Assembly: GCA_016930595.1 (NCBI GenBank)
Contig: JAFGGJ010000002.1
Span: 39,698-103,697, forward strand
Length of the DNA stretch: 64,000 nucleotides
From: Planctomycetota bacterium
GTDB lineage: Bacteria > Planctomycetota > SZUA-567 > JAFGGJ01
Direction of reading: 5' to 3'
This document shows positions 1 to 64,000 of the stretch, one piece after another. The notes beneath the pieces are model-generated. The model was not told the origin of the DNA and ran no database searches. It saw nothing but the letters and a program-made list of their open reading frames with translations. Positions within the stretch are counted from its first letter, which is position 1. Every line of letters begins with the position of its first letter. The translations under genes were made by a program, and so were the position numbers.

Positions 1-141
1 AAGGAGCTGGGGTATCCGACCGGATGGGTGGGTGTGCTTACGAACGCCGAGGTTGGGGGGACGGACGTCGACGGCTTTATAGACAGGACCCGGTCTAAGA
101 TAAGGGCGCTGGCCGTGGGGGATGCAGGGAAGGCTGGTTGA
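1..141 (+). CDS. 3' end of an upstream gene (partial, product unknown)
   Basis: Frame 1 is open from base 1 (KELGYPTGWVGVLTNAE...GDAGKAG) to TGA at 139-141 and overlaps the start of addB. Confidence 0.55.
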   Translation, partial: KELGYPTGWVGVLTNAEVGGTDVDGFIDRTRSKIRALAVGDAGKAG

Positions 142-2896
142 CGCGGTGTTCGTTGTGGCGGACGGCATAAGGCCGCTGACAGCGGCGTTCGCTTCGGGGG
201 TTGCGGAATACCGTGCGGCGCATCCGCTGGACCCGTACCTGGTGCTGGTGCCCGGGTACGCATGGGCAGACCGGCTGATGAAGCTGCTTGCAGGTTCGCT
301 CGAGAAGGATGCGAGGGGCCTGCCGTTGCCGGGGGGGGAATTCATAGATCTGAACACTGCGGCTGCGAGACTATGCCCGGGGGCTGCGGCGCGTGAGAGC
401 GATATTTATGCGGCCGCGCTGTCGGCGGCAAAGACCATGGGCGGAGAGGACGCCGCCTGGCCGTCGGTGATCAATTCGGTGGCTGCGGGCATGACGGGTG
501 CGATTGCGGCGGGTCTGACCGCCGGGGAACTGCGGAACGCCGCCGCGGACATGCCGGGGAACCGCAGGCTCGGGAACCTCGCGTCAGGACTGGCGGCATT
601 TGCACGGGAACTCGAAACCAGGGGCCGCATGTTGCCTGAGCAGGCAATGCTGCGCGCCGACGGCGGTGGAAGCCTCCGTGGCGGAGCGCTGTTCATCTTC
701 GGGTTCTACGACCTGTCGGCCGCCCAGGAGCGGCTGGCCAGGAGGATAGTGGCGGGATTCAGGGAGGGTGGACGCCCGGTGAGCGTGTTCATGCCGTCGC
801 CCGGAGGATACTGGGGTGATTTTGCGCGGCGGACGGAAGCTTTCTGGAGAGAGGTCCTGGATGAAGAGCCGCAGACCGTCGGCGAACCTTTCAAGGCGGC
901 TGGATCGTGGAAGGTATGCAGGGCGGCTTCACCCAGGGAAGAGGCGGCGGCGGCCATGGCGCTGGTGCGGGAAGCCGTCGAGCGGGGCATCGCGCCGGAA
1001 AGAATTGCCATTGTGGCAAGGGACCCGGAGCCGTACCTGCCAGTTCTCGAAGCGATGCTTGCAGAACATGGGATAAAGGCGGATTTCGGCAGGGAGAGAA
1101 AGCTTGCTTCGACGCCGGCAGGCATGTTCGCTGCGGCCATGTTCAAGCTGGGAGACATTGCGGCGCCGGCACTGAGGGAGGGGCGTGGAAACCACATGCC
1201 GGTGGCTGCGTTCCTGAGGATACTCGATCTGCCCGCGTGTTCGGAATGCGGCAGGATGGCTGCTTATTCCGGAGAAACGGTCACGGCCGGAATAATCACG
1301 GTGGGCGACCTGATGAGGATTGCTGGTGCGGGCGGCGGAACGGAAGAGCCGGCCGAGGTCCTGCTGAAGGGCCTTGCTGCGCTTGTGGATGAATTGGTTG
1401 CGGCCATAGCCGGGTGGGCGGCCGGGGACACGGTGGGGATGTTTGCCGCGATAAAGAAGTTCACCCGGCCGGATGCGTTCGGCGCGGCTGAGGTCGCGGC
1501 CCTCATGCAGGAGGCGGAAACATCCGGCGCCGGTTCGTGCGGGCTGCCGGTATTTCTGCTGGACAGGGCAAGGGTCGGGAGTTCCACCGGCGGCGTCCAC
1601 GTCCTGAGCGTGATGGCCGCCCGAGGTCTTGCGCCGGAATATGTGGTAGTAATGGGGGTGAGCGAAGGGACATTCCCCAGGAGAGCGGGAGGCGGGGGGC
1701 TGTTCGGCCATGAAATACGGCGGATGATGAATGACAGGCTGAACGGGGAAGGCACCAGGTTCGCCCTTGCCGGGGACGCCGTGGCGGAAGAACACATGCT
1801 GTTTCACATGACGGTGTCTTCGGCCGCGGGAGGCATCTTCACGTGTTCCGGGGACGGCGGACCTTCGAGAATGGTCCGGGACATGTTCGGAGACATCGAG
1901 TACGCGGACCCGGTACCATCGGGAGCCGTGGGCGGGAAAGTGCCTGGACCGGTGAAAAGAGGGCTGGGGGATTTTCTTCGGAACGCCGGGAGGGGCGATT
2001 TTTCCGCCAGGGAAGGGCTCATGCGGGCCGGAACGGTCAGCGGGCGCATTGTGTTGACTCCGTCGCAGATAGACGATTACCTGAAATGCCCGTACCTTGC
2101 CCTGCTGAGGCACATGCTGCAGATCGGAGAGCGGCACGACGATGTGTCCATGGAGCCGGTGCCGGCATGGCTGTGGGGCAGAGCGGTGCACAGAATGCTG
2201 GACGAGGCATTCGCCTCCGGCGGAAAGACTCCTGCTGGAGACCAGGTCGATGCCGCGGTCAAAGCGGCGACCGGGGTAGTGGACGCCATGGAGGCAGACG
2301 GAGTAGTCAGGAAAGGGGCGGTGTGGCAGGGGAAACGCGAAAGGGTGATCCGGCAGATAAGAACCTACGTGGCACAGGAGGCGCGTGAAAAAAGCGCCGG
2401 CAGCGTCAGGCGGGAATTCAAGTTCGAGCACGAACTGGACGGCGACGCCCTGCTGGTGGGGAGAATAGACAGAGTGGACGCGTACGAGGACGGTACATGC
2501 CGGCTGGTGGAATATAAGACGGGGCGTCCAGAAGGGGCGGACAAGTACGCTCAGCAGCTCGCGTTGTACAGGTACGCCCTGTCCCACGGGCATGAAACGG
2601 GAGAAGACGGCATTGAGGCTGAGATGGTCTACTTCGACAGGCCGCTCAGCGGGGATGTCCAGGTAATAAAAGGCAAAGCGCTGTCACTGGACGCGGTTGC
2701 GGAAGGCATAGGGGCCCTGGTGGAGGCCTACAGGGCAGGGGCTTTCGTGCGCTATCCCGTCGGGAAGAATACGTGCGACAGGTGCTACATGTACCACGTG
2801 TGCCTGGTTTCAGCGGCGGCACCGACGCAGATAAAAGATGATTCGGAAGCGGCGCGTGCCGTGGACCGGGCGAGGGAGTTTTTCGGTGTCAGGTAG
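122..2896 (+). CDS. addB: AddB/RexB-like nuclease subunit (inactive helicase fold plus PD-(D/E)XK nuclease with Fe-S staple)
   Basis: C-terminal LVGRIDRVD...LVEYKTG...QQLALY; Cys pattern YLKCPY ... CDRCxxxxxC; degenerate helicase motif VMAARGL; directly upstream of a UvrD-like gene. Confidence 0.85.
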   Translation: MQGRLVDAVFVVADGIRPLTAAFASGVAEYRAAHPLDPYLVLVPGYAWADRLMKLLAGSLEKDARGLPLPGGEFIDLNTAAARLCPGAAARESDIYAAALSAAKTMGGEDAAWPSVINSVAAGMTGAIAAGLTAGELRNAAADMPGNRRLGNLASGLAAFARELETRGRMLPEQAMLRADGGGSLRGGALFIFGFYDLSAAQERLARRIVAGFREGGRPVSVFMPSPGGYWGDFARRTEAFWREVLDEEPQTVGEPFKAAGSWKVCRAASPREEAAAAMALVREAVERGIAPERIAIVARDPEPYLPVLEAMLAEHGIKADFGRERKLASTPAGMFAAAMFKLGDIAAPALREGRGNHMPVAAFLRILDLPACSECGRMAAYSGETVTAGIITVGDLMRIAGAGGGTEEPAEVLLKGLAALVDELVAAIAGWAAGDTVGMFAAIKKFTRPDAFGAAEVAALMQEAETSGAGSCGLPVFLLDRARVGSSTGGVHVLSVMAARGLAPEYVVVMGVSEGTFPRRAGGGGLFGHEIRRMMNDRLNGEGTRFALAGDAVAEEHMLFHMTVSSAAGGIFTCSGDGGPSRMVRDMFGDIEYADPVPSGAVGGKVPGPVKRGLGDFLRNAGRGDFSAREGLMRAGTVSGRIVLTPSQIDDYLKCPYLALLRHMLQIGERHDDVSMEPVPAWLWGRAVHRMLDEAFASGGKTPAGDQVDAAVKAATGVVDAMEADGVVRKGAVWQGKRERVIRQIRTYVAQEAREKSAGSVRREFKFEHELDGDALLVGRIDRVDAYEDGTCRLVEYKTGRPEGADKYAQQLALYRYALSHGHETGEDGIEAEMVYFDRPLSGDVQVIKGKALSLDAVAEGIGALVEAYRAGAFVRYPVGKNTCDRCYMYHVCLVSAAAPTQIKDDSEAARAVDRAREFFGVR

Positions 2897-5800
2897 CGAC
2901 GCGCACTCGGGAAAGCTGGTGGACGAAGCCGAGCGCCGGCGGCTCGTGTCGGATTTCGGCACCGACCTTGTGGCGGTCGCCGGTGCGGGCACGGGCAAGA
3001 CGCGCCTGTTGACCGCGAGGGTGCTGAGGCTCGTGACGGAAGAGCGCATCACGCCTGATGAACTCTACATCGCCACGTTTACCGAAAAAGCGGCCGCAGA
3101 GATGCAGGAACGGCTGCTGAAGGGACTTGCCGAATTCGGAGACAGGGACCTGCTGCGCGGGATGGAGGAGAATCCCGCCGGCACGTTTCACGCCAGGGCC
3201 AGGGCCCTGCTGGAGGCGTTCAGGATGGAAGCGGGGCTGCCTCCGGGCTTTTCGGTCATGGACTCGGACGAACAGGCTTCGCTGTATTCGGAAGTGTTCA
3301 GGACGTATCTCGCAGCGGTCCTGGAAGAGGAAGGGGAAGCGTCGGAACAGGTGTTCCTGCTGTCGTCGCTGGGCATGAGCGCGCGGCGCATGGAAGAAGC
3401 GGCCGTCGAATACGCGAAGCACCGAGGGCGCGCCCCGGCGCTCGCGCTCGAGAATGCCTTGGGCGCCAGGCCGGCGCCGGACGCATCGCGAGACATCGTG
3501 TCCGGCGCTATCAGGGCCGCGCGCGATGCGGTGCATCTGGTCAGGGCCAATCCGGAAAAGCCCGGCTGGTGCAAGGCCGCCGCCGCCCTTGAGCGGGCCG
3601 TCGAACTGCTTGAGTCCCGGGACATGGAGGAAATTCTCGCAGGAAAGATATCGCTGGACCTGTACGAGTATTTCCTGGAGGCAAAGGCGGATATAAGCCT
3701 GACGAAGAACGACGCCAGGGGAAAGGCCATGGAAGCCATCGCCGTGCGGGAGGCAATAGGCAGCGATAAGCCTGGAGAACTGTCGGGGGCCAGGGGGGCG
3801 CTGGCGTCGCTGGAGCGGACGGTGCTGGATCATTTCACACGGGACATGGCCGGGCTGTTCGAGGGATACTTCTCGGCGTGCGAAAAGGAAAAGAGCCGCC
3901 GCGCTGCGTTGACGTTTGACGACCTGCTTGTGCGATTGAGGGACCTGATGAGAGACAACAGGGAAGTGCTCGCGGCCGTCAGCGGCAGGTTCAGGCACTT
4001 CCTGGTCGATGAGTTCCAGGACACCGATCCGATCCAGCTGGAGATAGTCAGGCTGGCGGCGGGAGGGCCTGGCGGGGGGAGGCTTTTCCTTGTGGGCGAC
4101 CCGCGGCAGTCGATATATCATTTTCGCGGAGCGGACCTGCGTGTCTACGCCGGGATGCGCGAACAGATGATCGGCGCGGGCGGGTCCGAAGTGAACCTGT
4201 GGCAGAACTTCCGGTCGGTGCCGGGTATACTCGGGTTCGTTAACGCCGTTTACAGCGAATGGGCGGAACGTCCCCCGCATGACATGAAATCCGGTGCCGA
4301 ACCGGCGCTTTCCTACAACCTTGAGCCCCACAGGAACAGCGCCGCCGGCAGCGTGGCGGTTCTTGTGCCGGACGGGCGGACACCAGGCGACGGGAGTCTT
4401 CTCACGCATGACGCTGTCAGGGGCGAGGCGGCGGCGCTGGCGAAGCACCTGTGCGGGATGATGGCCGCCGGACGGACGGTGATCGACCCGGCGAGCAACG
4501 AAGAGCGCCGGTTCGAATGGGGCGACGTGGCGATTATCCTGCAGCGCATGACGCATGTGCATGACTACGAAGAAGCCCTGGAAGACGCGGGCATCCCCTG
4601 CGTGCTCGAAGGGGCGCGCACGTTCTTCACAAAATTGGAAGTCCGTTCGCTGGGGGCGATCCTGCGGGCAGTCTGCTGGCCGGAAGACGCCGGGACGGTA
4701 ATGGGTGCGCTTTCTTCGTCGGTGCTTGCGGTGCCGGCGGAAGACGTCATGTCTTCGGTGCGCTCAGGCTGGAAGATCAGCCTGGCCGACCCGTTGCCGG
4801 ACGTGGCGTCGGAAACGCTGAAAGCGGCGGTGGAATATCTCAAGGTGTTCCTGCCGCTGGTTCCGCAGGGGCTGACGAGGCTGGTGGAAGCCGTCCTGGG
4901 GCGGGGCGGCCTGGGCGCCGCGTTCGGCGCCGCTGATCCGAGCGGAGCCCGGGCGTGGGCGCTGAGCGCATTTGCCGAGCTTGTAAGAAAAGAAGAAGCC
5001 GCCGGCCGGGGGCCCGGGGAAATACTGGCGAGGTTTCTTTCCGCCGGCGGCGCCGAACTGACCCTGCCGCAGGCGGTGAACGTTAATGCCGTGCATATCA
5101 CCACCGTGCACAAGGCAAAGGGCCTGGAGTGGCCGGTCGTGGTTGTGGCGGACCTGTTGGCGGATTCGGCCGGCGGCTCGGGCGGCAAGGTGACGTCGCT
5201 TTCCTCGCATGACGGGCGCTTTGCGCTGGCCGTGCCGCTTGACGGCGGCAAGAGACGGCTCGAAACGCCGCTGTTCGAAATGCTGGCGGCCGACGAGCGC
5301 GAGTACCAGGCGCAGGAATGGCTGCGCAAGCTTTACGTCGCGTTCACACGCGCGCGGGACCTGCTGGTGGTTTCGTGTGTGAGCGTACGCTTGTGCAAGA
5401 ACGCCCCGCCGTCGTCGGTGAGAGCCGTGGACCAACTGGTCGAAACGGCCGGGACATCGCCCGGGTCGGAAGTGGTGCGGGTCTGCGGGGAGCAGGTCCG
5501 GCGAAGGGGGACGCTCAGGGAAGCGGTTCTGGCGCTGGATGCACTGCCGGATGCGGTCGCGGCGGGAGACGCAGGAATATTGCCGGCGAGTTCTGTTCCG
5601 GCGGAGGGGGCGGTGTCGGAAGAAGCGGTCCTGTTGGGCGAAGCATTCCATGAGGGAGCGGCGATCTGGTTCAGGACGGGCGTCAGGCCCCGGGTCGCGT
5701 CATACGCCCCGCCGGGGGTGGACCACGACAGGGTCGAAGAACTGCTGGACAATCTGGAGGCACTGGATCTGCCGGCCCGGGTCGCCGGAGCAAAATCCGC

Positions 5801-6074
5801 GCTGGTGGAATGGCCGCTGCTGTCCGGAGACGGCGAAGTCTTCCGGGCGGATCTCTTACTGCTCGAGAACGACGGCTGGACGGTCGTGGAGCTGAAGTCG
5901 GACCGGGTTGCCGATGAGGACGTTCCGGCGACCGTGGAGATGTATCGGCGGGGGCAGGTGTTGAAGTACGTCCGGGCGTTGAAGGCTTCGGACGTCCCCG
6001 TGGCGGGGGCGTGCCTGGTTCTTGCCGGCGTGCCCCTGGCACGGAACCTGGATGTTCAGACGGCCGACGCCTGA
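2886..6074 (+). CDS. addA: AddA/UvrD-family ATP-dependent helicase-nuclease
   Basis: Walker A AGAGTGKT, TFTEKAA, LVDEFQDT, VGDPRQSIYHFRGAD, NFRS, TVHKAKGLEW, LYVAFTRAR; C-terminal nuclease RADLL...VELKS. Start taken at GTG 2886, overlapping the addB stop. Confidence 0.9.
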   Translation: MSGSDAHSGKLVDEAERRRLVSDFGTDLVAVAGAGTGKTRLLTARVLRLVTEERITPDELYIATFTEKAAAEMQERLLKGLAEFGDRDLLRGMEENPAGTFHARARALLEAFRMEAGLPPGFSVMDSDEQASLYSEVFRTYLAAVLEEEGEASEQVFLLSSLGMSARRMEEAAVEYAKHRGRAPALALENALGARPAPDASRDIVSGAIRAARDAVHLVRANPEKPGWCKAAAALERAVELLESRDMEEILAGKISLDLYEYFLEAKADISLTKNDARGKAMEAIAVREAIGSDKPGELSGARGALASLERTVLDHFTRDMAGLFEGYFSACEKEKSRRAALTFDDLLVRLRDLMRDNREVLAAVSGRFRHFLVDEFQDTDPIQLEIVRLAAGGPGGGRLFLVGDPRQSIYHFRGADLRVYAGMREQMIGAGGSEVNLWQNFRSVPGILGFVNAVYSEWAERPPHDMKSGAEPALSYNLEPHRNSAAGSVAVLVPDGRTPGDGSLLTHDAVRGEAAALAKHLCGMMAAGRTVIDPASNEERRFEWGDVAIILQRMTHVHDYEEALEDAGIPCVLEGARTFFTKLEVRSLGAILRAVCWPEDAGTVMGALSSSVLAVPAEDVMSSVRSGWKISLADPLPDVASETLKAAVEYLKVFLPLVPQGLTRLVEAVLGRGGLGAAFGAADPSGARAWALSAFAELVRKEEAAGRGPGEILARFLSAGGAELTLPQAVNVNAVHITTVHKAKGLEWPVVVVADLLADSAGGSGGKVTSLSSHDGRFALAVPLDGGKRRLETPLFEMLAADEREYQAQEWLRKLYVAFTRARDLLVVSCVSVRLCKNAPPSSVRAVDQLVETAGTSPGSEVVRVCGEQVRRRGTLREAVLALDALPDAVAAGDAGILPASSVPAEGAVSEEAVLLGEAFHEGAAIWFRTGVRPRVASYAPPGVDHDRVEELLDNLEALDLPARVAGAKSALVEWPLLSGDGEVFRADLLLLENDGWTVVELKSDRVADEDVPATVEMYRRGQVLKYVRALKASDVPVAGACLVLAGVPLARNLDVQTADA

Positions 6075-6099
6075 GCGGCACATGTTTTATGATATTGAC

Positions 6100-6127
6100 T
6101 TGCATGACTGTGTCTGCATGCTACATT
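6100..6127 (+). promoter_or_regulatory. possible sigma70-type promoter for the coiled-coil operon
   Basis: TTGCAT-16 nt-TACATT with TG at the extended -10 position, in an AT-richer intergenic gap. Confidence 0.35.
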
Positions 6128-6208
6128 TAATGGCGAGCGATAACGTGGGGGCTTCACCTGAACAATGGGCGGGGTATTGGTTTTTCGGGCCGCATTGGAG
6201 AGCATGAC

Positions 6209-6736
6209 ATGGCAGACAAGGCCAAGGCGAACAAGGTGGAAGAGGACGCTGTCGTGGAGCGCGCCAGGAACATGGCGGAAGAAGTAGCCGCCATAAGGGA
6301 TGCCGAGCAGTCCAGGTTGAAGGACATCCTGGCCGAAGCGGACCAGGTGTTACGGGAGACGATCACAATCGAAGCCGAGGTGACGCATCACAGTGTCCGG
6401 CGCACCGAACTTGAAAAAAGGCTGCGTGAACTGAAGGCCCGCGAAGAAGATGCGGAAGCCGCCATAAAGGAACTGGAAAAACAACTGGCCAAGTCCGAAA
6501 CAAAGGTTGGCGAAATGCAGAGCCGGAGCGAGGAGATGAGGCACGCCGTGGCCGACACCGACCAGGCGGTGGCGAAACTCGAAGTGGAACAGGACGCTCT
6601 CGGAAAGGAACTGGACAGGCTTGAGAAACAGAAGACCCGCCTGGATGACGACGTCAAGAGGTTGAAGAAGCTTCGCGAGGAATACATGTCCGCCATAGCC
6701 CAGTTCAAGGAAATGAAAGACAACCTTACTGGCTGA
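6209..6736 (+). CDS. coiled-coil protein A (paralog of 6773..7339)
   Basis: 175 aa, continuous heptad-like E/K/L/R-rich helix, no Pro; GGAGAG RBS. Confidence 0.85.
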   Translation: MADKAKANKVEEDAVVERARNMAEEVAAIRDAEQSRLKDILAEADQVLRETITIEAEVTHHSVRRTELEKRLRELKAREEDAEAAIKELEKQLAKSETKVGEMQSRSEEMRHAVADTDQAVAKLEVEQDALGKELDRLEKQKTRLDDDVKRLKKLREEYMSAIAQFKEMKDNLTG

Positions 6737-6772
6737 TCCCTGACAGTATCCGCCGAAAGGAGAAGACTTACC

Positions 6773-7339
6773 ATGGCAAAGAAGAAAGCTGCTAAGCCGA
6801 AGGCTGCTGCGAGCGCTGCAGGCAAGGGCAAGGCTCCCGTCGCCGCCGCCCAGGTTAACGAAGCGGTCATGCGGGCCAACGAGGCCATCAAGACCGTTGC
6901 CGCTTCCGAGACCGAGTGGAGGCTGGACCTGCTGAAGGAGAACGAGGATCTTTCCAGGGAGACGGTCGACACCGAGGTCGATATCCGCCGCCTTCTGGAT
7001 GAGCAGGCCAGGCTGAAGACGTATCTTGCCAAGCTGAAGAAGGAACAGGACGCCCTTGCCAAGTCGGTAACGGACCTTTCGGGCAAGGCCAACTCCGCCG
7101 AAAAGGAAAGCGCCCTCACAAAGGCCAAGCAGGCGGATCTCAAGGAAAACCTGGAGAAACTCGAAAAGACGATCTCCTCGCTTACGAGTGAAAACAACTC
7201 GCTCGACAAGGAAACCAAGAGGCTCGGCGGCCAGGCCAGCAAGCTGGACGAAGACGTGAAGCGGCTGCGCAAGCTGCGCGATGAATACGTGAAGACCATC
7301 GCGAAGTTCAAGGAAGAAAAGGACGACCTGCTGTCCTGA
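6773..7339 (+). CDS. coiled-coil protein B with Lys/Ala-rich head
   Basis: 188 aa; AAAGGAG RBS; C-terminus LDEDVKRLRKLRDEY nearly matches protein A (LDDDVKRLKKLREEY). Confidence 0.88.
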   Translation: MAKKKAAKPKAAASAAGKGKAPVAAAQVNEAVMRANEAIKTVAASETEWRLDLLKENEDLSRETVDTEVDIRRLLDEQARLKTYLAKLKKEQDALAKSVTDLSGKANSAEKESALTKAKQADLKENLEKLEKTISSLTSENNSLDKETKRLGGQASKLDEDVKRLRKLRDEYVKTIAKFKEEKDDLLS

Positions 7340-7374
7340 TCTCTCTCGCTTGCCGGCGGGATTGCTGTGGAGGT

Positions 7375-7409
7375 ATTGACCGACAGCCGTAAGGTGTCTG
7401 CCGGTCGAT
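7375..7409 (+). other. intercistronic stem-loop
   Basis: ATTGACCGACAG pairs with CTGCCGGTCGAT (one G-U, one mismatch) around an inner CC-GTAA-GG (GNRA loop); no U tract. Confidence 0.5.
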
Positions 7410-7440
7410 GCAATGGCGCACTGCCCACAAGGGGGGTATG

Positions 7441-10400
7441 ATGCCTGAAGATAATGACGACCGTCAAAGCGCCGAGGGTGTGCTGAAGAGGGCCGGGGAG
7501 CAGCTTGCTGTTCTCGGGCAGCGCGGCATTGACACGCAGAGCCTTAACAAACGGCTCGAGCAGGCCCAGATGAGTTTCGCCTCCGGCGACTACCATGACG
7601 CGGAACTGGCGGCGGGCGAAGTGATTGTGCTGGCGAAGGCGACGGCGGAGATGGCTCGCATGAGCGCCAACGTCGCCAAGCAGGAAGACGCCACGCGCCA
7701 GAAAGTCGCCGAAGCGGTGAAGGCCGAACTCGCCAAGGGCCTTCCGCAGAGCCCGGCGCTGGAAGCCTATCTCACCGGACGTTTCAGGGAGATGTTTGAA
7801 GACCTGCTCAGCGGCGATGAGTTCCAGCAGGCCGTGCTGGGTCTCGCCGGCGAGACGTTCAACAACCTGAGCGAGGAAAACGAGACGGTCACTCGCTCCG
7901 AGATGGACCAGAGGATCAGCGTTGCGGAGGAAAGAGCGACGTCGGAGGCATCCACGCTCGTCAGGCAGGCCATCGCCGGACTGCTGAATTCGTCGGAACT
8001 GGTGGAGAAGATCGACGCCGGCGCGCGCTCTGCAGCCGATACGGCCGTTTCGGAAATCCCGAGGTTCACGGAGGACGATGCCCAGGCCGTGGCTGAAAAG
8101 GTCGCGCGGAAGGCGATATCGGCGCTCCCGAAAGTCACCATGGAGGACGTCGAGAGTTCCGTCCGGACGGCCTTGGGGGAAGCCGGTTACGCATCGGCCG
8201 AAAAAGTGGCGGAAGATCTTGCCGCGCTCGAAGAGGTGGTCAAGGAGTCCGCAATATCGAACGAAGAAGTAACGGCGGTTGCGCAGAGGATCGCCGACAC
8301 CGCGGCGGCAAGAGCGGTGGCGTCGATGCCCGGCCAGGAGGATCTCGAAAAATTGGCGGAGGAAACCAAGGCCGAAGTCGAACAGCGGCTTTCCGCTTTC
8401 CCCAGCCCTGAAGAAGTGGCGCGTTCCGCCGCCGAAGCCGCCCACGAGGAAATAGTGGTCCTGTCAAAAGAGATACGCAAGCAGATGAACGCTCTCTCGT
8501 CAACCGTGGAATCGGTTGCGGGGCGCGAGGTGGTTTCTCCTGCCGAGCTCGAGGAGTCTGTCGGCGGCGTGAAAGAAAAACTCCGCGAGGAGCTGATTTC
8601 TTTTGCCGGGCGCGTGCAGGAGAAAGCCGAAGAGCTTGCGCAGGAAAACCAGGCAAGGATTGCGGCCCTGAAGGACGAAGTCGCCGCTGCCGCCGCGGCT
8701 GTCGAGACTCTCGATGAGATGGCGGGCGGGCTTGCGGCTTCCTTCGCCACCAAGGTGGACTTGGGCGGCCTGGAAGAAACCGTGAACGGAATTTCCGCAA
8801 CGGTAACGGCCCTGGAAGCCAGGATCGGGTCGTTCCCGGAGGAAGTGGCCGACAAGGAAGATGTCGCCGGCGTGTCCCTGGGGCAAAGCAGGTTGTCCGC
8901 CAAGGTGGACGCCATCGAGGAGAAACTGGGTATCCTGCCGGAAGAAGCCGCTCGCCAGGAGGATCTTGTCCCGATAAACAACGGTCTGGCGAACATCTCT
9001 TCCGAATTGAAAACGCTCGAGAAAAAGATCAGCATTCTTCCGCCCGAGGTCGTAAGCCGCGACGAGTATCTTGCGGCCATCAACCAGTTCCAGGAGACCA
9101 TCGGGGCGGTGGAATCCGCTCAGGCGAGCCTGGCGCTCCGTTCGGAGGTTGAGGAAGTCCTGGGGAACTACGTTCCGGCGGAAGCCCTTCGGACGCGTGT
9201 GAACGAAATAATCAGGCCCCAGATAGAAGAAACGCGCAGCTCCATACCGGAAGTGGAAGCCGTGCGGGATATTGCCCGCGTCGAAGCTGAAAACGCCGCG
9301 AGCAAAGTGCCGGTGTTCAATCCGCAGGACGTCGAAGAACGCGTGATGGACAAGGTGGCGCCCATGGTGGGTGCCCTGGTCGGTTCGGACCAGTTCATCA
9401 GCAACATTGAGATGATCATAAGCCAGCGGATCAATGACGTCATAGACGGCAAGGGCCTGGCTTCCGTGGACACGGTGGAAAAGCTTCTCGACAACAAGGT
9501 GAGCAACGCGGCCAAGAAATTCGTTACCGACAAGGAACTGGCGGAAGTCAAGAAGACGCTGTTGAAGAGGGGCGGCGAAGTGGACATTTCCGCCGCGGTG
9601 GAAGCTTTGAAGGCGGAAATGGGTACGGAGAAGCCTCTTTCGCCTGACGCGGTCAAGTCGCTGGTTGCAGAAGCCGTGCATGAGGCCCTGTCGTCGGGCG
9701 AGTTCGCCGAGAACCTCGGCGCGGCGCAGGACCTGTCCGGCGTGGACGAGATGGTGAAGGAAAATGTTGCGGTCGCCGTTTCCATGTTGCGCAAGGAACT
9801 GAAGGGATTTGTCCAGGAAGCGGCAGCCGGCCAGGAAGCGCCGGTCAACGCCGAAGCGGTCGGTGCCATTGTTGAAGAAAAACTGGCTGCCGCCGCATCC
9901 GCTCTCAGGGATGAACTGATGACCGCCGTGCAGAACGCCACGGAAGCAGCGGCGGCGGGGGTCGACGCCAAGGAGGTCGAGGGCATCGTGGCGAAGATCG
10001 TGGGCGAAAGTACTCCGTCCGGCGTGGACGAAGCGGCGGTGCACAGGATTATCGACGAGTCCGGGCTTGTCGATGAAGCCGGCGCAAAGTTTATTGCGGC
10101 CGAAGTCGTTTCGCATTCCGCGGCCAGCGCCGACGAAGAAAAAATAAAGAATATGGTTGAGGAGACCGTGGCTCAGAACCTCGGCGAATTCTTCCATCGC
10201 CTGCCCAAGAGCCCGCAATTGAAAGGGGTGATCAAAGAAGCCGTTGCTGCGGCCGCTCCTGCCGAAGGCCACGCTACGGCCACGGTTGATCCCGACGCTC
10301 TAAGGCCGGTCATACTCCAGATTGTCCAGGATGTTGTCCCGGCCCAGGCGGAAGGCGGAGGCCAGGTGGATCCGGAATCCCTGCGCCCCGTGATAGAGGG

Positions 10401-11181
10401 AATCGTGAAGGAACTGGCCCCGGCGGCCGCCGGTGTCCCCGAGGATCTGTCGCAGACTATCGAAAGCGAACTGCTCGGCTTCCTCAGCGACCCCGAGTAT
10501 ATCAAGAACCTGATACCCGTCCCTGACGGCCTCGACGTGGAAAAGATCGAGAAGATCGCCAAGCGCGAGGGCATGCAGGCCGTTATCCAGATATTCGATT
10601 CCGACGAGTTTGCCAAACGCGTGGCCGGCGTGGTCGGCGAAGGCGGCGGCGGGGGCGGCGGAGGCTTATCCGAAGAAGCCCTGCAGCACGAGGTGCGCGG
10701 GGCCATGGTGGAACTCATGGAGAGCGACCTGTTCATGGAGAAGATCAACATGGCCCTGATGCAGCAAGGCGCCGGCGGCGGGGAAGGCGGTGCCGGCGGG
10801 GCGGGCGTGGAGCAGGTTGCTTCCATGATAAAAGAGACCGCGGACCAGATACGTTCCGACCTTGCCGAGCGCATGGAAAAGGTGGAGAAAGTACTGCCGG
10901 ACATCGTCGGAAAGATTGTCGCGGAAAAAGGCGGCGGCGCAGATCCGAAACTTATCGAAGAACAGGTGACCGCGATCGTTGCCGACAAGGTTCTGGGGGA
11001 CAAGCTGGATCCGGAAGTGATTCAGGCCGAAATAAAGAACCAGACGCCCGAAGTGGTCAGGGAAATAGCCAACTCGGACGAATTCAAGGTCCTGCTGGAC
11101 GACAAGTTCAAGGTCATACTGAACTACCTGAAACAGGATGTCATCCCCAAGCAGGTCAAGAAACTCATGAAGAACCAGTGA
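7441..11181 (+). CDS. large acidic helical/coiled-coil protein with internal repeats
   Basis: About 1246 aa, Ala/Glu/Val-rich, no TM segment or signal peptide; recurring hxS[DPGS][EQ]F and hxTKxDh-like motifs; AAGGGGG RBS. Confidence 0.85.
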   Translation: MPEDNDDRQSAEGVLKRAGEQLAVLGQRGIDTQSLNKRLEQAQMSFASGDYHDAELAAGEVIVLAKATAEMARMSANVAKQEDATRQKVAEAVKAELAKGLPQSPALEAYLTGRFREMFEDLLSGDEFQQAVLGLAGETFNNLSEENETVTRSEMDQRISVAEERATSEASTLVRQAIAGLLNSSELVEKIDAGARSAADTAVSEIPRFTEDDAQAVAEKVARKAISALPKVTMEDVESSVRTALGEAGYASAEKVAEDLAALEEVVKESAISNEEVTAVAQRIADTAAARAVASMPGQEDLEKLAEETKAEVEQRLSAFPSPEEVARSAAEAAHEEIVVLSKEIRKQMNALSSTVESVAGREVVSPAELEESVGGVKEKLREELISFAGRVQEKAEELAQENQARIAALKDEVAAAAAAVETLDEMAGGLAASFATKVDLGGLEETVNGISATVTALEARIGSFPEEVADKEDVAGVSLGQSRLSAKVDAIEEKLGILPEEAARQEDLVPINNGLANISSELKTLEKKISILPPEVVSRDEYLAAINQFQETIGAVESAQASLALRSEVEEVLGNYVPAEALRTRVNEIIRPQIEETRSSIPEVEAVRDIARVEAENAASKVPVFNPQDVEERVMDKVAPMVGALVGSDQFISNIEMIISQRINDVIDGKGLASVDTVEKLLDNKVSNAAKKFVTDKELAEVKKTLLKRGGEVDISAAVEALKAEMGTEKPLSPDAVKSLVAEAVHEALSSGEFAENLGAAQDLSGVDEMVKENVAVAVSMLRKELKGFVQEAAAGQEAPVNAEAVGAIVEEKLAAAASALRDELMTAVQNATEAAAAGVDAKEVEGIVAKIVGESTPSGVDEAAVHRIIDESGLVDEAGAKFIAAEVVSHSAASADEEKIKNMVEETVAQNLGEFFHRLPKSPQLKGVIKEAVAAAAPAEGHATATVDPDALRPVILQIVQDVVPAQAEGGGQVDPESLRPVIEGIVKELAPAAAGVPEDLSQTIESELLGFLSDPEYIKNLIPVPDGLDVEKIEKIAKREGMQAVIQIFDSDEFAKRVAGVVGEGGGGGGGGLSEEALQHEVRGAMVELMESDLFMEKINMALMQQGAGGGEGGAGGAGVEQVASMIKETADQIRSDLAERMEKVEKVLPDIVGKIVAEKGGGADPKLIEEQVTAIVADKVLGDKLDPEVIQAEIKNQTPEVVREIANSDEFKVLLDDKFKVILNYLKQDVIPKQVKKLMKNQ

Positions 11182-11217
11182 CGGCCGGGCCCGGCTGTAC
11201 GTCCGGAAGGGTTTTTG

Positions 11218-11253
11218 ACGGAGCGCGCCGCATGGTGCGCTCCGTTTCATTTT
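11218..11253 (+). terminator. intrinsic terminator
   Basis: ACGGAGCGCGCC-GCAT-GGTGCGCTCCGT hairpin followed by TTCATTTT. Confidence 0.7.
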
Positions 11254-11327
11254 GCCGCGATAATTGCCGGAAACGTTGAGCGGTCTTCTGCGTCTAATAG
11301 CACGTAAGTGCGAAAGGAGGCGCTTCG

Positions 11328-13565
11328 ATGGCTGCGAACAGGCTGGGCGTGCCCGCCCGCTTCATGGTGGTTGTGGCTCTTGTTGCGGGGTTTTCCGTTC
11401 AATCGTATGCGGACGGTTTTGTGATCATTGTTCCTCCGCATCCGCCGGTGCCGATGCCGGTGCCTCGAATCGTCCAGCTCGCCGTGCGCAAGCACAACGT
11501 CACGGTGGACATCAAGGGCCCGGTGGTGACTACGGAGATCGACCAGGTCTTCTACAACCCGAACAATATCCAGCTGGAAGGCGAATACCTGTTCCCCATA
11601 CCGGAAGGAGCGTCGATAAAGGACTTCACTCTTTATATTAACGGCCAGCCCGTGAAAGCCGAACTGCTGGATGCCGACAAGGCCCGCAAGACCTACGAGG
11701 ACATAGTCCGGCGCATGCGCGACCCGGCGCTACTGGAATATTCGGGGCGGGGCCTGTTCAAAGCCAGGATATTTCCCATACCGGCCAGGGGCGAACGCAG
11801 GGTAGTGCTGCGCTATTCCGAAATACTCACGCCGGACGCCCAGGTGTGGAGCTACCGCTATCCCCTGAACACGGAGAAATTCTCCTCGGCGCCGCTTGAG
11901 GAGGTGTCCGTGGAAGTCAAGTGCCAGTCGAAGCGCCGGATCCAGGGCGTGTATTCCACCAGTCATCCGGGCGGTAGCCTCGAAAAGCAGAAAGACGGAA
12001 TGGGCTTCACGTACAGCTGGTCGGACCGGAACGTGACCCCGGACAGGGATTTCCTGCTGCATTTCATAACCGCCACGGGGGAAGTCGGTGCCGCGCCCGT
12101 CGTTTACCGTGAAGCCGGCGAAGACGGTTATTTCATGCTGCTTGTCGGCGTCGATGCGCCTCCCGCCGGGCGCCGGGCGATACCCAAGGACATAGTCTTC
12201 GTCATGGACACGTCCGGTTCGATGAGGGGCAAGAAGATCCGGCAGGCGAAGGATGCCCTGCGCTTCTGCCTCCAGGGACTTTCGGCGAACGATTCCTTCA
12301 ATGTCATTTCGTTCAGCACCGGGGTGCACGCCTTTTTCGAGAACATGGTGCAGGTTGCCGATACCCGCGTGAAGGAAGCCCTGCAGAAGGCCGACGAACT
12401 CGATGCTTCGGGCGGGACGAACATTGACGAGGCCCTTGCCGAAGCGCTGAAAATGGTCGGAGGCCAGGACGACCGCCCGGCCTACATAGTTTTCCTTACC
12501 GACGGCCAGCCCACCGTCGGCGAGACTTCTGTGGACGGGATAGCCGGGGCTGCCAGGAAAGGCAACCGGCGCAACGCGCGGATCTTCTCCTTTGGCGTGG
12601 GAGACAGGCTGAATGCCAAGCTGCTCGACGTGCTGACGAGAGACAGCCGCGGCGCAAAAGTGTACGTGGGCGAAGAGGAGGATCTTGAAGTAAAGCTGTC
12701 GTCGTTCTATTCCAAGATAGCGAACCCGGCGCTTTCGGACGTCAAGATGGAAGTCCGCGGCGTGGAAGTGTACGATGTGTTCCCGAGAGAGCTGCCGGAT
12801 CTCTTCTACGGCCAGGAACTTACTGTGTACGGCCGGTTCAAGGGCGAAGGCAAGGCGACCGTTGTACTGAAAGGCAAGCGCGGCGGCGAGGCTGCGGCCA
12901 TGGAATATGAAGCGGACTTCGCAAGCGAAAAGAACGCTGAGCCGGTACCTCGTCTCTGGGCCGCACAGAAAGTCGCCTTCCTGCTGGAAGACATCCGCCT
13001 GGAAGGCGAAACCGCGGCGCTGAAAGACGAAGTCGTGCGCCTGGCCCGCAAGTACGGCATAATCACGCCGTATACCAGCATGCTGGTGCTTGAAGACGAG
13101 GAAGTCCAGGGCCGCCCGCCCATCCTGCGCGAGGCGGTCAAGTCCGCGGCCGACGCCGCCCCCGCCAGCGCGCCCGCCGTCGAAAGGGAATTCAGGCAGA
13201 GGGCGGAAGAAGCCCGCAGGAATTTCGGCCATGAACTGGGTGCCGGCGCCGTGAGGGCCAGCAAGGATATCAATGACCTGAAAAAGGCCGAGGCGCTGAG
13301 CGGCGATATCGCCGGCATGAGCACGGGTGGGCGGTACATCGAGCAGGCGATCAGGCGTTTTGCCGGCAAGACGTTCTACAAGGTCGGCGATTACTGGCAG
13401 GATGCGGATTACAATTCGGCCGACATGAAGACCATAGACCTGAAGTTCCTCAGCGACGAGTACTTTGCCCTGGCGGCAAAATATTCCGAACTGGGCAAGT
13501 ATCTCGCTCTCGGCGACCAGGTTATCGTGGTTCTCGGCGGGAAGGCCTACAAGGTATCCCCGTAG
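11328..13565 (+). CDS. VIT plus von Willebrand A domain protein (inter-alpha-trypsin-inhibitor-like), secreted
   Basis: Signal-like N-terminus; VIT (FYNPNNIQLEGEYLFPIP); MIDAS DTSGSM, GGTNI, FLTDG; ITPYTSMLV; AAAGGAGG RBS. Confidence 0.9.
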   Translation: MAANRLGVPARFMVVVALVAGFSVQSYADGFVIIVPPHPPVPMPVPRIVQLAVRKHNVTVDIKGPVVTTEIDQVFYNPNNIQLEGEYLFPIPEGASIKDFTLYINGQPVKAELLDADKARKTYEDIVRRMRDPALLEYSGRGLFKARIFPIPARGERRVVLRYSEILTPDAQVWSYRYPLNTEKFSSAPLEEVSVEVKCQSKRRIQGVYSTSHPGGSLEKQKDGMGFTYSWSDRNVTPDRDFLLHFITATGEVGAAPVVYREAGEDGYFMLLVGVDAPPAGRRAIPKDIVFVMDTSGSMRGKKIRQAKDALRFCLQGLSANDSFNVISFSTGVHAFFENMVQVADTRVKEALQKADELDASGGTNIDEALAEALKMVGGQDDRPAYIVFLTDGQPTVGETSVDGIAGAARKGNRRNARIFSFGVGDRLNAKLLDVLTRDSRGAKVYVGEEEDLEVKLSSFYSKIANPALSDVKMEVRGVEVYDVFPRELPDLFYGQELTVYGRFKGEGKATVVLKGKRGGEAAAMEYEADFASEKNAEPVPRLWAAQKVAFLLEDIRLEGETAALKDEVVRLARKYGIITPYTSMLVLEDEEVQGRPPILREAVKSAADAAPASAPAVEREFRQRAEEARRNFGHELGAGAVRASKDINDLKKAEALSGDIAGMSTGGRYIEQAIRRFAGKTFYKVGDYWQDADYNSADMKTIDLKFLSDEYFALAAKYSELGKYLALGDQVIVVLGGKAYKVSP

Positions 13566-13718
13566 CAGGTTTCGAGGCGTGCGGGGCCGGCCGTACAGGA
13601 GCCGGTCCCGCTGCCGTTTTCAGGCGGCGCATCGTATGCCGGTGTTGCCGTGACAGCCCCCCCCGTTTCTTTCCGCAAGGCGCAGGTTTGAAGTGCGCCT
13701 TTTCCTCCCCGGCGTCGA

Positions 13719-13746
13719 TTGACCGCACGGCGGACCCGGTTACCAT
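13719..13746 (+). promoter_or_regulatory. possible sigma70 promoter
   Basis: TTGACC-16 nt-TACCAT upstream of gdh. Confidence 0.4.
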
Positions 13747-13780
13747 ATCACGTTGACACAGCGTCGAAAGGAGGCTGTCC

Positions 13781-14986
13781 GTGCCAGTCATAAACTTCAG
13801 CAGCGTCAGGAAGTACGTGGATGTCCCCGATGATGCCGAAAGGATACTGTCCCGTCCCGAAAAGCAGCAGATATACAATCTTAACGTGCATCATGACCAG
13901 GGGCTGCTGGTGCAGACGGATGCCTACGTCGTCTACTACAGCACCGTGCGCGGCCCCGCCAAGGGCGGCATACGTTTCTGGCATGATGTCAACCTGGAAG
14001 AAACCACTACTCTCGCAGAACTCATGGTCTGGAAGACGGCCCTTACCGGTATTCCTTTCGGCGGGGGCAAGTCCGGCATAAGGGCCGACCACCACAAGCT
14101 GACTCGCTTCCAGAAGACCGTCATCATGAAGGAATTCATCCACCTGTTGCGCAACGACGTTGTGGAAGGCACCTACATACCGGCTCCCGACATGGGCACC
14201 AACCCCATAGACATGGCTGTCATTTTCGGTGAAACGCATATCACGGAATGCGTTACGGGCAAGCCGGTCGGAGTAGGGGGATTGCCGGGCAGGCTTCAGG
14301 CGACGGGCCGCGGCGTGTCCACCATCGCCGACATGACCGCCGCCCACCTGCTCAACAAGCCGGTTGAGGATATCTCCGTCGCCATACAGGGCTTCGGCAA
14401 CGTCGGTTCATGGACCGCCCATTTTCTTTACGGGAAAGGCGCCAGGGTGGTCGCCGTCAGCGACATCGACGGCGGCATTGCCGATTCCAAGGGCCTGAAC
14501 GTCCCCGAACTGATGGCGCACAAGACCGAAGGCAATCCCGTGGTGGACCTGCCCGGCTCGGCGCGCATATCCAATGAAGAACTCCTGGCCATGGATGTCG
14601 ATATACTTATTCCGGCGGCCGCCGGTGAAGTGATAGTCCCCGCCAACGCCGCCGATATCCGGGCCAAGGCCGTCGTCGAAGGCGCCAATCATCCCGTTGT
14701 TGCCGAGGCGGATCCCATCCTGCGCGAGAATAACATTCTGGTCGTGCCGGATATTCTCACCAATGCCGGCGGCGTTGTCGCCAGCTACGTCGAATGGCAC
14801 AAGGGCAAGAGCGGGGCACTTTCCGGCGAGCAGGAGACTTTCGAGGTCGTCGATAAACTGCTGGGCGACGCTTTTCTCCACATGAAAGACCTCGCCGGCG
14901 ACAGCACCGACGACCTCCGCAACGCCGCCATGGCGCTTGCGGCGGGCAAGGTGGTCCAGTCCATGAAGGAAAGAGGGTGGATATAG
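13781..14986 (+). CDS. gdhA: Glu/Leu/Phe/Val dehydrogenase (glutamate dehydrogenase)
   Basis: GPAKGGIRF, GGGKSG, PAPDMGT, TGKP, IQGFGNVG, EGAN, PDILTNAGGV. Confidence 0.92.
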   Translation: MPVINFSSVRKYVDVPDDAERILSRPEKQQIYNLNVHHDQGLLVQTDAYVVYYSTVRGPAKGGIRFWHDVNLEETTTLAELMVWKTALTGIPFGGGKSGIRADHHKLTRFQKTVIMKEFIHLLRNDVVEGTYIPAPDMGTNPIDMAVIFGETHITECVTGKPVGVGGLPGRLQATGRGVSTIADMTAAHLLNKPVEDISVAIQGFGNVGSWTAHFLYGKGARVVAVSDIDGGIADSKGLNVPELMAHKTEGNPVVDLPGSARISNEELLAMDVDILIPAAAGEVIVPANAADIRAKAVVEGANHPVVAEADPILRENNILVVPDILTNAGGVVASYVEWHKGKSGALSGEQETFEVVDKLLGDAFLHMKDLAGDSTDDLRNAAMALAAGKVVQSMKERGWI

Positions 14987-14987
14987 C

Positions 14988-15875
14988 GTGGCTCGAGACA
15001 ACTTCGCAACACGTCTGAACGCGGCCGTCCGGGATTACGGTCCGCTCTGCGTCGGCATCGATCCCTTCTTCCCCAGCCTGCCTCCGGAACTGCGTGAACG
15101 CGTGGTTACCAGGACCGAAGAGGCCGCCGCCGTCGGCATCTTCGCCGACTCGATTATCGACGCTGTCGAGGGTATCGTCGGCGTGCTCAAGTTCCAGGTC
15201 GGCTATTTCGAAAAATACGGGGCGGCCGGTTACGTTGAGCTCGAAAGCGCCGTCAGGCGGGCCAGGAACGCCGGTTTTGTGGTTATAGCCGACGCAAAAA
15301 GAGGCGATATCGGTTCCACCATGAAGGCTTATGCCGACTTCTACATGGAAGTCCTCGACGTCGATGCCGTTACACTCAACCCGTACATGGGCAGCGACGT
15401 CGTCAAGCCGTTCCTGCCCTATGCCGAAAGAGGCAAGGGCGCTTTCCTGCTGAGCCGTACGTCCAACGCCGCCGCAGCGGAACTGCAGGAAGTCTCGGCG
15501 CGCGAAGGCCACCCCTACTACCTGTACCTTACCGAGCGCGTCCTGAGCTGGCAGCAGGACCTGGAACCGGACAACGACGGCTACCTGCCTTTCGGCATCG
15601 TGGCGGGTGCCACCGCCCCTGAAGAAATGGCCCTGCTCAGAAGCAGGTTCCCCCAGCTCCCCATGCTGGTCCCAGGGTTTGGTTTTCAGGGCGGTTCCGC
15701 CGAAGATACCGCCCCCGCTTTTGACGGCAACGGCACCGGGGCCGTCGTCAATTCCAGCCGGGGCATTATCTACGCTTTTGCCGGAGATTCCGTGCCCCGT
15801 GATTGGCGCGAAGCGATAAGCGACGCCGCTCGTTCGGCCCAGGTGGCGCTGAAGAACGCAGCCAATGCTTCCTGA
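14988..15875 (+). CDS. pyrF: orotidine-5'-phosphate decarboxylase
   Basis: LCVGIDP, DAKRGDIGST, TLNPYMG, LVPGFGFQGG, NSSRGI. Confidence 0.95.
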   Translation: MARDNFATRLNAAVRDYGPLCVGIDPFFPSLPPELRERVVTRTEEAAAVGIFADSIIDAVEGIVGVLKFQVGYFEKYGAAGYVELESAVRRARNAGFVVIADAKRGDIGSTMKAYADFYMEVLDVDAVTLNPYMGSDVVKPFLPYAERGKGAFLLSRTSNAAAAELQEVSAREGHPYYLYLTERVLSWQQDLEPDNDGYLPFGIVAGATAPEEMALLRSRFPQLPMLVPGFGFQGGSAEDTAPAFDGNGTGAVVNSSRGIIYAFAGDSVPRDWREAISDAARSAQVALKNAANAS

Positions 15876-17124
15876 ATGTCCGCGGCAGGCCGGCCCGGCC
15901 GACATGGCGCGGCTTACCGACGGCATCCCGGGTACCGGGGGCGGGATGAAATTCCGGCCTGAGGATTTCATGGTGACCGAAATCCCCCTGTATGAAGCCT
16001 CGGGGCAGGGCACCCATCTCTACCTCACCGTCCGCAAGACCGGCCTGACCACGCATGCCGCGATCGACAGGATTGCCAGGAGCCTCGGCAGGAAGAGTCG
16101 CGACGTGGGTTATGCCGGACTCAAGGACGCCGCGGCCGTCGCCGTTCAGCGGCTGTCCATTGAGCATGTCGATGAAAAAGCGGTGGAACGCCTGTCGGTG
16201 CCCGGCGTCGAAATCATCGATGTCCAGCGCCACCATAACAAGCTAAAGCCGGGCCACCTGGCGGGCAACCGTTTTCGTATCGTTATCAGGGGCGCGCGGC
16301 ATGGTTCCGCCGCTGACGCGCAGAAATCGATGGACGTGCTTGCCGTCCGGGGCGTTCCCAACCACTTTGGTGAACAGCGGTTCGGCGGGTACCAGTCCGG
16401 CCATCTTGCCGGGAGAGCATTGGTCAACGACGATGCGGACGCGTTTCTCCGGGTTCTCATGCTGCCTGCCGGCTGGCGGGATTTCGAACCGGACGCCGGT
16501 GCCGCCAGAACGGCGTTTTCCGAAGGACGCTTTGACGACGCTCTTAGGACCCTGCCTGTCTTCCTCCATGACGAACGCCTGCTTCTTGCCGAATTCGTCA
16601 GGTCCGGCAACGCCCGCAGCGCGATGCTTTCCGTCCGGCAGCGCATGCGCCGTTTCTACATGAACGCGTGGCAGTCGCACCTTTTCAATGAAGTCCTGCG
16701 CAGGCGGGGCGTTGACGGTATCGATACCATTGCCGAAGGAGACCTGGCCTATATTCATTCCAAGGGAGCCGTATTCCTTGTCGATGATCCCGCTGCTGAA
16801 GCGGAGCGCGTGCGGACGGCTGAGATTTCCCCTTCAGGTCCCATGTTCGGCCGCAAGACGATACTGGCCCGGGGCGCTCCCGGCGACGTGGAACGCGCCG
16901 TCATGCGGGACGAAGGCATTTCTGCGGATACCTTCCGCTCCAGGCACCTCAAGGCGCTTGTCGGAGAAAGGCGGCCTCTCAGGGTTCCCATGCGCGACGT
17001 GCAGCCGGTGTCGGAACCGGAAGCCGGCGTTATCCTGCTTGAATTCTCCCTCCCTCCCGGCTCCTACGCCACGAACGTGGTGAGAGAAGTCACTAAGACT
17101 TCCGTTTCTTCGGACTGCTGCTAG
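15865..17124 (+). CDS. truD: tRNA pseudouridine(13) synthase
   Basis: PEDFMVTE, YAGLKD, GNRFRI, PNHFGEQRFG, FSLPPGSYAT. Confidence 0.93.
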   Translation: MLPECPRQAGPADMARLTDGIPGTGGGMKFRPEDFMVTEIPLYEASGQGTHLYLTVRKTGLTTHAAIDRIARSLGRKSRDVGYAGLKDAAAVAVQRLSIEHVDEKAVERLSVPGVEIIDVQRHHNKLKPGHLAGNRFRIVIRGARHGSAADAQKSMDVLAVRGVPNHFGEQRFGGYQSGHLAGRALVNDDADAFLRVLMLPAGWRDFEPDAGAARTAFSEGRFDDALRTLPVFLHDERLLLAEFVRSGNARSAMLSVRQRMRRFYMNAWQSHLFNEVLRRRGVDGIDTIAEGDLAYIHSKGAVFLVDDPAAEAERVRTAEISPSGPMFGRKTILARGAPGDVERAVMRDEGISADTFRSRHLKALVGERRPLRVPMRDVQPVSEPEAGVILLEFSLPPGSYATNVVREVTKTSVSSDCC

Positions 17125-17150
17125 AATACCCGTACAGGGAGGTGACGCAC

Positions 17151-17696
17151 ATGATTACCAGGCAGGAGTATGACGATGCCAGGGACCTGGCGCTGGAATA
17201 CCTCGACGCGGTTGGTATCGCCGTGGCCGACGAAGAGCGCGAGCGGATAGAAGTGGCCGACTTCGGCCTATCAGACCTGTTGCACACCGGCCTCGAGCTC
17301 CTCGTGTACGTCAACACCGACCGGGTCTGCGCAAAGGAACTGGTCCTCTTCCCGGGCCAGACCTGCCCCGAACACATGCATCCTCCCGTGCAGGGCGAAC
17401 CGGGCAAGGAAGAGACCTTCCGTTGCAGGTCCGGCGAAGTCTACCTGTACGTCCCGGGCGAGCCGGCTGTCGCCCCCAGGGCATCGGCGCCCCCGGGCAG
17501 CAAAGACAGCTACACCGTCTGGCATGAAGTCATCCTTCGCCCCGGCGACCAGTACACGCTCCGCCCGCAAACGCTTCACTGGTTCCAGGCCGGGCCGGAA
17601 GGCGCCGTTGTGTCGGAGTTTTCCACGAAAAGCCGGGACGATTCCGATATCTTCACCGACCACGATGTCCAAAGAACGACTGAAATCAAAGACTGA
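17151..17696 (+). CDS. D-lyxose/D-mannose isomerase family cupin
   Basis: CAKELVLFPGQTCPEHMHP, GKEETFRCR, HWFQAG, VSEFSTKSRD. Confidence 0.88.
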   Translation: MITRQEYDDARDLALEYLDAVGIAVADEERERIEVADFGLSDLLHTGLELLVYVNTDRVCAKELVLFPGQTCPEHMHPPVQGEPGKEETFRCRSGEVYLYVPGEPAVAPRASAPPGSKDSYTVWHEVILRPGDQYTLRPQTLHWFQAGPEGAVVSEFSTKSRDDSDIFTDHDVQRTTEIKD

Positions 17697-18599
17697 CTAG
17701 CCGCTCCCGGCGTCCTTCAGAAAGAACCGGAACTTGTTCCCCGTCCATATCCGCTTCAGGATCCGCTGGTACAGTTTCTTCAGCGGCCCCGGCGGCTGCC
17801 GGTACCTGGAATACGTGAAGCACGCTGCCGCATGAAGACCCGCTTGCCCGGCGAGGTTCATGAACGCCCTGTGCGTGAATTCGAAGTAGTGATGAGGCGA
17901 ATGTACCCGCGTCTTCTTGATGCCGGCCTGCTCCATCCACCTCTTGAATCGCAGGTCCGCGCCCATTATGTTCGGGATTTCCACCACCAGCAGGCCGCCG
18001 GGAGCCATCCGTTTCCGCAATGCCTTCATGAACAGTGCCGGGTCCGGCGTGTGCTCCAGCACGTGGCACGCCGCAACGACATCATATCTTCCCCGCACCG
18101 GTGCCGTGGTAATGTCTTCGCAATGTACGTTCAAGCCATGGCCCCGGCATGCCGTCACGCAGACGGTCGAAATGTCTATCCCGCAGGTATCCCACCCGGT
18201 CTCGCGCGCCGCGAGCAGCAGCCTGCCGGTATTGCAGCCGACGTCCAGGACCGAACCCTTCCTGCCCAGCAGGCGTTCGGCCTGCTCAAGCAGGTCGATA
18301 TTATGGAAGTACGTGGGGGCGTGCCCACGGAAATCACCTTCGTTCCCCGGTGCCGCGTCCGTGCGCCCATCCGTCTGCTCGTACATTTCTTCATGGAATT
18401 TTTCGTCGTACAGCGGCCTTGGCGACAGGTACAGCACGTCGCAGTTCTTGCACTGAACGAACCCGTGATCCAGGTCCACAACGTACTTGTGGAACGTCCT
18501 GCGGTACGGACTGCCGCATATTGGACACGCGGGAATCTCCTGCCACTCCCATCTCGTGTCGGCGGTGGTGCTTTCCCCTGTGGCGGGAGCTTTTCCCAT
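17697..18599 (-). CDS. class I SAM-dependent methyltransferase with N-terminal Zn-binding motif
   Basis: CPICG...CKNC; VLDVGCNTG; HVLEH; LVVEIPN. Confidence 0.85.
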   Translation of the reverse strand: MGKAPATGESTTADTRWEWQEIPACPICGSPYRRTFHKYVVDLDHGFVQCKNCDVLYLSPRPLYDEKFHEEMYEQTDGRTDAAPGNEGDFRGHAPTYFHNIDLLEQAERLLGRKGSVLDVGCNTGRLLLAARETGWDTCGIDISTVCVTACRGHGLNVHCEDITTAPVRGRYDVVAACHVLEHTPDPALFMKALRKRMAPGGLLVVEIPNIMGADLRFKRWMEQAGIKKTRVHSPHHYFEFTHRAFMNLAGQAGLHAAACFTYSRYRQPPGPLKKLYQRILKRIWTGNKFRFFLKDAGSG

Positions 18600-18757
18600 C
18601 CGAGTCTCCTGTCGCCGTTGATTCTACTTGCCGGACCGGTGTTCCGCAACGTTTCGGCGTCGCTTTCGACACATGCGGCAGCCGTTTGTGCTTTACATCG
18701 GAATCCGTTCGCCGAAAATCACCTCTTACCGGATGAACGCATGTATTCGGAGGAACC

Positions 18758-21193
18758 ATGATTACGCGTACGTCTCTCTGTGGGCGCTGGGCGCTGGGCG
18801 GGACTGACCCGGGAGCCGGGGAAAGAAGGGGCTACCAGTCCGCTCCCGCCTGGGAAGCCTTCGATGCCCTTGTCCCCGGGGCCGTTCCCAACGACCTCGT
18901 AAAGGCGGGGCTTATTCCAGATCCGCGCTGGTGCAGGAATCCCGACGACGTTTCCTGGGTGGGACGGCGTGACTGGTGGCTTTTCAGGCGGTTTATCGCT
19001 CCGCCGGGCAGGCGCCACGCGCTTGTTTTTCACGGCGTTGACACTTTTGCGGAAGTCTTTATCGATGGCGAGCACGTTGCTTCGCTCGACAACCAGTTCG
19101 TTCCTCACGAAATTGACGTGACCGACCGCGTGAAGCCGGGCGTTGAGCATTCCATAAGCGTCAAGCTGGAAGCCCCCGAGCACGCCACGGCGAGGATTGC
19201 CGGCCGCCCGCTCAGTTTCTGCAACGGCTGGTACCACAGGCTTTACGCGCGCAAGGCACAGATGTCTTACGGCTGGGACTGGGCGCGCTACGTTCCCACG
19301 CTCGGGATACTGCGCCCCGTCGAAATCATCGGCGTTGACGGCCCCTCCGTTAAAGACGTCTGGATCAGGACGGTTTCCATCGACGGCGGTTCTGCTGTCA
19401 TCGAAATAGCCGCTGCCATAGACAACCCCGGCGATGAGCACCGCGTGGAAATCGAATTCTCAGCGGCCTCCGATACCGGCTCCCGGATTGCTTTCTCCGA
19501 CCTCGTCGTCCTTCAGTCGGGCATGACGGAATATTCAACGAGGATCGAAGTGAGAACCCCCGCCCTCTGGTGGCCTCTGGGATACGGTCGCCCTGCTTTG
19601 TACCGGGGTAATTTCTCCCTGCGCCGGCAGGATTCCCCCGTCGCCTCCATGCCGGTTTCGTTCGGCATCAGGCAGGTTGAACTCGTGCTCGAAAAGGACG
19701 GGTGCCGCACCTTCTTCTTCCGCATCAACGGCAGGGACGTGTTCTGCCAGGGCGCCAATTGGGTTCCCCTCGATGTCGAATTCACCTCTTCCGCCGAAAA
19801 ATACCGCGCCGCTTTCGAAATGCTCAAACATGCCAACCTGAACATGCTCCGTGTATGGGGCGGCGGTATCATCGAAGATCCTCTCTTCTACGACCTTGCC
19901 GATTCCAACGGCGTCATGCTCTGGCACGACATGATGTTCGCGTGCGGCGAATATCCCAGGGATGACGAGTTCAGGGACAAGGTCAAGGCCGAAGTCGCCC
20001 GCATAACGGCGAACCTCAGAAACCATCCATCTGTCGTGCTCTGGTGCGGCAACAATGAGAACGCGTGGCTCGAATCCGATCATCCCCTGTATACCGTCGA
20101 CCTCCCCGACGCCGTGCGCGGCTCCGACCCGGACAGGCCTTATTGGCCTTCCAGTCCCTATTCGCCGGACGGGATGCCGCCCAACTCACAGGATGCCGGC
20201 GATTGCCACGACTGGGCCTGCTGGCATGGGGCCAGGGGCCTGCCGGCGGTGGAAGAGAATCACTGCCTGTTCCTCAGCGAATACGGGTGTCAGGCCCCGC
20301 CGGACCTTGCCACGGTCAGACGTATCATCCCGGAACAGGACATCGGCCGCCTGGGTCCTTCATGGTCGCTCCGCATGGGCGTCGTTGAACTGCTCGCCTG
20401 CGTCGGTGCCCCCTGGATCGGCCACGCCCCCCGCGATATGCACCGGATGCTGAAAGCCATGTGGTGCGCCCAGCGTGAAATCGACTGCCGCGCCTACTAC
20501 CTGCATCGTTCCCGGATGCTTCGTGCCGACGGCGGTTCCGGCGGCGTCCTTGTCTGGGCGTTCGGCGAAGCCTGGCCCGCAGTCAACTGGTCCATCCTGG
20601 ACTATCTCATGCACCCCAAGGCCGCGTATTATGGTATCCGGCGCGCCTGCCGTTCCGTTTCCATGACCCACGTCGTCGACGGCGGCTCCGTAAGGACCAC
20701 CCTCAGCAACCAGTCTTCTGAAACCGTCCGGGGAGTCATGACTGTAAGGCTGTGCGATCTGAGCGGTGCCGCCCTTGCCGAAGCTTCCGCGGAAGTCGCG
20801 GCTTCACCGATGAGCGTCGCCGGAGGGCCCCGGCTGGATAACCCGGCCGGCGCGGTTGTCAGCGTTTTCTCTTTTGCTGTCGATGGAGCGGCCGTTAGCG
20901 ATCTTCAGTGGCTCGTGCCCGTGGCGACACAGGATCTCCCCGACGCTTCCCTCGCCGCAGAATGGCTGGACGACTTCACTCTCTCGGTTCGGAATGACGG
21001 CGGCTGCATCGCGAGAATGGTCCAGGTCCGGGACGAAGTCGGGTGCGGCGTGCTCTGGAACGACGATTCTTTCGATCTGCTGCCGGGTGAAGGTCGCTTT
21101 CTCGCGGGCCGTCTAATACCGGGGATGGCGCCTTATCGCCGTTCCCCGGTCCTGGTGTCAGCCGAGAACTGCGGGATGCGGAGGGTGACTTGA
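18758..21193 (+). CDS. GH2 beta-mannosidase-like glycoside hydrolase
   Basis: RKAQMSYGWDW, GANWVP, MLRVWGGG, WCGNNE, SEYG. Confidence 0.9.
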   Translation: MITRTSLCGRWALGGTDPGAGERRGYQSAPAWEAFDALVPGAVPNDLVKAGLIPDPRWCRNPDDVSWVGRRDWWLFRRFIAPPGRRHALVFHGVDTFAEVFIDGEHVASLDNQFVPHEIDVTDRVKPGVEHSISVKLEAPEHATARIAGRPLSFCNGWYHRLYARKAQMSYGWDWARYVPTLGILRPVEIIGVDGPSVKDVWIRTVSIDGGSAVIEIAAAIDNPGDEHRVEIEFSAASDTGSRIAFSDLVVLQSGMTEYSTRIEVRTPALWWPLGYGRPALYRGNFSLRRQDSPVASMPVSFGIRQVELVLEKDGCRTFFFRINGRDVFCQGANWVPLDVEFTSSAEKYRAAFEMLKHANLNMLRVWGGGIIEDPLFYDLADSNGVMLWHDMMFACGEYPRDDEFRDKVKAEVARITANLRNHPSVVLWCGNNENAWLESDHPLYTVDLPDAVRGSDPDRPYWPSSPYSPDGMPPNSQDAGDCHDWACWHGARGLPAVEENHCLFLSEYGCQAPPDLATVRRIIPEQDIGRLGPSWSLRMGVVELLACVGAPWIGHAPRDMHRMLKAMWCAQREIDCRAYYLHRSRMLRADGGSGGVLVWAFGEAWPAVNWSILDYLMHPKAAYYGIRRACRSVSMTHVVDGGSVRTTLSNQSSETVRGVMTVRLCDLSGAALAEASAEVAASPMSVAGGPRLDNPAGAVVSVFSFAVDGAAVSDLQWLVPVATQDLPDASLAAEWLDDFTLSVRNDGGCIARMVQVRDEVGCGVLWNDDSFDLLPGEGRFLAGRLIPGMAPYRRSPVLVSAENCGMRRVT

Positions 21194-23175
21194 CTGTTGC
21201 ACGCGGCAGGTTGTGCATGGCAGGGTTTTTCCCCCTGGTAGTCTCTGCCTTCTTCCTGTTCCCGCAGGGTTGCGGCGGGCCACGAACGCGCCCCGCCGGG
21301 CCCGATACCGCCGAACTCGTACGGCTAAAAATGGCCGTCATCGGTAAGACCCTGGACGGCAATACCCTTGCCGAAAATGATCCCGCCTATATCAGCCCGC
21401 AGGACGCCCGCAGAAAGCTCGCGGAACTCCTGGGCGCACAGTCTCCTCCCGCGGGAGAACGGGAGGATCCCTCCCAACGGCAGCCCCTTCCCGAACCCTA
21501 TACGCCTCCTCCTGTTATCGATCTTGCCAGGTCCGCGCCCGTAAGGATCTCGGTCGCGGATGCTTCCGGCAGGTCGTGCCCCTTTCTTCTCAATGTCCAG
21601 GCTGCAGGTATGAATATCCTGCCGGGCCCTTCCGGTCATGGCGAGTACCACCGGGGGGCACACAGCTTCAGAGTGCCCGTGGGGCCCGTCCGTATCGAAG
21701 TCCGCGGGGGGCATTTCCGCCGGACTTTCGTATCCGAAGCGGTCGTCAAGCCGGGCGGCAGTCTCAAGTTGCGCGCTCGTCTTGAAAGCGGTCTCCTCAC
21801 GACCATCACCCGGCAGGGGTTTTCTCCCGCAAGGCTTCTTTTCCTTGGCGACGCTTCGGAGCGCTCCACCGATCTAGGGTCCATCGAACGGGTGTGGCAG
21901 ACGGCGATCCTGGCCGCGGAGCCGGGGGCGGGCGGCGACACGCTCACCGGTGCGGTCGCACCCTCCTGGCCGGGCTACGGTCGCCACCTTCTGCTCGGTG
22001 GCGACGGCCTTGCGGATATCTCCCGCACCTGGCGCAGTTCTGCCGGCAGCATGCCCGGCGGTCCTTTCCTGTCGGACAGCTCCGTTGCCTGGTCCGCCGT
22101 CATACTGCCCGGCTCCGGATCCCGCATGTTCAGTCCCAAGCGGGCCTACCTGCTCTGGCACGGCCTGAAAGAACGCTTCCCCACCGCCGGCCTTTTCGAA
22201 GAACTCCTCCCCGCGGAACTCCCGGTTCTCTACTCGGCCGGCCTTTCCAGGGCAGTGTGCGTCCCTCCCACGCCCGAAGGGCTCGGTCTTTTCGCACGCC
22301 TGTCTTCCGTCTACCCGGAATTGCTCCCCGCTCCGCCCGCTCCGTTGCCGGGCGAAGCTTTCCCCAATGTCCTTGTCTGGGGCCGGCCCGAATCCCCGGC
22401 CGACGCGCTCGATATCCTGAACAAGGGCGCATATTCCGTCTGCCACGGCATTTTCATCACCGCCTTGCTGGGCGGTCAGCCCCCTGGACCCGTGGAACCC
22501 CCCGCCGCGGGTACGCCTCTCTGGTTCGATATCAACGTCCTTACCGCAGCCCTGTCCGGTGCAGCCATCGATGAAGTCCTCGTGTACCGCAATTCCGAAG
22601 TCATCCATCGTGAACGGGGCCATCCCAACCAGACCAGCATGCGCATTACGGTTCCGGTTGCGGACCCAGGGCCCGCAAGGTATTGGGTGGCCGCCATGGG
22701 TCATGCCGCGGAATCCCCCCGCCTTCCCGTGCCGGGCGCAGCCCCCCGGGCTTTCCGGGATAACCTGCTCCTCGGCCTCACGGCCCCTTTTTCCCTCGGG
22801 CGCCCCGGCAGCCTCCTTCCACAGCCCCTGCAGGTCGTTGTCACGGTAAAGGACCTTGCTGGAAATCCGGTCAGGGATGCCGAGATCGTTGGTGGGGCGC
22901 AATCCGTCCGGACGGCCGCTGACGGCAGGGCTTCCGTCTTGTGGGCGCCGGGAAACAGGCTGCAGGTCCGTTGCGGTGATACCCTTACTCCCGTGGAGCC
23001 CTTTTTTGCGCCCGAGCTCTTCGAGCTTTACCAGGCCGCACACAGCGGCTCGATCGACTGGTCCGGCCCGGAATATGCCAACCGCGTCCGGACCGTGCTT
23101 GCTTCCAGGGCGTTCTCTGTAAGGCTTCCGCTTCGTCTCGAACAGGCTCAGAACCGCCCCTCAAAAACCCCTTGA
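21190..23175 (+). CDS. hypothetical exported protein or lipoprotein
   Basis: 661-aa ORF coupled to the GH2 stop; hydrophobic N-terminus ending QGC; Ig/beta-sandwich-like segments (VRISVADASG, VVVTVKDLAGNPV). Confidence 0.65.
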   Translation: MTVARGRLCMAGFFPLVVSAFFLFPQGCGGPRTRPAGPDTAELVRLKMAVIGKTLDGNTLAENDPAYISPQDARRKLAELLGAQSPPAGEREDPSQRQPLPEPYTPPPVIDLARSAPVRISVADASGRSCPFLLNVQAAGMNILPGPSGHGEYHRGAHSFRVPVGPVRIEVRGGHFRRTFVSEAVVKPGGSLKLRARLESGLLTTITRQGFSPARLLFLGDASERSTDLGSIERVWQTAILAAEPGAGGDTLTGAVAPSWPGYGRHLLLGGDGLADISRTWRSSAGSMPGGPFLSDSSVAWSAVILPGSGSRMFSPKRAYLLWHGLKERFPTAGLFEELLPAELPVLYSAGLSRAVCVPPTPEGLGLFARLSSVYPELLPAPPAPLPGEAFPNVLVWGRPESPADALDILNKGAYSVCHGIFITALLGGQPPGPVEPPAAGTPLWFDINVLTAALSGAAIDEVLVYRNSEVIHRERGHPNQTSMRITVPVADPGPARYWVAAMGHAAESPRLPVPGAAPRAFRDNLLLGLTAPFSLGRPGSLLPQPLQVVVTVKDLAGNPVRDAEIVGGAQSVRTAADGRASVLWAPGNRLQVRCGDTLTPVEPFFAPELFELYQAAHSGSIDWSGPEYANRVRTVLASRAFSVRLPLRLEQAQNRPSKTP

Positions 23176-23200
23176 CACGTTTCTCAGGCTCCCCTATAAT
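23172..23200 (+). promoter_or_regulatory. perfect-consensus sigma70 promoter
   Basis: TTGACA (23172-23177), 17 nt, TATAAT (23195-23200). Confidence 0.85.
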
Positions 23201-23247
23201 CTCAAAACCTGTGCTGGTGGTATTTTGGGCTTTCGGAAGGAGTGTTC

Positions 23248-23907
23248 ATGGGTGAGCCTGAGGATAGAAGCCTCGGCAGACTCCTCGTTGACGCCGGCCT
23301 CATTACGCCCAAACAGCTCGAAGAAGCTCTGGCCTACCAGAAATCCATAGGCGGCAGGCTGGGGCGTATCCTCGTCAAGCTCGGCGCACTTATGGAAGAC
23401 AAACTCCTCCAGTTCGTCGCTGACCAGCAGGGCCTCGAAGTCATCAGCCTCAAGGGCTGGGAGCCCGATACCAAGCTTCTCAGCCTTGCTCCGCGGGATT
23501 TCTGGGAAAACCACGGCATTCTCCCCTATGCCGTTGAACATTCCACCCTCAAGGTCGCCATGAGCGACGCCAGCGATATCCCTGCCATCGATGACCTCCG
23601 CTTCACGACTTCCCTGGAAGTCGTCCCTGTCCTCGCCAGCGAACGCGAGCTTCAGACCCTCATCAACAAGCATTTCTATAAGGACGGCGAAGCCGCGTCC
23701 AGAAAACGCGCCCCCAGAGTCGATGTGCGCGATATCGCCAGGGAAGTCGAAGCAAGAGGCGCTGTTCGTGGTGAACGTGAACACATGCTTGCCGATTTGC
23801 TCAACACCAACCCGGCTCGTCTGGTCAAGGCCATGGCCTCCCTCCTTGTCAAGAAGGGCGTCCTGGACCCCGAAGACCTCTCAAGCGAGCTTGAAGAGAC
23901 TACTTGA
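23248..23907 (+). CDS. stand-alone MshEN/GspE-PilB N-terminal domain protein, no ATPase
   Basis: Two MshEN-type motifs SLGRLLVDAGLITPKQLEEALAYQ and RLGRILVKLG; LKVAMSD; C-terminal LLVKKGVL. Confidence 0.85.
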   Translation: MGEPEDRSLGRLLVDAGLITPKQLEEALAYQKSIGGRLGRILVKLGALMEDKLLQFVADQQGLEVISLKGWEPDTKLLSLAPRDFWENHGILPYAVEHSTLKVAMSDASDIPAIDDLRFTTSLEVVPVLASERELQTLINKHFYKDGEAASRKRAPRVDVRDIAREVEARGAVRGEREHMLADLLNTNPARLVKAMASLLVKKGVLDPEDLSSELEETT

Positions 23908-23927
23908 ACCGCTGATGGAGTGCTCGG

Positions 23928-24947
23928 ATGAAAACCGTCTCCTTTGAGCAGCTCTTGCAGGAAATAAACCAGGCGGTAGGGCCTTCCCCGCCGGGCGCCA
24001 GGCCCGTGCTTGAAGCCGCCGTCGAGCAGATTCGTGGCCACCTTGCCGCAGGTGAACCCGTCGAGCTTGCTTCCGATATCACGGTTCAGCCTTCCGCCGG
24101 CGTCGCCGTCGCAGAAGCGGCCGAAGGCAAGGTCTATAAGATCCTGCTCGTTGTCGGCGCCGTCGATTTCTTCACCAATACCATGGTCCAGCGCCTTACC
24201 GGCCCCCTTACCACCGTTGCCGTTGCTGAAGGTCCGGATGCCGCATGGAAAAAAGTTGAGTCCGACGATCCGGACCTCGTTATCATCGACAGTACCGTTG
24301 AACAGCCCCGCTCCCTGGTCTCCAGGATCAAGGAAACTCTCGGCACCAGCCTTATCGCCGTTCTCCTCATCTACCCCGAAGGCGCCGATCCGAACGCCGT
24401 GGCCGGCCTCAAGGCCTGTGAAGACGAAAGCCTCGTCGAGCCCTTTGAACTCGATGAGCTCGTTGGTCTTGTCGAAGATGAGCTTACGCGCAAGGAAGAA
24501 GAAGAAGCCTTCTTCGACCATGAAATACATTTCCAGCTCCAGACCGCCGAACAGCACGTTGAACAGGCCAACGACCTTATCGCACGCCTCGTCGACCAGG
24601 TGAAGATGTCTGACGAGAGCAAGGCCGCCGTCAGCGTCGCTTTTCGCGAAGCTATCGATAATGCCGCCAGGCACGGTAATAAAAATCAGGAAAACCGTAT
24701 CATTGACGTCATTTACCTGCTGGACAAGGAAAAGGCCACCATTACCGTTGAAGATGAGGGCGACGGTTTCGATACCGAAATGTTCATCACTCGCGGCCGC
24801 GAAGGTAACGCCGTCGCAGCCGCACGCGAAAGAAATCAGGCTGGCCGCGTCGGTGGTCTCGGTATCATGCTGATGCTCAAGTGTCTCGATGATCTTGAGT
24901 ATAACGCCGTGGGCAACCTCATAAAGCTTACGAAGTTTGTGGCGTGA
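23928..24947 (+). CDS. HU-like N-terminus plus atypical receiver plus RsbW/SpoIIAB-type anti-sigma kinase
   Basis: REC-like PDLVIID...VEPF; HATPase N box EAIDNAARHG, DEGDGFD, GGLGI, GN. Confidence 0.85.
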   Translation: MKTVSFEQLLQEINQAVGPSPPGARPVLEAAVEQIRGHLAAGEPVELASDITVQPSAGVAVAEAAEGKVYKILLVVGAVDFFTNTMVQRLTGPLTTVAVAEGPDAAWKKVESDDPDLVIIDSTVEQPRSLVSRIKETLGTSLIAVLLIYPEGADPNAVAGLKACEDESLVEPFELDELVGLVEDELTRKEEEEAFFDHEIHFQLQTAEQHVEQANDLIARLVDQVKMSDESKAAVSVAFREAIDNAARHGNKNQENRIIDVIYLLDKEKATITVEDEGDGFDTEMFITRGREGNAVAAARERNQAGRVGGLGIMLMLKCLDDLEYNAVGNLIKLTKFVA

Positions 24948-24969
24948 CCCCTCAGGAAGGACTTGCACA

Positions 24970-25974
24970 ATGGCTGCCATAGATTTCAAGGTCCGGAATG
25001 TCAAGAGCCCTGAGGGCGCTGCTGCCGCCGTTGCAGAAGTTACCGGCTCCATCGACGCTACTACCATCAACCAGTTCCAGACTATCATGGATAAGCTGGT
25101 GCAGAAGGGCGTCAAGAACCTCATGCTCGATTGCACCAATATCAAGTATATCAACTCCACGGGCCTTGGCACCCTCCTCAAGTACGTCGATACCTTCTCC
25201 GGTGTCGGCGGCAACCTGGTCTTCATTCGCGTGCCCAGCAAAGTCATGCTTGTCATGGAAATGCTCGGCTTCAACGCTCTCTTCAATATCTATGAAGAAG
25301 AAGACGATGCCCTCCAGTTCCTCGGTGCGAGCGGCGCCGTAGAGGAAGCCCCCGCCGAAGCCGTTGCCCCCGAAATGCCTTCCCTCCAGACCCCCGTCCC
25401 GGGGCCCGCTCCCGTTTCTCCCATCGCACCCGCACCCGCCCCGGTGGCCGCCGCTCCTCCGGCCGCCGTCCCCGCCAGGAAAGTTTCTTTTCCCCTCGAA
25501 GCCGAATGCTCGCGGTGCGGCCAGAAACTTGAAATACCCGGCGAAGGCACTTTCCGTTGCCCGCGCTGCGCCCAGATGTGCGCCGTCAACGGCTCCGGCT
25601 CCGTTGAATTCCCTGCCACAAGGCTTCCTGCGCCCGTAGAAGTCTCCGTCCCGGCCACCGCCGGCTTCGCAGGCGTAGTCGCCGCACTGGCGGAAGGGCT
25701 CGCCATTACCATCGGTCTCAACTCCGACAAGTCCCAGCAGATTCGTGAAGATATCGGCGGCATCATCTCCGCCATGGTTGAAAACTCCTACAGCGGCGAC
25801 GCCACCAGTGCCATCAATATCCTTCTCATGCCCAGCGAAACCGGCCTCCGTTCCGAAATCGTCGATAACGGCTCCGGCACGGATCTCAGCTCCATGCAGA
25901 CCGGCGCCGATGATGTCAGGGTTACGCCGCATCCTGTCAAGGGCAGTGTTTACGCCTTGCTCTACAACAAGTAG
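24970..25974 (+). CDS. STAS anti-anti-sigma factor plus Pro linker, Zn ribbon and degenerate RsbW-like domain
   Basis: GSIDA, LDCTNIKYINSTGLG (STAS phospho-Ser motif); CSRC...CPRC; C-terminal VENSY...IVDNGSG. Confidence 0.85.
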   Translation: MAAIDFKVRNVKSPEGAAAAVAEVTGSIDATTINQFQTIMDKLVQKGVKNLMLDCTNIKYINSTGLGTLLKYVDTFSGVGGNLVFIRVPSKVMLVMEMLGFNALFNIYEEEDDALQFLGASGAVEEAPAEAVAPEMPSLQTPVPGPAPVSPIAPAPAPVAAAPPAAVPARKVSFPLEAECSRCGQKLEIPGEGTFRCPRCAQMCAVNGSGSVEFPATRLPAPVEVSVPATAGFAGVVAALAEGLAITIGLNSDKSQQIREDIGGIISAMVENSYSGDATSAINILLMPSETGLRSEIVDNGSGTDLSSMQTGADDVRVTPHPVKGSVYALLYNK

Positions 25975-25992
25975 GCTTTCGGGAGATTGTGA

Positions 25993-27459
25993 ATGACACC
26001 TGCACCAAGTTCCCGCAGCGGTCGCGGAAAGCCCATCGGTGAAATCCTTCTCGAAAACGGCGCCATTCAGCCCGAACAGCTCGCCCGCGCCATCGCCGAA
26101 CAGAACGGTTCCTACGACCTCATCGGCCGTATCCTGATTAAGCAGGGCGCCTGCGGCCAAGCGGCTATCCTGGCGGCCCTTCAGGCCCAGTATCGTGTTA
26201 CCAACGTCGAGATCACCCGCGTCCCGCTCGATTCGGAAGCCATCTCCAAGGTCACTAAGGATATCTGTGAAAAAGGCCGCCTTATCCCCTTTGACCTCAT
26301 CGGAAGCACTATTTGTGTCGCCATGACGAACGTGCTGAACCGTAAGGGCATTAGCGCCGTCGAAGAAGCCAGTGATTGCAAGGTCAAGGCTTTCTCAGCC
26401 TCGTGGGTCGACATCAAGAAAGTTATCAAGGCTTACTTTGACGAAAGCGGCAAGGGTGTTCAGATATCTCAGCACGCCGACGGCGATGCCTTCGACCTCG
26501 TGGACGCGCCCGTCGCCGATTCGGAACCTTCCGTTGCTGCCGCCCCCGCTCCGCCGCCGCCCGCTGCTCCGCCTCCAGCGGCCAAGCCTGCCCCGGTTTC
26601 CGCTGCCCCGCCCCCCCCTCCGCCTCCAGTTGCTCCGCCCGCCCCTGCTCCGTCACCGGAAGCCGATGTTGCCGTCGTTCCTTTTGGCGGAAGCGGTGCC
26701 GGCAAGAAAAAGAAAAAACGCTCCGGCAAGCGCGATACCATGCGCATGCTCAAGGCCCAATTGATGAAGGACAAGGGCGAAGCCCCCAAGGCCGAAAAGC
26801 CCCAGCCGCCGTCCGCTCCTCCCAAGGAAGATATTGTCGTTCCCGCTGCTCCTCCCCCGCCTCCGCCGGTCTCCGCTCCCGCTCCTGTTGCCGAAGAGCC
26901 CGCTGCCGATGTGCCCGCTGGCGCCAAGCTCTCCGGTAGCGTCGTCTACCAGCCCGTTCCCGAATGGAGCGCCTACGGGGCGCCGCCCGCCGAAGGACTC
27001 GTGCCTTCCAGGCCTGCCTCGGATGACGCTGAGCCCGCTATAGTAAAGAAGCTTCGCGAAACCGGCCACAAGGGTTCCGCCGACCATGAAGTTCTTGATG
27101 CTCTGCCCGTCGGCGAGCTCTTTGCCCCGTCCCTGGACGACTACAAAGTCACGGTTTCCGCCCTCGCCGCCCTTGAAGATGTCGTCATCGAAGAAGAACC
27201 TCTGGCGCCGCCTGAGCCCGAACCAGCCCCCGAACCCGAACCGCTGGAACTCAAACCTGCTCCCACTCCCCAGCCGGCCGCCCCCATGCCCACCATTGAA
27301 GCTCCGGTGGTTTCCGCAAGCCCCAAGATCCGGGCCGCCATCGCCGTTTCGCAGCAGGAATCCGTCGCGCTGGCGCCGCGTGAAGGCGAAGACCGCGAAG
27401 CCTCTTTCCGCTCCAGGTTCCTCTCTTCCAGGGTCGTCAAGGCCGTGGCGGTCGAATAA
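25993..27459 (+). CDS. MshEN/GspE N-terminal domain protein with long Pro-rich tail, no ATPase
   Basis: PIGEILLENGAI...LARAIAEQ, LIGRILIKQG, LIPF, VAMTN; the rest is Pro/Ala/Glu low-complexity with a KKKKKR patch. Confidence 0.8.
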   Translation: MTPAPSSRSGRGKPIGEILLENGAIQPEQLARAIAEQNGSYDLIGRILIKQGACGQAAILAALQAQYRVTNVEITRVPLDSEAISKVTKDICEKGRLIPFDLIGSTICVAMTNVLNRKGISAVEEASDCKVKAFSASWVDIKKVIKAYFDESGKGVQISQHADGDAFDLVDAPVADSEPSVAAAPAPPPPAAPPPAAKPAPVSAAPPPPPPPVAPPAPAPSPEADVAVVPFGGSGAGKKKKKRSGKRDTMRMLKAQLMKDKGEAPKAEKPQPPSAPPKEDIVVPAAPPPPPPVSAPAPVAEEPAADVPAGAKLSGSVVYQPVPEWSAYGAPPAEGLVPSRPASDDAEPAIVKKLRETGHKGSADHEVLDALPVGELFAPSLDDYKVTVSALAALEDVVIEEEPLAPPEPEPAPEPEPLELKPAPTPQPAAPMPTIEAPVVSASPKIRAAIAVSQQESVALAPREGEDREASFRSRFLSSRVVKAVAVE

Positions 27460-27475
27460 CCTTTCCCCGTTCCGC

Positions 27476-27504
27476 TTGACCACTCACGCCTTTTGTGTTA
27501 TATT
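27476..27504 (+). promoter_or_regulatory. sigma70 promoter of the tRNA pair
   Basis: TTGACC-17 nt-TATATT with extended -10 TG. Confidence 0.75.
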
Positions 27505-27531
27505 CTTTCTGCTTTCCATTAGATGCAAGGC

Positions 27532-27605
27532 TGCCCTGTCGTCTAATGGTAGGACGCCTGACTCTGGATCAGGTAGTCTACGTTCGAATCGTAGCAGGGC
27601 AGCCA
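27532..27605 (+). tRNA. tRNA-Gln (anticodon CTG)
   Basis: Acceptor TGCCCTG/CAGGGCA; anticodon stem CCTGA/TCAGG with loop CTCTGGA; T arm CTACG-TTCGAAT-CGTAG; encoded CCA. Confidence 0.96.
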
Positions 27606-27618
27606 GTAATGCCCGGGT

Positions 27619-27696
27619 GTCCCCATCGTCTAGCCCGGCCCAGGACGGTAGGTTCTCAGCCTACAAACCGGGGTTCGAATCCCCGTGGGGATACCA
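27619..27696 (+). tRNA. tRNA-Glu (anticodon CTC)
   Basis: Acceptor GTCCCCA/TGGGGAT; anticodon stem GTAGG/CCTAC with loop TTCTCAG; T arm CGGGG-TTCGAAT-CCCCG; encoded CCA. Confidence 0.95.
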
Positions 27697-27820
27697 TTCC
27701 TTTCAGCAGCTCCTGCCTTTTTGGGAATTTTCCACGGTTAGCCGTTGTGAATGATCTCCAAGACCCTATCATGCCGCGCGAGGCCGCGGCATGTTCGGCC
27801 TTACGGCAGGAGACCTGGAC

Positions 27821-30139
27821 ATGAAGATTTCTTCCCATGCTGAACCTGATTTTGAAACGGCCTGTTCCTGGTGGAACGATCTTCCCGCCGTCTGGACCCC
27901 CGTCGGCTGGCCCGACCATCTCTTTCGCTTCAACGTGTTCTGGAACGGCATGATCCTCGCTCAGCCTGACGTCAACCGCCGTACCCAGGCATGGAACGGC
28001 CTCGGCGTGCAGGTTGCTTTCATCCCCCACTTCACACCCGATGTCGCAGCCAATCTCTACGCCTATCTCCGCCAGGATGACGGCATGGTGACCCAGGGCT
28101 GGCTGGATCACGACGCTCCCGTCCTCTGGTCCGAATGGCCCAAGGACGGTGTCCTTTACAGGCACCAGGTCTTCGCCCACGTCCCCGGCGGCGGCGCCAT
28201 CGCTTCGGGCGATGAACCCCTTTTCGCCTGGGTCAGGCTCATTCTCGAAGACACCTGTTCCGCACTTCCACTCGAAGACGTTTCCGGGTTCAACGTCATT
28301 ATCCAGGCGCCCCACGTCTCCACGCGCATGTCCATGCGCGATAACGTGATCTTTATGTACGGACAGATGGACTATCCCCGTGCCCTTGCCCCGGATTCCG
28401 ACGCTTATGACGGCTCCTCAGCCTTCCGCCTTCTTGAAGACGGCGGCAAAGTCAGGATGGGCCTTCCCCGGGGACAGAACTGCCGCGTCGTTTTCAATCC
28501 CCCGGAATCCGATGAGTCCAAACCTTACCGGCAGAGGCAGCCTTGGTACCGCCTGCATGTCGGCCTTGACACCCTGAAAGGTGCCCACGCGGACCTCCTT
28601 ATCCCCATGCTTCCCTGCGACAGGGACGTTTTCGACCGTGAACTTGCACTCGGCTTCGACGCCGCGCTCGCTGAAGCCGACGCTTTCTGGGGCCGTACGC
28701 CCCATACCGCCGCTTCCGTCTCCGTTCCGGAGACTTTCATCGCAGGGGCTTTCAGGCACAGCGTCCGTCTCAGTCGCGTCATCTCGGAAACGGATCCAGC
28801 CACCGGCTACCGCTGCAAGCTCAGCGGCTCCTTCACCTACGCCGATCTCTGGACCACGCCGATGGCCATGGACCTCACCATGATGATGGACGTCCTCGGC
28901 TGGCACGATACCGTTGCGGGTTACCTGGATGTCTTCAAGCGGGAACAGGGTACCGTAAAACCCCCCGGTTCCGCATATCCCATGCACCCGGGGTATCTCA
29001 GCACTCCGGCGGCCTACAAGTCCGTTGACTGGTTATCCGACAACGGCGCCGTCCTCTACACCATCTGCGAACATGCCCTGTTGTCCGGCGACGAAGCCTT
29101 CGCATCGCGCTTCCTCGATACCGTCATCCACTCGTGCGAGTGGATAAGAGACGCCCGTTCCATCACCGGCCACGGCGGCTTCGAAAAGATTCTGCCTCCC
29201 GCCGTCGCCACTGACAGGGGCACCGAGATCCAGTCCGTCTGGGCCGCCGGCTGGAACTTCAAGGGCCTTGCCGCCGCCGTCAGGCTCCTCAGGCGCCTTG
29301 ATCACCCGCGCGCGGATGAATTCAGCGCCGAAGCCGCCTCGTACAAGGCCGACTTTGTCAAGGCGCTGCGTCTCAAGTGCGCGCACATGCCTTCCTGGAC
29401 CGACGAAGCCGGCGTCTCCCATGTGTTTGTCCCGACGGCCCTTCACGGCGACGCAAAGGACGAAAGCCGCCACGCCTTCTACCTCGACGCGGGCCCTCTC
29501 TTCCTCGTCTTCTCCGGCCTCATGGACGCGTCCGACGTTCTTGTCCAGGACGCCCTGGCGTGGTTCCGTCACGGTCCCCAGAGGAAATTCTGCAGGCATG
29601 ATTCCAATTGCTGGCAGGTCCCCGTCCTCGATCACGAAATTTCCTCCTGCGAGCCGTGCTATTCCTGGAACGTCTTCATCAGTCACCAGGCGGCCGACCG
29701 CTGCAATTTCCTCGAAGGCATGTACAGCCTCTTTGCAGGCTCCCTTTCCCGTAAGACCTTCGTTTCCTGCGAGACTCGCGGCGGGGTCACGGGCAATGTC
29801 TTTTCGGCGCCGCTCGCCGTTTTCCTGGCTCGCCTCGCCGTCATCGATGACCAGGTCGAAGAGAATGCTCTGCATCTCCTCCGTCTTATGCCCTCTGCAT
29901 GGCTCCGCCCCGGCGCGAATTCCTCTTTCGATAATATGCCCACGGAATTCGGCCCCGTCACCCTTTCGACCGCCGTGTCCTCCGACGGCTCCCGCCTCGA
30001 CGTCTCCTTCGACACGGCCTTCAGGCATGCTCCCGCGGGCGTCTTCCTCCACGTGCCTCCTCCCGCCTCCGGAGCGGACGTCTTCGTCAACGGCGCTCCG
30101 GCGCGGCCGGCCGGCGGTTCCGGACTCGTCCGGTTGTGA
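27821..30139 (+). CDS. hypothetical protein, likely (alpha/alpha)6 six-hairpin glycosidase-like
   Basis: 772 aa; AGGAG RBS; WxSDNGAVL..I.EH..L.GD; C-terminal LHLLRLMPSAWL...PTEFGPV as in GH95/GH78-like barrels. Confidence 0.6.
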   Translation: MKISSHAEPDFETACSWWNDLPAVWTPVGWPDHLFRFNVFWNGMILAQPDVNRRTQAWNGLGVQVAFIPHFTPDVAANLYAYLRQDDGMVTQGWLDHDAPVLWSEWPKDGVLYRHQVFAHVPGGGAIASGDEPLFAWVRLILEDTCSALPLEDVSGFNVIIQAPHVSTRMSMRDNVIFMYGQMDYPRALAPDSDAYDGSSAFRLLEDGGKVRMGLPRGQNCRVVFNPPESDESKPYRQRQPWYRLHVGLDTLKGAHADLLIPMLPCDRDVFDRELALGFDAALAEADAFWGRTPHTAASVSVPETFIAGAFRHSVRLSRVISETDPATGYRCKLSGSFTYADLWTTPMAMDLTMMMDVLGWHDTVAGYLDVFKREQGTVKPPGSAYPMHPGYLSTPAAYKSVDWLSDNGAVLYTICEHALLSGDEAFASRFLDTVIHSCEWIRDARSITGHGGFEKILPPAVATDRGTEIQSVWAAGWNFKGLAAAVRLLRRLDHPRADEFSAEAASYKADFVKALRLKCAHMPSWTDEAGVSHVFVPTALHGDAKDESRHAFYLDAGPLFLVFSGLMDASDVLVQDALAWFRHGPQRKFCRHDSNCWQVPVLDHEISSCEPCYSWNVFISHQAADRCNFLEGMYSLFAGSLSRKTFVSCETRGGVTGNVFSAPLAVFLARLAVIDDQVEENALHLLRLMPSAWLRPGANSSFDNMPTEFGPVTLSTAVSSDGSRLDVSFDTAFRHAPAGVFLHVPPPASGADVFVNGAPARPAGGSGLVRL

Positions 30140-30173
30140 TGCCAGCTCCACCGGCCGCTCCTTCCTGTATCTC

Positions 30174-30202
30174 TTGACACTGTTCCACTCCGCCAATACC
30201 AT
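30174..30202 (+). promoter_or_regulatory. sigma70 promoter
   Basis: TTGACA-17 nt-TACCAT upstream of the kinase RBS (GGAGG). Confidence 0.7.
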
Positions 30203-30223
30203 GTTTTTCGGGAGGTGCTTGCT

Positions 30224-33200
30224 TTGGCGCGGGATTGCCCTCATTGCGGCGGGGAACTTCCGGGCCCTCCGGCTTCTCTTCCCGAATGCTGCCCTTTCTG
30301 CGGCGTTCCCCTCGCTTCACGCCCTTCTGATGAAACGATGTCCCTCGACCGCGCTGCTTCCGCGGCTTCCACGCTCGATGCCCCGGCCCGTTCCCGCCAG
30401 GCCCAAGAATTCCTCCGGACTTCCGTCGCGGGCCACAGGATTCTCGGTGAACTTGGACGCGGCGGCATGGGCCTTGTCTTCCTCGCGCACGAACCCGGTC
30501 TCGAACGGCCCGTGGCGCTCAAACTCGTTGATCCGGACCTCGCCGGTCCCCCCTCCCCGGGCGATTCCTCCGCTTACCTCTTCCGCTTCACCGAAGAAGC
30601 CCGCATCACCGGCCGGCTCCAGCATCCCGGCATCGTCCCAGTCTACCGCATGGGTTCCGACGAGGACGGCCGCTGTTTCTACACGATGCGCCCCGTTACC
30701 GAAGGCAGAACCCTCAAGCAGATACTCCGCGAACTTGCCGATGGAGGGCCCGCCGCAGCGGAACGCTGGTCCGTCCGCCGCCTCGTTGAAATACTCCGCT
30801 CCGTCTGCCTTACCGTCGCCTACGCGCATCACTGCGGTGTCATTCACCGCGACCTCAAGCCCGCCAATATCGTCGTCGGCGATTATGGCGAAGTCCTCGT
30901 CATCGACTGGGGGCTCGCCAGGCCGTGCAATGCTCCTTCCACGGCGGAAGCCGACACTCTTTCTGCATCCGCAGCCGGCGTCCCATCTTCCGATCGCATC
31001 GGCGTCGTCTCGAAACGCGGCGATTTCCAGCTCACGCTCGACGGCGAGATCGTCGGCACCCCCGCCTACATGTCTCCCGAACAGTCCCGCGGCGACCTCG
31101 GCGCCGTCTCCACGGCTTCTGACGTCTATGCCCTCGGCGCCATCCTCTATGAAATGCTTGCCCTCTCTCCGCCTTTCATCGCCGACAATCTCGCGGATCT
31201 CCTTGCCGCCGTCGCCTCCGGCGACATTCAGCCGCCTTCCGAGCGTTCCCCATGGCGTGATATACCTGAAGACCTCGCAGCCGTTGCTCTCAAAGCCATG
31301 GCGAACGCACCCTCCGACCGTTTCGCGTCTGCGCGCCTCATGGCCGATACCCTGGGCAATTGGCTCGACGGCGTCAGCCGCTGGAGAATCGCCGAAAGAA
31401 TCGACCTCTCCTCCCCTGCCGCCGCTTCCTGCTTCATCAGCCTCGGCAGCTCCCGCCGCCGCTTCGCCGTCAGGGACGGCGTCGTCTGCCTGAACAGCGG
31501 CGAAATCACCCTCATCTATGACAGGCGTTTCTCCGGCTGGATGCGCATGTCCTGCACCGCCTGGTGTGAAGGCAGGCGGGCCACGGAATTGTCCCTTGTC
31601 CTCTGTGCCGCCTCTCCGGACCGCATCCGCCACGCGGGGGAAGACGGTTACTGTCTCCAGTTCGGCGGCAAGGATCTCACCTGCCTCAACTTCGCACGCC
31701 ATCAGCAGGATGTGCTCCATATCCCGGACGTCTGCCCCAGGCCCGGCAGGAAATACTCCCTAATGGCGCAGGTCCTTGACGGCGAAGTTTCTTTCCATGT
31801 CAACGGCGAAGAAATTGCCTGCTGGCGCGACCCTTCCCCCCTCTTTGGCGGCTACGTGGGCTTCTACGGTTTCGGCAGCGGCGCCCGTTTCAGCGACGTT
31901 GTCGTCCAGACGCTCGGCAAACCCACCCTCGTTTCCGTCCTCGAAACACCCGATGCCTATTTCAGCGACGGCCTCTTTTCCAGGGCGCTCGACATGTATT
32001 CCGAAATCAGCCGCTCTCATCCCCGCAGGATCGAAGGCCTGCGCGCCGCCTACAAGGCCGCTCTCTGCATGATGATGCTCGACGACGTCTCCGGTGCCGT
32101 CGCCGCCTTCCGCAGGATGCAGCAGAAACCCGCTTCCGTTCCCCTTGGCGTGCTCGGCCACGTCCAGCTCCTTGAACGCGTCCATGACGAAGCCGCGGCC
32201 TGCGACTTCCTCCTCTCGTGGGCGCGCGGCGTTGAAAATCCTTCGCCGGCCTGGGCCGAAGTCGCCGTTTTTGCCTTCGACCGGGCCAGGGCGCATGTCT
32301 CGCGCCCCGATGAATCCTCCTCGTCTCCTTTCTTCGACACTTGGTTCGAATCCGCCCTCAGGCTCGTACGTGATCGCGATGAACTTGCCGTACGCGCAAG
32401 TCCGCGGTATTTCAACCGCCTCCTTTCCCGTTGGATCCGGCACCGCGTCGTCGCCTTCGACCCCTCCCGGGCCGAATCTACCGGCGGCGCGCCGTCCATT
32501 GCCGAGCTCAAGGCGCTTTTCTTCTGGCCGTCTTTCGACGTCCGCCCCGGTATGTTTCTGGAATCGGCCGACGCCTTCCTCCGTCTCGGTCGCCCGGATG
32601 CCGCACGTCTCATTTTCAACGCCGTTTTCTCCTGGTACCCGGACAGGGCGGATCTGCGTTTTTCTGCCCTGAGCGGCATAGGCCGCTCCTTCGTCGGCAC
32701 CCTGCACCTTGACACTGGAATAAGCTTCTTCGAAAAAGCCGCTGAAGTCGACTCAGCTCCTCCCGGCAACGTCTTGACCGCTCTGGATTACTGTGCCGCC
32801 GCCTGCTCTTGTGCCGGCCGGTATGATAAAGCCCTCTCCTGTTACCGCAGGATCGTCGCAAAACGGCCCTGGGCCAGGGCGGCTTCCCGCAAAGCACTTC
32901 TCTCGATCGGTGACGTCCTCATGGCCGACGGCGATTACTCCGCCGCCTTCGAGTGGTTCGTGTCCGTTCCGGAACTTGCCAGGCACCACAAGACCGCTTC
33001 TGCCGCCGCGCATTCCGGAGCCGGGCTGGCCCTCATCATGATGGGTCGCCTTGATGATGCCAGGGACTGGTTCGAACGGCGCCTGTTCGACCGTTCGAGC
33101 CGAGGCGTCACGGAAACCGGCTGTGTCCGGGCCGCCGGGCTGCTTCGTTCCATCGGCCGCCACGCCGAAGCCCTCGAATACCTTGATGCCGTCCGCTCTG

Positions 33201-33835
33201 CAAAGTCGGCGCGTGGCGAATTGCGCACTCTCCTGCTCGCCGAAACCGCCGAAACTCTCAGCCGCATGGGCCGTCATGAAGATGCTGCCTCCGCCCTCGA
33301 AGACTGCCGGCACGGCGCCGCTTCCGTCCGCATTTCTTTTTCCCTTCACATCGCTTCCGCCCACCTGCTGCGCCGCAGCGGACGCCTTGCCGAAGCCCTC
33401 GATGGTTATGCCTCACTTGCCTCTTCGGCGCACGTCTCCGCGGCGCGGGAAGCCGCCGCCTGGGTCGGACTCATCGAACTGAAAAACGATCCGGCCTGCC
33501 TCCCGGTGCTTTCAGACCGCTTTCTCGGCGTGGCCCTGGCTGAACTGGATGATCTGGAAAACAACGCCTGGGCCGCGAACTGGTGGGCGCTCGCCATGAT
33601 GGGCTTCCCCGGCGGCGCGGCGATGGACTTCCCAGCGGAAGCGTTCCACGGGCGTGCCGTGTCGGGCTGGGTCTCCGGCGGCGAAGGTTCGTGGGCGGCC
33701 GACGAAAGCGGCGTTCCCATTACGCCGGCGGAAGCGCTCCGCAGGACTCCACTGCTGCATCGGGACCGCTTCCGCGAAATGCTCCGCTTCCGCGCCTCTT
33801 TCGACCCTGCTTGGACGAAATTCGCCTCGCCATAA
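30224..33835 (+). CDS. Hanks-type Ser/Thr kinase (Zn ribbon, kinase, lectin-like beta domain, TPRs), PknD-like
   Basis: CPHC/CPFC; LGRGGMG, VALK, HPGIVPVY, HRDLKPAN, DWGLA, GTPAYMSPEQ; TPR-like helices. TTG start chosen 8 nt after GGAGG. Confidence 0.92.
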   Translation: MARDCPHCGGELPGPPASLPECCPFCGVPLASRPSDETMSLDRAASAASTLDAPARSRQAQEFLRTSVAGHRILGELGRGGMGLVFLAHEPGLERPVALKLVDPDLAGPPSPGDSSAYLFRFTEEARITGRLQHPGIVPVYRMGSDEDGRCFYTMRPVTEGRTLKQILRELADGGPAAAERWSVRRLVEILRSVCLTVAYAHHCGVIHRDLKPANIVVGDYGEVLVIDWGLARPCNAPSTAEADTLSASAAGVPSSDRIGVVSKRGDFQLTLDGEIVGTPAYMSPEQSRGDLGAVSTASDVYALGAILYEMLALSPPFIADNLADLLAAVASGDIQPPSERSPWRDIPEDLAAVALKAMANAPSDRFASARLMADTLGNWLDGVSRWRIAERIDLSSPAAASCFISLGSSRRRFAVRDGVVCLNSGEITLIYDRRFSGWMRMSCTAWCEGRRATELSLVLCAASPDRIRHAGEDGYCLQFGGKDLTCLNFARHQQDVLHIPDVCPRPGRKYSLMAQVLDGEVSFHVNGEEIACWRDPSPLFGGYVGFYGFGSGARFSDVVVQTLGKPTLVSVLETPDAYFSDGLFSRALDMYSEISRSHPRRIEGLRAAYKAALCMMMLDDVSGAVAAFRRMQQKPASVPLGVLGHVQLLERVHDEAAACDFLLSWARGVENPSPAWAEVAVFAFDRARAHVSRPDESSSSPFFDTWFESALRLVRDRDELAVRASPRYFNRLLSRWIRHRVVAFDPSRAESTGGAPSIAELKALFFWPSFDVRPGMFLESADAFLRLGRPDAARLIFNAVFSWYPDRADLRFSALSGIGRSFVGTLHLDTGISFFEKAAEVDSAPPGNVLTALDYCAAACSCAGRYDKALSCYRRIVAKRPWARAASRKALLSIGDVLMADGDYSAAFEWFVSVPELARHHKTASAAAHSGAGLALIMMGRLDDARDWFERRLFDRSSRGVTETGCVRAAGLLRSIGRHAEALEYLDAVRSAKSARGELRTLLLAETAETLSRMGRHEDAASALEDCRHGAASVRISFSLHIASAHLLRRSGRLAEALDGYASLASSAHVSAAREAAAWVGLIELKNDPACLPVLSDRFLGVALAELDDLENNAWAANWWALAMMGFPGGAAMDFPAEAFHGRAVSGWVSGGEGSWAADESGVPITPAEALRRTPLLHRDRFREMLRFRASFDPAWTKFASP

Positions 33836-33849
33836 CCTTCCTGCTTCCC

Positions 33850-34070
33850 GCCTCCACCCACCCCAATCGCCTGTGGCGCGCGTGCCTCCGGCAAGGAAGC
33901 GCATTCTTCGCGCAGGCACGGGGTGAGTGGGCGTTGGGAGCGGAGCGACCAAGCCCGAGCCGTGGGCTCTTGCATGGGTACAGTGCGTCTTACATACAGG
34001 CCGCAGGCGCAGGGGTGGGTGGGGCCCCCGCCCCCGGGGATCCCGGACCGCCATGGCGTACTGTGCCATG
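33850..34070. other. highly structured intergenic palindromic element (ncRNA or ssDNA-folding element; family unknown)
   Basis: CCACCCACCCC (33854-64)/GGGGTGGGTGG (34012-22) and CGCCTGTGGC (33868-77)/GCCGCAGGCG (34000-09) enclose three hairpins; a further hairpin lies at 34052-34070. Confidence 0.6.
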
Positions 34071-34275
34071 CGCGGCCGGCGATTAATGGAGTCTTGAGGG
34101 AATCGGAGGCGCAAACGGTGCTTTTCCTCTTGCGCCGTTATCGCGCCGAATGACCGGTGTTTTTTTGTGTTTTGCCTGGACTTGGCGTCCGCGTGGATTA
34201 ATATATGTAAATCGGGGTAAAATATGAGAACCGGGGGAAGCGGAAAGCGTCTAATAGGAAAGACGGGAGGATGCT

Positions 34276-35757
34276 ATGGCGAACGTGAAGGCTTTTGCGA
34301 TGCTGGCTGCGGCGCTTGTTCTGGCCGGCTGTCTCGAAACAGACGACCTTAACCGGCGCGTGGGCCAGCTCGATCAGAAAGTCAGCGACCTGACGGTCAA
34401 GCTCGACAAGGCGCTCCAGGAACTGGAAGCTGCCAGGGTGCAGTTGAAAGTCGCGGAAGCGGGCCAGGCGGCGCGGGAATCGCAGATCGAAGAACTTGTC
34501 GCGGCAAACCGGAAACTGAAAGAAAGGACCGACGAACTCGAAGCCAAGGTCAACGCCGTCAAGGCGGGGGAATTCGTCCCACAGTACAGCTCCAAGCCCC
34601 TGGTGAAACTCCTCGGCCATTCCGACTCCCAGGTAAGCAGCCAGGCTATGCAGATACTCAAGAAGCTCGCCGACCCCGAATCCATAGACGACATAATCGC
34701 CATTGCGGAAAGCCGCGCCACCGCAACGACGCGCGCCAACGCGGTTCTGTCCCTGGCGGGCTTCAAGGATAAGCGGGTGGAAGCGCTCCTCGTCAAAATG
34801 ATGCAGGATCCCGACAGTAACGTCAGGCGTGCGGTGTACCAGGCGTGCGGCGAAGTGGGCATGGAAGGATTGCTGGACCCGCTCCTGAAAGCGCTGGACG
34901 CGGAACTCGCGGCACCCGTCACACACGGGTCTTACAACTACGAACTGCGCTATCTCGTGGAAGCCGTCGGCAAGTTCAGCGATATCAAGGCCGGGAAAAA
35001 ACTCCTCGCTCTGGCGGCAAGCCCTGACAGGCACCTCCGCCAGTACGTTTCGCAGGCATTATACCGTTACAGCAACCCCGAACTGGTGCCCGACGTGGTC
35101 GAATTCCTCAAGAAAACCGCAGTGGATACAACGGACAGCGAAGCGTATTCGCTCGTCCAGATGATTGTGCAGATGCTGCAGAGGATGAGGGATCCGCGGG
35201 GTACGGAAGCCATAATGTTCCTCCTGGGCAGCAAGGATTCCAGGATTCGCCAGACGGCCGCTTCCGCTCTCAGGGGAATGGCGGCCGCTGAACACGTGCC
35301 CGCCCTGGCCGGAATGCTCGAATCCCGCCAGGCGCCGAATGGACAGCCCCTGGCGTCGGCTGAGCTCCGGTCCGTGGTTGGCGTCGTGAGTTCGCTGGGC
35401 GACGGCAGGGCCGCCAAGGCCCTTCTCTCCCTGGTCGGCGACAATGACATGTCGCTGGCGTATTCCGCAGCGACTGCCATGATGCAGTGCCGTGATCCCA
35501 GGCTCACCGAAGAAATGGTCAAAGCCTGGGAAAAGTGCCGCGAAGGCTCCCCCAAGCAGTACCTGAAAAGAGTGCTCATGTCGGGCAACTTCCCCGTCGA
35601 ATGGGTGGAGCATGACAATGCATTCGTTATAGACACCGAAAGGCTCAAGCTGATAAAGGAAGGAAAGGATCCCGGCACGCCGGTGCCGCCGGTCAGGCTG
35701 CCCGGCGTCAGCCCCGGCATCAGGAACGGGTTCACGCCCACGGAAAACCAGTTCTAG
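34276..35757 (+). CDS. lipoprotein with N-terminal coiled coil and HEAT repeats
   Basis: Lipobox LAGC; heptad segment; repeated L..LL.D.D..VR..A...L units; GGGAGG RBS. Confidence 0.85.
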   Translation: MANVKAFAMLAAALVLAGCLETDDLNRRVGQLDQKVSDLTVKLDKALQELEAARVQLKVAEAGQAARESQIEELVAANRKLKERTDELEAKVNAVKAGEFVPQYSSKPLVKLLGHSDSQVSSQAMQILKKLADPESIDDIIAIAESRATATTRANAVLSLAGFKDKRVEALLVKMMQDPDSNVRRAVYQACGEVGMEGLLDPLLKALDAELAAPVTHGSYNYELRYLVEAVGKFSDIKAGKKLLALAASPDRHLRQYVSQALYRYSNPELVPDVVEFLKKTAVDTTDSEAYSLVQMIVQMLQRMRDPRGTEAIMFLLGSKDSRIRQTAASALRGMAAAEHVPALAGMLESRQAPNGQPLASAELRSVVGVVSSLGDGRAAKALLSLVGDNDMSLAYSAATAMMQCRDPRLTEEMVKAWEKCREGSPKQYLKRVLMSGNFPVEWVEHDNAFVIDTERLKLIKEGKDPGTPVPPVRLPGVSPGIRNGFTPTENQF

Positions 35758-35796
35758 GACCGGGCCCGCAGGCGGCTGCTCCAGAGTGCGGCCGGG

Positions 35797-37062
35797 TCAG
35801 GTCCTGAGCTGGCCGGAGCCGCGCGCTATCCACTTGTAGATGGTGAGTTCCTCCAGGCCCATCGGGCCACGGGCGTGTATGCGGTCAGTCGAAATGCCGA
35901 TTTCCGCCCCCAGCCCGAATTCGAACCCGTCGCTGAAACGCGTCGACGCGTTGTGGAAGACGCAGGCCGAATCTACGCCGGCGATGAAGCGCTCCGCCGC
36001 GGCTTTGTCGCTTGTCACGATCGCATCGGTGTGGCCGGAACCGTGGGTGTTGATGAAGCGCACGGCGTCGTCAAGACTGTCAACGACGCCGACGGCGAGG
36101 ATGAGGTCCAGGTATTCGGTCGCCCAGTCTTCGTCGGCGGCCGGGGAGGCGGGGATCTTGGCGCGTGAGAGGATATCAAGGGCGCGGGCGTCGGCGCGGA
36201 TCTCGACGCCCGCGGCGGCCAGACGCTTTCCCGCACGCGGCAGGAAGGAACCGGCGGCGTCCGCGTGCACGAGCAGGTTTTCCATGGCGTTGCAGACGGC
36301 GGGCCGCTGGACCTTCGCGTTGAAGACGATCTCGTCGGCCATGTCCGGGTCGGCGTCGGAATGGACGTAGACGTGGCAGACGCCTTCATAGTGCTTGATG
36401 ACGGGGATGGTGCTTTCTTCGACGACGCGCCTGATGAGCCCCTTGCCGCCGCGCGGCACGACGAGGTCAACGAAGCGGTTGAGCGTGAGGAGGCGGCCGA
36501 CGACGGCGCGGTCGGAAACGGGGACCACGGTGACGGCGCCGGCCGGGAGGCCGGCGGACGCGAGGGCGGTGGACATGATTTCGCCGAGAGCGACGTTGGA
36601 ATGAATCGCTTCGCTGCCGCCGCGCAGGATGGACGCGTTGCCGCTCTTGAGGCACAGGGAAGCGGCGTCAACGGTGACGTTGGGACGGCTTTCGAAGATG
36701 ATGGCGATGACGCCGATGGGGACGCGCACCCGAGTGACGACCAGGCCGTTGGGCCGGACGCTTTCGGAGAGCACGTCGCCGACGGGGTCGGGGAGCGACG
36801 CGACCTGTTCGACGCCCGCAGCCATTTTTTCAATGCGGGTTTCGTCGAGAGCGAGGCGGTCGAGCACGGCGGACGAGAGGCCCGCGGAACGGCCGGCGTC
36901 GAGGTCGACGGAATTGGCTTCGATGATGCGGGAAGCGCCGGCGCGGAGGCCGTGAGCGACGGCGTCGAGGGCGGAGTTCTTCTGCGCGGTGGACGCCGTG
37001 GCGAGAACGCGGGAAGCTTCCCTTGCTGCCGCGGCGGCGGCGGAAACGTCGAAACCGGTCAT
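35797..37062 (-). CDS. proA: glutamate-5-semialdehyde dehydrogenase
   Basis: VPIGVIAIIFESRPNVT, LKSGNA, PRGGKGL, CNAMENLL, NASTRFSDG, GAEIGIST, HARGPMGL. Confidence 0.96.
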   Translation of the reverse strand: MTGFDVSAAAAAAREASRVLATASTAQKNSALDAVAHGLRAGASRIIEANSVDLDAGRSAGLSSAVLDRLALDETRIEKMAAGVEQVASLPDPVGDVLSESVRPNGLVVTRVRVPIGVIAIIFESRPNVTVDAASLCLKSGNASILRGGSEAIHSNVALGEIMSTALASAGLPAGAVTVVPVSDRAVVGRLLTLNRFVDLVVPRGGKGLIRRVVEESTIPVIKHYEGVCHVYVHSDADPDMADEIVFNAKVQRPAVCNAMENLLVHADAAGSFLPRAGKRLAAAGVEIRADARALDILSRAKIPASPAADEDWATEYLDLILAVGVVDSLDDAVRFINTHGSGHTDAIVTSDKAAAERFIAGVDSACVFHNASTRFSDGFEFGLGAEIGISTDRIHARGPMGLEELTIYKWIARGSGQLRT

Positions 37063-37208
37063 GGCGTATCTCCAGTAACGGAAACCGAGCATCTGCATTA
37101 TACTGGAACGCCGCGGGGAAACACGCGAAGAGAAGCGGGGCCGCCGGGCGAATTGCGTTCGCGCGGCAATCGTGAATAATGTAGGGAAACCGAGACGGGA
37201 GGACCGAG

Positions 37209-38270
37209 TTGCTTAAGACGATCGAGTACGCGGGAAATGTGCCGGCGGTGCGGATAATAGACCAGAGGAGACTGCCGGACGAACTGGTCTACCTGGATCT
37301 GAGGACGAAGGAGGAACTCTACGACGCGATCAAGACGCTCGCTGTCCGGGGCGCTCCGGCAATAGGGATAGCCGCGGGATACGGGCTGGCGCGTGAGGCG
37401 GCGGAAAGCGCCCGTTCCGGCGCCGGGGCGGACGAGGTGCGGAGGATACTGCGCGAGACGGGTGAATACCTGGCCCGCAGCAGGCCGACGGCGGTGAACC
37501 TCTTCCACGCGATAGACAGGATAACGGCGGCGGCCGAAAGGAGCACGGCGGGGAGCGGAGAGGAGCTTGCGGCGGAGGTTGCCACGGAAGCCGCAGCGAT
37601 ACATGAAGAGGACCTGGAGGCGTCACGGCGGATGGGGGAATACGGGGCGAATCTTATTGCGGACGGCGCTTCCTGCCTGACTCACTGCAACGCCGGCGGC
37701 CTTGCGACGGGAGGCCTCGGCACGGCGCTGGCAGTCTTCTACGCCGCCGCGGAACAGGGGAAGAAGGTGCGCGTGTACGCAGACGAGACAAGACCGCTGC
37801 TGCAGGGGGCCCGCCTGACGGCGTTCGAGCTGAAAGAAAACGGGATACCCGTCACGGTGATAACCGACAACATGGCGGGGTTCTTGATGAAGCAGGGGAA
37901 GGTGGACGCCGTGTTCGTCGGGGCGGACCGGATAGCGGCGAACGGGGATGCCGCGAACAAGATCGGGACGTACGGCGTGGCAGTGCTGGCAAAACAGCAC
38001 GGGGTGCCGTTCTACGTGGTGGCACCCATCAGCACGTTCGACACGAAGCTGGGCAGCGGGGAGGAGATACCGATAGAAGAGCGGGCCGCCGACGAGGTAA
38101 AGGGATTCCGGGAAATGCGGTGGGCGCCGGAAGGGGTGGAAACCTGGAACCCCGCGTTCGACGTGACTCCGGCCCGCTTCATAACCGCCATAGTGACGGA
38201 AAAGGGTGTTCTGAAAGCTCCGTATGAAGCGGCGATAAGAAACGCCTGCGGTGACAGCGGCGGGAAGTGA
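37209..38270 (+). CDS. mtnA: S-methyl-5-thioribose-1-phosphate isomerase
   Basis: DQRRLP, VRGAPAIG, RPTAVNL, THCNAGGLAT, ETRPLLQGARLT, GADRIA, NKIGTY, NPAFDVTP. Confidence 0.96.
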   Translation: MLKTIEYAGNVPAVRIIDQRRLPDELVYLDLRTKEELYDAIKTLAVRGAPAIGIAAGYGLAREAAESARSGAGADEVRRILRETGEYLARSRPTAVNLFHAIDRITAAAERSTAGSGEELAAEVATEAAAIHEEDLEASRRMGEYGANLIADGASCLTHCNAGGLATGGLGTALAVFYAAAEQGKKVRVYADETRPLLQGARLTAFELKENGIPVTVITDNMAGFLMKQGKVDAVFVGADRIAANGDAANKIGTYGVAVLAKQHGVPFYVVAPISTFDTKLGSGEEIPIEERAADEVKGFREMRWAPEGVETWNPAFDVTPARFITAIVTEKGVLKAPYEAAIRNACGDSGGK

Positions 38271-38287
38271 ACTGGCGCTGATGTAAT

Positions 38288-38339
38288 AAAACGGGATAGG
38301 CCCCGGTTCTTTGGAACCGGGGGCCTGTCCCTATGTTTT
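38288..38339. terminator. bidirectional terminator between convergent genes
   Basis: GGGATAGGCCCCGGTTC-TTTG-GAACCGGGGGCCTGTCCC flanked by AAAA and TTTT. Confidence 0.75.
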
Positions 38340-38353
38340 CGAAGAGGTGAAAA

Positions 38354-38665
38354 TCAGGCAAAAAGCCGGTCGAGCATCATGCCGACGGGTTCGACGACCG
38401 GCATCTGCTCAATGGCACTCGACGCCCCCGACAGGGTGATTGCGAAGCCGATGATGTAGACGACGAAGCCGACTACCCAGATGAGGAAGGCTTTCTTGCA
38501 ATCCTGCCAGTTCATGATGGCGAAAACGAGGGCCACGATACCGACGAGAAGCGAGGCGATGCCCCAGCCTACGCTGGCCTTAAAGGCCTTGATGAGAATC
38601 ATGATCCAGCCGACCAGCATGACGATGGCGCCGGCTATGATCAACAAACCGCCAACTGCTGTCAT
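38354..38665 (-). CDS. small three-TM membrane protein
   Basis: MTAVGGLL...AFKASVGWGIASLL...NWQDCKKAF; AAAGGAG RBS. Confidence 0.75.
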   Translation of the reverse strand: MTAVGGLLIIAGAIVMLVGWIMILIKAFKASVGWGIASLLVGIVALVFAIMNWQDCKKAFLIWVVGFVVYIIGFAITLSGASSAIEQMPVVEPVGMMLDRLFA

Positions 38666-38848
38666 AGGTCTTCTCCTTTCCCCAACGGGGGCAAAACATA
38701 AAGCAACACAACATGTAAGAAGCCATTCTAACAGCGGCGGTTGTCCAGTCAATGAATATGTCCGAAAAATGACAACCCTGATAAATGCCTAAATTTCGGC
38801 GGATAAAAGGACATGGCTCAAGGTGCAGCCCATGTGGAGGGGAACAGG

Positions 38849-39868
38849 CTAGCCAAAGGGGCGGGGAGGGGCGATTGCGAGGCGGGTGGTTTCTATTTCG
38901 TCCGCGGGGGAAACTTCGATAAAGCGCCAGACCTCTTCCGACGGAGGGCGGAAGGCGACCATGGGGACAAGGTCGTCCCTGCGGTGGCGGGAGTAGCGGG
39001 CGGTGATTTCAGCGGCCTTGTAGACGTGTTCTTCGCGGACGTCGCCGCGTATAAGGGTGTCCGGGCCGGTGTCTTCGGCGGTGCGGACGATGACGTCGCC
39101 GTCGCGGGCCAGGGCCATGATGCGCGAGTTGTCCTTTTCGTTGCGGCCGATGACGGCCTTGGTGTCATGGCCGAGCCTGAAGTGACGACCGCACTTGAGC
39201 AGTTCGATGTCGCTGGCGGCAGGGGAATCGGAGTACTGGAGGAGTTCCTTGAAGCGGAGGGAGAAGCCAGGGTCGGTGAGGAGGCAGCCGCCGGCGGGAC
39301 TGGTGAAGCCCGAAATACCGAATTCGGCGGCGAGGTCGAGCTGCGGCCTGCGCGTGCGCCCGCGGAAAGCCATGAGGAGAGAGCGGTCGACGAGCCCGGA
39401 TTTTTCGGGCACGGTTTCGGGGAGGTGGGCGGCGGAGAGCGGGCGGAGGACGAGGCCTTCGACACCGGCATCGCGGTCGATGATGCTCACGGCGTCGGCC
39501 CGCTGGCTCATGGGCCGCTGGCCGATGACTTCGCCGGTGACAATGAAGTCGCAGCGGTGTTCTTTCATGAGCCGGTGCGCGATACGGAGCTGGCAGATGC
39601 GGCAGTCGATGCATGGATTGAGATTCTTGCCGAAACCGTGGCGCGGGCTCCGGACGGATGCGAGGATGGAGGGTGTGAGGTCGTGGAAATGGAGTTCAAC
39701 GCCGGCACAGCGGGCGACGTCGCAGGCCGGGTTGCCGCCGGTATAGGGCTGGAAGATGTGAGAAAAGTGGACGGCGAAGATATCGACGTTCTGGCGCTTC
39801 ATGAGCGCCAGGGCAAGGGCGCTGTCGAGGCCGCCGGAAACAAGCGTAACAGCTCGGGACAAGGGCAC
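38849..39868 (-). CDS. PP-loop tRNA sulfurtransferase, ThiI/MnmA-like (DUF814-type C-terminus)
   Basis: SGGLDS, GKNLNPCIDC, TGEVIGQRPMSQ, PAGGCLLTD, GRHFRL, IGRNE. Confidence 0.85.
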   Translation of the reverse strand: MPLSRAVTLVSGGLDSALALALMKRQNVDIFAVHFSHIFQPYTGGNPACDVARCAGVELHFHDLTPSILASVRSPRHGFGKNLNPCIDCRICQLRIAHRLMKEHRCDFIVTGEVIGQRPMSQRADAVSIIDRDAGVEGLVLRPLSAAHLPETVPEKSGLVDRSLLMAFRGRTRRPQLDLAAEFGISGFTSPAGGCLLTDPGFSLRFKELLQYSDSPAASDIELLKCGRHFRLGHDTKAVIGRNEKDNSRIMALARDGDVIVRTAEDTGPDTLIRGDVREEHVYKAAEITARYSRHRRDDLVPMVAFRPPSEEVWRFIEVSPADEIETTRLAIAPPRPFG

Positions 39869-39880
39869 TCCTTTCGAACT

Positions 39881-40708
39881 TCAGAGGTCCATGGAACCTG
39901 AGCGGAGGCCTTCGAGGTCGACGGTGACATGGGCGTAGCCTGCACCGTGGAGGATGTCCGTAATGCGGCGGCGGAGGGAGACGTTGAGGGGGACGTCGAA
40001 GTAGGAGTCATGGAGTTCGAGGCGCGCGAGCGGCATGGGGCCGGAGAGACTCTGTACCATGTAGTCGCGCACGCGCACACCTTTCGGAAAAAGGGGCCTG
40101 AGGGCGGTTTCCGCGGCTTCGACACGGTCGAGGCGGACGGGCTCGAGCTGTTTGCCGTAGGGGATCCTGGTGGCGAGGCAGGAGAAAGAGGGTTTTTCGG
40201 CGGTGGGAAGGCCGAGATCCCTGGAGAGGCGGCGGACGTCATCGCGCGAGAGGCGCGCGTCGGCGAGAGGAGATACGATGCCGAGTTCATGGGCGGCCTT
40301 GAGCCCCGGGCGCGGAGCGGAGACGTCGTCGGCGTTGGAGCCGTCGGCGACGGTCTTGAAGCCTGCCAGGCGCGCTTCGGCTATGATGGCCGACAGAACG
40401 GCCTTCTTGCAGTAATAGCAGCGGTCAGGGGGGTTGCAGGAAATTTCGGTGATATCGTTGACGGCGACGTTGACGACGGCCTGGGAGACGTGGAGGGATT
40501 CGGCGATTTCGACGGCTTCTTCGATTTCGACCTGCGGGACGAAGGCGGTCTTGACGGTGACGAGGAGCACGTTGTCCTTGCCGAGGACGTTAACGGCGAC
40601 GGCGGCCAGGAGGGTGCTGTCCACGCCGCCGGAGAAGGCGACGGCCAGTTTGTCGAAGGAAGAGAGGGAATGTTTCAGCGAGGAGTACTTGCGGGAAAGA
40701 TCATCCAT
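39881..40708 (-). CDS. larE: LarE-family ATP-dependent sulfur transferase
   Basis: AFSGGVDS, NPPDRCYYCK, DGSNADD..RPG, KPSFSCLATRIPYG, GLRSGSM. Confidence 0.9.
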   Translation of the reverse strand: MDDLSRKYSSLKHSLSSFDKLAVAFSGGVDSTLLAAVAVNVLGKDNVLLVTVKTAFVPQVEIEEAVEIAESLHVSQAVVNVAVNDITEISCNPPDRCYYCKKAVLSAIIAEARLAGFKTVADGSNADDVSAPRPGLKAAHELGIVSPLADARLSRDDVRRLSRDLGLPTAEKPSFSCLATRIPYGKQLEPVRLDRVEAAETALRPLFPKGVRVRDYMVQSLSGPMPLARLELHDSYFDVPLNVSLRRRITDILHGAGYAHVTVDLEGLRSGSMDL

Positions 40709-40718
40709 GGCGGGTTCC

Positions 40719-41174
40719 TTAGATATGGAAAGGAAAACGATGCTCAGGCGTGGGACCCGTACGGCGGCCCTTGTGCGTGAGATCGAGCAGGGTAACGGAA
40801 GAGAGGTGCTGTCGGAGGGCCTGTTCAAGGCCGTCCCAGAGGAAGCGTGCGGAACATTCGGACGCCCTGGGGCAGGGAGGCGACGAGGACACGGAAGGAG
40901 AACAGGGGGCGAGAGCGAAGTCCTCGACTTCGCGCACGATGTCCCAGGCGGAGACGAGGGCCGGATCCCTGGCGAGACGGCAGCCGCCGCCGGCGCCCCT
41001 GCGCAGTTCGACGAAACCTGCGGAACGGAGTCTGCGGAGAATATTGTCGACGTATTGGGGGCTGAGTCCCTGGCCGCCGGCGATATCGGCCAGGGGCGTC
41101 ATGCCCATGCCGTAACGCCTTGCGAGTTCGACAAGGACGCGCACCGCGTAGCGGCTCCTGGTGGAGAGTTTCAC
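40719..41174 (-). CDS. Rrf2 family (IscR/CymR-like) transcriptional regulator
   Basis: KLSTRSRYAVR, LADIA, RGAGGG, three Cys (APC...CPRASEC), W..L; GTG start overlaps the upstream stop. Confidence 0.88.
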   Translation of the reverse strand: MKLSTRSRYAVRVLVELARRYGMGMTPLADIAGGQGLSPQYVDNILRRLRSAGFVELRRGAGGGCRLARDPALVSAWDIVREVEDFALAPCSPSVSSSPPCPRASECSARFLWDGLEQALRQHLSSVTLLDLTHKGRRTGPTPEHRFPFHI

Positions 41175-41575
41175 GCCGAATGCTCCATGGCGTCGAACGA
41201 GCAGGCAAGGATGCACGCCTGGCAGAGGACGCACTGTTCGCGGTTGAAAACGATTTGAAAGTCCTGGTCGACGGCGAGTGCCCCGGAAGGACATACCCCG
41301 ACGCAGGCGCCGCAATGGACGCAGCGGTCTTCGTTCTTGCGGATTTCGTGGGAGAGGGCGTCGATTTCGATGTGCTGGCCCTTGAGGTACTGGAGGCCTT
41401 TCTGGATATCGTTGCGCGTGCCGGTGAGTTCGATGAGGGCCCTGCCGTGCTCGTTGGGTTCGATGCGGGCCTGGAGGATGTTGACGACGAGATCGAATTC
41501 CTTGACCAGGCGGTAGATGATGGCGTCCCTGGCCTGTTCCGGGGGGAAGTGGAGGTGGACTGTTTTCTTGATCAC
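41171..41575 (-). CDS. NIL domain plus 2x[4Fe-4S] ferredoxin (partner of the DUF39 enzyme)
   Basis: IIYRLVKEFDLVVNILQARI; CVHCGACVGVCP; CVLCQACILAC. Confidence 0.9.
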   Translation of the reverse strand: MIKKTVHLHFPPEQARDAIIYRLVKEFDLVVNILQARIEPNEHGRALIELTGTRNDIQKGLQYLKGQHIEIDALSHEIRKNEDRCVHCGACVGVCPSGALAVDQDFQIVFNREQCVLCQACILACSFDAMEHSA

Positions 41576-41589
41576 GGGAAACCTCCGTC

Positions 41590-42816
41590 CTAATGCGCCT
41601 TGAGTTTGAGCGGGGAGAATTCCGGGGCGTCGGGGTCGTCCGGACCCGGGATCGGCGCGACGGGTTCCGACAGGAGGAATCGGCCGGAGGAGATCCAGTC
41701 CTTGAGGATGAGAGCTATATCGCGTGCCTTCCGGTAACTCGACAGCGAAGCGGTGACGACCTTCTTGCCTTCAACGGTTATGGAGCCCGAGCGGAGCGAG
41801 GCGTAGTCAACGGAGCCGAGAGTGCGCGCCACGGCGTTGGGATAGTCCCGGGAATAATCGACGATGGGCGCGGTGATATCGGAATCGCGGACGGCGGTGA
41901 AGGCGGCAATTTCCGGGGAGAGCACAGGTATGGGCAGTCCGAAGCCGACGGCGAGACTGGTGCCGTAGCCCGTGACGCTGGCGCCGCGCAGGAATTCCGG
42001 GGACATGTGCTTGAGATCGCCGATGAGCGCAAGGGTGCCGGCGCCGCCCAGGGGAATACCCTTGGCGCTGCGCGGAGTTCTGGGGGCGTGCTGGGTGCCG
42101 TGCCAGATGACGTAACCCTGCGCTCCCCCGAGAAAGACCCTCGTGCCGATGCCCACCGTCCTGTAGTAAGGGTCGTTGAGCAGTGGGGAAAGCTGGCCGG
42201 CGGAGGAGTAATTGGCGTTGGCGATCCTGGGCAGAAGCATGCCCATGTAGGTGTAAATGGTGCGGTCGCCGACGTTAACGGCGACGTTGTAGTTCTGGTA
42301 GCTGTTCCTGGGGTTGAGGAGGAGGGCCTGGTTGAGATCGGAGAGCTTGATATAGCCGTGGGCTTCTTTGGCGGGATAACAGTCGGTGCCGTAGCCTGAG
42401 GCGCGGAATTCGACGCGCCGGCCCGCGACGAGGTCTTCGATAACGTGGCCTCCACCGTAGCGGAATTCGCCCGGGTAGATCCTGTTGGCGGGGTCGTCTT
42501 CCTGGAGTTCGGCTGCGCCGATGTACAGGTCCACGGCGGCGAGGCCGCAGTAGGCTGGTACGCCGTTGAGGGAGGCTTTGTTCATCTTGATCTTGGGCTT
42601 GGTGTGGCCGGTGTTGAGCATGGCGCCGGACGAGCACATGATGCCAAAGGTTCCGGTGGTGACGACGTCGACGGAACGGGCGGCTTTTTCCGGGCCGTCT
42701 TCCTGTACGATGTCGATGATTTCTTCGGCGGTGACGACAACGGCTTTGCCGGAGGCGATGCGTTCGTTGATTTCCTTGAACGACTTGACCGGTCCGCAGT
42801 CTTTCTTGACCGTCAT
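41590..42816 (-). CDS. DUF39 homocysteine biosynthesis enzyme (L-aspartate semialdehyde sulfurtransferase), no CBS domains
   Basis: EINERI..GKAVV.TAEE, DVVTTGTFGIMCSSGA, YGGGHVIEDL, GTDCYP, NPRNSYQNY, SPLLNDP. Confidence 0.9.
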   Translation of the reverse strand: MTVKKDCGPVKSFKEINERIASGKAVVVTAEEIIDIVQEDGPEKAARSVDVVTTGTFGIMCSSGAMLNTGHTKPKIKMNKASLNGVPAYCGLAAVDLYIGAAELQEDDPANRIYPGEFRYGGGHVIEDLVAGRRVEFRASGYGTDCYPAKEAHGYIKLSDLNQALLLNPRNSYQNYNVAVNVGDRTIYTYMGMLLPRIANANYSSAGQLSPLLNDPYYRTVGIGTRVFLGGAQGYVIWHGTQHAPRTPRSAKGIPLGGAGTLALIGDLKHMSPEFLRGASVTGYGTSLAVGFGLPIPVLSPEIAAFTAVRDSDITAPIVDYSRDYPNAVARTLGSVDYASLRSGSITVEGKKVVTASLSSYRKARDIALILKDWISSGRFLLSEPVAPIPGPDDPDAPEFSPLKLKAH

Positions 42817-42891
42817 GGCAGATCCTTTCGAGTTGCGGCAACGTCGCGGCATGAAGATATCCAGGGGAACGTGAGGAAGGCGATCATGGGA

Positions 42892-43827
42892 TCAGTGCTC
42901 CGGGGAGGGGAAAAGGTCCGTGGAAAGGTAGCGTTCGCCCCAGTCGCAGGCGACGGTGACGACATTGCGGCCGGGCTTGAGCGAAGAGGCGACCTTGAGA
43001 GCGGCCCAGACGTTCGCACCGGAAGAAAAGCCGCAGAACACGGCTTCTTCGCGGGCCAGCAGCCGGGCGGTGTGGACGGCGTCGGCCTGCGTAACCGGCA
43101 TGACGTCGTCCACCAGGGACATGTCGAGGACGTCAGGGACGAAACCGGCGCCGATGCCCTGGAGACCGTGGGGACCGGGCTCTCCCCCGGAAAGGACCGG
43201 GCTGTCGGCCGGCTCGACGGCGATGATTTTTGCGGAGGAGCGCTTTTCCCTGAGAAACCTGGCGACGCCGGCAAGCGTGCCGCCGGTGCCCACGCCCGCC
43301 ACGAAAGCATCCACTTGCCCGTCCGTATCGTGCCAGATTTCGCGCGCGGTGGTGCGGTAATGAATGTCGGGATTGGCTGGATTGCTGAACTGCTGGGGGA
43401 GGAAAGCAGCGGTTTCGCCGGCGATCCTGGAGGCGAGAGCAATGGCTCCGGCCATGCCTTCTTCGCCGGCGGAGAGGGCAATTTCGGCGCCGAGTGCGGA
43501 GAGTATTCTGCGGCGTTCAAGGGACATGGTGGACGGCATGGTGAGTATGAGCTTGTAGCCGCGCACGGCGGCGACCATGGCCAGGCCGATGCCCGTGTTG
43601 CCGGAGGTGGGTTCGACAATGGTGCCGCCCGGCTTGAGCGCACCGGATTTTTCAGCGGCGTCTATCATGGCGAGGGCAATGCGGTCCTTGATGCTGGCCA
43701 TGGGGTTCATGTATTCGAGCTTGACAAGGACGTCTGCAGAGGAGGGGCTATTGAGCCTGTTGAGGCGGACGATGGGGGTGGCGCCGATAAGGTCGAGCAC
43801 GGAGGGATTGATTTTATGCGATGGCAT
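42892..43827 (-). CDS. cysK: cysteine synthase A
   Basis: NPMASIKDR, EPTSGNTG, QQFSNPAN, GVGTGGT, QGIGAGF, GERYLST. Confidence 0.96.
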   Translation of the reverse strand: MPSHKINPSVLDLIGATPIVRLNRLNSPSSADVLVKLEYMNPMASIKDRIALAMIDAAEKSGALKPGGTIVEPTSGNTGIGLAMVAAVRGYKLILTMPSTMSLERRRILSALGAEIALSAGEEGMAGAIALASRIAGETAAFLPQQFSNPANPDIHYRTTAREIWHDTDGQVDAFVAGVGTGGTLAGVARFLREKRSSAKIIAVEPADSPVLSGGEPGPHGLQGIGAGFVPDVLDMSLVDDVMPVTQADAVHTARLLAREEAVFCGFSSGANVWAALKVASSLKPGRNVVTVACDWGERYLSTDLFPSPEH

Positions 43828-43865
43828 TGAAAACTCCCGCGCTTGGCTATTTGTTCACGCAAAAC

Positions 43866-43893
43866 AGTATAACACAATCACGGAAGTTGTCAA
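43866..43893 (-). promoter_or_regulatory. sigma70 promoter of the sulfur operon
   Basis: Minus strand TTGACA-16 nt-TATACT with extended -10 TG. Confidence 0.7.
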
Positions 43894-43905
43894 TGCCCGC
43901 ACAAG

Positions 43906-43935
43906 GAAAAATCCCCGGCACGGAAAAACCGGGGA
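43906..43935 (-). terminator. intrinsic terminator after iolB
   Basis: Minus strand TCCCCGG-loop-CCGGGGA followed by TTTTT. Confidence 0.6.
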
Positions 43936-43957
43936 CGGAAAAGCGATTCAAGCGGGA

Positions 43958-44770
43958 TCAGAGGCACTTGATGATGTTTTCGGCGCCTTTTATCCACGCG
44001 TGCTCGGGGTCGTCGAACGGCTGGAGGACGCGGCCCGTGCCGGCGAGTATCCAGAGGTAGTAGAGTTGGTAGCCGGGGGCGGCGGCGACGGGGTGGTAGC
44101 CGCGCGGCATGATGGTGGTGTCGCAGTCCTGGAGGACGAAGACTTCGTCCATGCTGCGGTCGTCAGTGTAGATGCGCTGAAAGCCGAAGCCCTGGGAGGG
44201 CTTGAGGCGGAAGTGGTAGACTTCTTCCATGTTCACTTCGAGCGGGAGCCTGTCTTCGTCATGGCGGTGCGGGGGGAAGCTGGACCAGTTGCCGGGGGGG
44301 TTGAAAGTCTCGCCCAGGACTATCCGGCTGGCCGGGGTGCGGAGGTCGATGATATCGTGGACCTGGCGCCGCCAGTTATGAGCGCCCACGGTCTTGACTT
44401 TGACGTCGTCAGGAAGGATGAGGCGGACGTCGCCGTCGCCGGCCGCGGCGACACGGCACACGGCAGTTTCCGCTGGCAGCCCGGTGCCTTTTATTTCGAA
44501 GGAGCTGTTCCTGGGCACGAAGACGGCGCTGGCCTTGCCGCTGAAGACGTCGGGGCGTGAGCCGATGTTCTTCATTTCTATGTCGTCGGCCTTGATATCA
44601 ACGGTGCCGGAGAGTACGACAAGGGCGACTTCATTTTCGCCGGTCTTTTCGGCGAGGCTGCCGGAGCCGTCCGTCCTGAAGACGGCGAGGGAGATGTATT
44701 CGAGGTCGCCGTCGCCCGGGGCGCATATTTCGGTAAGGCCGTCGGGGAGGTCTTTGCGGACAAGGTACAT
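43958..44770 (-). CDS. iolB: 5-deoxy-glucuronate isomerase
   Basis: GETFNPPGNWSSFPPHRHD, EEVYHF, GFGFQRIYT, PRGYHPV, YYLWILAG; true start is MYLVRKD, not the 754-aa ORF start. Confidence 0.92.
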   Translation of the reverse strand: MYLVRKDLPDGLTEICAPGDGDLEYISLAVFRTDGSGSLAEKTGENEVALVVLSGTVDIKADDIEMKNIGSRPDVFSGKASAVFVPRNSSFEIKGTGLPAETAVCRVAAAGDGDVRLILPDDVKVKTVGAHNWRRQVHDIIDLRTPASRIVLGETFNPPGNWSSFPPHRHDEDRLPLEVNMEEVYHFRLKPSQGFGFQRIYTDDRSMDEVFVLQDCDTTIMPRGYHPVAAAPGYQLYYLWILAGTGRVLQPFDDPEHAWIKGAENIIKCL

Positions 44771-44968
44771 GGGGCGGCTCCTTTCGTTCAGCGGCCGGGA
44801 AGGTGCATTATAACAGGGGCGTCCCGGTCGGCAAAGGCACGGCGAAGAAGTGAGGAATCCGGGGGCTTGACATCTCCGAAGGCATGTTACACTATATAGA
44901 TGATAGCGCCGGGCAACGCAATAAACAGCCACGGTCAGGCGGCGTCCCGCTGTTCGAGAGGTGCAACC

Positions 44969-45424
44969 ATGAAATTGAGCGATCATCTGTCTGAGAGTCT
45001 TGTCATCGCGGAGATGCAGAGCAGCACAAAGGACGAGGCGATCCGGGAACTTGCACGGCTGCTGGACGGGAACGACAGGGTGCTGGATTTCGATCGGTAC
45101 GTGAAGGACGTTTTCGACCGGGAGAAGGAGGGTTCGACGGGAATCGGGCGGGGAGCGGCCATACCGCACGCACGCACGGACGCACTGAGGAATTTCGTGG
45201 TGGCCGTGGGGAGGTCGAAGAAGGGCGTAGACTTCGACGCAATAGACGGAAAGCCTGTGAAGGTGGTTATCCTGATGGGTACGCCCAAGGAAAAGGTGCG
45301 TTCGTACCTGGTGTTTCTTGCACACGTGAGCCACCTGATCAAAAAGCAGGGATTTCTGGAATCCATCCTGGCCGCTGCGGATGCGAAGACGATCGTGGAG
45401 CTCTTCCGGGAGCAGGAAAACTGA
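44969..45424 (+). CDS. PTS EIIA component (Fru/Ntr family)
   Basis: REKEGSTGIGRGAAIPHAR (phospho-His), GVDFDAIDGKPV. Confidence 0.92.
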   Translation: MKLSDHLSESLVIAEMQSSTKDEAIRELARLLDGNDRVLDFDRYVKDVFDREKEGSTGIGRGAAIPHARTDALRNFVVAVGRSKKGVDFDAIDGKPVKVVILMGTPKEKVRSYLVFLAHVSHLIKKQGFLESILAAADAKTIVELFREQEN

Positions 45425-45457
45425 CCGGGGGCAGCCCCGGACACCATTGAGGCGGAC

Positions 45458-46723
45458 ATGTGGCACGAGATTCTGAATTTCTTTCATGAAACGCAGAACT
45501 GGCTTCTCGTAGGCCTGGTTCTGCTCGTCGGGTACGGAGCGGGCAAACTCGCCAAGCTGGCCAGGCTGCCTTCGGTGATAGGGTACCTGGTGACCGGGGT
45601 GGTGCTGGGCGGATCGCTGATGGACGTCATAGACCTGCACACGAGCGAGCAGCTCGGGCTGATAACGGATTTCGGGCTTGCGATTGTGGCGTTCATGATA
45701 GGCACGGAACTTTCCCGCAAGATACTGCAGCGGATAGGGAAGGAACTGGTATCGACCCTGCTGTTCGAGGCGTTCGGGGCGGTGATATTGACGTTCGCGG
45801 CATGCGTGCTGCTGGCCGGAATGATACTGCCGGATGGGATGAAGGTAATGCCCGTGGCGCTGATATTCGGGGCGCTTGCCGCCGCCACAGCGCCAGCGGG
45901 AACGGTGGCAGTGATACAGGAGTACCGGGCGCGCGGGCCCATAACGAAAATGCTGCTGGCGATAGTGGGGCTGGATGACGGTCTTGCGATCATGACTTAT
46001 GCGTTCACCGTTGCGGCGGCCAAGATGCTGCTGGGCGGCAAGCTGTCGTTCGGAGGCGTGGTTACGGGGCCCATAGTGGAGATAGTGGGGGCATTGGTCC
46101 TGGGGACGGTGGGGGGGATGTTCCTGACAGCGATAATAAGTCGGGTGAAGTCGAGAGGAGAATTGCTGGTCATTACGCTGGGGACGGTATTCCTTGTGAC
46201 GGGCCTTGCGAACATAATGCACCTGTCGCTGATACTGGCGAACCTGGCGGTGGGGACGACGTTGACGAACATATCATCGAGGGAGACGGAACGTTCGTAC
46301 GGGGTGGTGGAGCAGATATCGCTGCCCGTGTATATATTGTTCTTCGTGGTTGCGGGAGCTCACCTGGACCTGCGGGTGCTGGCGGCGACGGGGCTGATGG
46401 TTCCGGTCTACATAGTGGGCAGAAGCGCCGGGAAGATATCCGGGGCCTACGCCGGAACGACCATCGGGGGGTCGAACGCCACGATGCGCAAAAACCTGGG
46501 TCTTGGGCTGCTGTCGCAGGCGGGGGTGGCGGTCGGGCTGTCGCTGATGGTGTCGCGGGACCTGGCTGAATTCGGAGAGGCCGGGCGCGCTATAGGGCTG
46601 GTCGTGATAAACACGATTGCGGCGACGACGATATTTTTCGAAATAGTGGGACCGATATTCACGAAGATAGCGCTTGACAAGGGCGGGGAGATAAACGCCG
46701 CGAACCCGACGGGAGAGACATGA
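45458..46723 (+). CDS. cation:proton antiporter, copy 1
   Basis: About 12 TM segments; LPSVIGYL, ATAPAGT, VGLDD, FFVVAGAHL, GRSAGK, SQAGVAVGL, FEIVGP. Confidence 0.9.
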   Translation: MWHEILNFFHETQNWLLVGLVLLVGYGAGKLAKLARLPSVIGYLVTGVVLGGSLMDVIDLHTSEQLGLITDFGLAIVAFMIGTELSRKILQRIGKELVSTLLFEAFGAVILTFAACVLLAGMILPDGMKVMPVALIFGALAAATAPAGTVAVIQEYRARGPITKMLLAIVGLDDGLAIMTYAFTVAAAKMLLGGKLSFGGVVTGPIVEIVGALVLGTVGGMFLTAIISRVKSRGELLVITLGTVFLVTGLANIMHLSLILANLAVGTTLTNISSRETERSYGVVEQISLPVYILFFVVAGAHLDLRVLAATGLMVPVYIVGRSAGKISGAYAGTTIGGSNATMRKNLGLGLLSQAGVAVGLSLMVSRDLAEFGEAGRAIGLVVINTIAATTIFFEIVGPIFTKIALDKGGEINAANPTGET

Positions 46724-47061
46724 TGAAACTCCTTGTTGTTGTCCTGAACGAACGTGAAAACCTGGACGACCTTATGGAAGCGCTGCTGGCGCTGGAGGTC
46801 AACGGGCTGACGTCGGTGGAGTCGGAGGAAGTGGTGTCGCTGCTGGCCCAGGAAGTGCCGATATTCGCAGGCCTGCGGCACATGCTGACCGGTCCCCGCG
46901 AGCACAATATGACGGTGTTCGGCCTGTCGGACAAGGACGACGTCCTTGTGCGGCTGGCGGAGTCGCTGAAAGAGGTGGGGGTGGACATGAACGCGTCCGG
47001 GTTCGGTTACGCCTTCTGCGTGCCGGTGGAAGGTGCAGCAGGAGGCGCCCTGGAGGACTAG
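46720..47061 (+). CDS. PII-like small protein, copy 1
   Basis: KLLVVVLN...VPIFAGLR...GYAFCVPVE, a PII/GlnB-like ferredoxin-fold pattern; overlaps the antiporter stop. Confidence 0.8.
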   Translation: MMKLLVVVLNERENLDDLMEALLALEVNGLTSVESEEVVSLLAQEVPIFAGLRHMLTGPREHNMTVFGLSDKDDVLVRLAESLKEVGVDMNASGFGYAFCVPVEGAAGGALED

Positions 47062-47216
47062 GGGCGTTCCGCAAGCGCCTCGCCGGAACGATGGCGCAAC
47101 GTAAGTGCTGTTGAATAAACGGGTTTCCCACGTAGAATAGCAGGTGCGTCGGACGTGAACGTCCGGCCGGGACTCCGGGCGAGCGGCCCGGACAGGGAGA
47201 AGCCACCGGCACCGCC

Positions 47217-48506
47217 ATGTGGGAAACTTTCCTGACGGTTCTGCACGAAACGCACAACTGGCTGCTCATAGGGGCGGCCATTCTGCTGGGGTTTCTGAGC
47301 GGCAAGGCCGCCAGACTGGTCAGGCTTCCTTCGATAATAGGCTACCTGCTTGCCGGCGTGGCGCTGGGCGTGTCGGTAACGGATATCATCGACCTGCACA
47401 CGGGTGAGGAACTGGGGCTCATTACGGACCTCGGCCTGTCGATAGTGGCGTTCATGATAGGCACGGAGCTGTCGCGCAGGATACTGAAGCGCATGGGCCG
47501 GGAACTGACGATGATACTGTTCTCGCAGTTCCTGGGGGCGGTGGCCGCGGTGACGGTGGCTGTGTGGCTGCTGGCGGAATGGATACTGCCGGCGGACATA
47601 CCGGCGGGTGCGGCAGCTCTGGTTTTTGGAGCGATTGCGGCCGCTACGGCTCCGGCGGGCACGGTGGCGGTGATACAGGAATACCGTTCCAAGGGGGACG
47701 TCACGAGGATGTTGCTGGCGGTGGTGGGACTCGATGACGGGCTTGCGATAGTAGCGTATGCGTTTGCGGTGGCGATAGCCCGGATGTTTCTGGGAGGAGG
47801 CTTTTCGGCCGGGGCGGTGCTTGCCGGGCCGGGGCTGGAGGTGTTCGGGGCGCTGATCGTCGGGTCGATAGGAGGCGCGGTGCTCGCAGCGGCGTCCAGC
47901 AGGCTGAAGGGCCGGGGGGAAGTGCTGACGGTGACGCTCGGGACGATATTCCTGGTGACGGGGCTTGCGAACGTGTTTCATTTTTCGCTGATACTGGCCA
48001 ACCTCGCCGTGGGCACGGCGGTGGCGAATATATCGTCCAGGGAGACGGAACGCACGTATGCGGCGGTGGAACAGGTGTCGCTCCCGGTGTACATACTGTT
48101 TTTCGTGGTGGCCGGGGCGCACCTTGACCTGAGGGTGCTTATGACGATGGGGCTGCTGGTGCCGGTATACATTATCGCCAGGAGCCTGGGCAAGGTTACG
48201 GGGAGCTGGCTGGGGGCGACTATCGCAAATGCCGGTACCGTGATGCGGAAGTACCTGGGGTTCGGGTTGTTGTCGCAGGCGGGAGTGGCCGTGGGGTTGT
48301 CGCTTCTGGTGTCGCGGGAACTCGCAGGGTACGAGGAGGAAGGCGGCCGGATGCTGGGGATAATAGCGATAAACGCGGTGGCGGCTTCGACGATATTTTT
48401 TGAAATAGTGGGGCCCATAGCGACAAAGATGGCGCTGGTGAAGGCCGGCGAAGTGGACATGGGAGGGAAGGAAGAGGAGGACGGGAAGGAAGAGGAGGAT
48501 AGATGA
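47217..48506 (+). CDS. cation:proton antiporter, copy 2
   Basis: Colinear paralog of 45458..46723 with the same motifs. Confidence 0.9.
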   Translation: MWETFLTVLHETHNWLLIGAAILLGFLSGKAARLVRLPSIIGYLLAGVALGVSVTDIIDLHTGEELGLITDLGLSIVAFMIGTELSRRILKRMGRELTMILFSQFLGAVAAVTVAVWLLAEWILPADIPAGAAALVFGAIAAATAPAGTVAVIQEYRSKGDVTRMLLAVVGLDDGLAIVAYAFAVAIARMFLGGGFSAGAVLAGPGLEVFGALIVGSIGGAVLAAASSRLKGRGEVLTVTLGTIFLVTGLANVFHFSLILANLAVGTAVANISSRETERTYAAVEQVSLPVYILFFVVAGAHLDLRVLMTMGLLVPVYIIARSLGKVTGSWLGATIANAGTVMRKYLGFGLLSQAGVAVGLSLLVSRELAGYEEEGGRMLGIIAINAVAASTIFFEIVGPIATKMALVKAGEVDMGGKEEEDGKEEEDR

Positions 48507-48841
48507 GACTGCTGGTGGTGGTTCTGAATGAACGCGAGCATCTTGACGACGTGCTGGAAGCGTTGCTGACGCTGGACGTCCAGGGCGTTACTTCGGTTGA
48601 AAGCGAGGAGGTGATAAGCCTGCTCGCTCAGGAAGTGCCCATTTTCGCGGGGCTCAGGCACATGCTGACGGGCCCCAGGGAGCACAACATGACGATATTC
48701 AGCGTGTCGCAGAACGACGACGTGCTGGAGAAGTTCCGGGCGATGTTGAACGAGGTCGGGGTGGACATGAATAAAGAGGGATTCGGTTACGCGTTCACCG
48801 TGCCGGTTGAAGGCATGGCGGGGACGTTCCCCGAGGATTGA
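48503..48841 (+). CDS. PII-like small protein, copy 2
   Basis: Paralog of 46720..47061, sharing SLLAQEVPIFAGLRHMLTGPREHNMT exactly. Confidence 0.8.
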   Translation: MRLLVVVLNEREHLDDVLEALLTLDVQGVTSVESEEVISLLAQEVPIFAGLRHMLTGPREHNMTIFSVSQNDDVLEKFRAMLNEVGVDMNKEGFGYAFTVPVEGMAGTFPED

Positions 48842-48940
48842 CGCATGGCGCGGGTCTGCCGGCTCGCACGTTGCAGGCGGACACGCCCTGCGGTAAACTG
48901 GTGGCTGCCCGGGCGCTAAGCGCCGAGGGCGGGAGAGCGG

Positions 48941-50641
48941 ATGCAGATCAGGAAAATATCCCGGACCTACAAGACGGTGAGGCGCCTGTCGGAGATAGTG
49001 GGCGTGCTCGTCAAGTTCGGCTTCACCGACATAGTGGACCGGATAGGTCTCGGCGGCCTGCTGCCTGCCTCAAAGCGGCTCGTGGGGACGACGGAACTCT
49101 CGTCGAAGGAACGCGCTGCACTCCGGATGCGCCGCGTTCTCGAAGAACTCGGGCCGACGTTCGTCAAGCTGGGCCAGATGCTTTCCACCCGCCCGGATAT
49201 TCTGCCGCCGGAAATGATAGACGAACTCCGCAACCTCCAGGAAAGTGTGAACCCCCTGACCTACGAGACCGTCAGGAAAGAGCTGGTGGAAGGCATCGGG
49301 GGGAAGCTCGAAGACATTTTCGAAAGCGTGGACAGCGAGCCCATGGCGTCGGGATCCCTGGCTCAGGTGCACAGGGCCAGGCTGAAGGACGGCAGGAAGG
49401 TCGTCGTCAAGGTTCGCAGGCCGGGCTGCATGGAGTTTTTCGAAGGCGATATCGAGGTGTTGTCGTTCGTGGCCAAGCTGCTCGAGGACCATATCGAGGA
49501 AGCCAAGCTGTACAGGCCGTCGGGACTCGTCGAGGAATTCGCCGCGGCGGTCACCAGGGAGATGGATTTTCTGCACGAGGCCACGGTGATAGAGAATTTC
49601 CACAAGCACCTCGACGGAAACTACGATGTGGTGCTGCCGGAGGTCGTCTGGGAGGCGACGTCGAGTTCGGTTATAACCATGAGCGAAGTGGAAGGCGAAA
49701 GCCTCGGCAGGGCTCTCAAGTCGAACAGGCCGCCGGACCGCCGTCTTATGAGGTTGATAATAAGAGTCTTCCTGACGCAGTACTTCGAGATGGGGCTGTT
49801 CCATGCCGATCCCCATCCGGGCAACCTGCGGCTCTGCGCCGATGGGCGCAAACTGGGACTGATAGACTTCGGCGCGGTCGGAATGCTTTCCGGGAGGGCG
49901 CTTACCGACATAGCTCTCCTGTACGTCGCTGTCAGCGATAACGAGCCCGAGCTTGCCGTCGCCGTGCTGGAGGAAGTGCTGACGGACAGCCTTCAGCCGC
50001 TGCCGGAGGGCGTCGAGAGAGAATTGCGCTGGCTTCTTGGCTACTACAGCGGCCTGCCGGCGCGCGAGGTGGAAGTCGAAAAGATCTTCGCGGAAATCGT
50101 CGATATCGCACGCAAATACCACCTGACGCTTCCTTCGGAGTGGGTGCTGCTGGCGAGGTCGATGTCGATTCTTTTCAGCCTGGTGCGCGAGATCGACCCC
50201 GACATAAACGTGCTGGAAGAGGTAAAGCCGTATACGGGCAAGGTTGTCGGCAGGATCCTGTCGCCGAAAAAGGCCGGGAAAGCTATGGAGGTGTCGGCCT
50301 ACAGGACGATGCGGCTCCTGGGGGACCTGCCCCGGGTGGGCCGTTTTGCATTGAGGCGCGTGCTGGGGGGCAAGTTCTCGCTGGACCTGCGTCATGAAGG
50401 AATTCAGGGGCTGGTAAGCGAGCTGGAAAGCGCCAGCAACAGGCTTTCCTTCAGCATTGTCATTGCGGCGGTGATAATGGGCTCGGCCACGATCATGTCG
50501 AGCGGAGTGGGCCCGAAGTGGGAATTCCTGGGTCAGATAGGGCTCGAAAACGTCTCTCTCCTCGGCATGGGGGGGTTCCTGGTTGCCGGATTGATGGGCA
50601 TGGCACTGGCCCTGGCTATATATCGGTCGGGCAAATTATAG
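48941..50641 (+). CDS. AarF/ABC1/UbiB family atypical kinase
   Basis: LGPTFVKLGQMLSTRPD, ASGSLAQVH, VKVRRPG, FHADPHPGN, IDFG; two C-terminal TMs. Confidence 0.92.
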   Translation: MQIRKISRTYKTVRRLSEIVGVLVKFGFTDIVDRIGLGGLLPASKRLVGTTELSSKERAALRMRRVLEELGPTFVKLGQMLSTRPDILPPEMIDELRNLQESVNPLTYETVRKELVEGIGGKLEDIFESVDSEPMASGSLAQVHRARLKDGRKVVVKVRRPGCMEFFEGDIEVLSFVAKLLEDHIEEAKLYRPSGLVEEFAAAVTREMDFLHEATVIENFHKHLDGNYDVVLPEVVWEATSSSVITMSEVEGESLGRALKSNRPPDRRLMRLIIRVFLTQYFEMGLFHADPHPGNLRLCADGRKLGLIDFGAVGMLSGRALTDIALLYVAVSDNEPELAVAVLEEVLTDSLQPLPEGVERELRWLLGYYSGLPAREVEVEKIFAEIVDIARKYHLTLPSEWVLLARSMSILFSLVREIDPDINVLEEVKPYTGKVVGRILSPKKAGKAMEVSAYRTMRLLGDLPRVGRFALRRVLGGKFSLDLRHEGIQGLVSELESASNRLSFSIVIAAVIMGSATIMSSGVGPKWEFLGQIGLENVSLLGMGGFLVAGLMGMALALAIYRSGKL

Positions 50642-50731
50642 GGTAATTGTTGGGTTATCGCTTGATAATCAGGTCTGAACGTCCGATAATAAGAGTGTGG
50701 TTGTGGGTGAATTCCTCGGTGGAGGCGTAGC

Positions 50732-51532
50732 ATGAGCATACGCAGGGTTTCAGGCTGCCTGCTCTTTGCGCTGCCGGTTCTGCTGGCGGCGGGATGCAGC
50801 AGGTACAACAGGAATGCGGAGAGTTTCGAGGTGCTGGGCGGGTACTGGGCCATCAGCATCGAGACTGCGGAGAGCGCGTTCGCCGGAGGCGACAACTGGA
50901 ACCTCCTGTCCGACGCCGGACTGGACGACGAATGCGACACGTATTACGGCGAGTTCTTCTACCATAAGGGGCAGGATTCCTATGGGCTGGGTTTCGGTAC
51001 GTGGTCCAGTTCGGGGCAGGCGACGCTGGGCAGCGACCTGGTGTATGGCGGCACGACGTTCACGAACGGCAGCACGGTCCACTCGTCGGTGGACATGAAC
51101 CAGTACCGCCTTATCGTGTCCTCACGCGAACAGCAGCAGACTCAGCAGGCGTTGTCGGCCATCTCGTTCGTGATCGAATACCTCGACTTCAGCATAGACA
51201 TGTATGACGTGGGCGCTCCAGCCACCAGGGCCACGTTCGACGACAGCGCGATGATGTTTCTTTTCGGCTACGCCTACGAATGGGGGACGGGGACGGGACA
51301 GGTTTATTTCGTAGACGCCAAGTACATGAACCTGGACTGGGTGCGCATCGGCCACACCGGCGGGGAATACCTGGACGTTACAGGCGGGGTGAAATGGACG
51401 ATGGGCAGCACGACGTCGAATTCGACCATCATGGTGGGCTACCGGTACCTGGACATGGACCTGGATAATTCCGGCGACACACTGAAATTTTCGATGGAAG
51501 GCCCGGTGCTGGGCTTTACCGCCAAGTTCTGA
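50732..51532 (+). CDS. outer-membrane beta-barrel-like protein with lipobox
   Basis: LLAAGC lipobox; alternating aromatic strands (MVGYRYLDMD); C-terminal GPVLGFTAKF. Confidence 0.7.
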   Translation: MSIRRVSGCLLFALPVLLAAGCSRYNRNAESFEVLGGYWAISIETAESAFAGGDNWNLLSDAGLDDECDTYYGEFFYHKGQDSYGLGFGTWSSSGQATLGSDLVYGGTTFTNGSTVHSSVDMNQYRLIVSSREQQQTQQALSAISFVIEYLDFSIDMYDVGAPATRATFDDSAMMFLFGYAYEWGTGTGQVYFVDAKYMNLDWVRIGHTGGEYLDVTGGVKWTMGSTTSNSTIMVGYRYLDMDLDNSGDTLKFSMEGPVLGFTAKF

Positions 51533-51560
51533 CGGCGGCAGGAGTTACCGGGGGCGCGGC

Positions 51561-52220
51561 CTAAAGCGCCCCCGCGACGGCTTCTTCCAGGGACAGGGTG
51601 CTCCTGCAGCCCCAGCGGACGAGCAGCGCCATTAGTGCCGGCGTCTTGAAGTGGCCGTGAGCGAAAGCGCTGTAGTAAAGGCGGGCTTCCCTGTAACATG
51701 CGACCCCCGTGAGCGCCTTGATGCCGTCCCTCTCCACAATGGGGCCGAGCGCGGAACCACCGCCCACGATGTAGATGTGCTCTTCGCCGTAACCCTTTGC
51801 CATGGCCGCGTCTATGATTCCGGCGGCGGCGCACCTGCCGCAGCGGGCGCAGCGGTCATGGATGCCTTTGTTCTCCCGGATGCAGCCGTCAACCGCGGTG
51901 ATGCAGTGCGGCAGGAAAATGCCGCGGCGCCGGTGCGGAACGGCGTCGAAAAGAGGCCGGGAAACACGGTTCCAGATCCCGGCCCAGACGAAGTCACGGA
52001 GCATCCAGCCTTTGTCGTTATAGGCAATTTCGACCGGGTCTTCGACCACGGTGATGCCGCGCCGGGCGAGAGCGCCGGCGATCAGGGCTTCCCGTTCTTC
52101 AACGGCGGCGATTACGCCGTCCAGCGGGACGTCTCCCGCCGGCGAACCCGCCATTATTTCATCTGCGATCGCCGCGGCTTTACGATACACGCCGGGGGCA
52201 TCGAGAACGACATCGGGCAT
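51561..52220 (-). CDS. DUF116 family Cys-rich protein
   Basis: FLPHCI...C, CARCGRC, YIVGGGS, GVACYRE. Confidence 0.75.
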   Translation of the reverse strand: MPDVVLDAPGVYRKAAAIADEIMAGSPAGDVPLDGVIAAVEEREALIAGALARRGITVVEDPVEIAYNDKGWMLRDFVWAGIWNRVSRPLFDAVPHRRRGIFLPHCITAVDGCIRENKGIHDRCARCGRCAAAGIIDAAMAKGYGEEHIYIVGGGSALGPIVERDGIKALTGVACYREARLYYSAFAHGHFKTPALMALLVRWGCRSTLSLEEAVAGAL

Positions 52221-52304
52221 TCGTGTATGCTCCGCAAGGCTGACGGGACTATCTTAGGCTTCCTGCGGCAACGGGTCAAGGCCATGGGAAGGTCACCGCT
52301 GGTG

Positions 52305-52341
52305 AAAAGAAACCGGAGCGTCCCCCGCGGGAACGCTCCGG
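52305..52341 (-). terminator. intrinsic terminator after the PKD gene
   Basis: CCGGAGCGT...ACGCTCCGG hairpin followed on the minus strand by TTTCTTTT. Confidence 0.7.
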
Positions 52342-52361
52342 CCTGTAATACACAATCGTTC

Positions 52362-54527
52362 TTACTGCAGTATGCCTACCACGATCGGGTTTCGAGTGTT
52401 GCCCTGGTAACCGTCGCTGCAGAAGGAAAGGTCGACTCTGTCATTGGCTACGACCGCTGCGCCGTAATTGTTCGCGGGCGTGGCGACCCAGTCGGCAATG
52501 AGCGTCGTGCACGGCCAGAAGAACGGGTGAGGCGGGTTTTCGTCATTGGACATGGCGATGTCGGGCGCCAGCCACGGTCCGCCCTGCATGTAGTCGGTGC
52601 CGGTGTCCCACGTGGGCGCGCCGGTATTCCACGTGACGACGGCTTCATCCCAGGCGGACGTACACCTGTACATGCTCAGCGTGTCGGAAGCGCCGCCGGC
52701 GCCGTTTTCACGGTAGCAGAAGATAATAAGGCCGGCGCTGAGGATCGTGTCGGAACCGACTTCGGCGGTGACGTCGCACTGCCAGAGGAGGTGCTGGGTC
52801 TCGCCGGTATACCCGTCGCAGTGTATGTGGTTGTCTCCGTAATTGGTGTCCGGAGAACCTTCATGGATACTGGCGTCCTGGTCGCCGGCGGTGGTGCCGT
52901 GGTCCAGGAAGTGGCTGAGGTACGAGTGGCCGGAGCCGGTGTCTACGACGGTTATAATCATGGAGGCGAGGTCCGTGGACGCTCCGTCATCAACCTTTAT
53001 CGTAACCATGTAGATGCCTTCGGCGGTGAAGTCATGCGTGATGGTCGGATCGGTGGCGACAGCGGGATATTGCGGGCCGGTCCCGTCGCCGAAGTTCCAT
53101 TCGTGGCCGATGATGGCTCCGGTGGAATCGGAAGCGTCGGCCGTAATGGTGGCAGGGAAGGATCCGGCGTTTATATAGTAGACGTAGGGGAGGGCCGGCG
53201 TTTCGCCGCCGATGTGGTTCTGGGCGTTTGGATCTATAATGGCGCCAGCGGTTGTCTTGCAGTTCGCCAGGAGCGGCGGGGCATTCGCCGTGATCGTCAC
53301 GACGTCATACGCGTAAGTGGTGCCGTCGAAGATGCGCAGCCACAGGTAATACGTGCCAGGTGTGCTGTAGGTGTGCGTCAGCGGGACGGCGTCGGTGGTG
53401 GCTGAAGCGGATATGTTTTCCCACGTCGCTCCGGTGGGATCGGTCGGGCTCGTGTGTTCAAAGGCCCATGCGTATTCGGTGATGGTGCCCACGGAATGCT
53501 CGTTGCTCATCTGCACCAGCACCGGCGCATTGGCCGTCAGGGTCAGGTAGTCGGCGACGCCGCCCGGCGGCGCCGTGTTCGAATAAATGACCGCTGCAAG
53601 GTCTGCGACGACGAAGCTCTGCGAGACGGTATCCGTAAAGCCGTTCTCGTCCGTGATGGTGAGCGACACGGAATACGTGTTTTCCGCACTGTAGGTGTGC
53701 TGGATGGTGGGGCTGGCGGTGTCGGCGGTGCCGTCGCCGAAGTCCCAGTGGTAGTTGGTGATGGTCGTGTTGTTGGCGGTGCAGCCGGAAGCGTCGAAGT
53801 CCACGGGAATGCCGGGTGCGCCGCTGCCGGGCATGGTGAAGGAAGCGGTGAGTTCCACGACCTTGACCGCTATGGTGTCGGTGCCCGAGCCGGGGGCGTC
53901 GGTGGTTATCCGGACGGCGGCGATGTAGTCGTTGGCGGCCGCGTAGGTGTAGTTGTACGTGGCCGTGGGCGGCGTGGTGCTGGCGTCGGCGGAGAAGGGG
54001 CCGGCGCCGTAGTTGAAGTCCCATTCGTAAAGCGTTATGTTCGCCCCGGGTCCGGGGTTGCTTCCGGAGGCGTCGAACGTTACCTGGTCGTCCGCCGCGC
54101 TTACCCGGCCGATGCACACGATGTTGGGAGTCGAGGTGACGCTCGCAGCCGGAAAGACCTGGATCGTCCGGGTGGTCGTCGCGGTTGCGCCTTCGTCATC
54201 GGTTACGCGCAGCCAAACGACGTAAGTCCCGGGCGAGTTATACGTGTTATTGGTGGTGGGGCTGCCTCCGCTTGCCGTGATGTTGGGCGTCATGCCGTCA
54301 AAGTCGAAGTCCCATTCGTACAGCGAAATGGCGCCGCCGTCGGGATCGCTCGAAGCCGAAGCGTCCATGTTGACCAGAATCGGATAAGTGGTGCTGGTCT
54401 GAGGACTTGCCGTAAATGAAGCGTTGGGCGGAGCTTCGTTCTTCCCGAGGCCGACCAGTTGGCCTCCACAGCCCGCAAGAATCACCAGGGCGATTGCAAT
54501 GGCCGTTATTGATAGAAACGCACGCAT
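52362..54527 (-). CDS. multi-PKD-domain lipoprotein with C-terminal DNRLRE-like domain
   Basis: LAGC lipobox; repeated DAS.S...YxW[DN]FGDG...HTY...G.Y.V.L; DASIHEGSPDTNYG, WDE..VTWN. Confidence 0.85.
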   Translation of the reverse strand: MRAFLSITAIAIALVILAGCGGQLVGLGKNEAPPNASFTASPQTSTTYPILVNMDASASSDPDGGAISLYEWDFDFDGMTPNITASGGSPTTNNTYNSPGTYVVWLRVTDDEGATATTTRTIQVFPAASVTSTPNIVCIGRVSAADDQVTFDASGSNPGPGANITLYEWDFNYGAGPFSADASTTPPTATYNYTYAAANDYIAAVRITTDAPGSGTDTIAVKVVELTASFTMPGSGAPGIPVDFDASGCTANNTTITNYHWDFGDGTADTASPTIQHTYSAENTYSVSLTITDENGFTDTVSQSFVVADLAAVIYSNTAPPGGVADYLTLTANAPVLVQMSNEHSVGTITEYAWAFEHTSPTDPTGATWENISASATTDAVPLTHTYSTPGTYYLWLRIFDGTTYAYDVVTITANAPPLLANCKTTAGAIIDPNAQNHIGGETPALPYVYYINAGSFPATITADASDSTGAIIGHEWNFGDGTGPQYPAVATDPTITHDFTAEGIYMVTIKVDDGASTDLASMIITVVDTGSGHSYLSHFLDHGTTAGDQDASIHEGSPDTNYGDNHIHCDGYTGETQHLLWQCDVTAEVGSDTILSAGLIIFCYRENGAGGASDTLSMYRCTSAWDEAVVTWNTGAPTWDTGTDYMQGGPWLAPDIAMSNDENPPHPFFWPCTTLIADWVATPANNYGAAVVANDRVDLSFCSDGYQGNTRNPIVVGILQ

Positions 54528-54819
54528 CTGGTATCCTCCCTAACTGCAGATTCCCAAAGAAACTTACCCACGGAAATATTATATCGCGCGGGTAAAGCAA
54601 TTGCAATATTGTAGTGGGTTTAAAGGACTAATGCGCGGACAAATAAAATAATGGGGCGAAAAAGATATTCGTGGTATAGACGTTCAACAATGGCTTGTAT
54701 CCCGTTGCGGTGAAGCGTTCCCGCCGGCCATACCGGCTTTATTCTTGCCCGGCGGAGAACCTGCGTTACAATCCCCGGTTGCGCAAACGACGCTCTTTTC
54801 ATTGCACGGGGAACGATCC

Positions 54820-55716
54820 ATGCTCCTTTCGGGCTTTTCATTCGTCAGAAACGCGAACAGGCTCTACTACCCCGTGGCCGAGTCGGTAAGGTCCATTCTG
54901 CCGGCCGTGGATGAATTCGTGCTCGTATACTGTGCCGGCGACGAAGACGACAACACGCTGGAAGTCATATCCGCCATAGGGGATAAAAAACTGCGTATAC
55001 TCGAACGACCGTGGCCCGGCAGGGAGGAAGCCGGCGATCACGTGTATTCATACCTGACGAACCAGGCCCTCGACGAGTGTTCGGGCGAGTGGTGCTTCTA
55101 CCTGCAGGCGGACGAAGTGGCGCATGAGGACGACCTGCCTGCCTTGCGCAAACGTTGCGAATCCCTGGCGCAAGACGGGCGCGTCCAGGCCATGCTTTTC
55201 GACTATCTCCACTTCTGGGGAGATTACCGCCACTACCACAGGAGCCACGGCTGGTACAGGAAAGAGATAAGGATAGTGAGGAACGGCATAGGGTTGCGGT
55301 CGAAGGGAGACGCTCAGTCGTTCAGGTTCAGGGACGGCGGGAAGGCGGTTGCGGCCGAATCCGGCGCCCGGATTTTTCACTACGGATACACGAGGCCGCC
55401 GGACGTGATGAAGAACAAGGTGAACCGGGCGAGCGCGGTCTATCACGGGGAAGGGGGACCTGAGATGGGAGAGGCGGAATTCGACTACGGGCCGCTGGAG
55501 CGCCTGGCGGTGTTCGAGGGGACGCATCCTGCGGTTATGAAGGATCGCATAGCCGCTCTGAGCTGGCAGGGCAGCTTGAGGGAAACCGACCCGCCCGGCA
55601 TGAAACGTTCTTGCCACAAGCACGAACGCCTCAAGTACAGGATGCTCACGGCACTGGAAAACGCGACCGGCTGGGACCTGGGACACAAAAACTACCGGAA
55701 GATTATCAGGGGGTAA
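54820..55716 (+). CDS. glycosyltransferase family 2
   Basis: SGFSFVRNA..LYYP..ES..SILP, YLQADE, HFWGDY, IFHYG. Confidence 0.85.
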   Translation: MLLSGFSFVRNANRLYYPVAESVRSILPAVDEFVLVYCAGDEDDNTLEVISAIGDKKLRILERPWPGREEAGDHVYSYLTNQALDECSGEWCFYLQADEVAHEDDLPALRKRCESLAQDGRVQAMLFDYLHFWGDYRHYHRSHGWYRKEIRIVRNGIGLRSKGDAQSFRFRDGGKAVAAESGARIFHYGYTRPPDVMKNKVNRASAVYHGEGGPEMGEAEFDYGPLERLAVFEGTHPAVMKDRIAALSWQGSLRETDPPGMKRSCHKHERLKYRMLTALENATGWDLGHKNYRKIIRG

Positions 55717-56501
55717 TGGGAATGCCGGACGAGCGGGAGAAAATTTCGGTGACCGTCGTTACCCTGAACGAAGAGAAGAACATCGGACCGTGCCTGGAGA
55801 GCGTCGCGTGGGCGGATGAAGTGATAGTCCTCGACAGCGGCAGCACGGATCGCACGGTTGCAATCGCCAGGGAGCACACCGACAAGGTTCACGTGGAAGA
55901 ATGGCGCGGGTACGGCGGACAGAAGAACCGCGCCGTGGAACTCGCCTCTGGACCGTGGGTGTTGTCACTGGACGCGGATGAGCGCGTTTCGCCGGATCTG
56001 GCGGAAGAAATCCGCCGGGCGGCGGAAAACAAATCAGCGGTCGCATACCAGATCCGCAGAAAAAACTACTACCGCGGGCAGTGGATAAGACACGGCGGCT
56101 GGTGGCCCGACTGGACCACGCGCCTGTTCCGCAAGGGTAAGGCGGCCTTCAGCGAGCCGCGCGTGCACGAGTCGCTGCAGGTCCGGGGGGAGACCGGGCG
56201 GTTGAGCGGTGTCATCGAGCACCATTCGTTCCGGTCCGCGGCGGATTTCCTGGAACGCGCGCGCAGCTACGCAGTGCTTGGCGCGCAGGATCGCTTCGAG
56301 CGGCGGAAGAAGGCCGGCCTGTTCAGCGCCGTGGGCCGCGCGAAGTTCATGTTCTTCAAGACCTATCTCCTGCGGGCGGGCTTCCTGGACGGCGCAGCGG
56401 GAATGCTGATAGCCGTTTCGAACGCAATTGGGGTCTTCTACAGGTACATGCTGCTGCGCGAAATGTGGCGGGATGCAGAACGCAATGGACGCGGGGATTG
56501 A
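55716..56501 (+). CDS. glycosyltransferase family 2 (WaaE/KdtX-like)
   Basis: TLNEEKNI..CLESV, DSGSTD, LSLDADE, VHE, GFLDG. Confidence 0.9.
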   Translation: MGMPDEREKISVTVVTLNEEKNIGPCLESVAWADEVIVLDSGSTDRTVAIAREHTDKVHVEEWRGYGGQKNRAVELASGPWVLSLDADERVSPDLAEEIRRAAENKSAVAYQIRRKNYYRGQWIRHGGWWPDWTTRLFRKGKAAFSEPRVHESLQVRGETGRLSGVIEHHSFRSAADFLERARSYAVLGAQDRFERRKKAGLFSAVGRAKFMFFKTYLLRAGFLDGAAGMLIAVSNAIGVFYRYMLLREMWRDAERNGRGD

Positions 56502-56508
56502 GGCCCGG

Positions 56509-57312
56509 ATGAAAACCAGCATCATCGTCGCAACGTACAACGCCCCGGAATATCTCCGGAAGGTCCTGGCCGGTTTCCTGGTGCAGACCGTCCGGCCGCA
56601 TGAATTGGTGATTGCCGACGACGGTTCCGGACCGGAGACCGCCGGCGTGGTGAAGGAGTATTCCGAAAAGGTGGATTTCCCGGTGATGCACACCTGGCAG
56701 GAAGACCGCGGCTTCCGCGTCGCCGCCGCCAGGAACAACGCCACCAGGAAGGCTACCGGCGACTACCTCATATACGTGGACGGCGATTGCATACCGGGGC
56801 CGCGTTTCGTAGAGGATCACATGAGAGTCGCAGCGCGGGACCGTTTCATCCAGGGCAAGAGGATAATGGTTACGCAGGCGGGAAAAGACGATGTGGACGG
56901 CAGCGAAAGCCTCGGTGAACTGATCAGGCTGCTGTTGTCGAGGAAGATAAAAAAGGCGCATCACCTGCTGCGGATTCCGGGGCTTGCTGTGAAGAAGAGG
57001 GGCATGAGGGGAATCCGCAGTTGCAACTTCGCCCTTCACCGGGATAACCTCGAGAAGGTCAATGGCTGGAACGAGGAGTTCGAAGGCTGGGGCAGGGAGG
57101 ACAGCGAACTGGCCGTGCGGTTGGTGCGCGTCGGCGTGGAACGGCGGGACCTGCTCTTTTCCGGCATCGTGTTCCACCTGCCTCACGAAGAACACGACCA
57201 GGACGGCCTGGCGAACAACAACCGGTTGCTGAAAGAAGCCTGGGAAGGCCCCACTTTCGTCAAGCGGGGACTCGAACGGAACGAAACCGGGCCGGACGGC
57301 GCTCAGACCTGA
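56509..57312 (+). CDS. glycosyltransferase family 2 with galactosyltransferase-like C-terminus
   Basis: IIVATYN, ADDGS, QEDRGFR, DGDCIP, NGWNEEFEGWGREDSEL. Confidence 0.9.
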   Translation: MKTSIIVATYNAPEYLRKVLAGFLVQTVRPHELVIADDGSGPETAGVVKEYSEKVDFPVMHTWQEDRGFRVAAARNNATRKATGDYLIYVDGDCIPGPRFVEDHMRVAARDRFIQGKRIMVTQAGKDDVDGSESLGELIRLLLSRKIKKAHHLLRIPGLAVKKRGMRGIRSCNFALHRDNLEKVNGWNEEFEGWGREDSELAVRLVRVGVERRDLLFSGIVFHLPHEEHDQDGLANNNRLLKEAWEGPTFVKRGLERNETGPDGAQT

Positions 57313-58424
57313 GGGGCCACCGCCGTAGTGTCGCCTTCCACAAAGCTGACGGGGATTATCTCGGTGCGGAATGCGTCGTAGCCCCGCTGGACGCGTTCCA
57401 GGATGAGTTCTCCGGCGGCAACGCCCATGTCCCTGGCGTTGAAATCTACTCCCGTCAGCACCTTGCCGGCGGTTTTCTCGCCCGCGGCAAACCCGACCAC
57501 GCTCACGTCCTCAGGGACGTTCACGCCGTTTTCGTTAAGATAGGTGATCGCTCCTTCGGCGTCCCCTCCGCCGAAGCACACGATGGCCGTGGCCCTGCGC
57601 CCGTTTTCCCAGAATTCCCGGATGCTTGCATGGGCGTCTTCGATGGTCCTTTCCACCACCCGCAGGGCGTGGCTTTCGTCCCGGACGTCGATGCCCGCCA
57701 TTTCCATGCCTATCCTGAAGCCGGCGAACCGTTCACGCGCCGCCGTGTCGATGTAATGCTTGTCTTCGGGGTCGGGCTCCGACCTCAAAAGGCCCCCCAG
57801 GAATACGATCTGCCTGTGGCCGAAGTCGAGCAGATGCTTGGTCATCAGCAGGCTTCCCTTTAAATTGTCCGCCACGACGGAATCGTAGCCCAGGCCGCTT
57901 GCGTCGTGGTCGACGAAGATCATGGGCTTCCCGACCTTCCGCAGCAGCGATATGAACTGCTTGCCCACGGGGCCTATGACGACGTAGCCGTCGACAAGGT
58001 CTTCGTGCAGGTTGGCTGATTCATCCGCGTGGCCCAGCCCGCTTTCGTTTATCACCAGGAGGCTGCGGTCAGCGCCAGCGAGCGCTTCCTGTATCCCCGC
58101 CAGGACGTTGGCATAGAAGCCCTTCCCCATGTATGTGCCGGCATGCATGGGCGCCAGGAACCCCACGACGTGCGTCATGCCGTCGGCATGGCGGGCCGGT
58201 TTGTCCACCACGAATATCCCGCGCCCCTGCTCGGATCGGAGCACGCCGCGGTCCACCAGCCGGTAAAGAGCCCTTTCCACCGTGGATTTGGCCACGTTGA
58301 AATTCTGCGACAATTCCCGGATCGACGGTATGCGCCCGCCTCGGGGGATTTCGCCCAGGGCTATTTTTTTCACGATCGATTCGGCGACGTGCATGTAATA
58401 CGGCGTGCGTTTGCTGTCGGGCAC
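57303..58424 (-). CDS. GntR HTH plus LacI-type sugar-binding regulator (AraR-like)
   Basis: PSIRELS..FNV..STVERA...L...G...QGRGIFV; DNLKG, HLLDFGHRQI, VPEDVSVVGF. Confidence 0.9.
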   Translation of the reverse strand: MPDSKRTPYYMHVAESIVKKIALGEIPRGGRIPSIRELSQNFNVAKSTVERALYRLVDRGVLRSEQGRGIFVVDKPARHADGMTHVVGFLAPMHAGTYMGKGFYANVLAGIQEALAGADRSLLVINESGLGHADESANLHEDLVDGYVVIGPVGKQFISLLRKVGKPMIFVDHDASGLGYDSVVADNLKGSLLMTKHLLDFGHRQIVFLGGLLRSEPDPEDKHYIDTAARERFAGFRIGMEMAGIDVRDESHALRVVERTIEDAHASIREFWENGRRATAIVCFGGGDAEGAITYLNENGVNVPEDVSVVGFAAGEKTAGKVLTGVDFNARDMGVAAGELILERVQRGYDAFRTEIIPVSFVEGDTTAVAPQV

Positions 58425-58550
58425 GTGGTATTCCTTTCCCGGACACCATGACGGTCCCCGGTGTTTCATTATAGGCGGCTTCGGTATTCTGCAACCGTCT
58501 GTACGCCTGCCGGCCGCCGGATCGTCGCCCCGCCGCCCCTTTCGGTAACT

Positions 58551-58925
58551 CTACTTGCCGTCAGATGTTCCGGATATCGCTATGGATACGATACCCTTGC
58601 GGATGAGCGTCCGCAGGAACATCAGGACCGCTTTTTCAGCTTCCGGCCGGGATACCTTGTGTTTCGACGCGAATTTCTTTATGATGTCCCGGACAGTTCT
58701 GCGCCCGTCGCAGAGTTCCACTATTTCGACTCCGAACGAATCCAGCTCGAAATCCCGCGTGACGAACTGCGGCAGCCGGAGCATCCAGCGCTGCCACCGG
58801 GATGTCTCGAACATCACCGTCAGCCGCTGGCCGCCGTCGTCCAGCGGCTTGCGATCCTGTATTTCGGCCACCACGGGACGGGCGTCGAGCGCCTGGCCCC
58901 TGGAAAGTTTCTCCTGTTTCGCCAT
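58551..58925 (-). CDS. PqqD/RRE family protein
   Basis: FELDSFGVEIVELCDGRRTVRDII..F...AEKAVLMFLRTLIRKG. Confidence 0.8.
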   Translation of the reverse strand: MAKQEKLSRGQALDARPVVAEIQDRKPLDDGGQRLTVMFETSRWQRWMLRLPQFVTRDFELDSFGVEIVELCDGRRTVRDIIKKFASKHKVSRPEAEKAVLMFLRTLIRKGIVSIAISGTSDGK

Positions 58926-59006
58926 GTCCGGTCGTGTCCCCGTCCGCAAATGAACCGCGCGCAGTTGTTATTATTGTACCTGTACGCCGTGGCATACCAC
59001 GAAACT

Positions 59007-59996
59007 TCACCCCTCGCCGACGGCGGAATCCTCCGCCCAGTGCAGGCCGTTCATGATTTCTTCGATCAGCGGCTCGAATTCTTTTCCCCCGCACGCCACG
59101 CCTATATAGACGAGCCGGTTCAGCGCCGCGTCATGATACAGCCTCACCCGCTGTCCAGGCGGCGTTCTCCACAGGAACAGCCTGAGCGGCAGGCGGAGAC
59201 GGGTCTCCGTCGTATATCCCTTCGCCGTTCCCTCCTCCAGCGGTTCGAAAACCGGGCCGCCCCTGCTGAACCGCTTCCTGTATCCGGGGCGGTAGAGCGA
59301 GCGGCCTTCTTCCAGCAGCCGGACCATCCACGCTTCCAGGTCCATTCTGGCCAGGGCGAGTTCCGCGGGATAGATCTCGCGCAGGACCATGCCGGGCCGC
59401 GTCGTCCACGACCGTTCGTCCGCCAGCCGGACCGTCATGTCTCCCAGGTTCAGGGTCCAGTGTTTCAGCGTGTAGCCTGCCGGCGACACGAAGCTCATTC
59501 CGAAAAACGCCCATTTCCAGGGAGTGTCCCGTTCCTGGTCGCTGAAGCGGGCGAGCGTTATCTTGCGGAAAGTTTCGTCGTCGCCGGGGCTTTCATGGTG
59601 GTAGGCGATTTCAAAAACCCTGTCCGTCGCGGGACAGTAACCCACGCAGTGATCCCGCCCCGTTTCCCTGTTCCTGTACAGCAGCAATCCCTCCAGGGAT
59701 GAATTTTCAATTTCCTTCGCCGACTTCGTCACGTCGGCGCCGGCTATCCTGGAAAGCTGCCTTATGGCGAAATCACGCGCGCGGAACCTGCGGCGCGTAA
59801 CGGAATTCCACAGGATTTCCAGCCGGGGCCGGGCGGCGTCCGAAAGACAGATCACGCCCTTCCTGTAGTGGCCGTCTATTTTGTAGGGACGCAGGTCCGG
59901 GCGGACTTCGGTCAGCATCCCCATCCAGCCCAGCGGGATCGTCGCCGCCGTCGGCGCGGCGGATTTCTTCCTGTTTCTGCTTTTTCGAGCCGACAC
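59007..59996 (-). CDS. hypothetical protein (possibly two PsbP/DcrB-like domains)
   Basis: 329-aa ORF co-oriented within the cluster; two similar starts, WMGMLTEVRPD and FFGMSFVSPAG. Confidence 0.65.
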   Translation of the reverse strand: MSARKSRNRKKSAAPTAATIPLGWMGMLTEVRPDLRPYKIDGHYRKGVICLSDAARPRLEILWNSVTRRRFRARDFAIRQLSRIAGADVTKSAKEIENSSLEGLLLYRNRETGRDHCVGYCPATDRVFEIAYHHESPGDDETFRKITLARFSDQERDTPWKWAFFGMSFVSPAGYTLKHWTLNLGDMTVRLADERSWTTRPGMVLREIYPAELALARMDLEAWMVRLLEEGRSLYRPGYRKRFSRGGPVFEPLEEGTAKGYTTETRLRLPLRLFLWRTPPGQRVRLYHDAALNRLVYIGVACGGKEFEPLIEEIMNGLHWAEDSAVGEG

Positions 59997-60033
59997 GGCG
60001 CCCCCCGGTTCCCTGGGTCGCGTTCCCCGGCGT

Positions 60034-62262
60034 TCACGAACTGTAACGGTTCAGGTCGATTCCGCTTACCTGGAAGTGCAGTATGAGCGAAAGGACGTTC
60101 CACAGGAACACTGCCAGCAACTCTCCCATTATCAGGCCTATGAATACCAGGCGCACCCTGTCGTACGTGGATTTGCCGCCGTACCTGACCACTACCTTCT
60201 TCGCGGCCCACCCGATGAAGAAACTGAACCACAGGCGCGACATTAACGGGTTCACCAGCATTATGTAGCCTATCGGATGCGGGAACCAGAACAGCGTCTG
60301 CCGCAGCAGCATGGAAATCGCCGTCCATGCCGCTCCTATCGCGTACCATATCAGCGTCGTGGCACGGAAGCTCGGCGGCGAAGTGGCCGCATTGTACGCC
60401 TGGCGCACGATCCCGGAAGGCCCCTGCGAATAGAACCAGTTGTCCATCTGCTGGCCGCCTTCCATGTAGGCAAGGAATATCGTGAACGCCAGCGACACGA
60501 GCACCGTTACGGCCAGGCTCACCACCATGTTCAGGTGATACTTCCCGCGCCCGGCACGCGTATCCTCGCGCATCTTGCCGGCGTTCAGCAGGCTTGGCGC
60601 AAGGAACGTCTTTATGTCAAGGAACAGCACCTGGTATATGGGGATCAGCGGCCCTATGAAAGTCGCCGAACTCGGGAAATACTTCCCCATGCCCAGCATC
60701 TTGTACGAATGGAAAAAGCTCGCGTGCGACTGGAACCAGTAAATGCCGCCTTCGGCCACTATCCGCATCAGCCCCAGCGTGATCAGCGTCAGGAAGCCCA
60801 CTATGAGCATCGAGAAAATCATGGTCGAGAAATATCCAGGAGCGTCTCCGGGCGCCGCGGCGCGGGCGTCGTAATTGCGCCAGTTCCAGTTCAGCCACAG
60901 GGTCACCACCGCCAGCGATACCGCCAGCCCTATGACCGGCAGCATCAGCTTGATCCGCTCGCCTCCCCTCTTGCCCTTTGCATAGATGAAATACTGCCGG
61001 ATGCTCCTGTACAGGCTCACCGCGCTGAAGAGCAGGATGCCTCCCGCCCCCTGTGCCGATATCGGGTTGTCCATCCACAGCCAGTCCGTGGGGAAATCGT
61101 TCATGTTGCGGCCGTACCCCAGCCACACCGCCACCAGCAGCATGAACTTGGCGAACAGAAAATAAAACCACGCCGAAAAACTGATCTCTGTGGGCAGCAG
61201 GAACGCTATGCCTATCGCTGTGAATATGATCAGGAATGTCAGCGGATGGCTGTATCCCCCCGTCAGCCCTTCCACGAAACTGCCTTGCAGTATCTGCTCG
61301 GTGCGCCATGACGACATCCCCAGGGTTATCTTGCTGAGCCCCGTGATCCATTCCGCGGCGACCATCGCGTTCCAGCTTATTACGAGGAAACTCAAGGCGA
61401 ACCCCGCCCAGAAGCCCGGCGCCTTGAACACCTTCGGCACCCAGCTCCTTTCCTCCCCAGGTTCCGGTATCACCGCCTCCGGCAGCTTTGCAAGCGGGAA
61501 TATCAGTTTCTCTCGCCCTGACCAGTACCCCAGCACGATCTGTGTCAGGCTGTAAAACATGCCGTAGGCTCCCGCTATGAAGATCATCCAGTAGCCCAGC
61601 GGCTTCAGCCATACCCCCCAAGGCACTTCCTTGAACACCTCCCACCGGAAAGCCCATTTCTCCGCCGACGGCGCCGATTCCGCCGGCCGCGGCACCGGCA
61701 GCCCTTCGCGGAACACCCGCACCGCAGCGGGATCCGATATGTAGAGGTCCTTGTTCATGTACGGCAGCAGTTGCTCGTCCCAGCCCGCCTGGGGCGTGTT
61801 CCACTCGGGGTTCCACGGCGCGGTCATCATGGGGACGAGCTGGTCCACCAGGCCGTACGTCGAAATGCCCGCAGTAACGAGCAGCGTCGCAAACACGCAC
61901 ACCAGCTCCGCTCGGCTCAACTTGACGAACAGGTTGTCCATCGGCACTGATAACCATTTCATCGCCATCTGCAGCCCGCGCAGCGCGGGGTTGACGGCTA
62001 TCACCAGCAGTATCAGCATGCCGAAAGCCAGCACCGGGATCATCGTCGAACTCGGGTACACGTGCCGGTACGTTTCTGCGAGTATCGTCACCACGGCCTG
62101 TCCCACGCACAGCAGCAGCGACAGCGGCAGCACCAGCCACAGCCGCACTCTCGTCGGGCTTTCGCTCGGCAGCAGCGCCGAGATGTCCGGGCTTTCGGCC
62201 GCAGGCTGGTTTTCCCAGTCCACGCGTTCCAGGTCGACACGCTTGTACGCTGTTTCGCTCAT
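60034..62262 (-). CDS. DUF6785/DUF6784-type polytopic membrane protein (OPT-related)
   Basis: About 16-18 TM segments; LSRAEL, W...EKLIFPL, IGIAFLLP.EISFS.W, RIVAEGG, WFPHPIGY, RYGG...Y....FIGLIMGE. Confidence 0.75.
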   Translation of the reverse strand: MSETAYKRVDLERVDWENQPAAESPDISALLPSESPTRVRLWLVLPLSLLLCVGQAVVTILAETYRHVYPSSTMIPVLAFGMLILLVIAVNPALRGLQMAMKWLSVPMDNLFVKLSRAELVCVFATLLVTAGISTYGLVDQLVPMMTAPWNPEWNTPQAGWDEQLLPYMNKDLYISDPAAVRVFREGLPVPRPAESAPSAEKWAFRWEVFKEVPWGVWLKPLGYWMIFIAGAYGMFYSLTQIVLGYWSGREKLIFPLAKLPEAVIPEPGEERSWVPKVFKAPGFWAGFALSFLVISWNAMVAAEWITGLSKITLGMSSWRTEQILQGSFVEGLTGGYSHPLTFLIIFTAIGIAFLLPTEISFSAWFYFLFAKFMLLVAVWLGYGRNMNDFPTDWLWMDNPISAQGAGGILLFSAVSLYRSIRQYFIYAKGKRGGERIKLMLPVIGLAVSLAVVTLWLNWNWRNYDARAAAPGDAPGYFSTMIFSMLIVGFLTLITLGLMRIVAEGGIYWFQSHASFFHSYKMLGMGKYFPSSATFIGPLIPIYQVLFLDIKTFLAPSLLNAGKMREDTRAGRGKYHLNMVVSLAVTVLVSLAFTIFLAYMEGGQQMDNWFYSQGPSGIVRQAYNAATSPPSFRATTLIWYAIGAAWTAISMLLRQTLFWFPHPIGYIMLVNPLMSRLWFSFFIGWAAKKVVVRYGGKSTYDRVRLVFIGLIMGELLAVFLWNVLSLILHFQVSGIDLNRYSS

Positions 62263-62263
62263 T

Positions 62264-64000
62264 CTAGTACCCCAGTGTGGTCGTGCTCTTCACTATAAGC
62301 GCTATCGCCACCGAAGCCATGCCTACCAGTCCCACGCCCGCCATGAAGCCCGCGACCACTATCGCTATGTATCGCTTGAACGTCTGGTGCCCGAACTTCC
62401 GCTGCAGGTAGAACCTCCCGATAAGCGCCCCGATGAATTCCGGCAGTATCTGCCCGGGCGTGGTCTGTCCCAGTCCGCGCACCGCCCCGTAGACCAGGAA
62501 CGTGGGCAGGTTCAGAAAACTCAACAGTATGAACGACAGCAGCCCCGATCCCAGCCCCCACCCGATTATGTCCCATTTTATCGCTTCCAGGAACTGGCTC
62601 GACCCTTCCATTGTCGATGTCACCGTCAGGCTGAAATTCAGCGCGTTCAGGTGCCACACTTCCTGCGTGAACGGGTACGTCTCGCTCGGGATCGGCGCTA
62701 TGCGCCATATCAGCTCGCTGAACAGCAGCGTGGTCAGCGCCACTATGGGATACGCCAGGAGCTCGACCTTTATGACCCCCGTCAGCTTGGTCCCCGTCAG
62801 CTCCAGTATCCGGAAGCCTCTCACCGCCCCGGCGTAGTCCGTCATCGGGATCGGCGCGAACCATATCGCCGCCCCCTTGTAGCCGGAAAGAATGAACGCC
62901 GCCTCCCGCACCAGCGGTATCGCCACCGTCTGCCCCACCATGCCTTCGAGCTTGGCGTTCGTGTAGCTTATGATCGGCTGGTACAGGAACGCAAACCCCA
63001 GGAAGAACAGCCACGGGAACCGCCCCTTCCCCGTCACCGGGTCGCCCGGCATCAGGTACGTGCAGATCCCTATGTACGTGATCGTGCTCAGGAGGTATAT
63101 CCCCAGCGACATCAGTATGGATATGTCCCCGCGCTCCCTGTCGCGGCTCAGCAGTTCCCTCCATATCTGCCCGAAGCCCTTCCTTTCCGCCGCCCCTTCC
63201 TCGCCCCCAGCACCTATCCACCTCATGAACATGGGCTTCAGTATCCGCGAAGATATGCTCACCAGGAATATCGCGAACATCAGCCCTATGCTGAACGACA
63301 GGTAGAAATCGATGTGGTTGCTGAAAAGCGTGTCCACCACCCCCATGCCCGGCTGCCACGTCGTCAGCATGCCGTTGTGATACAGGATGGGATTCAGTAT
63401 CCATGTCACTATCAGCCCTATGAATCCCCCGACCACCGCCCAGAACGGCAGCACCATCCCCACGATCACGAGCGTCAGGTCGAACACCAGGTTCAGCGGC
63501 ACCGCCGGCATGAAATCCCTGGTGCTTACCGCCGCCGTCAGGTCCAGCCACGGGATCGGGATTATCTTCACCGGGTGGTTGAACAGCACCGATGTCACCG
63601 CCGGAACGCCCGCGTATATGGCGCCGAAGGCCAGCCCCATCACGCCCCCGAGGGAAAAACACCGCCACCGCCACCTCTGCGTTTCGTCTCCCGAATCCGC
63701 CAGCGCCGTCACCCCCAGCGCTCCCACCGGCGCCATCGGGAAGGGCAGTTTCTCGACGTGCGACGTCAGCCGGTACAGCGCATATCCCAGCCCGAAGTGG
63801 TCTATCCGCCCCAGCAGCAGGGTCCCGAATATGAACGCCATCGGCGGCAGCCAGTGGCGCGTGAAGAACGTCCTCCCAGTCTGCTCGATCACTTCCTTCG
63901 ACGGCGCTATCCACGCCGGAATCTCCGACGCCACCCCCATCCCCACCGTCGCCGGCGACTGCACCAGGTACTGGTACCACAGGAAGTTCTGGAAAGGCAT
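62264..64000 (-). CDS. OPT-like peptide transporter (5' end outside the window)
   Basis: Multi-TM; VEKLPFPMAPVGA, SGYKGAAIWFAP, IWRIAPIPSETYP, AGFMAGVGL; open to the window edge. Confidence 0.75.
   Translation of the reverse strand: MPFQNFLWYQYLVQSPATVGMGVASEIPAWIAPSKEVIEQTGRTFFTRHWLPPMAFIFGTLLLGRIDHFGLGYALYRLTSHVEKLPFPMAPVGALGVTALADSGDETQRWRWRCFSLGGVMGLAFGAIYAGVPAVTSVLFNHPVKIIPIPWLDLTAAVSTRDFMPAVPLNLVFDLTLVIVGMVLPFWAVVGGFIGLIVTWILNPILYHNGMLTTWQPGMGVVDTLFSNHIDFYLSFSIGLMFAIFLVSISSRILKPMFMRWIGAGGEEGAAERKGFGQIWRELLSRDRERGDISILMSLGIYLLSTITYIGICTYLMPGDPVTGKGRFPWLFFLGFAFLYQPIISYTNAKLEGMVGQTVAIPLVREAAFILSGYKGAAIWFAPIPMTDYAGAVRGFRILELTGTKLTGVIKVELLAYPIVALTTLLFSELIWRIAPIPSETYPFTQEVWHLNALNFSLTVTSTMEGSSQFLEAIKWDIIGWGLGSGLLSFILLSFLNLPTFLVYGAVRGLGQTTPGQILPEFIGALIGRFYLQRKFGHQTFKRYIAIVVAGFMAGVGLVGMASVAIALIVKSTTTLGY

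What the first reader, a model, noticed from the sequence alone, without database searches (positions are those of the whole stretch)
1..64000. Sawtooth purine/GC skew independent of gene orientation
Seen: + strand counts in 60-nt samples are 1-60 G29/C10; 30541-30600 G12/C29; 36481-36540 G29/C17; 47821-47880 G31/C13; 63901-63960 G13/C30. By eye the bias fades gradually from G/A-rich (1 kb) to C/T-rich (about 33.8 kb) although almost all of these genes are on +. It then flips sharply between about 33.8 and 35.8 kb and fades again to C-rich by 60-64 kb. Synonymous codons follow position rather than strand: CTG/GTG/ATA/AGG in addB and the antiporters, CTC/GTC/ATC/CGC in the kinase. Known: a single-origin chromosome gives two skew domains of megabase size; gradual decline with abrupt upward jumps is the N-domain pattern of multi-origin replication. 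Inference: a strand-asymmetric process (replication initiation or a loaded translocase exposing ssDNA) may start at sites spaced tens of kb apart. The counts are a few hand-picked lines only.
Basis: partly seen in the sequence, partly recalled or inferred. Interest (0 to 1): 0.85.

Follow-up and report, generated by a model that had tools for sequence, protein, structure and literature searches.

The report
Sawtooth strand bias across bacterial genome
In this bacterial genome the DNA strands drift from G/A-rich to C/T-rich and snap back about every 36 kb regardless of gene direction, which looks like the footprint of many fixed DNA-synthesis start sites and not like the usual two-armed bacterial pattern.

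Summary
All five hand counts and the codon claims are exact. At fourfold-degenerate sites the + strand GC skew falls from +0.5 to -0.58 over window 1-33.8 kb. It flips to +0.5..+0.7 by 36-46 kb and falls again to -0.5. The bias ignores gene strand. It is also present in intergenic DNA (r=0.70) and inside long genes. All large contigs show the same sawtooth: about 88 sharp upward jumps, median spacing 36 kb, linear declines. Jumps coincide with lineage-specific structured non-coding repeats, and assembly breaks at them. Sampled relatives lack the pattern and the repeat. PriA is present in 30 of 30 relatives and full-length RecG in 26 of 30. Neither is detectable here. Best reading (about 0.5): DNA synthesis starts bidirectionally at many fixed sites and ends at variable points, as in mammalian skew N-domains. 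Against it: genes and tRNAs are not co-oriented, the sites share no motif, and most internal jumps lack any element. The mechanism is inferred, not shown.

The parts
1..33835 (.). Descending limb of a skew domain. The domain starts upstream of the window at about C37:27.8 kb.
   Evidence: Fourfold-site GC skew on + falls from +0.50 to -0.55. The slope is -0.0282 per kb (t=-19.7) with a gene-strand term of -0.15.
33836..35800 (.). Upward transition zone (the jump).
   Evidence: Fourfold skew is -0.55 in the kinase gene (30215-33835), -0.10 in the HEAT-repeat gene (34276-35757) and +0.52 in the proA-like gene (35797-37098). The change point is called at C37:75375, which is window 35678. Synteny with the metagenome relative L113 ends at about 35.8 kb.
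33845..34165 (.). Structured dispersed non-coding repeat ('module D') at the left edge of the jump.
   Evidence: The self-BLAST block C37:73548-73858 has up to 14 hits. Copies lie at other jumps and at contig ends. The DNA fold is -89 kcal/mol, z=-4.19. An inverted repeat CCACCCACCCC/GGGGTGGGTGG lies at 33854-33864 and 34012-34022. There is no Rfam match.
35797..48600 (.). G/A-rich plateau to the right of the jump. Most genes here are on the - strand.
   Evidence: Fourfold skew is +0.41 to +0.69 in genes of both strands. The slope is about 0 over 37.2-48.6 kb.
48600..64000 (.). Descending limb of the second domain. It continues beyond the window to a total skew of -0.27 near C37:110 kb.
   Evidence: The slope is -0.059 per kb, t=-11.8. 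Fourfold skew falls from +0.11 to -0.51.
23676..27483 (-). Block of - strand genes that produces a local bump and an apparent sharp fall at about 27.8 kb.
   Evidence: Fourfold skew is +0.06 and +0.04 here, against -0.3 and -0.58 in the flanking + genes. The fall is listed as down step C37:67558, at a - to + strand switch. This is the gene-strand term, not part of the sawtooth.

Best explanation
The sawtooth is a mutational footprint, not selection on genes. One strand accumulates purines (G, and less so A) in proportion to how often it is the strand synthesised away from a fixed site. Inferred mechanism: DNA synthesis of the replication-fork type starts bidirectionally at about 90-110 fixed intergenic sites. 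Their median spacing is 36 kb, and many are marked by lineage-specific structured repeats. Converging forks meet at variable points between neighbouring sites. Mean fork direction, and with it the skew, therefore falls linearly from one site to the next and jumps back at each site. This is the logic of mammalian skew N-domains, here about 30 times smaller and much stronger. The apparent loss of PriA and RecG fits a chromosome in which a stalled fork is rescued by a converging neighbour instead of being restarted. Shown here: the pattern, its polarity, its independence of genes, its link to repeats, its absence in sampled relatives, and the non-detection of PriA and RecG. Inferred: that the process is replication, that the sites are origins, and how they fire.
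For: (1) The pattern is genome-wide. 78% of 49,176 sampled positions have a negative local slope. There are 44 sharp rises against 15 sharp falls at fourfold sites. Among same-strand neighbour genes, 23 rises exceed 0.6 against 6 falls. (2) In the pooled profile of 13 complete domains the skew falls linearly from +0.6 to -0.47. Per-gene fourfold skew is almost uniformly distributed between -0.85 and +0.75 (2,200 genes), as expected if mean fork direction is uniform between -1 and +1. (3) The bias is mutational. It is seen at fourfold sites in genes of either strand, in intergenic DNA (r=0.70, GC skew -0.21 to +0.19) and inside long genes (right half minus left half -0.027 +/- 0.011, 63% of 182 negative). 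It is strong enough to shift amino-acid use. (4) The polarity is that of an origin. On each side of a jump, the strand running 5'->3' away from it is G-rich. In the class relative G007 the G-rich strand carries 74% of long-ORF bases, so it is that genome's leading strand. G007's uniform total skew of -0.2 to -0.3 equals the sawtooth's extremes. (5) The sites are physical features. 59 of 76 contigs start G-rich and 63 of 76 end C-rich. All 20 contig-end copies of repeat arm A and all 9 of arm B face a flank with the predicted sign. 7 of 16 internal repeat blocks sit on rises above 0.2, against 3.8% of background positions. 7 of 35 internal jumps have repeats within 2.5 kb, against 2.5% of random positions (p=4e-5). 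(6) Arms A and B join into one element of about 360 nt with an AT-rich centre flanked by inverted repeats. It is found only in this genome out of 62 genomes of its class. (7) PriA is over cut-off in 30 of 30 relatives (29 of 29 without unpublished G030) and full-length RecG in 26 of 30 (26 of 29). Neither is found here by family model or by a relative's protein. The two genes are 110 kb apart in G007.
Against: Genes are not co-oriented with the putative forks. 50% lie on the locally G-rich strand overall, and only 39% (96 of 245) where |skew| is at least 0.6, so near jumps genes tend to point towards the site. Only 15 of 38 tRNA genes are co-oriented. The single dnaA lies in mid-domain, not at a jump. 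No 8-12-mer is shared by the 42 jump sites. No protein family is enriched near 132 site edges. No Orc1/Cdc6 or Rep_3 initiator was found. 28 of 35 internal jumps have no detectable repeat, and jumps have no longer intergenic gaps or stronger AT-rich minima than random positions. Some flips occur across gaps of 16-88 nt. The bias is of purine type (G with A, r=0.60), whereas G007's leading strand is G-rich and slightly T-rich. Short domains do not reach as negative an end value as long ones. Two repeat clusters sit where there is no jump, C40:30037-30522 and C43:28791. The genome is an 82%-complete MAG, so absence of PriA and RecG is not proven. If the two absences are independent, the chance that both were merely missed is about 0.03.
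Confidence: 0.5

Rival explanations
1. The process is not the regular replication programme. It is origin-independent or repair-linked DNA synthesis, or nick-primed strand displacement or ssDNA exposure, launched outward again and again from the structured repeats. Hairpins or cruciforms there could be nicked or broken. Tract lengths would be variable, so the effect fades with distance.
For: The repeats at the jumps are strongly structured (z=-4.19). AddAB is encoded in the window. RecG is not detected. In E. coli without RecG, over-replication flanks a site-specific break and 'backwards-directed' forks are proposed (passages read in PMC5412681). Some jumps are one-sided, for example C33 -0.77 to -0.10 and C83 +0.10 to +0.76. 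Short domains do not reach full negative values, as a decay-with-distance model predicts.
Against: The E. coli pathway depends on PriA, which is not detected here. SbcD was not found. Ordinary ends-in break repair predicts the opposite polarity, with synthesis converging on the site (reasoning). To reach G:C of about 6:1 at fourfold sites with no visible replichore background, the process would have to outweigh normal replication as a source of mutations. Contig mean skew does not follow gene-strand bias (r=-0.12, n=53). The pooled decline is linear through zero and is not two decays towards zero.
Confidence: 0.2
2. The polarity is reversed. The sharp sites are fixed fork barriers or termination sites, initiation is diffuse, and the pyrimidine-rich strand is the leading strand in this lineage.
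For: Near the sharp sites 61% of genes (149 of 245) point towards the site, which would then be co-orientation. 17 head-on against 10 co-oriented tRNAs at |skew|>0.1 would likewise become co-orientation. The bias type differs from relative G007.
Against: In the class relative G007 the gene-rich strand, taken as the leading strand, is G-rich, as in bacteria generally (recalled). Diffuse initiation with about 90 point terminators has no precedent. Dispersed repeats are known to collect at 3' ends of genes for unrelated reasons (recalled for REP/BIME), which alone can explain the gene orientation.
Confidence: 0.05
3. Long-range divergent transcription from the repeat elements, resistant to termination and fading over tens of kb, causes transcription-associated strand asymmetry.
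For: The polarity fits: the non-template strand of an outward transcript would be the G-rich one. The arms of the repeats read outward into both flanks.
Against: No sigma-70-like promoter was found in either arm (0 found in each scan). The bias ignores the direction of the genes themselves. Transcription-linked skews known from bacteria are small compared with 0.7-0.85 (recalled). Transcripts of 20-50 kb running antisense through about half the genes are implausible.
Confidence: 0.05
4. The pattern is a mosaic or an artefact: inversions, horizontal transfer or chimeric assembly joins in a genome that has an ordinary strong replichore skew.
For: Jumps coincide with repeats, where rearrangements and assembly joins occur. 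Synteny with the relative L113 ends next to the window's jump. Only one public run holds the sequence, and its contigs are too fragmentary to confirm continuity.
Against: Rearrangement gives steps of both signs and flat segments. It does not give linear gradients with one polarity (44 rises against 15 falls), and it does not give gradients inside single genes. Several sharp jumps lie in unique sequence within contigs (C57:23062-23150, C57:70590-71400). Reverse-complementing a contig leaves the polarity unchanged, so contig orientation cannot create it. An assembler cannot shift synonymous sites while keeping reading frames open.
Confidence: 0.03

Closest known systems
Skew N-domains of mammalian chromosomes (replication fork directionality gradients)
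   Same: They show sharp upward skew jumps, a linear decline between jumps, and a skew seen outside genes. They are interpreted as fixed efficient initiation sites with variable termination. Passages read in PMC4729899: 1,546 upward jumps, linear decrease, confirmed by Okazaki-fragment sequencing.
   Different: N-domains span 0.5-3 Mb, against a median of 36 kb here. The amplitude here is far larger, total GC skew +/-0.25 and fourfold +/-0.8. This is a bacterium with DnaA. The bias is G with A here, but G with T in the mammalian total skew S=SGC+STA. Mammalian borders show gene co-orientation, which is not seen here.
Classical bacterial replichore GC skew (one oriC, one terminus)
   Same: The strand synthesised away from the start site is G-rich. 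The magnitude matches the uniform -0.2 to -0.3 skew of class relative G007.
   Different: The classical pattern has two domains of megabase size with step-like changes. Here there are about 88 domains with gradients. dnaA is not at a switch. There is no leading-strand gene bias here, against 74% in G007.
Origin-independent replication in E. coli lacking RecG or RNase HI (stable DNA replication, reverse-restart)
   Same: Replication starts away from oriC, at breaks, arrested forks or R-loops, when RecG is missing (PMC5412681 passages; PMC4631800 abstract only). RecG is not detected here.
   Different: In E. coli this is a laboratory mutant pathology that depends on PriA. Here PriA is also undetected. 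Here the pattern is an evolutionary steady state, written into synonymous sites.
Archaeal multi-origin chromosomes with inverted origin-recognition boxes around an AT-rich unwinding region (recalled)
   Same: They have several fixed origins per circular chromosome. The A-B element has an AT-rich centre flanked by inverted repeats.
   Different: Archaea have 2-5 origins, not about 90. No Orc1/Cdc6 gene was found here. Archaeal skews are weak (recalled; the abstracts listed debate their cause).
REP/BIME/MITE-type dispersed intergenic repeats
   Same: They are short, non-coding, multi-copy, strongly folding, intergenic and lineage-specific.
   Different: Such repeats are not known to mark switches of strand composition (recalled). 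Here their flanks carry the predicted skew sign at 29 of 29 contig-end A and B arms.
Vertebrate mitochondrial skew gradient, where skew rises with time spent single-stranded (recalled)
   Same: It is a linear positional gradient of skew at fourfold sites, independent of gene content.
   Different: It is one gradient per 16-kb molecule. The bias there comes from C-to-T and A-to-G changes (transitions), whereas a purine/pyrimidine bias as seen here needs transversions.

Membership tests
Skew N-domains (fork-direction gradients) | Sharp upward skew jumps at discrete sites | tested here: met
   There are 44 internal change points with a rise above 0.6 at fourfold sites. Adjacent genes flip, for example from -0.79 to +0.66 at C39:9560/9703.
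Skew N-domains (fork-direction gradients) | Linear decline between consecutive jumps | tested here: met
   The pooled profile of 13 complete domains falls from +0.6 to -0.47 in near-equal steps. The window limbs have t=-19.7 and t=-11.8, with one plateau.
Skew N-domains (fork-direction gradients) | Skew is independent of transcription or gene strand and is present in non-coding DNA | tested here: met
   The intergenic correlation is r=0.70.
Skew N-domains (fork-direction gradients) | Jumps coincide with experimentally mapped initiation sites or changes in fork direction | not testable with these tools
   Only one run holds the sequence, kept as fragmentary contigs without depth.
Skew N-domains (fork-direction gradients) | Genes co-oriented with replication near the domain borders | tested here: not met
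   96 of 245 genes (39%) lie on the G-rich strand at |skew|>=0.6. 15 of 38 tRNAs are co-oriented.
Classical single-origin bacterial skew | Two skew domains switching at oriC (often near dnaA) and at the terminus | tested here: not met
   There are several switches per 100-kb contig. dnaA at C2:22215-22694 lies in mid-domain.
Insertion sequence ends at contig breaks | Terminal inverted repeats flanking a transposase gene | tested here: not met
   The reverse complement of C75:1-91 overlaps the end of C12 (91 nt, 4 mismatches). Arms A and B therefore form one element of about 360 nt with no room for a gene. One other contig end (C30) does read as a DDE transposase fragment (reading recalled).
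REP/MITE-like dispersed repeats | Short, non-coding, multi-copy, structured, intergenic | tested here: met
   There are 21 copies of arm A, 9 of arm B, 15 of arm C and about 50 hits to module D. The fold has z=-4.19. There is no Rfam family.
RecG-less or PriA-dependent origin-independent replication | Absence of RecG (or RNase HI) | tested here: inconclusive
   RecG was not found by model or by a relative's protein. Full-length RecG is present in 26 of 30 relatives. The genome is only 82% complete. There is a borderline RNase H match of 26.8 bits.
RecG-less or PriA-dependent origin-independent replication | PriA present to load the helicase | tested here: not met
   No PriA was found, although 30 of 30 relatives have it. 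The same completeness caveat applies.
Archaeal-type origins | Orc1/Cdc6 initiator gene | tested here: not met
   The best match is 22.3 bits, against a cut-off of 181.

The most novel reading that the evidence does not exclude
This bacterium duplicates its chromosome from roughly a hundred fixed start sites spaced about 36 kb apart, in the eukaryotic manner. Stochastic firing makes forks meet anywhere between neighbouring sites. Because a stalled fork is rescued by its neighbour, the lineage has dispensed with the otherwise near-universal PriA/RecG restart system. The start sites are specified by a lineage-specific family of structured non-coding elements, and an initiation mechanism not tied to the dnaA locus is used.
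Probability: 0.35. Interest if true: 0.97.

Novelty: new variant of a known kind. Interest (0 to 1): 0.9.

Why it matters
Bacterial chromosomes are taken to replicate from one origin, and GC skew is routinely used on that assumption to find origins, check assemblies and estimate growth rates. A free-living bacterium whose synonymous sites record about 90 start sites would be the first natural exception. It would offer a bacterial model for how multi-origin replication evolves, including what becomes dispensable, apparently PriA and RecG. Even if the cause proves to be a repair or strand-displacement process, the outcome is notable: a site-anchored mutational force strong enough to give G:C of 6:1 at fourfold sites and to shift amino-acid use within 20 kb would be a new determinant of codon usage. 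On the practical side, codon-usage, horizontal-transfer and skew-based tools will misread genomes of this kind.

Tried and rejected
- Seven literature searches found no report of a tens-of-kb sawtooth skew in a bacterium. PMC7111523 mentions 'aberrant' skew patterns and rolling-circle-like patterns that are listed in supplementary tables. I could not open those tables, and they might hold a similar case.
- Read evidence gave nothing usable. One run (X1, a sediment metagenome, probably the source sample) holds the stretch, but only as short Logan contigs. Laying them gave no usable depth and no piece spanning the jump. This is neither support nor refutation.
- The genome-contig scan with the proA-like protein found no close relative; the best match was 58% identical. 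The metagenome scan found two matches at 70%. L113 is too short (10.9 kb) to say whether it has a sawtooth.
Its gene content and its best proA hits suggest a Planctomycetota- or PVC-like lineage, but this is not established.
- K-mer enrichment at 42 jump sites found no shared 10-12-mer and only weak 8-mers.
- No protein family is enriched near the jumps.
- No sigma-70-like promoter was found in the repeat arms. My first impression of outward promoters was therefore dropped.
- I first read repeat family A as an insertion-sequence end with long inverted repeats. That was rejected when A and B joined into a 360-nt element.
- TTAACCGGTTAAC arrays looked like iterons. They are rare and sit at jumps (C39, C71, C11, C86) and at four contig ends, with one exception (C27). 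They are absent from most jump sites.
- MutY and Fpg were not found here, but MutY is also missing from 18 of 30 relatives, so it was dropped as a specific cause.
- The repeat elements have no match among plasmids or phages and no Rfam family.
Full report
**What was checked first.**
- In 2-kb windows the + strand GC skew falls smoothly from +0.234 at the start of the window to about -0.18 at 29-32 kb. It crosses zero at 33-35 kb and reaches +0.19 by 36-38 kb. It stays at +0.16..+0.25 to about 49 kb and then falls to -0.17 at the window's end. AT skew moves in the same direction.
- I called genes with a simple GC3-based ORF picker. 17 of the 20 called window genes that I scanned have Pfam matches on the called strand.
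- 14 of the 18 genes in 122-33835 lie on +.
- At fourfold-degenerate sites the + strand skew per gene runs from +0.50 to -0.58 across the first limb. It jumps to +0.52..+0.69 in the - strand genes at 35.8-46.2 kb and falls to -0.5 by 60-64 kb.
- A regression with gene strand as covariate gives -0.0282 per kb (t=-19.7) for 0-33.8 kb. It gives a flat plateau for 37.2-48.6 kb and -0.059 per kb (t=-11.8) for 48.6-64 kb. With + strand genes alone, p=3e-88.

**The pattern is genome-wide.**
- The window is G000:C37:39698-103697, in a 3.40-Mb assembly of 96 contigs that is 82% complete.
- Contigs C37, C57 and C11 all show repeated sharp rises followed by slow declines, with total skew between about +0.27 and -0.30.
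- 78% of 49,176 sampled positions have a negative local slope.
- At fourfold sites there are 44 rises above 0.6 and 15 falls. 12 of the 15 falls sit at a switch from - strand to + strand genes. They reflect a separate gene-strand term of about 0.07-0.15.
- Among same-strand neighbour genes there are 23 rises above 0.6 and 6 falls.
- The + strand fourfold skew of neighbouring genes correlates at 0.816, against -0.001 +/- 0.022 after shuffling. The skewness of increments is 0.69, against 0 +/- 0.033.
- Reverse-complementing a contig leaves this polarity unchanged, so contig orientation cannot produce it.

**The bias is mutational and positional, not a property of genes.**
- Per-gene coding-strand fourfold skew is spread almost evenly from -0.85 to +0.75 (2,200 genes). 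A linear sawtooth predicts this. Two replichores would not.
- At the extremes the + strand fourfold composition is G 0.71-0.72, C 0.12-0.15, A 0.07-0.12 and T 0.05, in genes of either strand.
- G and A rise together (r=0.60), so this is a purine/pyrimidine bias. Transitions cannot change it. It needs asymmetric transversions (reasoning).
- Fourfold GC content is higher at the extremes, 0.83-0.87 against 0.77. A T-to-G type change on the outward strand would fit all three facts. This is a conjecture.
- Intergenic DNA follows the local fourfold skew (r=0.70; GC skew -0.21 to +0.19; AT skew -0.12 to +0.115).
- Inside 182 genes of 2.4 kb or more, away from jumps, the right half is on average 0.027 +/- 0.011 lower than the left half, and 63% of the differences are negative. 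This holds for genes of both strands.
- The pressure also shifts first and second codon positions and amino-acid use. Glu, Gly and Lys go up and Pro and Ser go down on purine-rich coding strands.
- In the metagenome relative L113 (proA 70% identical) the proA gene carries a skew of the opposite sign. The bias therefore belongs to the place, not to the gene.

**Shape and scale.**
- Thirteen domains bounded by two internal jumps are 16-54 kb long. Pooled, they fall linearly from +0.6 to -0.47.
- Long domains end at -0.6 to -0.97. Short ones end at -0.15 to -0.4.
- Counting contig ends with jump-type skew as boundaries gives 53 domains. The median is 36.4 kb, the interquartile range 29-49 kb and the full range 7-73 kb.
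- 44 internal sites plus 88 contig ends give about 88 sites in 3.40 Mb.
- Some jumps are razor sharp. Adjacent genes flip from -0.79 to +0.66 at C39:9560/9703. At C57:70590/71400 they flip from -0.76 to +0.67, with both genes on the same strand.

**What sits at the jumps.**
- Contigs tend to break there. 59 of 76 contigs start G-rich and 63 of 76 end C-rich.
- 68 of 192 contig ends share related repeats.
- Of 84 dispersed-repeat blocks, 68 lie at contig ends. 7 of the 16 internal ones sit on rises above 0.2, against 3.8% of background positions.
- Contig ends that carry a recognised repeat module have the maximal outward skew. The counts above 0.1 are A 16 of 17, B 8 of 8, D 8 of 9, C 7 of 11 and E 4 of 6. 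None of the 51 is below -0.1. Of the 115 ends without a module, 47% are above 0.1.
- I first took family A for an insertion-sequence end. However, the outer part of an A end (C75:1-91, reverse-complemented) overlaps the outer part of a B end (C12) over 91 nt with 4 mismatches.
- A and B are therefore the two arms of one non-coding element of about 360 nt. It has an AT-rich centre flanked by an inverted repeat, and both arms read outward into the flanks.
- All 20 contig-end A arms and all 9 B arms face a flank of the predicted sign. An old internal A relic (80% identity, C11:20220) also sits on a jump.
- The window's own jump carries a different module of the same repertoire at 33845-34165. It folds far better than shuffles (z=-4.19) and contains an 11-nt perfect inverted repeat 147 nt apart.
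- These elements match no Rfam family, no plasmid or phage record, and none of the other 61 genomes of the class.

**Evidence that weakens an 'origin element' reading.**
- Seen from the jumps, only 7 of 35 internal change points have a detectable repeat within 2.5 kb. That is still enriched over 2.5% at random positions (p=4e-5).
- There is an ascertainment bias, because jumps with high-copy repeats become contig ends.
- Jumps have neither longer intergenic gaps nor stronger AT-rich minima than random places.
- No word of 8 to 12 nt is common to the sites.
- No protein family is enriched nearby.
- No promoter-like sites were found in the arms.
- Two repeat clusters have no jump.
- The single dnaA lies in the middle of a domain.
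- Gene direction is independent of local skew (50%, 49% and 48% on the G-rich strand at increasing thresholds). Close to the jumps, only 96 of 245 genes are on the G-rich strand, so genes tend to point at the site.
- tRNA genes are likewise not co-oriented; 15 of 38 are.

**Relatives.**
- All 30 'relatives' offered are only of the same class, and G000 is alone in its family.
- G007, a closed genome with 44% GC, shows a classical uniform skew of -0.2 to -0.3 over 200 kb. 74% of its long-ORF bases lie on the G-rich strand.
- G002, G005, G011, G014 and G018 are flat, with |skew| mostly below 0.06.
- G003 undulates mildly. G019 shows one long decline and one jump.
- None of the eight sampled relatives has the +/-0.25 sawtooth. 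Only 20-200 kb of each was examined.

**Replication and repair genes.**
- PriA is over its curated cut-off in 30 of 30 relatives (29 of 29 without the unpublished G030), including MAGs that are 77-80% complete.
- Full-length RecG is found in 26 of 30 relatives (26 of 29 without G030).
- In G000 neither is found, by family model or with a relative's protein as query. The only matches are to an Mfd-like 1072-residue frame.
- The two genes are 110 kb apart in G007. In an 82%-complete genome, the chance of both being missed is therefore roughly 0.03.
- SbcD, Fpg and MutY were also not found. MutY is missing from 18 of 30 relatives too.
- No Orc1/Cdc6 or Rep_3 initiator was found.

**How it most likely works.**
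- On both sides of a jump, the strand that runs 5'->3' away from the site is purine-rich. That is the polarity of a leading strand leaving an origin.
- The extremes equal the uniform skew of a single-origin relative. The values are bounded and evenly spread, the decline is linear, and rises vary in size.
- These are the properties of a fork-direction profile with fixed initiation and variable termination. Passages I read in PMC4729899 describe such a profile for mammalian N-domains, confirmed there by Okazaki-fragment sequencing.
- Losing PriA and RecG makes sense if converging forks from neighbouring sites replace restart. This is inference.

**The rivals.**
- The main rival is outward synthesis or ssDNA exposure launched at the structured repeats by nicks or breaks. 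It has an E. coli precedent when RecG is absent (PMC5412681 passages).
- That pathway needs PriA. Ordinary break repair has the opposite polarity. And the process would have to outweigh normal replication as a mutation source.
- Reversed polarity (fixed terminators), long divergent transcription, and rearrangement or assembly artefacts each fit less well.

**Limits.**
- The gene calls are my own crude ones. Strand errors would not move the physical third positions used for + strand skew.
- No read depth, no close relative and no experiment were available.

**Verdict.** Its shape is that of a known kind, replication-linked skew domains, in a new setting and at a new scale. The mechanism is inferred.

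Noticed in passing
G000 whole genome, against 30 class relatives: PriA and full-length RecG are not detectable in this genome, although PriA is in 30 of 30 relatives and RecG in 26 of 30. The only match is an Mfd-like 1072-residue frame at C1:9684-10865.
   Followed up: yes
G000:C75:1-204 and G000:C12:28040-28289 (loci L212, L215): The two arms (A and B) of a non-coding element of about 360 nt, with an AT-rich centre between inverted repeats. Arm A has 21 copies and arm B has 9. The assembly breaks inside it.
   Followed up: yes
G000:C39:9668, C71:61736, C11:49358, C86:27265, C27:36670 and the contig ends C44 (left), C57 (right), C68 (right), C85 (right): Rare arrays of TTAACCGGTTAAC-like palindromes, spaced about 15 nt apart. 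The internal copies sit at skew jumps, except the one in C27.
   Followed up: partly
G000:C85:3014-3304: A tandem array of four units with an 82-nt period. Each unit is related to part of the window's jump-site element. The array lies 3 kb inside a contig start.
   Followed up: no
window 122-6074: The addB-like (PD-(D/E)XK) and addA-like (UvrD-type helicase) genes overlap by 59 nt (2838-2896). They lie at the G-rich end of a domain.
   Followed up: no
window 7408-11181, 21190-23175, 27791-30139, 23676-25286(-): Four large open reading frames (536-1257 aa) have no significant Pfam family. The first has only a sub-threshold DUF2730 hit.
   Followed up: no
window 27532-27693: Two adjacent tRNA genes (Gln, Glu) lie on the + strand, where the + strand is C-rich. 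They are head-on relative to the putative fork direction.
   Followed up: partly
L113 2900 onward, against window about 35.8 kb: Gene order shared with a metagenome relative (proA 70% identical, 56% GC) stops right beside the window's jump. The jump sites may therefore also be rearrangement breakpoints.
   Followed up: partly
G019:C39:1-160000 and G003:C2:1-200000: Two class relatives show single long skew declines followed by a rise. In G019 the skew goes from 0 to -0.2 over 100 kb and then jumps to +0.11. G003 rises at about 24 kb and then fades over about 70 kb. These may be weak or incipient forms of the same pattern, or ordinary ori/ter features.
   Followed up: no
G000:C30, right end: This contig end reads as a fragment of a DDE-type transposase gene. 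Ordinary insertion sequences therefore also break this assembly. The family was assigned by eye, not tested.
   Followed up: no

Follow-up and report, generated by a model that had tools for sequence, protein, structure and literature searches.

Structural proteins built from coiled coils are few in bacteria and poorly understood. Intermediate filament (IF) proteins consist of a head, a rod of ~310 residues that is split by linkers and carries a stutter, and a tail. Tropomyosin is a eukaryotic protein that forms an uninterrupted two-stranded coiled coil, and the stator stalks of rotary ATPases contain paralogous or paired helices (b/b' and E/G) that act as a rigid spacer. Among larger proteins, HubP/FimV and MamJ are giant acidic scaffolds of cell poles or organelles. 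Planctomycetota have been reported to lack FtsZ, and to our knowledge no division or shape scaffold has been described in this phylum.

Here, we describe a locus in a 64,000-nucleotide stretch of planctomycetotal DNA (hereafter the window) that encodes two paralogous coiled-coil proteins, A and B, together with a giant acidic protein. The host genome comprises 3.4 Mb in 96 contigs and contains MreB, and no match to FtsZ/tubulin was found in this 82%-complete genome. A scan of the window showed that the genes around the module are housekeeping genes.

Paralogous coiled-coil proteins A and B

Protein A (175 aa) is encoded at positions 6209–6736 and protein B (188 aa) at positions 6773–7339, both on the forward strand. 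Shine–Dalgarno-like sequences can be read 6 nt upstream of A (GGAGAG) and 10 nt upstream of B (AAAGGAG), and the GC content at the codon positions of the two genes follows the coding-type pattern (GC3 > GC2). Each of the two is a complete open reading frame with its own start and stop, and neither carries an ATPase head. BLASTP aligned the two proteins with 33% identity over 136 residues (E = 3e-18). From the RET motif to the last residue, both proteins measure exactly 127 aa, and alignment of this segment without gaps yielded 38/127 identities compared with 11.4 ± 3.2 for shuffled B sequences, a count of 38 being reached in 0/10,000 shuffles. Judged by their sequences, A and B are true paralogs in which the ends of the rod are conserved.

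The two proteins differ in charge. B has a pI of 9.15 and a Lys/Ala-rich head (residues 1–61) with a pI of 9.46, while A has a pI of 5.19, an acidic head with a pI of 4.61 and no basic tail. A reading of the locus made from sequence only had described both reading frames, their equal length from RET to the stop, their gap-free alignment, the terminal sequences of both proteins and the Lys/Ala-rich head of B, and all of these descriptions proved accurate. Leucine occupies each seventh residue of B from position 74 to position 186, save for Ala109 and Thr116. The A-type relatives in L015, L016 and L018, as well as P0011 and P0023, are likewise 175 aa long.

Searches of A and B against Pfam and NCBIfam returned only unrelated coiled-coil families, all below their cut-offs, and the IF rod (PF00038) was absent from the best 25 Pfam rows for either protein at E ≤ 1. 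When the 46 family members introduced below were scanned singly, their matches at E ≤ 0.01 were spread over 111 different Pfam families, with DUF3450, KASH_CCD, APG6_N and DivIC the most frequent; the IF rod was absent from the best 25 of these 111 families when ranked by the number of members matched. The Rod_CreS profile (PF19220) scored 15.4 bits with A and 15.3 bits with B against a cut-off of 100 and was matched by 11/46 members at E ≤ 0.01, the lowest E being 1.7e-4. A profile search of the PDB recovered designed coiled coils, myosin, tropomyosin chimeras, M protein, and vimentin and crescentin fragments. The matches to fragments of vimentin, keratin and crescentin (E of ~1e-3 to 1e-4) lay among those to generic coiled coils, a mixture that a generic heptad repeat would typically produce.

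Several identities were considered and rejected or disfavoured. Homology to IF proteins was rejected on the basis of uninterrupted heptads, a rod of 127–165 aa and the absence of the IF rod from the best-ranking profile rows, together with the lack of a linker, stutter or tail, which argues against an IF architecture. The sequence-only reading had pointed to a likeness to the IF helix-termination consensus while allowing that the likeness might be convergent. Compared by eye, the consensus and residues 158–172 of B are identical at 5/15 positions (L, D, R, K and L), with the hydrophobic pattern common to heptad repeats in general, and the likeness found no backing from a profile. Membership of the PspA/Vipp1/ESCRT-III group is disfavoured because B is modelled as a straight helix and not as a helical hairpin. 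An origin as an SMC/Rad50 fragment is disfavoured on account of the complete 175- and 188-aa reading frames, the lack of an ATPase head and scores far below cut-off, the best match being TIGR02168 with 27.8 bits against a cut-off of 567, at coiled-coil arm positions only. A match to a known family such as SMC or PspA, which the sequence-only reading had named as counting against it, was not found. A defence-system or phage origin was rejected because the matches from PADLOC and PHROGs, if any, were noise from coiled-coil arms, and a link to magnetosomes, prompted by passages of PMC12748827, was rejected because no magnetosome gene family appeared among the families covered by the window scan.

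Rod length and zipper pattern across the family

A word-based protein search found four relatives of B (P0001–P0004), and when 1.84 billion representatives were searched with a profile, 598 matched at E ≤ 1e-3, including 73 at E ≤ 1e-10. Among the matches listed, ~45 were small proteins (142–260 aa) that were matched end to end; the remainder of those listed were long coiled-coil proteins matched piecewise, which we treated as non-specific. The family alignment therefore comprises 46 small members picked as matched end to end, a choice that favours similar overall length but does not force a gap-free interior. Pairwise identity within this alignment has a median of 26% and a minimum of 13%, and the Arg at position 62 and the Tyr at position 172 of B are nearly invariant.

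The segment between these two residues, from Arg62 (the R of RET) to Tyr172, lies at positions 6956–7288 on the forward strand and has a spacing of 110 residues. This spacing is exactly 110 residues in 39/46 members. The seven exceptions deviate by −35, −14, −14, −7, −7, +7 and +8 residues, so that six are exact multiples of 7 and the remaining one is +8. Similarly, ten A-type sequences with identities down to 22% are free of gaps from the SRL motif to the end. The alignments indicate that rod length is under strong constraint across the whole family and is not peculiar to the A/B pair; the possibility raised by the sequence-only reading, that the lengths of homologs might vary freely, did not materialise.

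The profile matches place A and B in an unnamed family of small rod-shaped coiled-coil proteins. A literature search covering titles and the opening parts of abstracts retrieved no description of this rod family, and B had no match at 0.9 or above in the ESM Atlas. The family was present in 12/401 sampled genomes of the phylum (E ≤ 1e-12) and in 4/62 genomes of the class (E ≤ 1e-5), the latter count including G035, which has only a weak match (E = 8.8e-7) within a 978-aa open frame. A family this sparse cannot be a general housekeeping structure. Its occurrence in 12/401 genomes suggests a lineage-specific device, not a core machine, and this tempers the importance of the module.

The AlphaFold2 model of B, built from a 17-row alignment, has a disordered head (residues 1–22) followed by one unbroken helix (residues 23–187), with a pLDDT of 88.7. 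The modelled helix is straight, contains no hairpin or turn and ends at the C-terminus, which argues against a PspA/ESCRT-III-like fold. Across the 46 members, the heptad 'd' positions from B81 to B186 are 78–100% hydrophobic, mostly Leu, and keep one register through 16 consecutive heptads. At the 'a' positions B99, B120 and B141 Asn occurs most often, and Arg/Lys does so at several other 'a' positions. In GCN4-type leucine zippers, Leu at 'd' and buried Asn at 'a' favour parallel in-register dimers. The family displays both of these hallmarks of the parallel dimeric zipper, Leu at 'd' and Asn at some 'a' positions, and we infer from the zipper rules that pairing is most likely in the form of a parallel, in-register two-stranded leucine zipper of ~16 heptads. 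At 0.15 nm per residue, the zipper part would measure ~16 nm and the whole helix ~24 nm.

A giant acidic protein encoded next to the rods

Downstream of B lies a conserved third gene that was overlooked in the sequence-only reading. It encodes a giant acidic protein of 1247 aa from an ATG at position 7438 (7438–11181, forward strand), within a reading frame that is open from position 7408. The protein has a pI of 4.51 and a net charge of −101, with an abundance of Ala, Glu and Val in its composition, and none of the families in Pfam, NCBIfam, PADLOC or PHROGs matched it above cut-off. Alignment, AlphaFold2 modelling and HMM searches delineate an N-terminal three-helix domain of approximately residues 1–100 (7438–7740, forward strand; hereafter the N-domain), with predicted helices at residues 3–28, 34–48 and 52–101 and pLDDT values above 90 for residues 10–70. 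Foldseek found no structural relative of this domain in the PDB at E ≤ 0.001, a word-based protein search found only the protein itself and one relative, and the ESM Atlas gave no usable match. At the opposite end, a C-terminal amphipathic motif, NSDEF...YL..DVIPK..KK (11071–11178, forward strand), is common to the giants of L008, L007 and L017, with 39% identity over 56 aa to that of L008; its conservation does not reach L040 and L041, whose giants are more distant. Both ends of the giant are thus conserved with the giants of L007, L008 and L017. Separately, an S-x-E-F motif recurs in the giants, with four occurrences against 0.4 expected in that of the window; having been defined after it was sighted, this motif is a lead only.

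The three genes lie on one strand, separated by gaps of 36 nt between A and B and 98 nt between B and the giant, and form one operon-like module. A hairpin resembling an intrinsic terminator is located at positions 11217–11246 on the forward strand, 36 nt past the stop codon of the giant, and consists of a 13-bp stem with 9 G-C pairs and a T-rich tail. The terminator scan used a consensus only and found 10 sites compared with 6.6 ± 2.6 in shuffled sequences; this hairpin has by far the longest stem among the 10 and is the probable end point of a transcription unit made up of A, B and the giant.

The association between rods and giant extends to other genomes and to metagenome contigs, the latter found by scanning with a 10-row alignment. 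Downstream DNA is visible at 14 small-form loci. At 11 of them, the N-domain HMM matched the open reading frame that directly follows the small coiled-coil gene (the window, L015, L017, L019, L020, L007, L008, L023, L028, L025 and L035), and it gave no downstream match in the other three (L031, L037 and L038). L007 and L008 (identical in place to L002 and L003), which come from two genomes of the same class, each contain one B-like gene of 175 aa followed at once by a giant. These giants are 1231 and 1476 aa long and match that of the window over their first 65–140 residues; the 1476-aa giant (L008) also matches it over the last ~55 residues. In L025/L042 and L035/L043, the partner is short (~165 aa) and is essentially the N-domain alone. 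The N-domain was detected in 9/401 sampled genomes of the phylum (E ≤ 1e-6), and six of the 401 contained both the rod family and the N-domain, with the two genes adjacent in all six. Because the sampled genomes are related to one another, we attach no statistical claim to these counts. Three genomes of one family encode N-domain giants (L044–L046) without an adjacent rod gene. The link between rod and giant is strong but not universal.

The rod genes themselves occur both in pairs and singly. In L015, L016 and L018, an A-type gene encoding a 175-aa protein (66–68% identity to A) precedes a B-type gene, whose product is 190–191 aa in L015/L016 and 178 aa in L018, where it is cut by the contig end. 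In L015 the pair is preceded by an AddA-like gene and followed by a giant of at least 993 aa. The more distant L017 encodes an A-type protein of 183 aa with an acidic head, a B-type protein with a Lys-rich head and a 1503-aa giant that shares its termini with that of the window; the A-B junction of L021 is as in L017. In L040 and L041 the pair is built differently, from a divergent protein with a Lys-rich head and a canonical headless member, followed by a giant. Overall, tandem pairs were found at eight loci in three lineages and single rod genes at five loci (L007, L008, L020, L042 and L043). In a quick maximum-likelihood tree of 63 rows, the A-types formed one clade (SH-aLRT 89) and the B-types another (SH-aLRT 94), each containing both the lineage of the window and that of L017. 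On this topology, the duplication predates the split of the two lineages, and the pair has been inherited together and kept.

Candidate roles and comparison with described systems

A rod length constrained across the whole family and a conserved gene partnership make this locus more interesting than a chance pair. As a tentative reading, to which we give slightly less than even confidence, we propose that A and B form leucine-zipper rods of fixed length and, in concert with the giant, serve as a cytoplasmic scaffold or strut, with the head of B as a polyanion anchor. A and B would each form one long alpha-helix that requires pairing for stability. Selection holds the rod length fixed, and the two ends of the rod are its most conserved parts. 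The rods would work together with the giant, whose three-helix N-domain is a likely docking site for a rod end. The rod gene has been duplicated in the lineage of the window, where B keeps the basic disordered head and A has an acidic one, and the head of B could bind a polyanion, be it DNA, an acidic lipid or the acidic giant itself. The module would then serve a structural purpose, as a scaffold or strut of set spacing, and be neither an enzyme nor a transcription regulator. A more specific version, which we consider rather unlikely, holds that the module is an unrecognised bacterial cytoskeletal or 'molecular ruler' system in which paired zipper struts of fixed length (~16 nm for the zipper, ~24 nm for the whole helix), one of them with a head that binds polyanions, dock by their conserved ends on the N-domain of the giant, which acts as an acidic tether, and with it build an intracellular lattice or spacer of defined spacing.

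With insertions and deletions that come in whole heptads and a conserved genetic partner, the family is a clean and testable example of a rod under length constraint. Should the rods turn out to act as spacers or filament subunits, they would represent a new kind of prokaryotic cytoskeletal element and, if so, a natural system for studying coiled-coil length used as a ruler.

The sequence-only reading had instead viewed A and B as a heterodimeric pair that forms filaments, and a keratin-style version of it, in which an obligate heterodimer polymerises into IF-like cytoskeletal filaments, appears improbable to us. The rods of A and B are equal in length, with conserved ends and diverged middles, their heads are unlike, one basic and one acidic, and conserved ends are typical of head-to-tail polymers such as tropomyosin and IFs. 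A-B tandems have also been inherited together in at least two lineages, and their recurrence at eight loci upholds the part of the earlier claim that concerned co-occurrence. The singles at five loci, an outcome that the earlier reading had itself named as counting against it, weaken obligate pairing. The architecture is not that of an IF, with a rod of 127–165 aa against ~310 aa, and among the matches listed no IF or crescentin profile reached its cut-off.

Simple pairing rules do not favour an in-register A:B dimer either. We counted g-e' charge pairs for parallel in-register dimers of four complete pairs, and repulsive pairs equalled or outnumbered attractive ones in 11/12 of the dimer combinations counted; the difference between AB and the mean of AA and BB was −8, −4, −5 and +5 for the four pairs. 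At the core layer B141, Asn is present in 10/17 B-type sequences and in 1/10 A-type sequences, in which Gln, Glu, Val, Arg or His is found, so that an in-register A:B dimer would mismatch at that layer. These zipper rules lean, weakly, towards co-assembling homodimers or a geometry other than in-register parallel. A prediction of the A+B complex, run without controls, was counted neither way; its scores were 0.00 and 0.08, the mark being 0.32. Taken with the single genes, the charge and core-Asn rules weaken the obligate heterodimer of the earlier reading, of which the recurrent tandem stands.

A role as nucleoid-associated proteins, in which the head of B binds DNA, the zipper dimerises and the module organises or tethers the chromosome, is in our view doubtful. 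Many family members carry Lys/Ala/Pro-rich heads reminiscent of histone H1, the module lies just after AddB/AddA-like repair genes in the window and in L015/L016, and a ParB-like gene, identified by eye, is located within ~2 kb in L042 and L043. However, the A-type proteins and several other subfamilies are without any basic head, and where present the head is separated from the zipper by ~30–60 residues, unlike in bZIP proteins. Of the neighbouring genes, only that of the giant is conserved across lineages; being very acidic, this constant partner would repel DNA, although the head could have the giant itself as its ligand. Least probable by far is that the rods are membrane remodellers or coats of the PspA/Vipp1/ESCRT-III type or fragments of SMC-like ATPases: a size of ~180 aa with a basic N-terminus loosely recalls ESCRT-III, profiles of SMC, JetC and LmuB coiled-coil arms match weakly and Vipp1 and CHMP appear in the Foldseek list for the N-domain of the giant, but B is modelled as one straight helix with no helical hairpin, the SMC-type matches reach 23–28 bits against cut-offs of 567–729 and cover arms only, the complete reading frames with their own starts and stops encode no ATPase head, and for the Foldseek rows E exceeds 0.3 and TM-scores lie at 0.2–0.36.

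Under the preferred reading of a fixed-length rod and scaffold module, tropomyosin provides a close parallel. Like tropomyosin, the rods are predicted to form a single continuous helix with uninterrupted heptads and without a globular domain, their length is under strict constraint, their ends are more conserved than the middle and the paralogous chains would be able to pair. They differ from tropomyosin in that there is no sequence homology, the PDB match to a GCN4-tropomyosin chimera (E = 1.6e-6) being generic; the rod is approximately half as long, one of the two paralogs has a disordered basic head, and the partner is a giant acidic protein and not actin. With IF proteins and crescentin, A and B share a coiled-coil rod whose ends are conserved, a head that is not helical and, as in keratins, the presence of two unlike chains, whereas their rod is much shorter and lacks linkers, stutter and tail. 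The stator stalks of rotary ATPases (b/b' of the F-type and E/G of the V/A-type) resemble the pair in having long paired helices of fixed, matched length, genes that lie side by side and a rigid spacer role; in contrast to these stalks, A and B have no transmembrane helix, no neighbouring ATPase genes and no sequence match. Finally, a comparison of HubP/FimV or MamJ applies to the giant only. All are very large, very acidic and repetitive cytoplasmic proteins with conserved terminal modules that could recruit partners, but the giant has no LysM, transmembrane or FimV domain and is not accompanied by magnetosome genes.

Rod genes and N-domain proteins at other loci

The rod family, to which the small coiled-coil genes A and B belong, also includes long forms (380–440 aa), extended at the N-terminus by an acidic or Pro-rich stretch, at three other loci (L026, L027 and L036; genomes G117, G141 and G165). 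The gene after each long form is of the same kind at all three loci: in L036 a domain scan showed it to encode zinc-ribbon, FHA and DUF4388 domains, and in L026 and L027 it was assigned to that kind by eye only. A giant carrying the conserved three-helix N-terminal domain (N-domain) is absent at all three of these loci. The pairing of a long rod form with a zinc-ribbon/FHA/DUF4388-type gene looks like a second conserved context of the rod family.

Loci L042 (G165:C6) and L043 (G117:C26) each have just one rod gene, then a gene for a short N-domain protein (~165 aa), and then a putative adenylosuccinate-lyase-like gene. A putative ParB-like gene, read by eye, lies within ~2 kb at both loci. The same N-domain (E ~1e-10) occurs in giants of 910–972 aa at L044, L045 and L046 (genomes G377, G216 and G390), and no rod-family gene lies beside the giants at these three loci, so within one family of the phylum the N-domain protein can occur by itself.

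A short helix motif in the giants

Short helices that fit the pattern S-x-(E/D)-(F/L)-x3-hydrophobic, exemplified by NSDEF, SSGEF and GSDQF, recur in the giant of the window (7438–11181) and in those that follow rod genes at L007, L008, L017, L040 and L041. The window's giant contains 4 matches versus 0.4 expected for a motif that was defined only after it had been seen, and the recurrence is treated only as a lead. A related HS(K/R/S)xLR motif sits after the N-domain in distant and short partners.

Genes around the module and elsewhere in the window

Upstream of A, an AddB-like PD-(D/E)XK nuclease (924 aa; 122–2896, + strand) overlaps by 59 nt with a UvrD/AddA-like helicase (1078 aa; 2838–6074, + strand) that directly precedes A. 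L015 shows the helicase-to-A order too, as does the beginning of L016, but it was not seen in more distant loci. Just past the module's terminator-like hairpin lies the gene for a 745-aa protein with VIT and von Willebrand factor A domains (11328–13565, + strand), which has no counterpart after the giants of L007, L008 and L017.

Further along, the window encodes a 1206-aa protein (30215–33835, + strand) in which a Ser/Thr protein kinase is joined to numerous TPR repeats. At 41174–43827 on the − strand, an enzyme of homocysteine biosynthesis from the HcyBio family (PF01837, E 9e-154) has as neighbours a ferredoxin with a NIL domain and a PLP-dependent enzyme. The HcyBio homocysteine route is better known from methanogens.

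FtsZ and MreB in the genome

MreB is present in the window's own genome (contig C60, 280 bits), and no match to the tubulin/FtsZ family was found in the whole 82%-complete assembly. The latter result agrees with the loss of FtsZ reported for Planctomycetota.

What the first reader, a model, noticed from the sequence alone, without database searches (positions are those of the whole stretch)
23172..27459. MshEN-flanked partner-switching operon: candidate c-di-GMP-coupled kinase/STAS switch
Seen: four tightly spaced co-oriented genes (MshEN-only; HU/REC/anti-sigma kinase; STAS/Zn/dead kinase; MshEN plus Pro tail). No sigma factor, PP2C phosphatase, or pilus/T2SS ATPase lies in the window. Known: MshEN (RLGxxLxxxGxIxxxxLxxxLxxQ) binds c-di-GMP, and RsbW/SpoIIAB kinases phosphorylate STAS proteins on the D/N-S-x-G serine. 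Inference: a signalling module linking c-di-GMP receptors to partner switching, whose output may not be a sigma factor. I do not recognise this combination as described.
Basis: partly seen in the sequence, partly recalled or inferred. Interest (0 to 1): 0.75.

Follow-up and report, generated by a model that had tools for sequence, protein, structure and literature searches.

The report
Conserved four-gene planctomycete signalling operon
A four-gene operon kept intact in many uncultured Planctomycetota joins a protein kinase and its likely target protein to two relatives of a known c-di-GMP sensor domain, a combination not yet described and whose output is still unknown.

Summary
A 12/12 sigma-70 promoter (23172-23200) precedes four genes 18-22 nt apart: g1 (MshEN only), g2 (partial HU-like N-terminus, pseudo-receiver, intact RsbW/SpoIIAB-type kinase), g3 (STAS with the phospho-Ser, zinc ribbon, dead kinase fold) and g4 (MshEN plus a 318-aa Pro/Ala-rich tail).

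g2 and g3 are adjacent in 20 of 20 related loci, and 14 of 20 keep all four genes. g2 and g3 are present or absent together in 40 same-class relatives (27 both, 13 neither). Flanking genes differ between genomes.

In other Planctomycetota (Kuenenia included), a g3-like gene without the kinase sits back-to-back with a g4-like MshEN gene, beside tgt and a deaminase. The g3-type STAS/MshEN pairing is therefore phylum-wide.

c-di-GMP input is plausible but unproven. The window's g1 motif is near-canonical, many g1 orthologues are eroded, and g4 never has a basic residue at position 1 of motif II. No sigma factor, PP2C or pilus ATPase lies in the window.

Best reading: a partner-switching-type phospho-switch coupled to MshEN adaptor proteins, output unknown. 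Searches found no paper describing it. Earlier notes of this scan describe what looks like the g1-g2 pair on other DNA. New variant of a known kind.

The parts
23172..23200 (+). sigma-70-type promoter, TTGACA-17 nt-TATAAT; the -10 hexamer ends 48 nt before the g1 ATG
   Evidence: (12 of 12 matches; 4 sites in the region against 1.4 expected)
23248..23907 (+). g1: MshEN-only protein, 219 aa (ORF also open from GTG 23242). Tandem 24-residue c-di-GMP-type motifs at residues 8-31 and 37-60 (nt 23269-23427), with a conserved C-terminal helix.
23928..24947 (+). g2: RsbW/SpoIIAB-type Ser kinase, 339 aa. Partial HU-like N-terminus (residues 1-53), receiver-fold pseudo-REC (70-193), kinase domain (208-336) with invariant N, G1 and G2 boxes.
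24970..25974 (+). g3: STAS - disordered linker - zinc ribbon - dead Bergerat (RsbW-like) domain, 334 aa from ATG 24970 (ORF open from TTG 24937). Predicted phospho-acceptor Ser63 (Ser74 in TTG numbering) at nt 25156-25158; the four ribbon Cys lie within nt 25507-25569.
25993..27459 (+). g4: MshEN domain (motifs at residues 14-37 and 43-66; Pfam match 72-152) plus a 318-aa Pro/Ala-rich, net acidic tail that carries short conserved motifs and a conserved C-terminal motif.

Best explanation
The four genes form one promoter-driven operon encoding a self-contained phospho-switch of the partner-switching type, coupled to ATPase-less MshEN adaptor proteins.

Shown:
- g2 has every catalytic box of an RsbW/SpoIIAB Ser kinase.
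- g3 carries a STAS domain whose Ser aligns with the Ser of SpoIIAA's DSSG, fused to a zinc ribbon and a kinase fold that has lost its ATP boxes.
- g1 and g4 carry MshEN domains.
- The four genes stay together in variable genomic surroundings.
- g3-type STAS genes sit next to MshEN genes in three different gene arrangements.

Inferred:
- g2 phosphorylates g3 on Ser63.
- That phosphorylation state decides whether g3 is held by g2 or is free to bind the MshEN protein g4. g4 is its partner of longest standing, because a g3-like/g4-like pair exists without the kinase in other classes.
- g4's long disordered tail and C-terminal motif then recruit or release a target that is still unknown.
- g1 and the pseudo-receiver/HU form of g2 are an input layer added in this class.
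- g1, whose motif is near-canonical in this genome, may report c-di-GMP. The genome has four strong GGDEF matches.
- Dephosphorylation would come from one of five PP2C genes found elsewhere in the genome.
For: Operon structure: promoter, 18-22 nt gaps, Shine-Dalgarno-like sites.

Kinase intact: N box REAxDNAxRHG, G1 DxGxGFD and G2 GLG are invariant in 23 of 23 sequences. The g2 model has pLDDT 85.5 and hits SpoIIAB, RsbW and LvrC.

g3: YINSTG and four Cys are invariant in 20 of 20. Its Ser aligns with the first Ser of SpoIIAA DSSG, the same position where the two deposited SpoIIAA sequences differ, Ser versus Ala. The model (pLDDT 83.5) hits both SpoIIAA chains (TM 0.77-0.82) and RsbW/SpoIIAB chains (TM 0.67-0.87) (chain names).

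Synteny:
- g2-g3 adjacent in 20 of 20 loci, all four genes in 14 of 20.
- g2 and g3 co-occur in 27 and are both missing in 13 of 40 same-class relatives.
- Flanks vary, with no recurrent PP2C or pilus gene among 50 flanking ORFs from 15 loci.

Second arrangement: 46 of 80 loci hold a g3-like gene without g2. At least 38 of those have an MshEN gene on the opposite strand directly upstream: 32 counted by the script plus 6 hidden by over-long ORF calls (Pfam-confirmed in 2). These MshEN proteins share g4's layout.

Third arrangement: on contig C12 of the same genome.

c-di-GMP: NF053729 scores above its cut-off for both window proteins, and the genome has 5 GGDEF matches, 4 of them strong.
Against: No binding or phosphorylation was measured.

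The c-di-GMP motif is not conserved as a family trait. In g1 orthologues the motif Gly at position 3 is kept in only 13 of 18 (motif I) and 11 of 18 (motif II). g4 has Leu/Met/Val at position 1 of motif II in 20 of 20 and an invariant Cys at position 12.

g1 is missing from the block in 5 of 20 loci.

g4's likeness to the MshEN proteins of the second arrangement is mainly architectural. The g4 profile scores 33-71 bits on them, but their profile scores only 14.9 bits on the window's g4.

g2 resembles true anti-sigma factors, and 11 of 23 orthologues carry an HU/IHF-like domain, which would suit a DNA- or transcription-linked output.

Thirteen of 40 relatives lack the module, including five single-contig genomes, so it is not essential to the class.
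Confidence: 0.5

Rival explanations
1. Classical anti-sigma partner switching. g2 sequesters a sigma factor encoded elsewhere and g3 is its antagonist. The MshEN proteins only modulate this, or are unrelated passengers.
For: g2's kinase domain matches RsbW and SpoIIAB by sequence and by fold. Its whole-length best structural match is LvrC, a receiver-Bergerat protein proposed to be an anti-sigma factor (PMC13269768, passages read). The genome has 17 Sigma70_r2 matches. 11 of 23 orthologues carry an HU/IHF-like domain. One of 15 loci has a sigma gene in its flank.
Against: No sigma gene lies in the window or in 14 of 15 flanks examined. g3-like proteins stay paired with an MshEN gene in genomes where no kinase is adjacent. 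That is hard to explain if the MshEN proteins are passengers. g3's extra zinc ribbon and dead kinase fold have no role in the classical scheme.
Confidence: 0.2
2. The output is a PilB-type pilus or secretion ATPase. The ATPase-less MshEN proteins mimic or engage the N-terminal MshEN domain of such motors, and the kinase/STAS pair gates them.
For: In this genome, other MshEN-only genes lie inside pilus gene sets: PilC-PilB-MshEN-PilT on C30, and PilB-MshEN on C12. The C12 MshEN gene is back-to-back with a g3 paralogue, and a PP2C lies about 2.4 kb from the C30 MshEN-only gene. g1 and g4 match the N-terminus of the PilB model TIGR02538. An unchecked note of this scan reports STAS genes in front of a pilus ATPase in Pirellulales.
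Against: No pilus or T2SSE gene is in the window or in any of 15 flanks. The C12 arrangement has no orthologue in 40 relatives. The second arrangement sits among tRNA and rRNA modification genes, not pilus genes.
Confidence: 0.15
3. Same module, but blind to c-di-GMP: the MshEN domains serve only as protein-binding folds. This concerns the input only and can hold together with any of the readings above.
For: The motif is eroded in many orthologues, and g4 never has a basic residue at position 1 of motif II. As a strict pattern, even the published relaxed motif matches only 4 of 18 sequences in the g1 file (which holds 2 misfiled g4 genes) and 1 of 18 in the g4 file. Degenerate MshEN domains are known: XpsE is described as degenerate in the figure legend seen in PMC12943098.
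Against: The window's g1 has 1 and 0 mismatches. g4 keeps Gly3 and Gln24 invariant in both motifs. NF053729 matches 17 of 18 g1 and 20 of 20 g4 at E<=0.001. In V. cholerae MshEN, changes at Arg9, Asp12 and Gln32 shifted affinity by no more than about five-fold, whereas mutating any conserved hydrophobic residue cost more than ten-fold (PMC5013675, passages read).
Confidence: 0.4
4. Chance adjacency of unrelated signalling genes.
For: Planctomycete genomes are rich in these domains: this one has 9 MshEN, 14 STAS and 6 HATPase_c_2 matches above cut-off.
Against: Same order and strand in 14 of 20 loci across several families, with changing flanks. Presence and absence of g2 and g3 are identical in 40 relatives.
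Confidence: 0.02

Closest known systems
RsbW-RsbV and SpoIIAB-SpoIIAA partner switching of Bacillus
   Same: g2 has the kinase fold and all ATP boxes. g3's STAS has the Ser at the aligned position. The two genes are adjacent.
   Different: No sigma factor or PP2C gene in the operon. The kinase carries HU-like and pseudo-receiver domains. The antagonist is fused to a zinc ribbon and a dead kinase fold. Two MshEN genes flank the pair.
LvrC of Leptospira interrogans (PDB 9qih; PMC13269768, passages read)
   Same: Receiver fold followed by an RsbW-like Bergerat domain; best whole-length structural match of g2 (E 2e-12).
   Different: LvrC has a canonical receiver that is phosphorylated by LvrB. 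g2 lacks the acidic pair and has Glu in place of the conserved Lys. LvrC has no reported STAS or MshEN neighbours in the passages read.
MshE N-terminal domain of Vibrio cholerae, and MshEN fusions such as NfrB (PMC5013675, passages read)
   Same: Two 24-residue motifs with a 5-residue spacer, followed by the beta-rich subdomain. g1 and g4 pass the Pfam and NCBIfam cut-offs.
   Different: Here the domain stands without an ATPase or glycosyltransferase: alone in g1, or with a disordered tail in g4. The motif is partly eroded, and the genes are linked to a kinase/STAS pair.
Partner-switching systems with outputs other than a sigma factor: SypE-SypA of Vibrio fischeri (listing and abstract start only) and HsbR-HsbA-HsbD of Pseudomonas aeruginosa (recalled, not read here)
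   Same: An RsbW-type kinase and a STAS protein control something other than a sigma factor. The Pseudomonas system touches c-di-GMP through a diguanylate cyclase (recalled).
   Different: Those kinases are fused to a true receiver and a PP2C domain, and no MshEN protein or STAS-pseudokinase fusion is involved.
RsiG-sigma WhiG of Streptomyces (abstract start only)
   Same: c-di-GMP controls an anti-sigma-type protein complex.
   Different: Unrelated folds; the nucleotide glues anti-sigma to sigma. No kinase, STAS or MshEN.

Membership tests
MshEN c-di-GMP receptor domain (PF05157 / NF053729) | Sequence match above the curated cut-offs | tested here: met
   g1 scores 77.6 and 74.3 bits; g4 scores 29.5 and 47.2 bits; cut-offs are 23.1 and 38.
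MshEN c-di-GMP receptor domain (PF05157 / NF053729) | Two 24-residue motifs, 5-residue spacer, fitting the relaxed motif of PMC5013675 | tested here: inconclusive
   Window g1: 1 and 0 mismatches of 11 constrained positions. Window g4: 0 and 2. Orthologues: 0-5 mismatches. g4 motif II position 1 is never R/K/P/N.
MshEN c-di-GMP receptor domain (PF05157 / NF053729) | Binds c-di-GMP | not testable with these tools
   Needs ITC, DRaCALA or similar. The genome does encode GGDEF proteins.
RsbW/SpoIIAB-type anti-sigma Ser kinase (HATPase_c_2) | Bergerat fold with N, G1 and G2 boxes | tested here: met
   68 bits (cut-off 27.4). Boxes invariant in 23 of 23. Fold matches to SpoIIAB and RsbW.
RsbW/SpoIIAB-type anti-sigma Ser kinase (HATPase_c_2) | Binds and inhibits a sigma factor | not testable with these tools
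   No sigma gene in the window. One sigma gene in 1 of 15 flanks.
STAS anti-sigma antagonist (SpoIIAA/RsbV) | STAS fold with the phosphorylatable Ser | tested here: met
   54.5 bits. TIGR00377 55.3 bits against a 53.45 cut-off. The Ser aligns with the DSSG Ser. YINSTG invariant.
STAS anti-sigma antagonist (SpoIIAA/RsbV) | Single-domain protein of about 110-120 aa | tested here: not met
   334 aa, with linker, zinc ribbon and dead kinase fold.
Canonical partner-switching operon | PP2C phosphatase and target sigma factor encoded with the pair | tested here: not met
   None in the window. No PP2C in 15 flanks. Five PP2C genes elsewhere in the genome.
Response-regulator receiver (PF00072) | Acidic pair, phospho-acceptor Asp and conserved Lys | tested here: not met
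   Receiver fold, and Asp121 is invariant. There is no acidic pair, and Glu171 replaces the Lys. Pfam gives 17.5 bits, below the 30.2 cut-off. The residue roles are recalled knowledge of the family.
HU/IHF (PF00216) | Full HU fold, with match above the cut-off | tested here: inconclusive
   The window's copy scores 18 bits (cut-off 22.4) and covers profile positions 4-45 of 90. The best HU chain in the PDB scores E 0.78. 11 of 23 orthologues match, best E 7e-11.

The most novel reading that the evidence does not exclude
The g3-type STAS/pseudokinase protein and the g4-type MshEN/disordered-tail protein form a phylum-wide, sigma-independent switch. It is inherited vertically, next to tgt and tadA in most classes, and controls a core cell-biological process of Planctomycetota. 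The window's class has added a dedicated kinase (g2) and a c-di-GMP-sensing MshEN protein (g1). That would be the first case of c-di-GMP feeding a partner-switching step through an MshEN receptor.
Probability: 0.2. Interest if true: 0.8.

Novelty: new variant of a known kind. Interest (0 to 1): 0.6.

Why it matters
Partner switching and MshEN-type c-di-GMP sensing are each well studied, but no link between them was found in print. Here the link is written into gene order in three separate arrangements across a phylum whose signalling and cell biology are largely unexplored.

If g1 or g4 binds c-di-GMP, this would connect the second messenger to a Ser-phosphorylation switch by a new route. If they do not, the MshEN fold has been re-used as a protein adaptor, which matters for how 'c-di-GMP receptors' are counted from sequence.

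The STAS - zinc ribbon - dead kinase fusion is also an unnamed protein family. Its nearest atlas clusters are labelled hypothetical or simply STAS.

Tried and rejected
1. Complex prediction of g3 (residues 12-345) with g1 and g4 (residues 1-170), g3 as the scored partner: score 0.00, verdict 'no answer', controls not run. It counts neither for nor against binding. g4's tail and C-terminal motif were not in the job.

2. Public RNA data: no RNA holder listed for 23100-27600. The one DNA holder may be the source sample. No reads were laid.

3. A strict regular-expression scan for the motif was too brittle, so a position-by-position count replaced it.

4. A search for g1 elsewhere in 5 genomes whose block lacks it found 8-13 MshEN matches per genome, but none that includes g1's C-terminal helix. 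Inconclusive.

5. HU likeness of the window's g2 N-terminus against PDB sequences: not significant.

6. The C12 STAS paralogue as evidence for a conserved pilus link: rejected as lineage-specific.

7. The kinase next to the g3-like gene in genomes with the second arrangement: not adjacent. The nearest g2-like kinase there carries an FHA domain and lies beside an aconitase-family gene.

8. This scan's earlier notes by place and by sequence: nothing found.

9. The idea that tRNA-modification neighbours or the two tRNA genes after g4 indicate function: considered, and left as context only.
Full report
WHAT IS THERE

The window holds four co-oriented ORFs at the stated place. A perfect sigma-70-type promoter (TTGACA, 17 nt, TATAAT; 12 of 12) lies at 23172-23200, where the finding begins; 4 such sites occur in 21000-28500 against 1.4 expected from shuffles.

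With starts chosen from Shine-Dalgarno-like sequences and from orthologue N-termini, the genes are g1 23248-23907 (219 aa), g2 23928-24947 (339 aa), g3 24970-25974 (334 aa) and g4 25993-27459 (488 aa). They are separated by 20, 22 and 18 nt. Seventy-two bases after g4 come tRNA-Gln and tRNA-Glu, behind a promoter-like site of their own. So the block is a bounded operon.

ANATOMY

g1 is an MshEN protein: Pfam 77.6 bits against a 23.1 cut-off, and NCBIfam c-di-GMP motif model NF053729 74.3 bits against 38. It also has a conserved C-terminal helix.

g2 has a kinase domain of the RsbW/SpoIIAB type (HATPase_c_2, 68 bits). Its N box (REAxDNAxRHG), G1 box (DxGxGFD) and G2 box (GLG) are invariant in all 23 aligned orthologues. 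The model (pLDDT 85.5, pTM 0.71) shows two helices and a hairpin, then a receiver fold, then the kinase. The best whole-length match in the PDB is LvrC of Leptospira, followed by SpoIIAB, RsbW and many receivers.

The receiver part keeps the Asp at the phospho-acceptor position (Asp121). It has no acidic pair, and Glu171 stands where receivers have Lys (the roles of these residues are recalled family knowledge). I therefore call it a pseudo-receiver.

The HU call is weak for the window's copy: 18 bits, profile positions 4-45 of 90, and the best HU chain in the PDB scores E 0.78. It is real for the family: 11 of 23 orthologues match Bac_DNA_binding (best E 7e-11) and 8 of 23 match HU-HIG. The window's copy and its nearest relatives lack about 28 alignment columns of that domain.

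g3 has a STAS domain (54.5 bits). YINSTG is invariant in 20 of 20 sequences. Its Ser (Ser63 from ATG 24970) aligns with the first Ser of SpoIIAA's DSSG. That is the position at which the two deposited SpoIIAA sequences differ, Ser versus Ala. I recall this as the phospho-acceptor, mutated to trap the ATP complex.

After a disordered linker come four invariant Cys (CxxC...CPxC) on four short strands, then an alpha/beta domain. The model (pLDDT 83.5; pTM 0.44, so the domain arrangement is not fixed) matches SpoIIAA chains (1til_B, 1th8_B, TM 0.80-0.82). It also matches RsbW and SpoIIAB chains (6m36_A TM 0.85, 1th8_A 0.74, 1l0o_A 0.69) (chain names). Foldseek gives no ranges, so which domain matches which target is inferred from what the targets are, and from the NCBIfam RsbW match at residues 234-324. 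The N box is gone and the G1 box is reduced to one invariant Gly. This is a dead kinase fold.

g4 has an MshEN domain (29.5 bits; NF053729 47.2 bits) and a 318-residue tail with 21% Pro, 19% Ala and net charge -11. The tail holds short conserved motifs and a C-terminal motif with a nearly invariant Trp. The MshEN part has three invariant Cys.

CONSERVATION IN THE WINDOW'S CLASS

The g2 protein has a clear orthologue (E <= 2e-40) in 27 of 40 same-class relatives. The other 13 have weak matches or none, and include five single-contig genomes.

Around 20 of the orthologues I fetched about 6 kb on each side. g2 and g3 are adjacent in 20 of 20 loci. All four genes, in the same order and strand, are in 14 of 20. 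g1 is missing in 5, and g4 was not found in 1.

A g3-type query finds exactly one locus in the same 27 relatives and none in the same 13. So g2 and g3 share one presence/absence pattern; kin are not independent, so this is description, not statistics.

Of 72 flanking ORFs that the script listed from 15 loci, I scanned 50, leaving out mostly short or edge-cut ones. They encode CarB, MurD, oxidoreductases, sugar-nucleotide enzymes and other proteins that differ from locus to locus. There is no PP2C and no pilus ATPase; one sigma gene appears in one locus, and Hanks-type kinases in two. The four genes travel as a unit.

A SECOND, PHYLUM-WIDE ARRANGEMENT

A scan of one genome per species with the g3 alignment gave 114 confirmed relatives, of which the best 80 were kept. 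All are labelled Planctomycetota (including Kuenenia and Brocadiia) or unlabelled 'bacterium'. The search patterns came from planctomycete sequences, so absence elsewhere is not proven.

Thirty-four of the 80 carry the block: 18 with four genes, 1 with g4 split, 12 g2-g3-g4, and 3 g1-g2-g3, several of them at contig ends. Many are the same contigs as above, judged by length.

The other 46 hold a lower-scoring g3-like gene without g2. In 32 of them the script counted an MshEN gene of about 480-690 aa on the opposite strand directly upstream. In 6 more it is there but was masked by an over-long ORF call. Six have under 1.3 kb of upstream sequence, and two (L058, L089) have room but no match (MshEN confirmed by Pfam in 2 of 2 tested).

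These MshEN proteins share the layout of the g4 family: a basic MGxFGGKKK start (present in most g4 orthologues though not in the window's copy), the MshEN domain, an acidic disordered stretch, and a C-terminal ...P.xEEF...W motif. The g4 profile aligns end to end on several of them (33-71 bits). The reverse test is weak (14.9 bits on the window's g4), so I call this the same architecture, probably the same family.

Their surroundings are fixed: tgt in 6 of 6 and rlmH in 5 of 6 downstream of the MshEN gene, and a tadA-like deaminase in 3 of 3 after the g3-like gene. The ribbon Cys are absent from this group's consensus.

Genomes with this arrangement have one strong g2-like kinase elsewhere. 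It carries an FHA domain instead of the pseudo-receiver, lies beside an aconitase-family gene in 5 of 5 genomes, and has no MshEN or STAS neighbour.

Relatives of the window show no extra tgt-linked copy. The two arrangements therefore replace one another across lineages.

A THIRD ARRANGEMENT

On contig C12 of the same genome the order is a PilB-type ATPase, an MshEN-only gene of 300 aa, then, divergently, a 291-aa STAS - CxxC ribbon - C-terminal domain protein (124.5 bits on the g3 profile), followed by two glycosyltransferases. It has no orthologue in the 40 relatives, so it counts as one observation.

Another MshEN-only gene lies between PilB and PilT on C30, with a PP2C about 2.4 kb away.

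C-DI-GMP

[quoted passage not shown] It states that mutating any conserved hydrophobic residue lowered affinity more than ten-fold, while changes at Arg9, Asp12 and Gln32 changed it by no more than about five-fold.

Counted on the alignments:
- Window g1 has 1 mismatch (Ser at position 1) and 0.
- g1 orthologues have 0-4 and 0-5 mismatches, with Gly3 kept in 13 of 18 and 11 of 18.
- Window g4 has 0 and 2 mismatches.
- The g4 family keeps Gly3 and Leu6 in both motifs and Gln24 of motif II in 20 of 20 (Gln24 of motif I in 19 of 20). It has Leu/Met/Val at position 1 of motif II and Cys at position 12, both in 20 of 20.

NF053729 matches 17 of 18 g1 and 20 of 20 g4 at E <= 0.001. The genome has four strong GGDEF matches and one weak one. 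Binding is plausible for this genome's g1, open for g4, and not a conserved family trait of g1.

THE REST OF THE GENOME

The assembly (82% complete) has 9 MshEN, 14 STAS and 8 T2SSE matches, 6 HATPase_c_2 matches above cut-off, 5 SpoIIE-type PP2C and 17 Sigma70_r2 matches. None of the PP2C, sigma or T2SSE matches lies in the window. A paralogue with a true receiver joined to the same kinase type sits before a PP2C and an HDOD gene on C96.

HOW IT MOST LIKELY WORKS

Shown: an intact Ser kinase, a STAS substrate-like partner with the right Ser, two MshEN proteins, and gene linkage in three forms.

Inferred: g2 phosphorylates g3 Ser63. The phospho-state shifts g3 between g2 and an MshEN partner, most likely g4. 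g4's tail passes the state on to an unknown target. g1 and the pseudo-receiver/HU part of g2 are class-specific inputs, g1 perhaps for c-di-GMP. A PP2C from elsewhere resets the switch.

Rivals are a classical anti-sigma role for g2 with an unlinked sigma factor, an output on PilB-type motors, and a c-di-GMP-blind version of the same module.

COMPARISON AND NOVELTY

The parts belong to known families; the combination does not match any described system I could find.

- MshEN / STAS / anti-sigma, at least 2 of 3 terms: 336 papers, 20 listed, none joining MshEN to STAS.
- MshEN + partner-switching: 3 papers, listings and abstract starts only, none on such a module by title.
- MshEN + STAS: 6 papers, five of them word-start accidents in unrelated fields and one on Myxococcus PilB.

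Subscription journals are not covered by the library.

Earlier notes of this scan, which are unchecked AI leads, describe on other DNA an 'HU-fused RsbW-type kinase with MshEN partner' and a STAND-MshEN-receiver-kinase operon in Planctomycetota. Part of this module has therefore been seen before in the scan.

WHAT LED NOWHERE

The one complex job gave no answer. No RNA run holds the stretch.

Noticed in passing
window 27476-27696: tRNA-Gln (CTG) and tRNA-Glu (CTC) follow the operon 72 nt after the g4 stop, behind their own promoter-like site (TTGACC-17-TATATT, 10 of 12).
   Followed up: no
window 30215-33835: A 1206-aa Hanks-type Ser/Thr kinase with TPR repeats lies 2.7 kb downstream. A Pkinase gene also lies next to the block in L017 and near it in L039, and weak kinase-domain hits occur in L017, L018, L020 and L023. 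Planctomycetes have many such kinases, so this may be chance.
   Followed up: partly
window 18758-23175 and 27791-30139: A GH2-family glycosidase overlaps by 4 nt a 661-aa protein with no Pfam family, directly upstream of the promoter. A 782-aa protein with no Pfam family follows the tRNAs.
   Followed up: no
L113 (G000:C12:18000-28000): PilB-type ATPase, then a 300-aa MshEN-only gene, then divergently a 291-aa g3 paralogue (STAS, CxxC ribbon, C-terminal domain) and two GT4 glycosyltransferases. No orthologue of the paralogue was found in 40 relatives.
   Followed up: yes
L114 (G000:C30:27000-38000): PilC, PilB, a 189-aa MshEN-only gene and a PilT-like ATPase in a row. An oxidoreductase gene follows, then a divergent 276-aa PP2C phosphatase.
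   Followed up: partly
L115 (G000:C96:12000-19000): Der GTPase, then a true receiver + HATPase_c_2 kinase (285 aa), a PP2C and an HDOD protein in one direction: a paralogous module with a canonical receiver.
   Followed up: no
L116-L120: In five genomes with the tgt-linked arrangement, the kinase most like g2 is an FHA + HATPase_c_2 protein of 282-338 aa, beside an aconitase-family gene in 5 of 5.
   Followed up: partly
alignment A3 (g4 family), window g4 residues 54, 92, 108: Three Cys are invariant in the MshEN domain of all 20 g4 sequences. One of them sits at motif II position 12, where the published motif has a hydrophobic residue. A redox or metal role is conceivable.
   Followed up: no
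L089: In a Brocadiia MAG, the g3-like gene is followed by a small HATPase_c_2 kinase (189 aa) and a 129-aa STAS gene, and no MshEN gene was found upstream.
   Followed up: no
consensus of 16 g3-like proteins of the second arrangement: The ribbon region is kept but its four Cys are replaced, so zinc binding seems limited to the operon form and the C12 paralogue.
   Followed up: no
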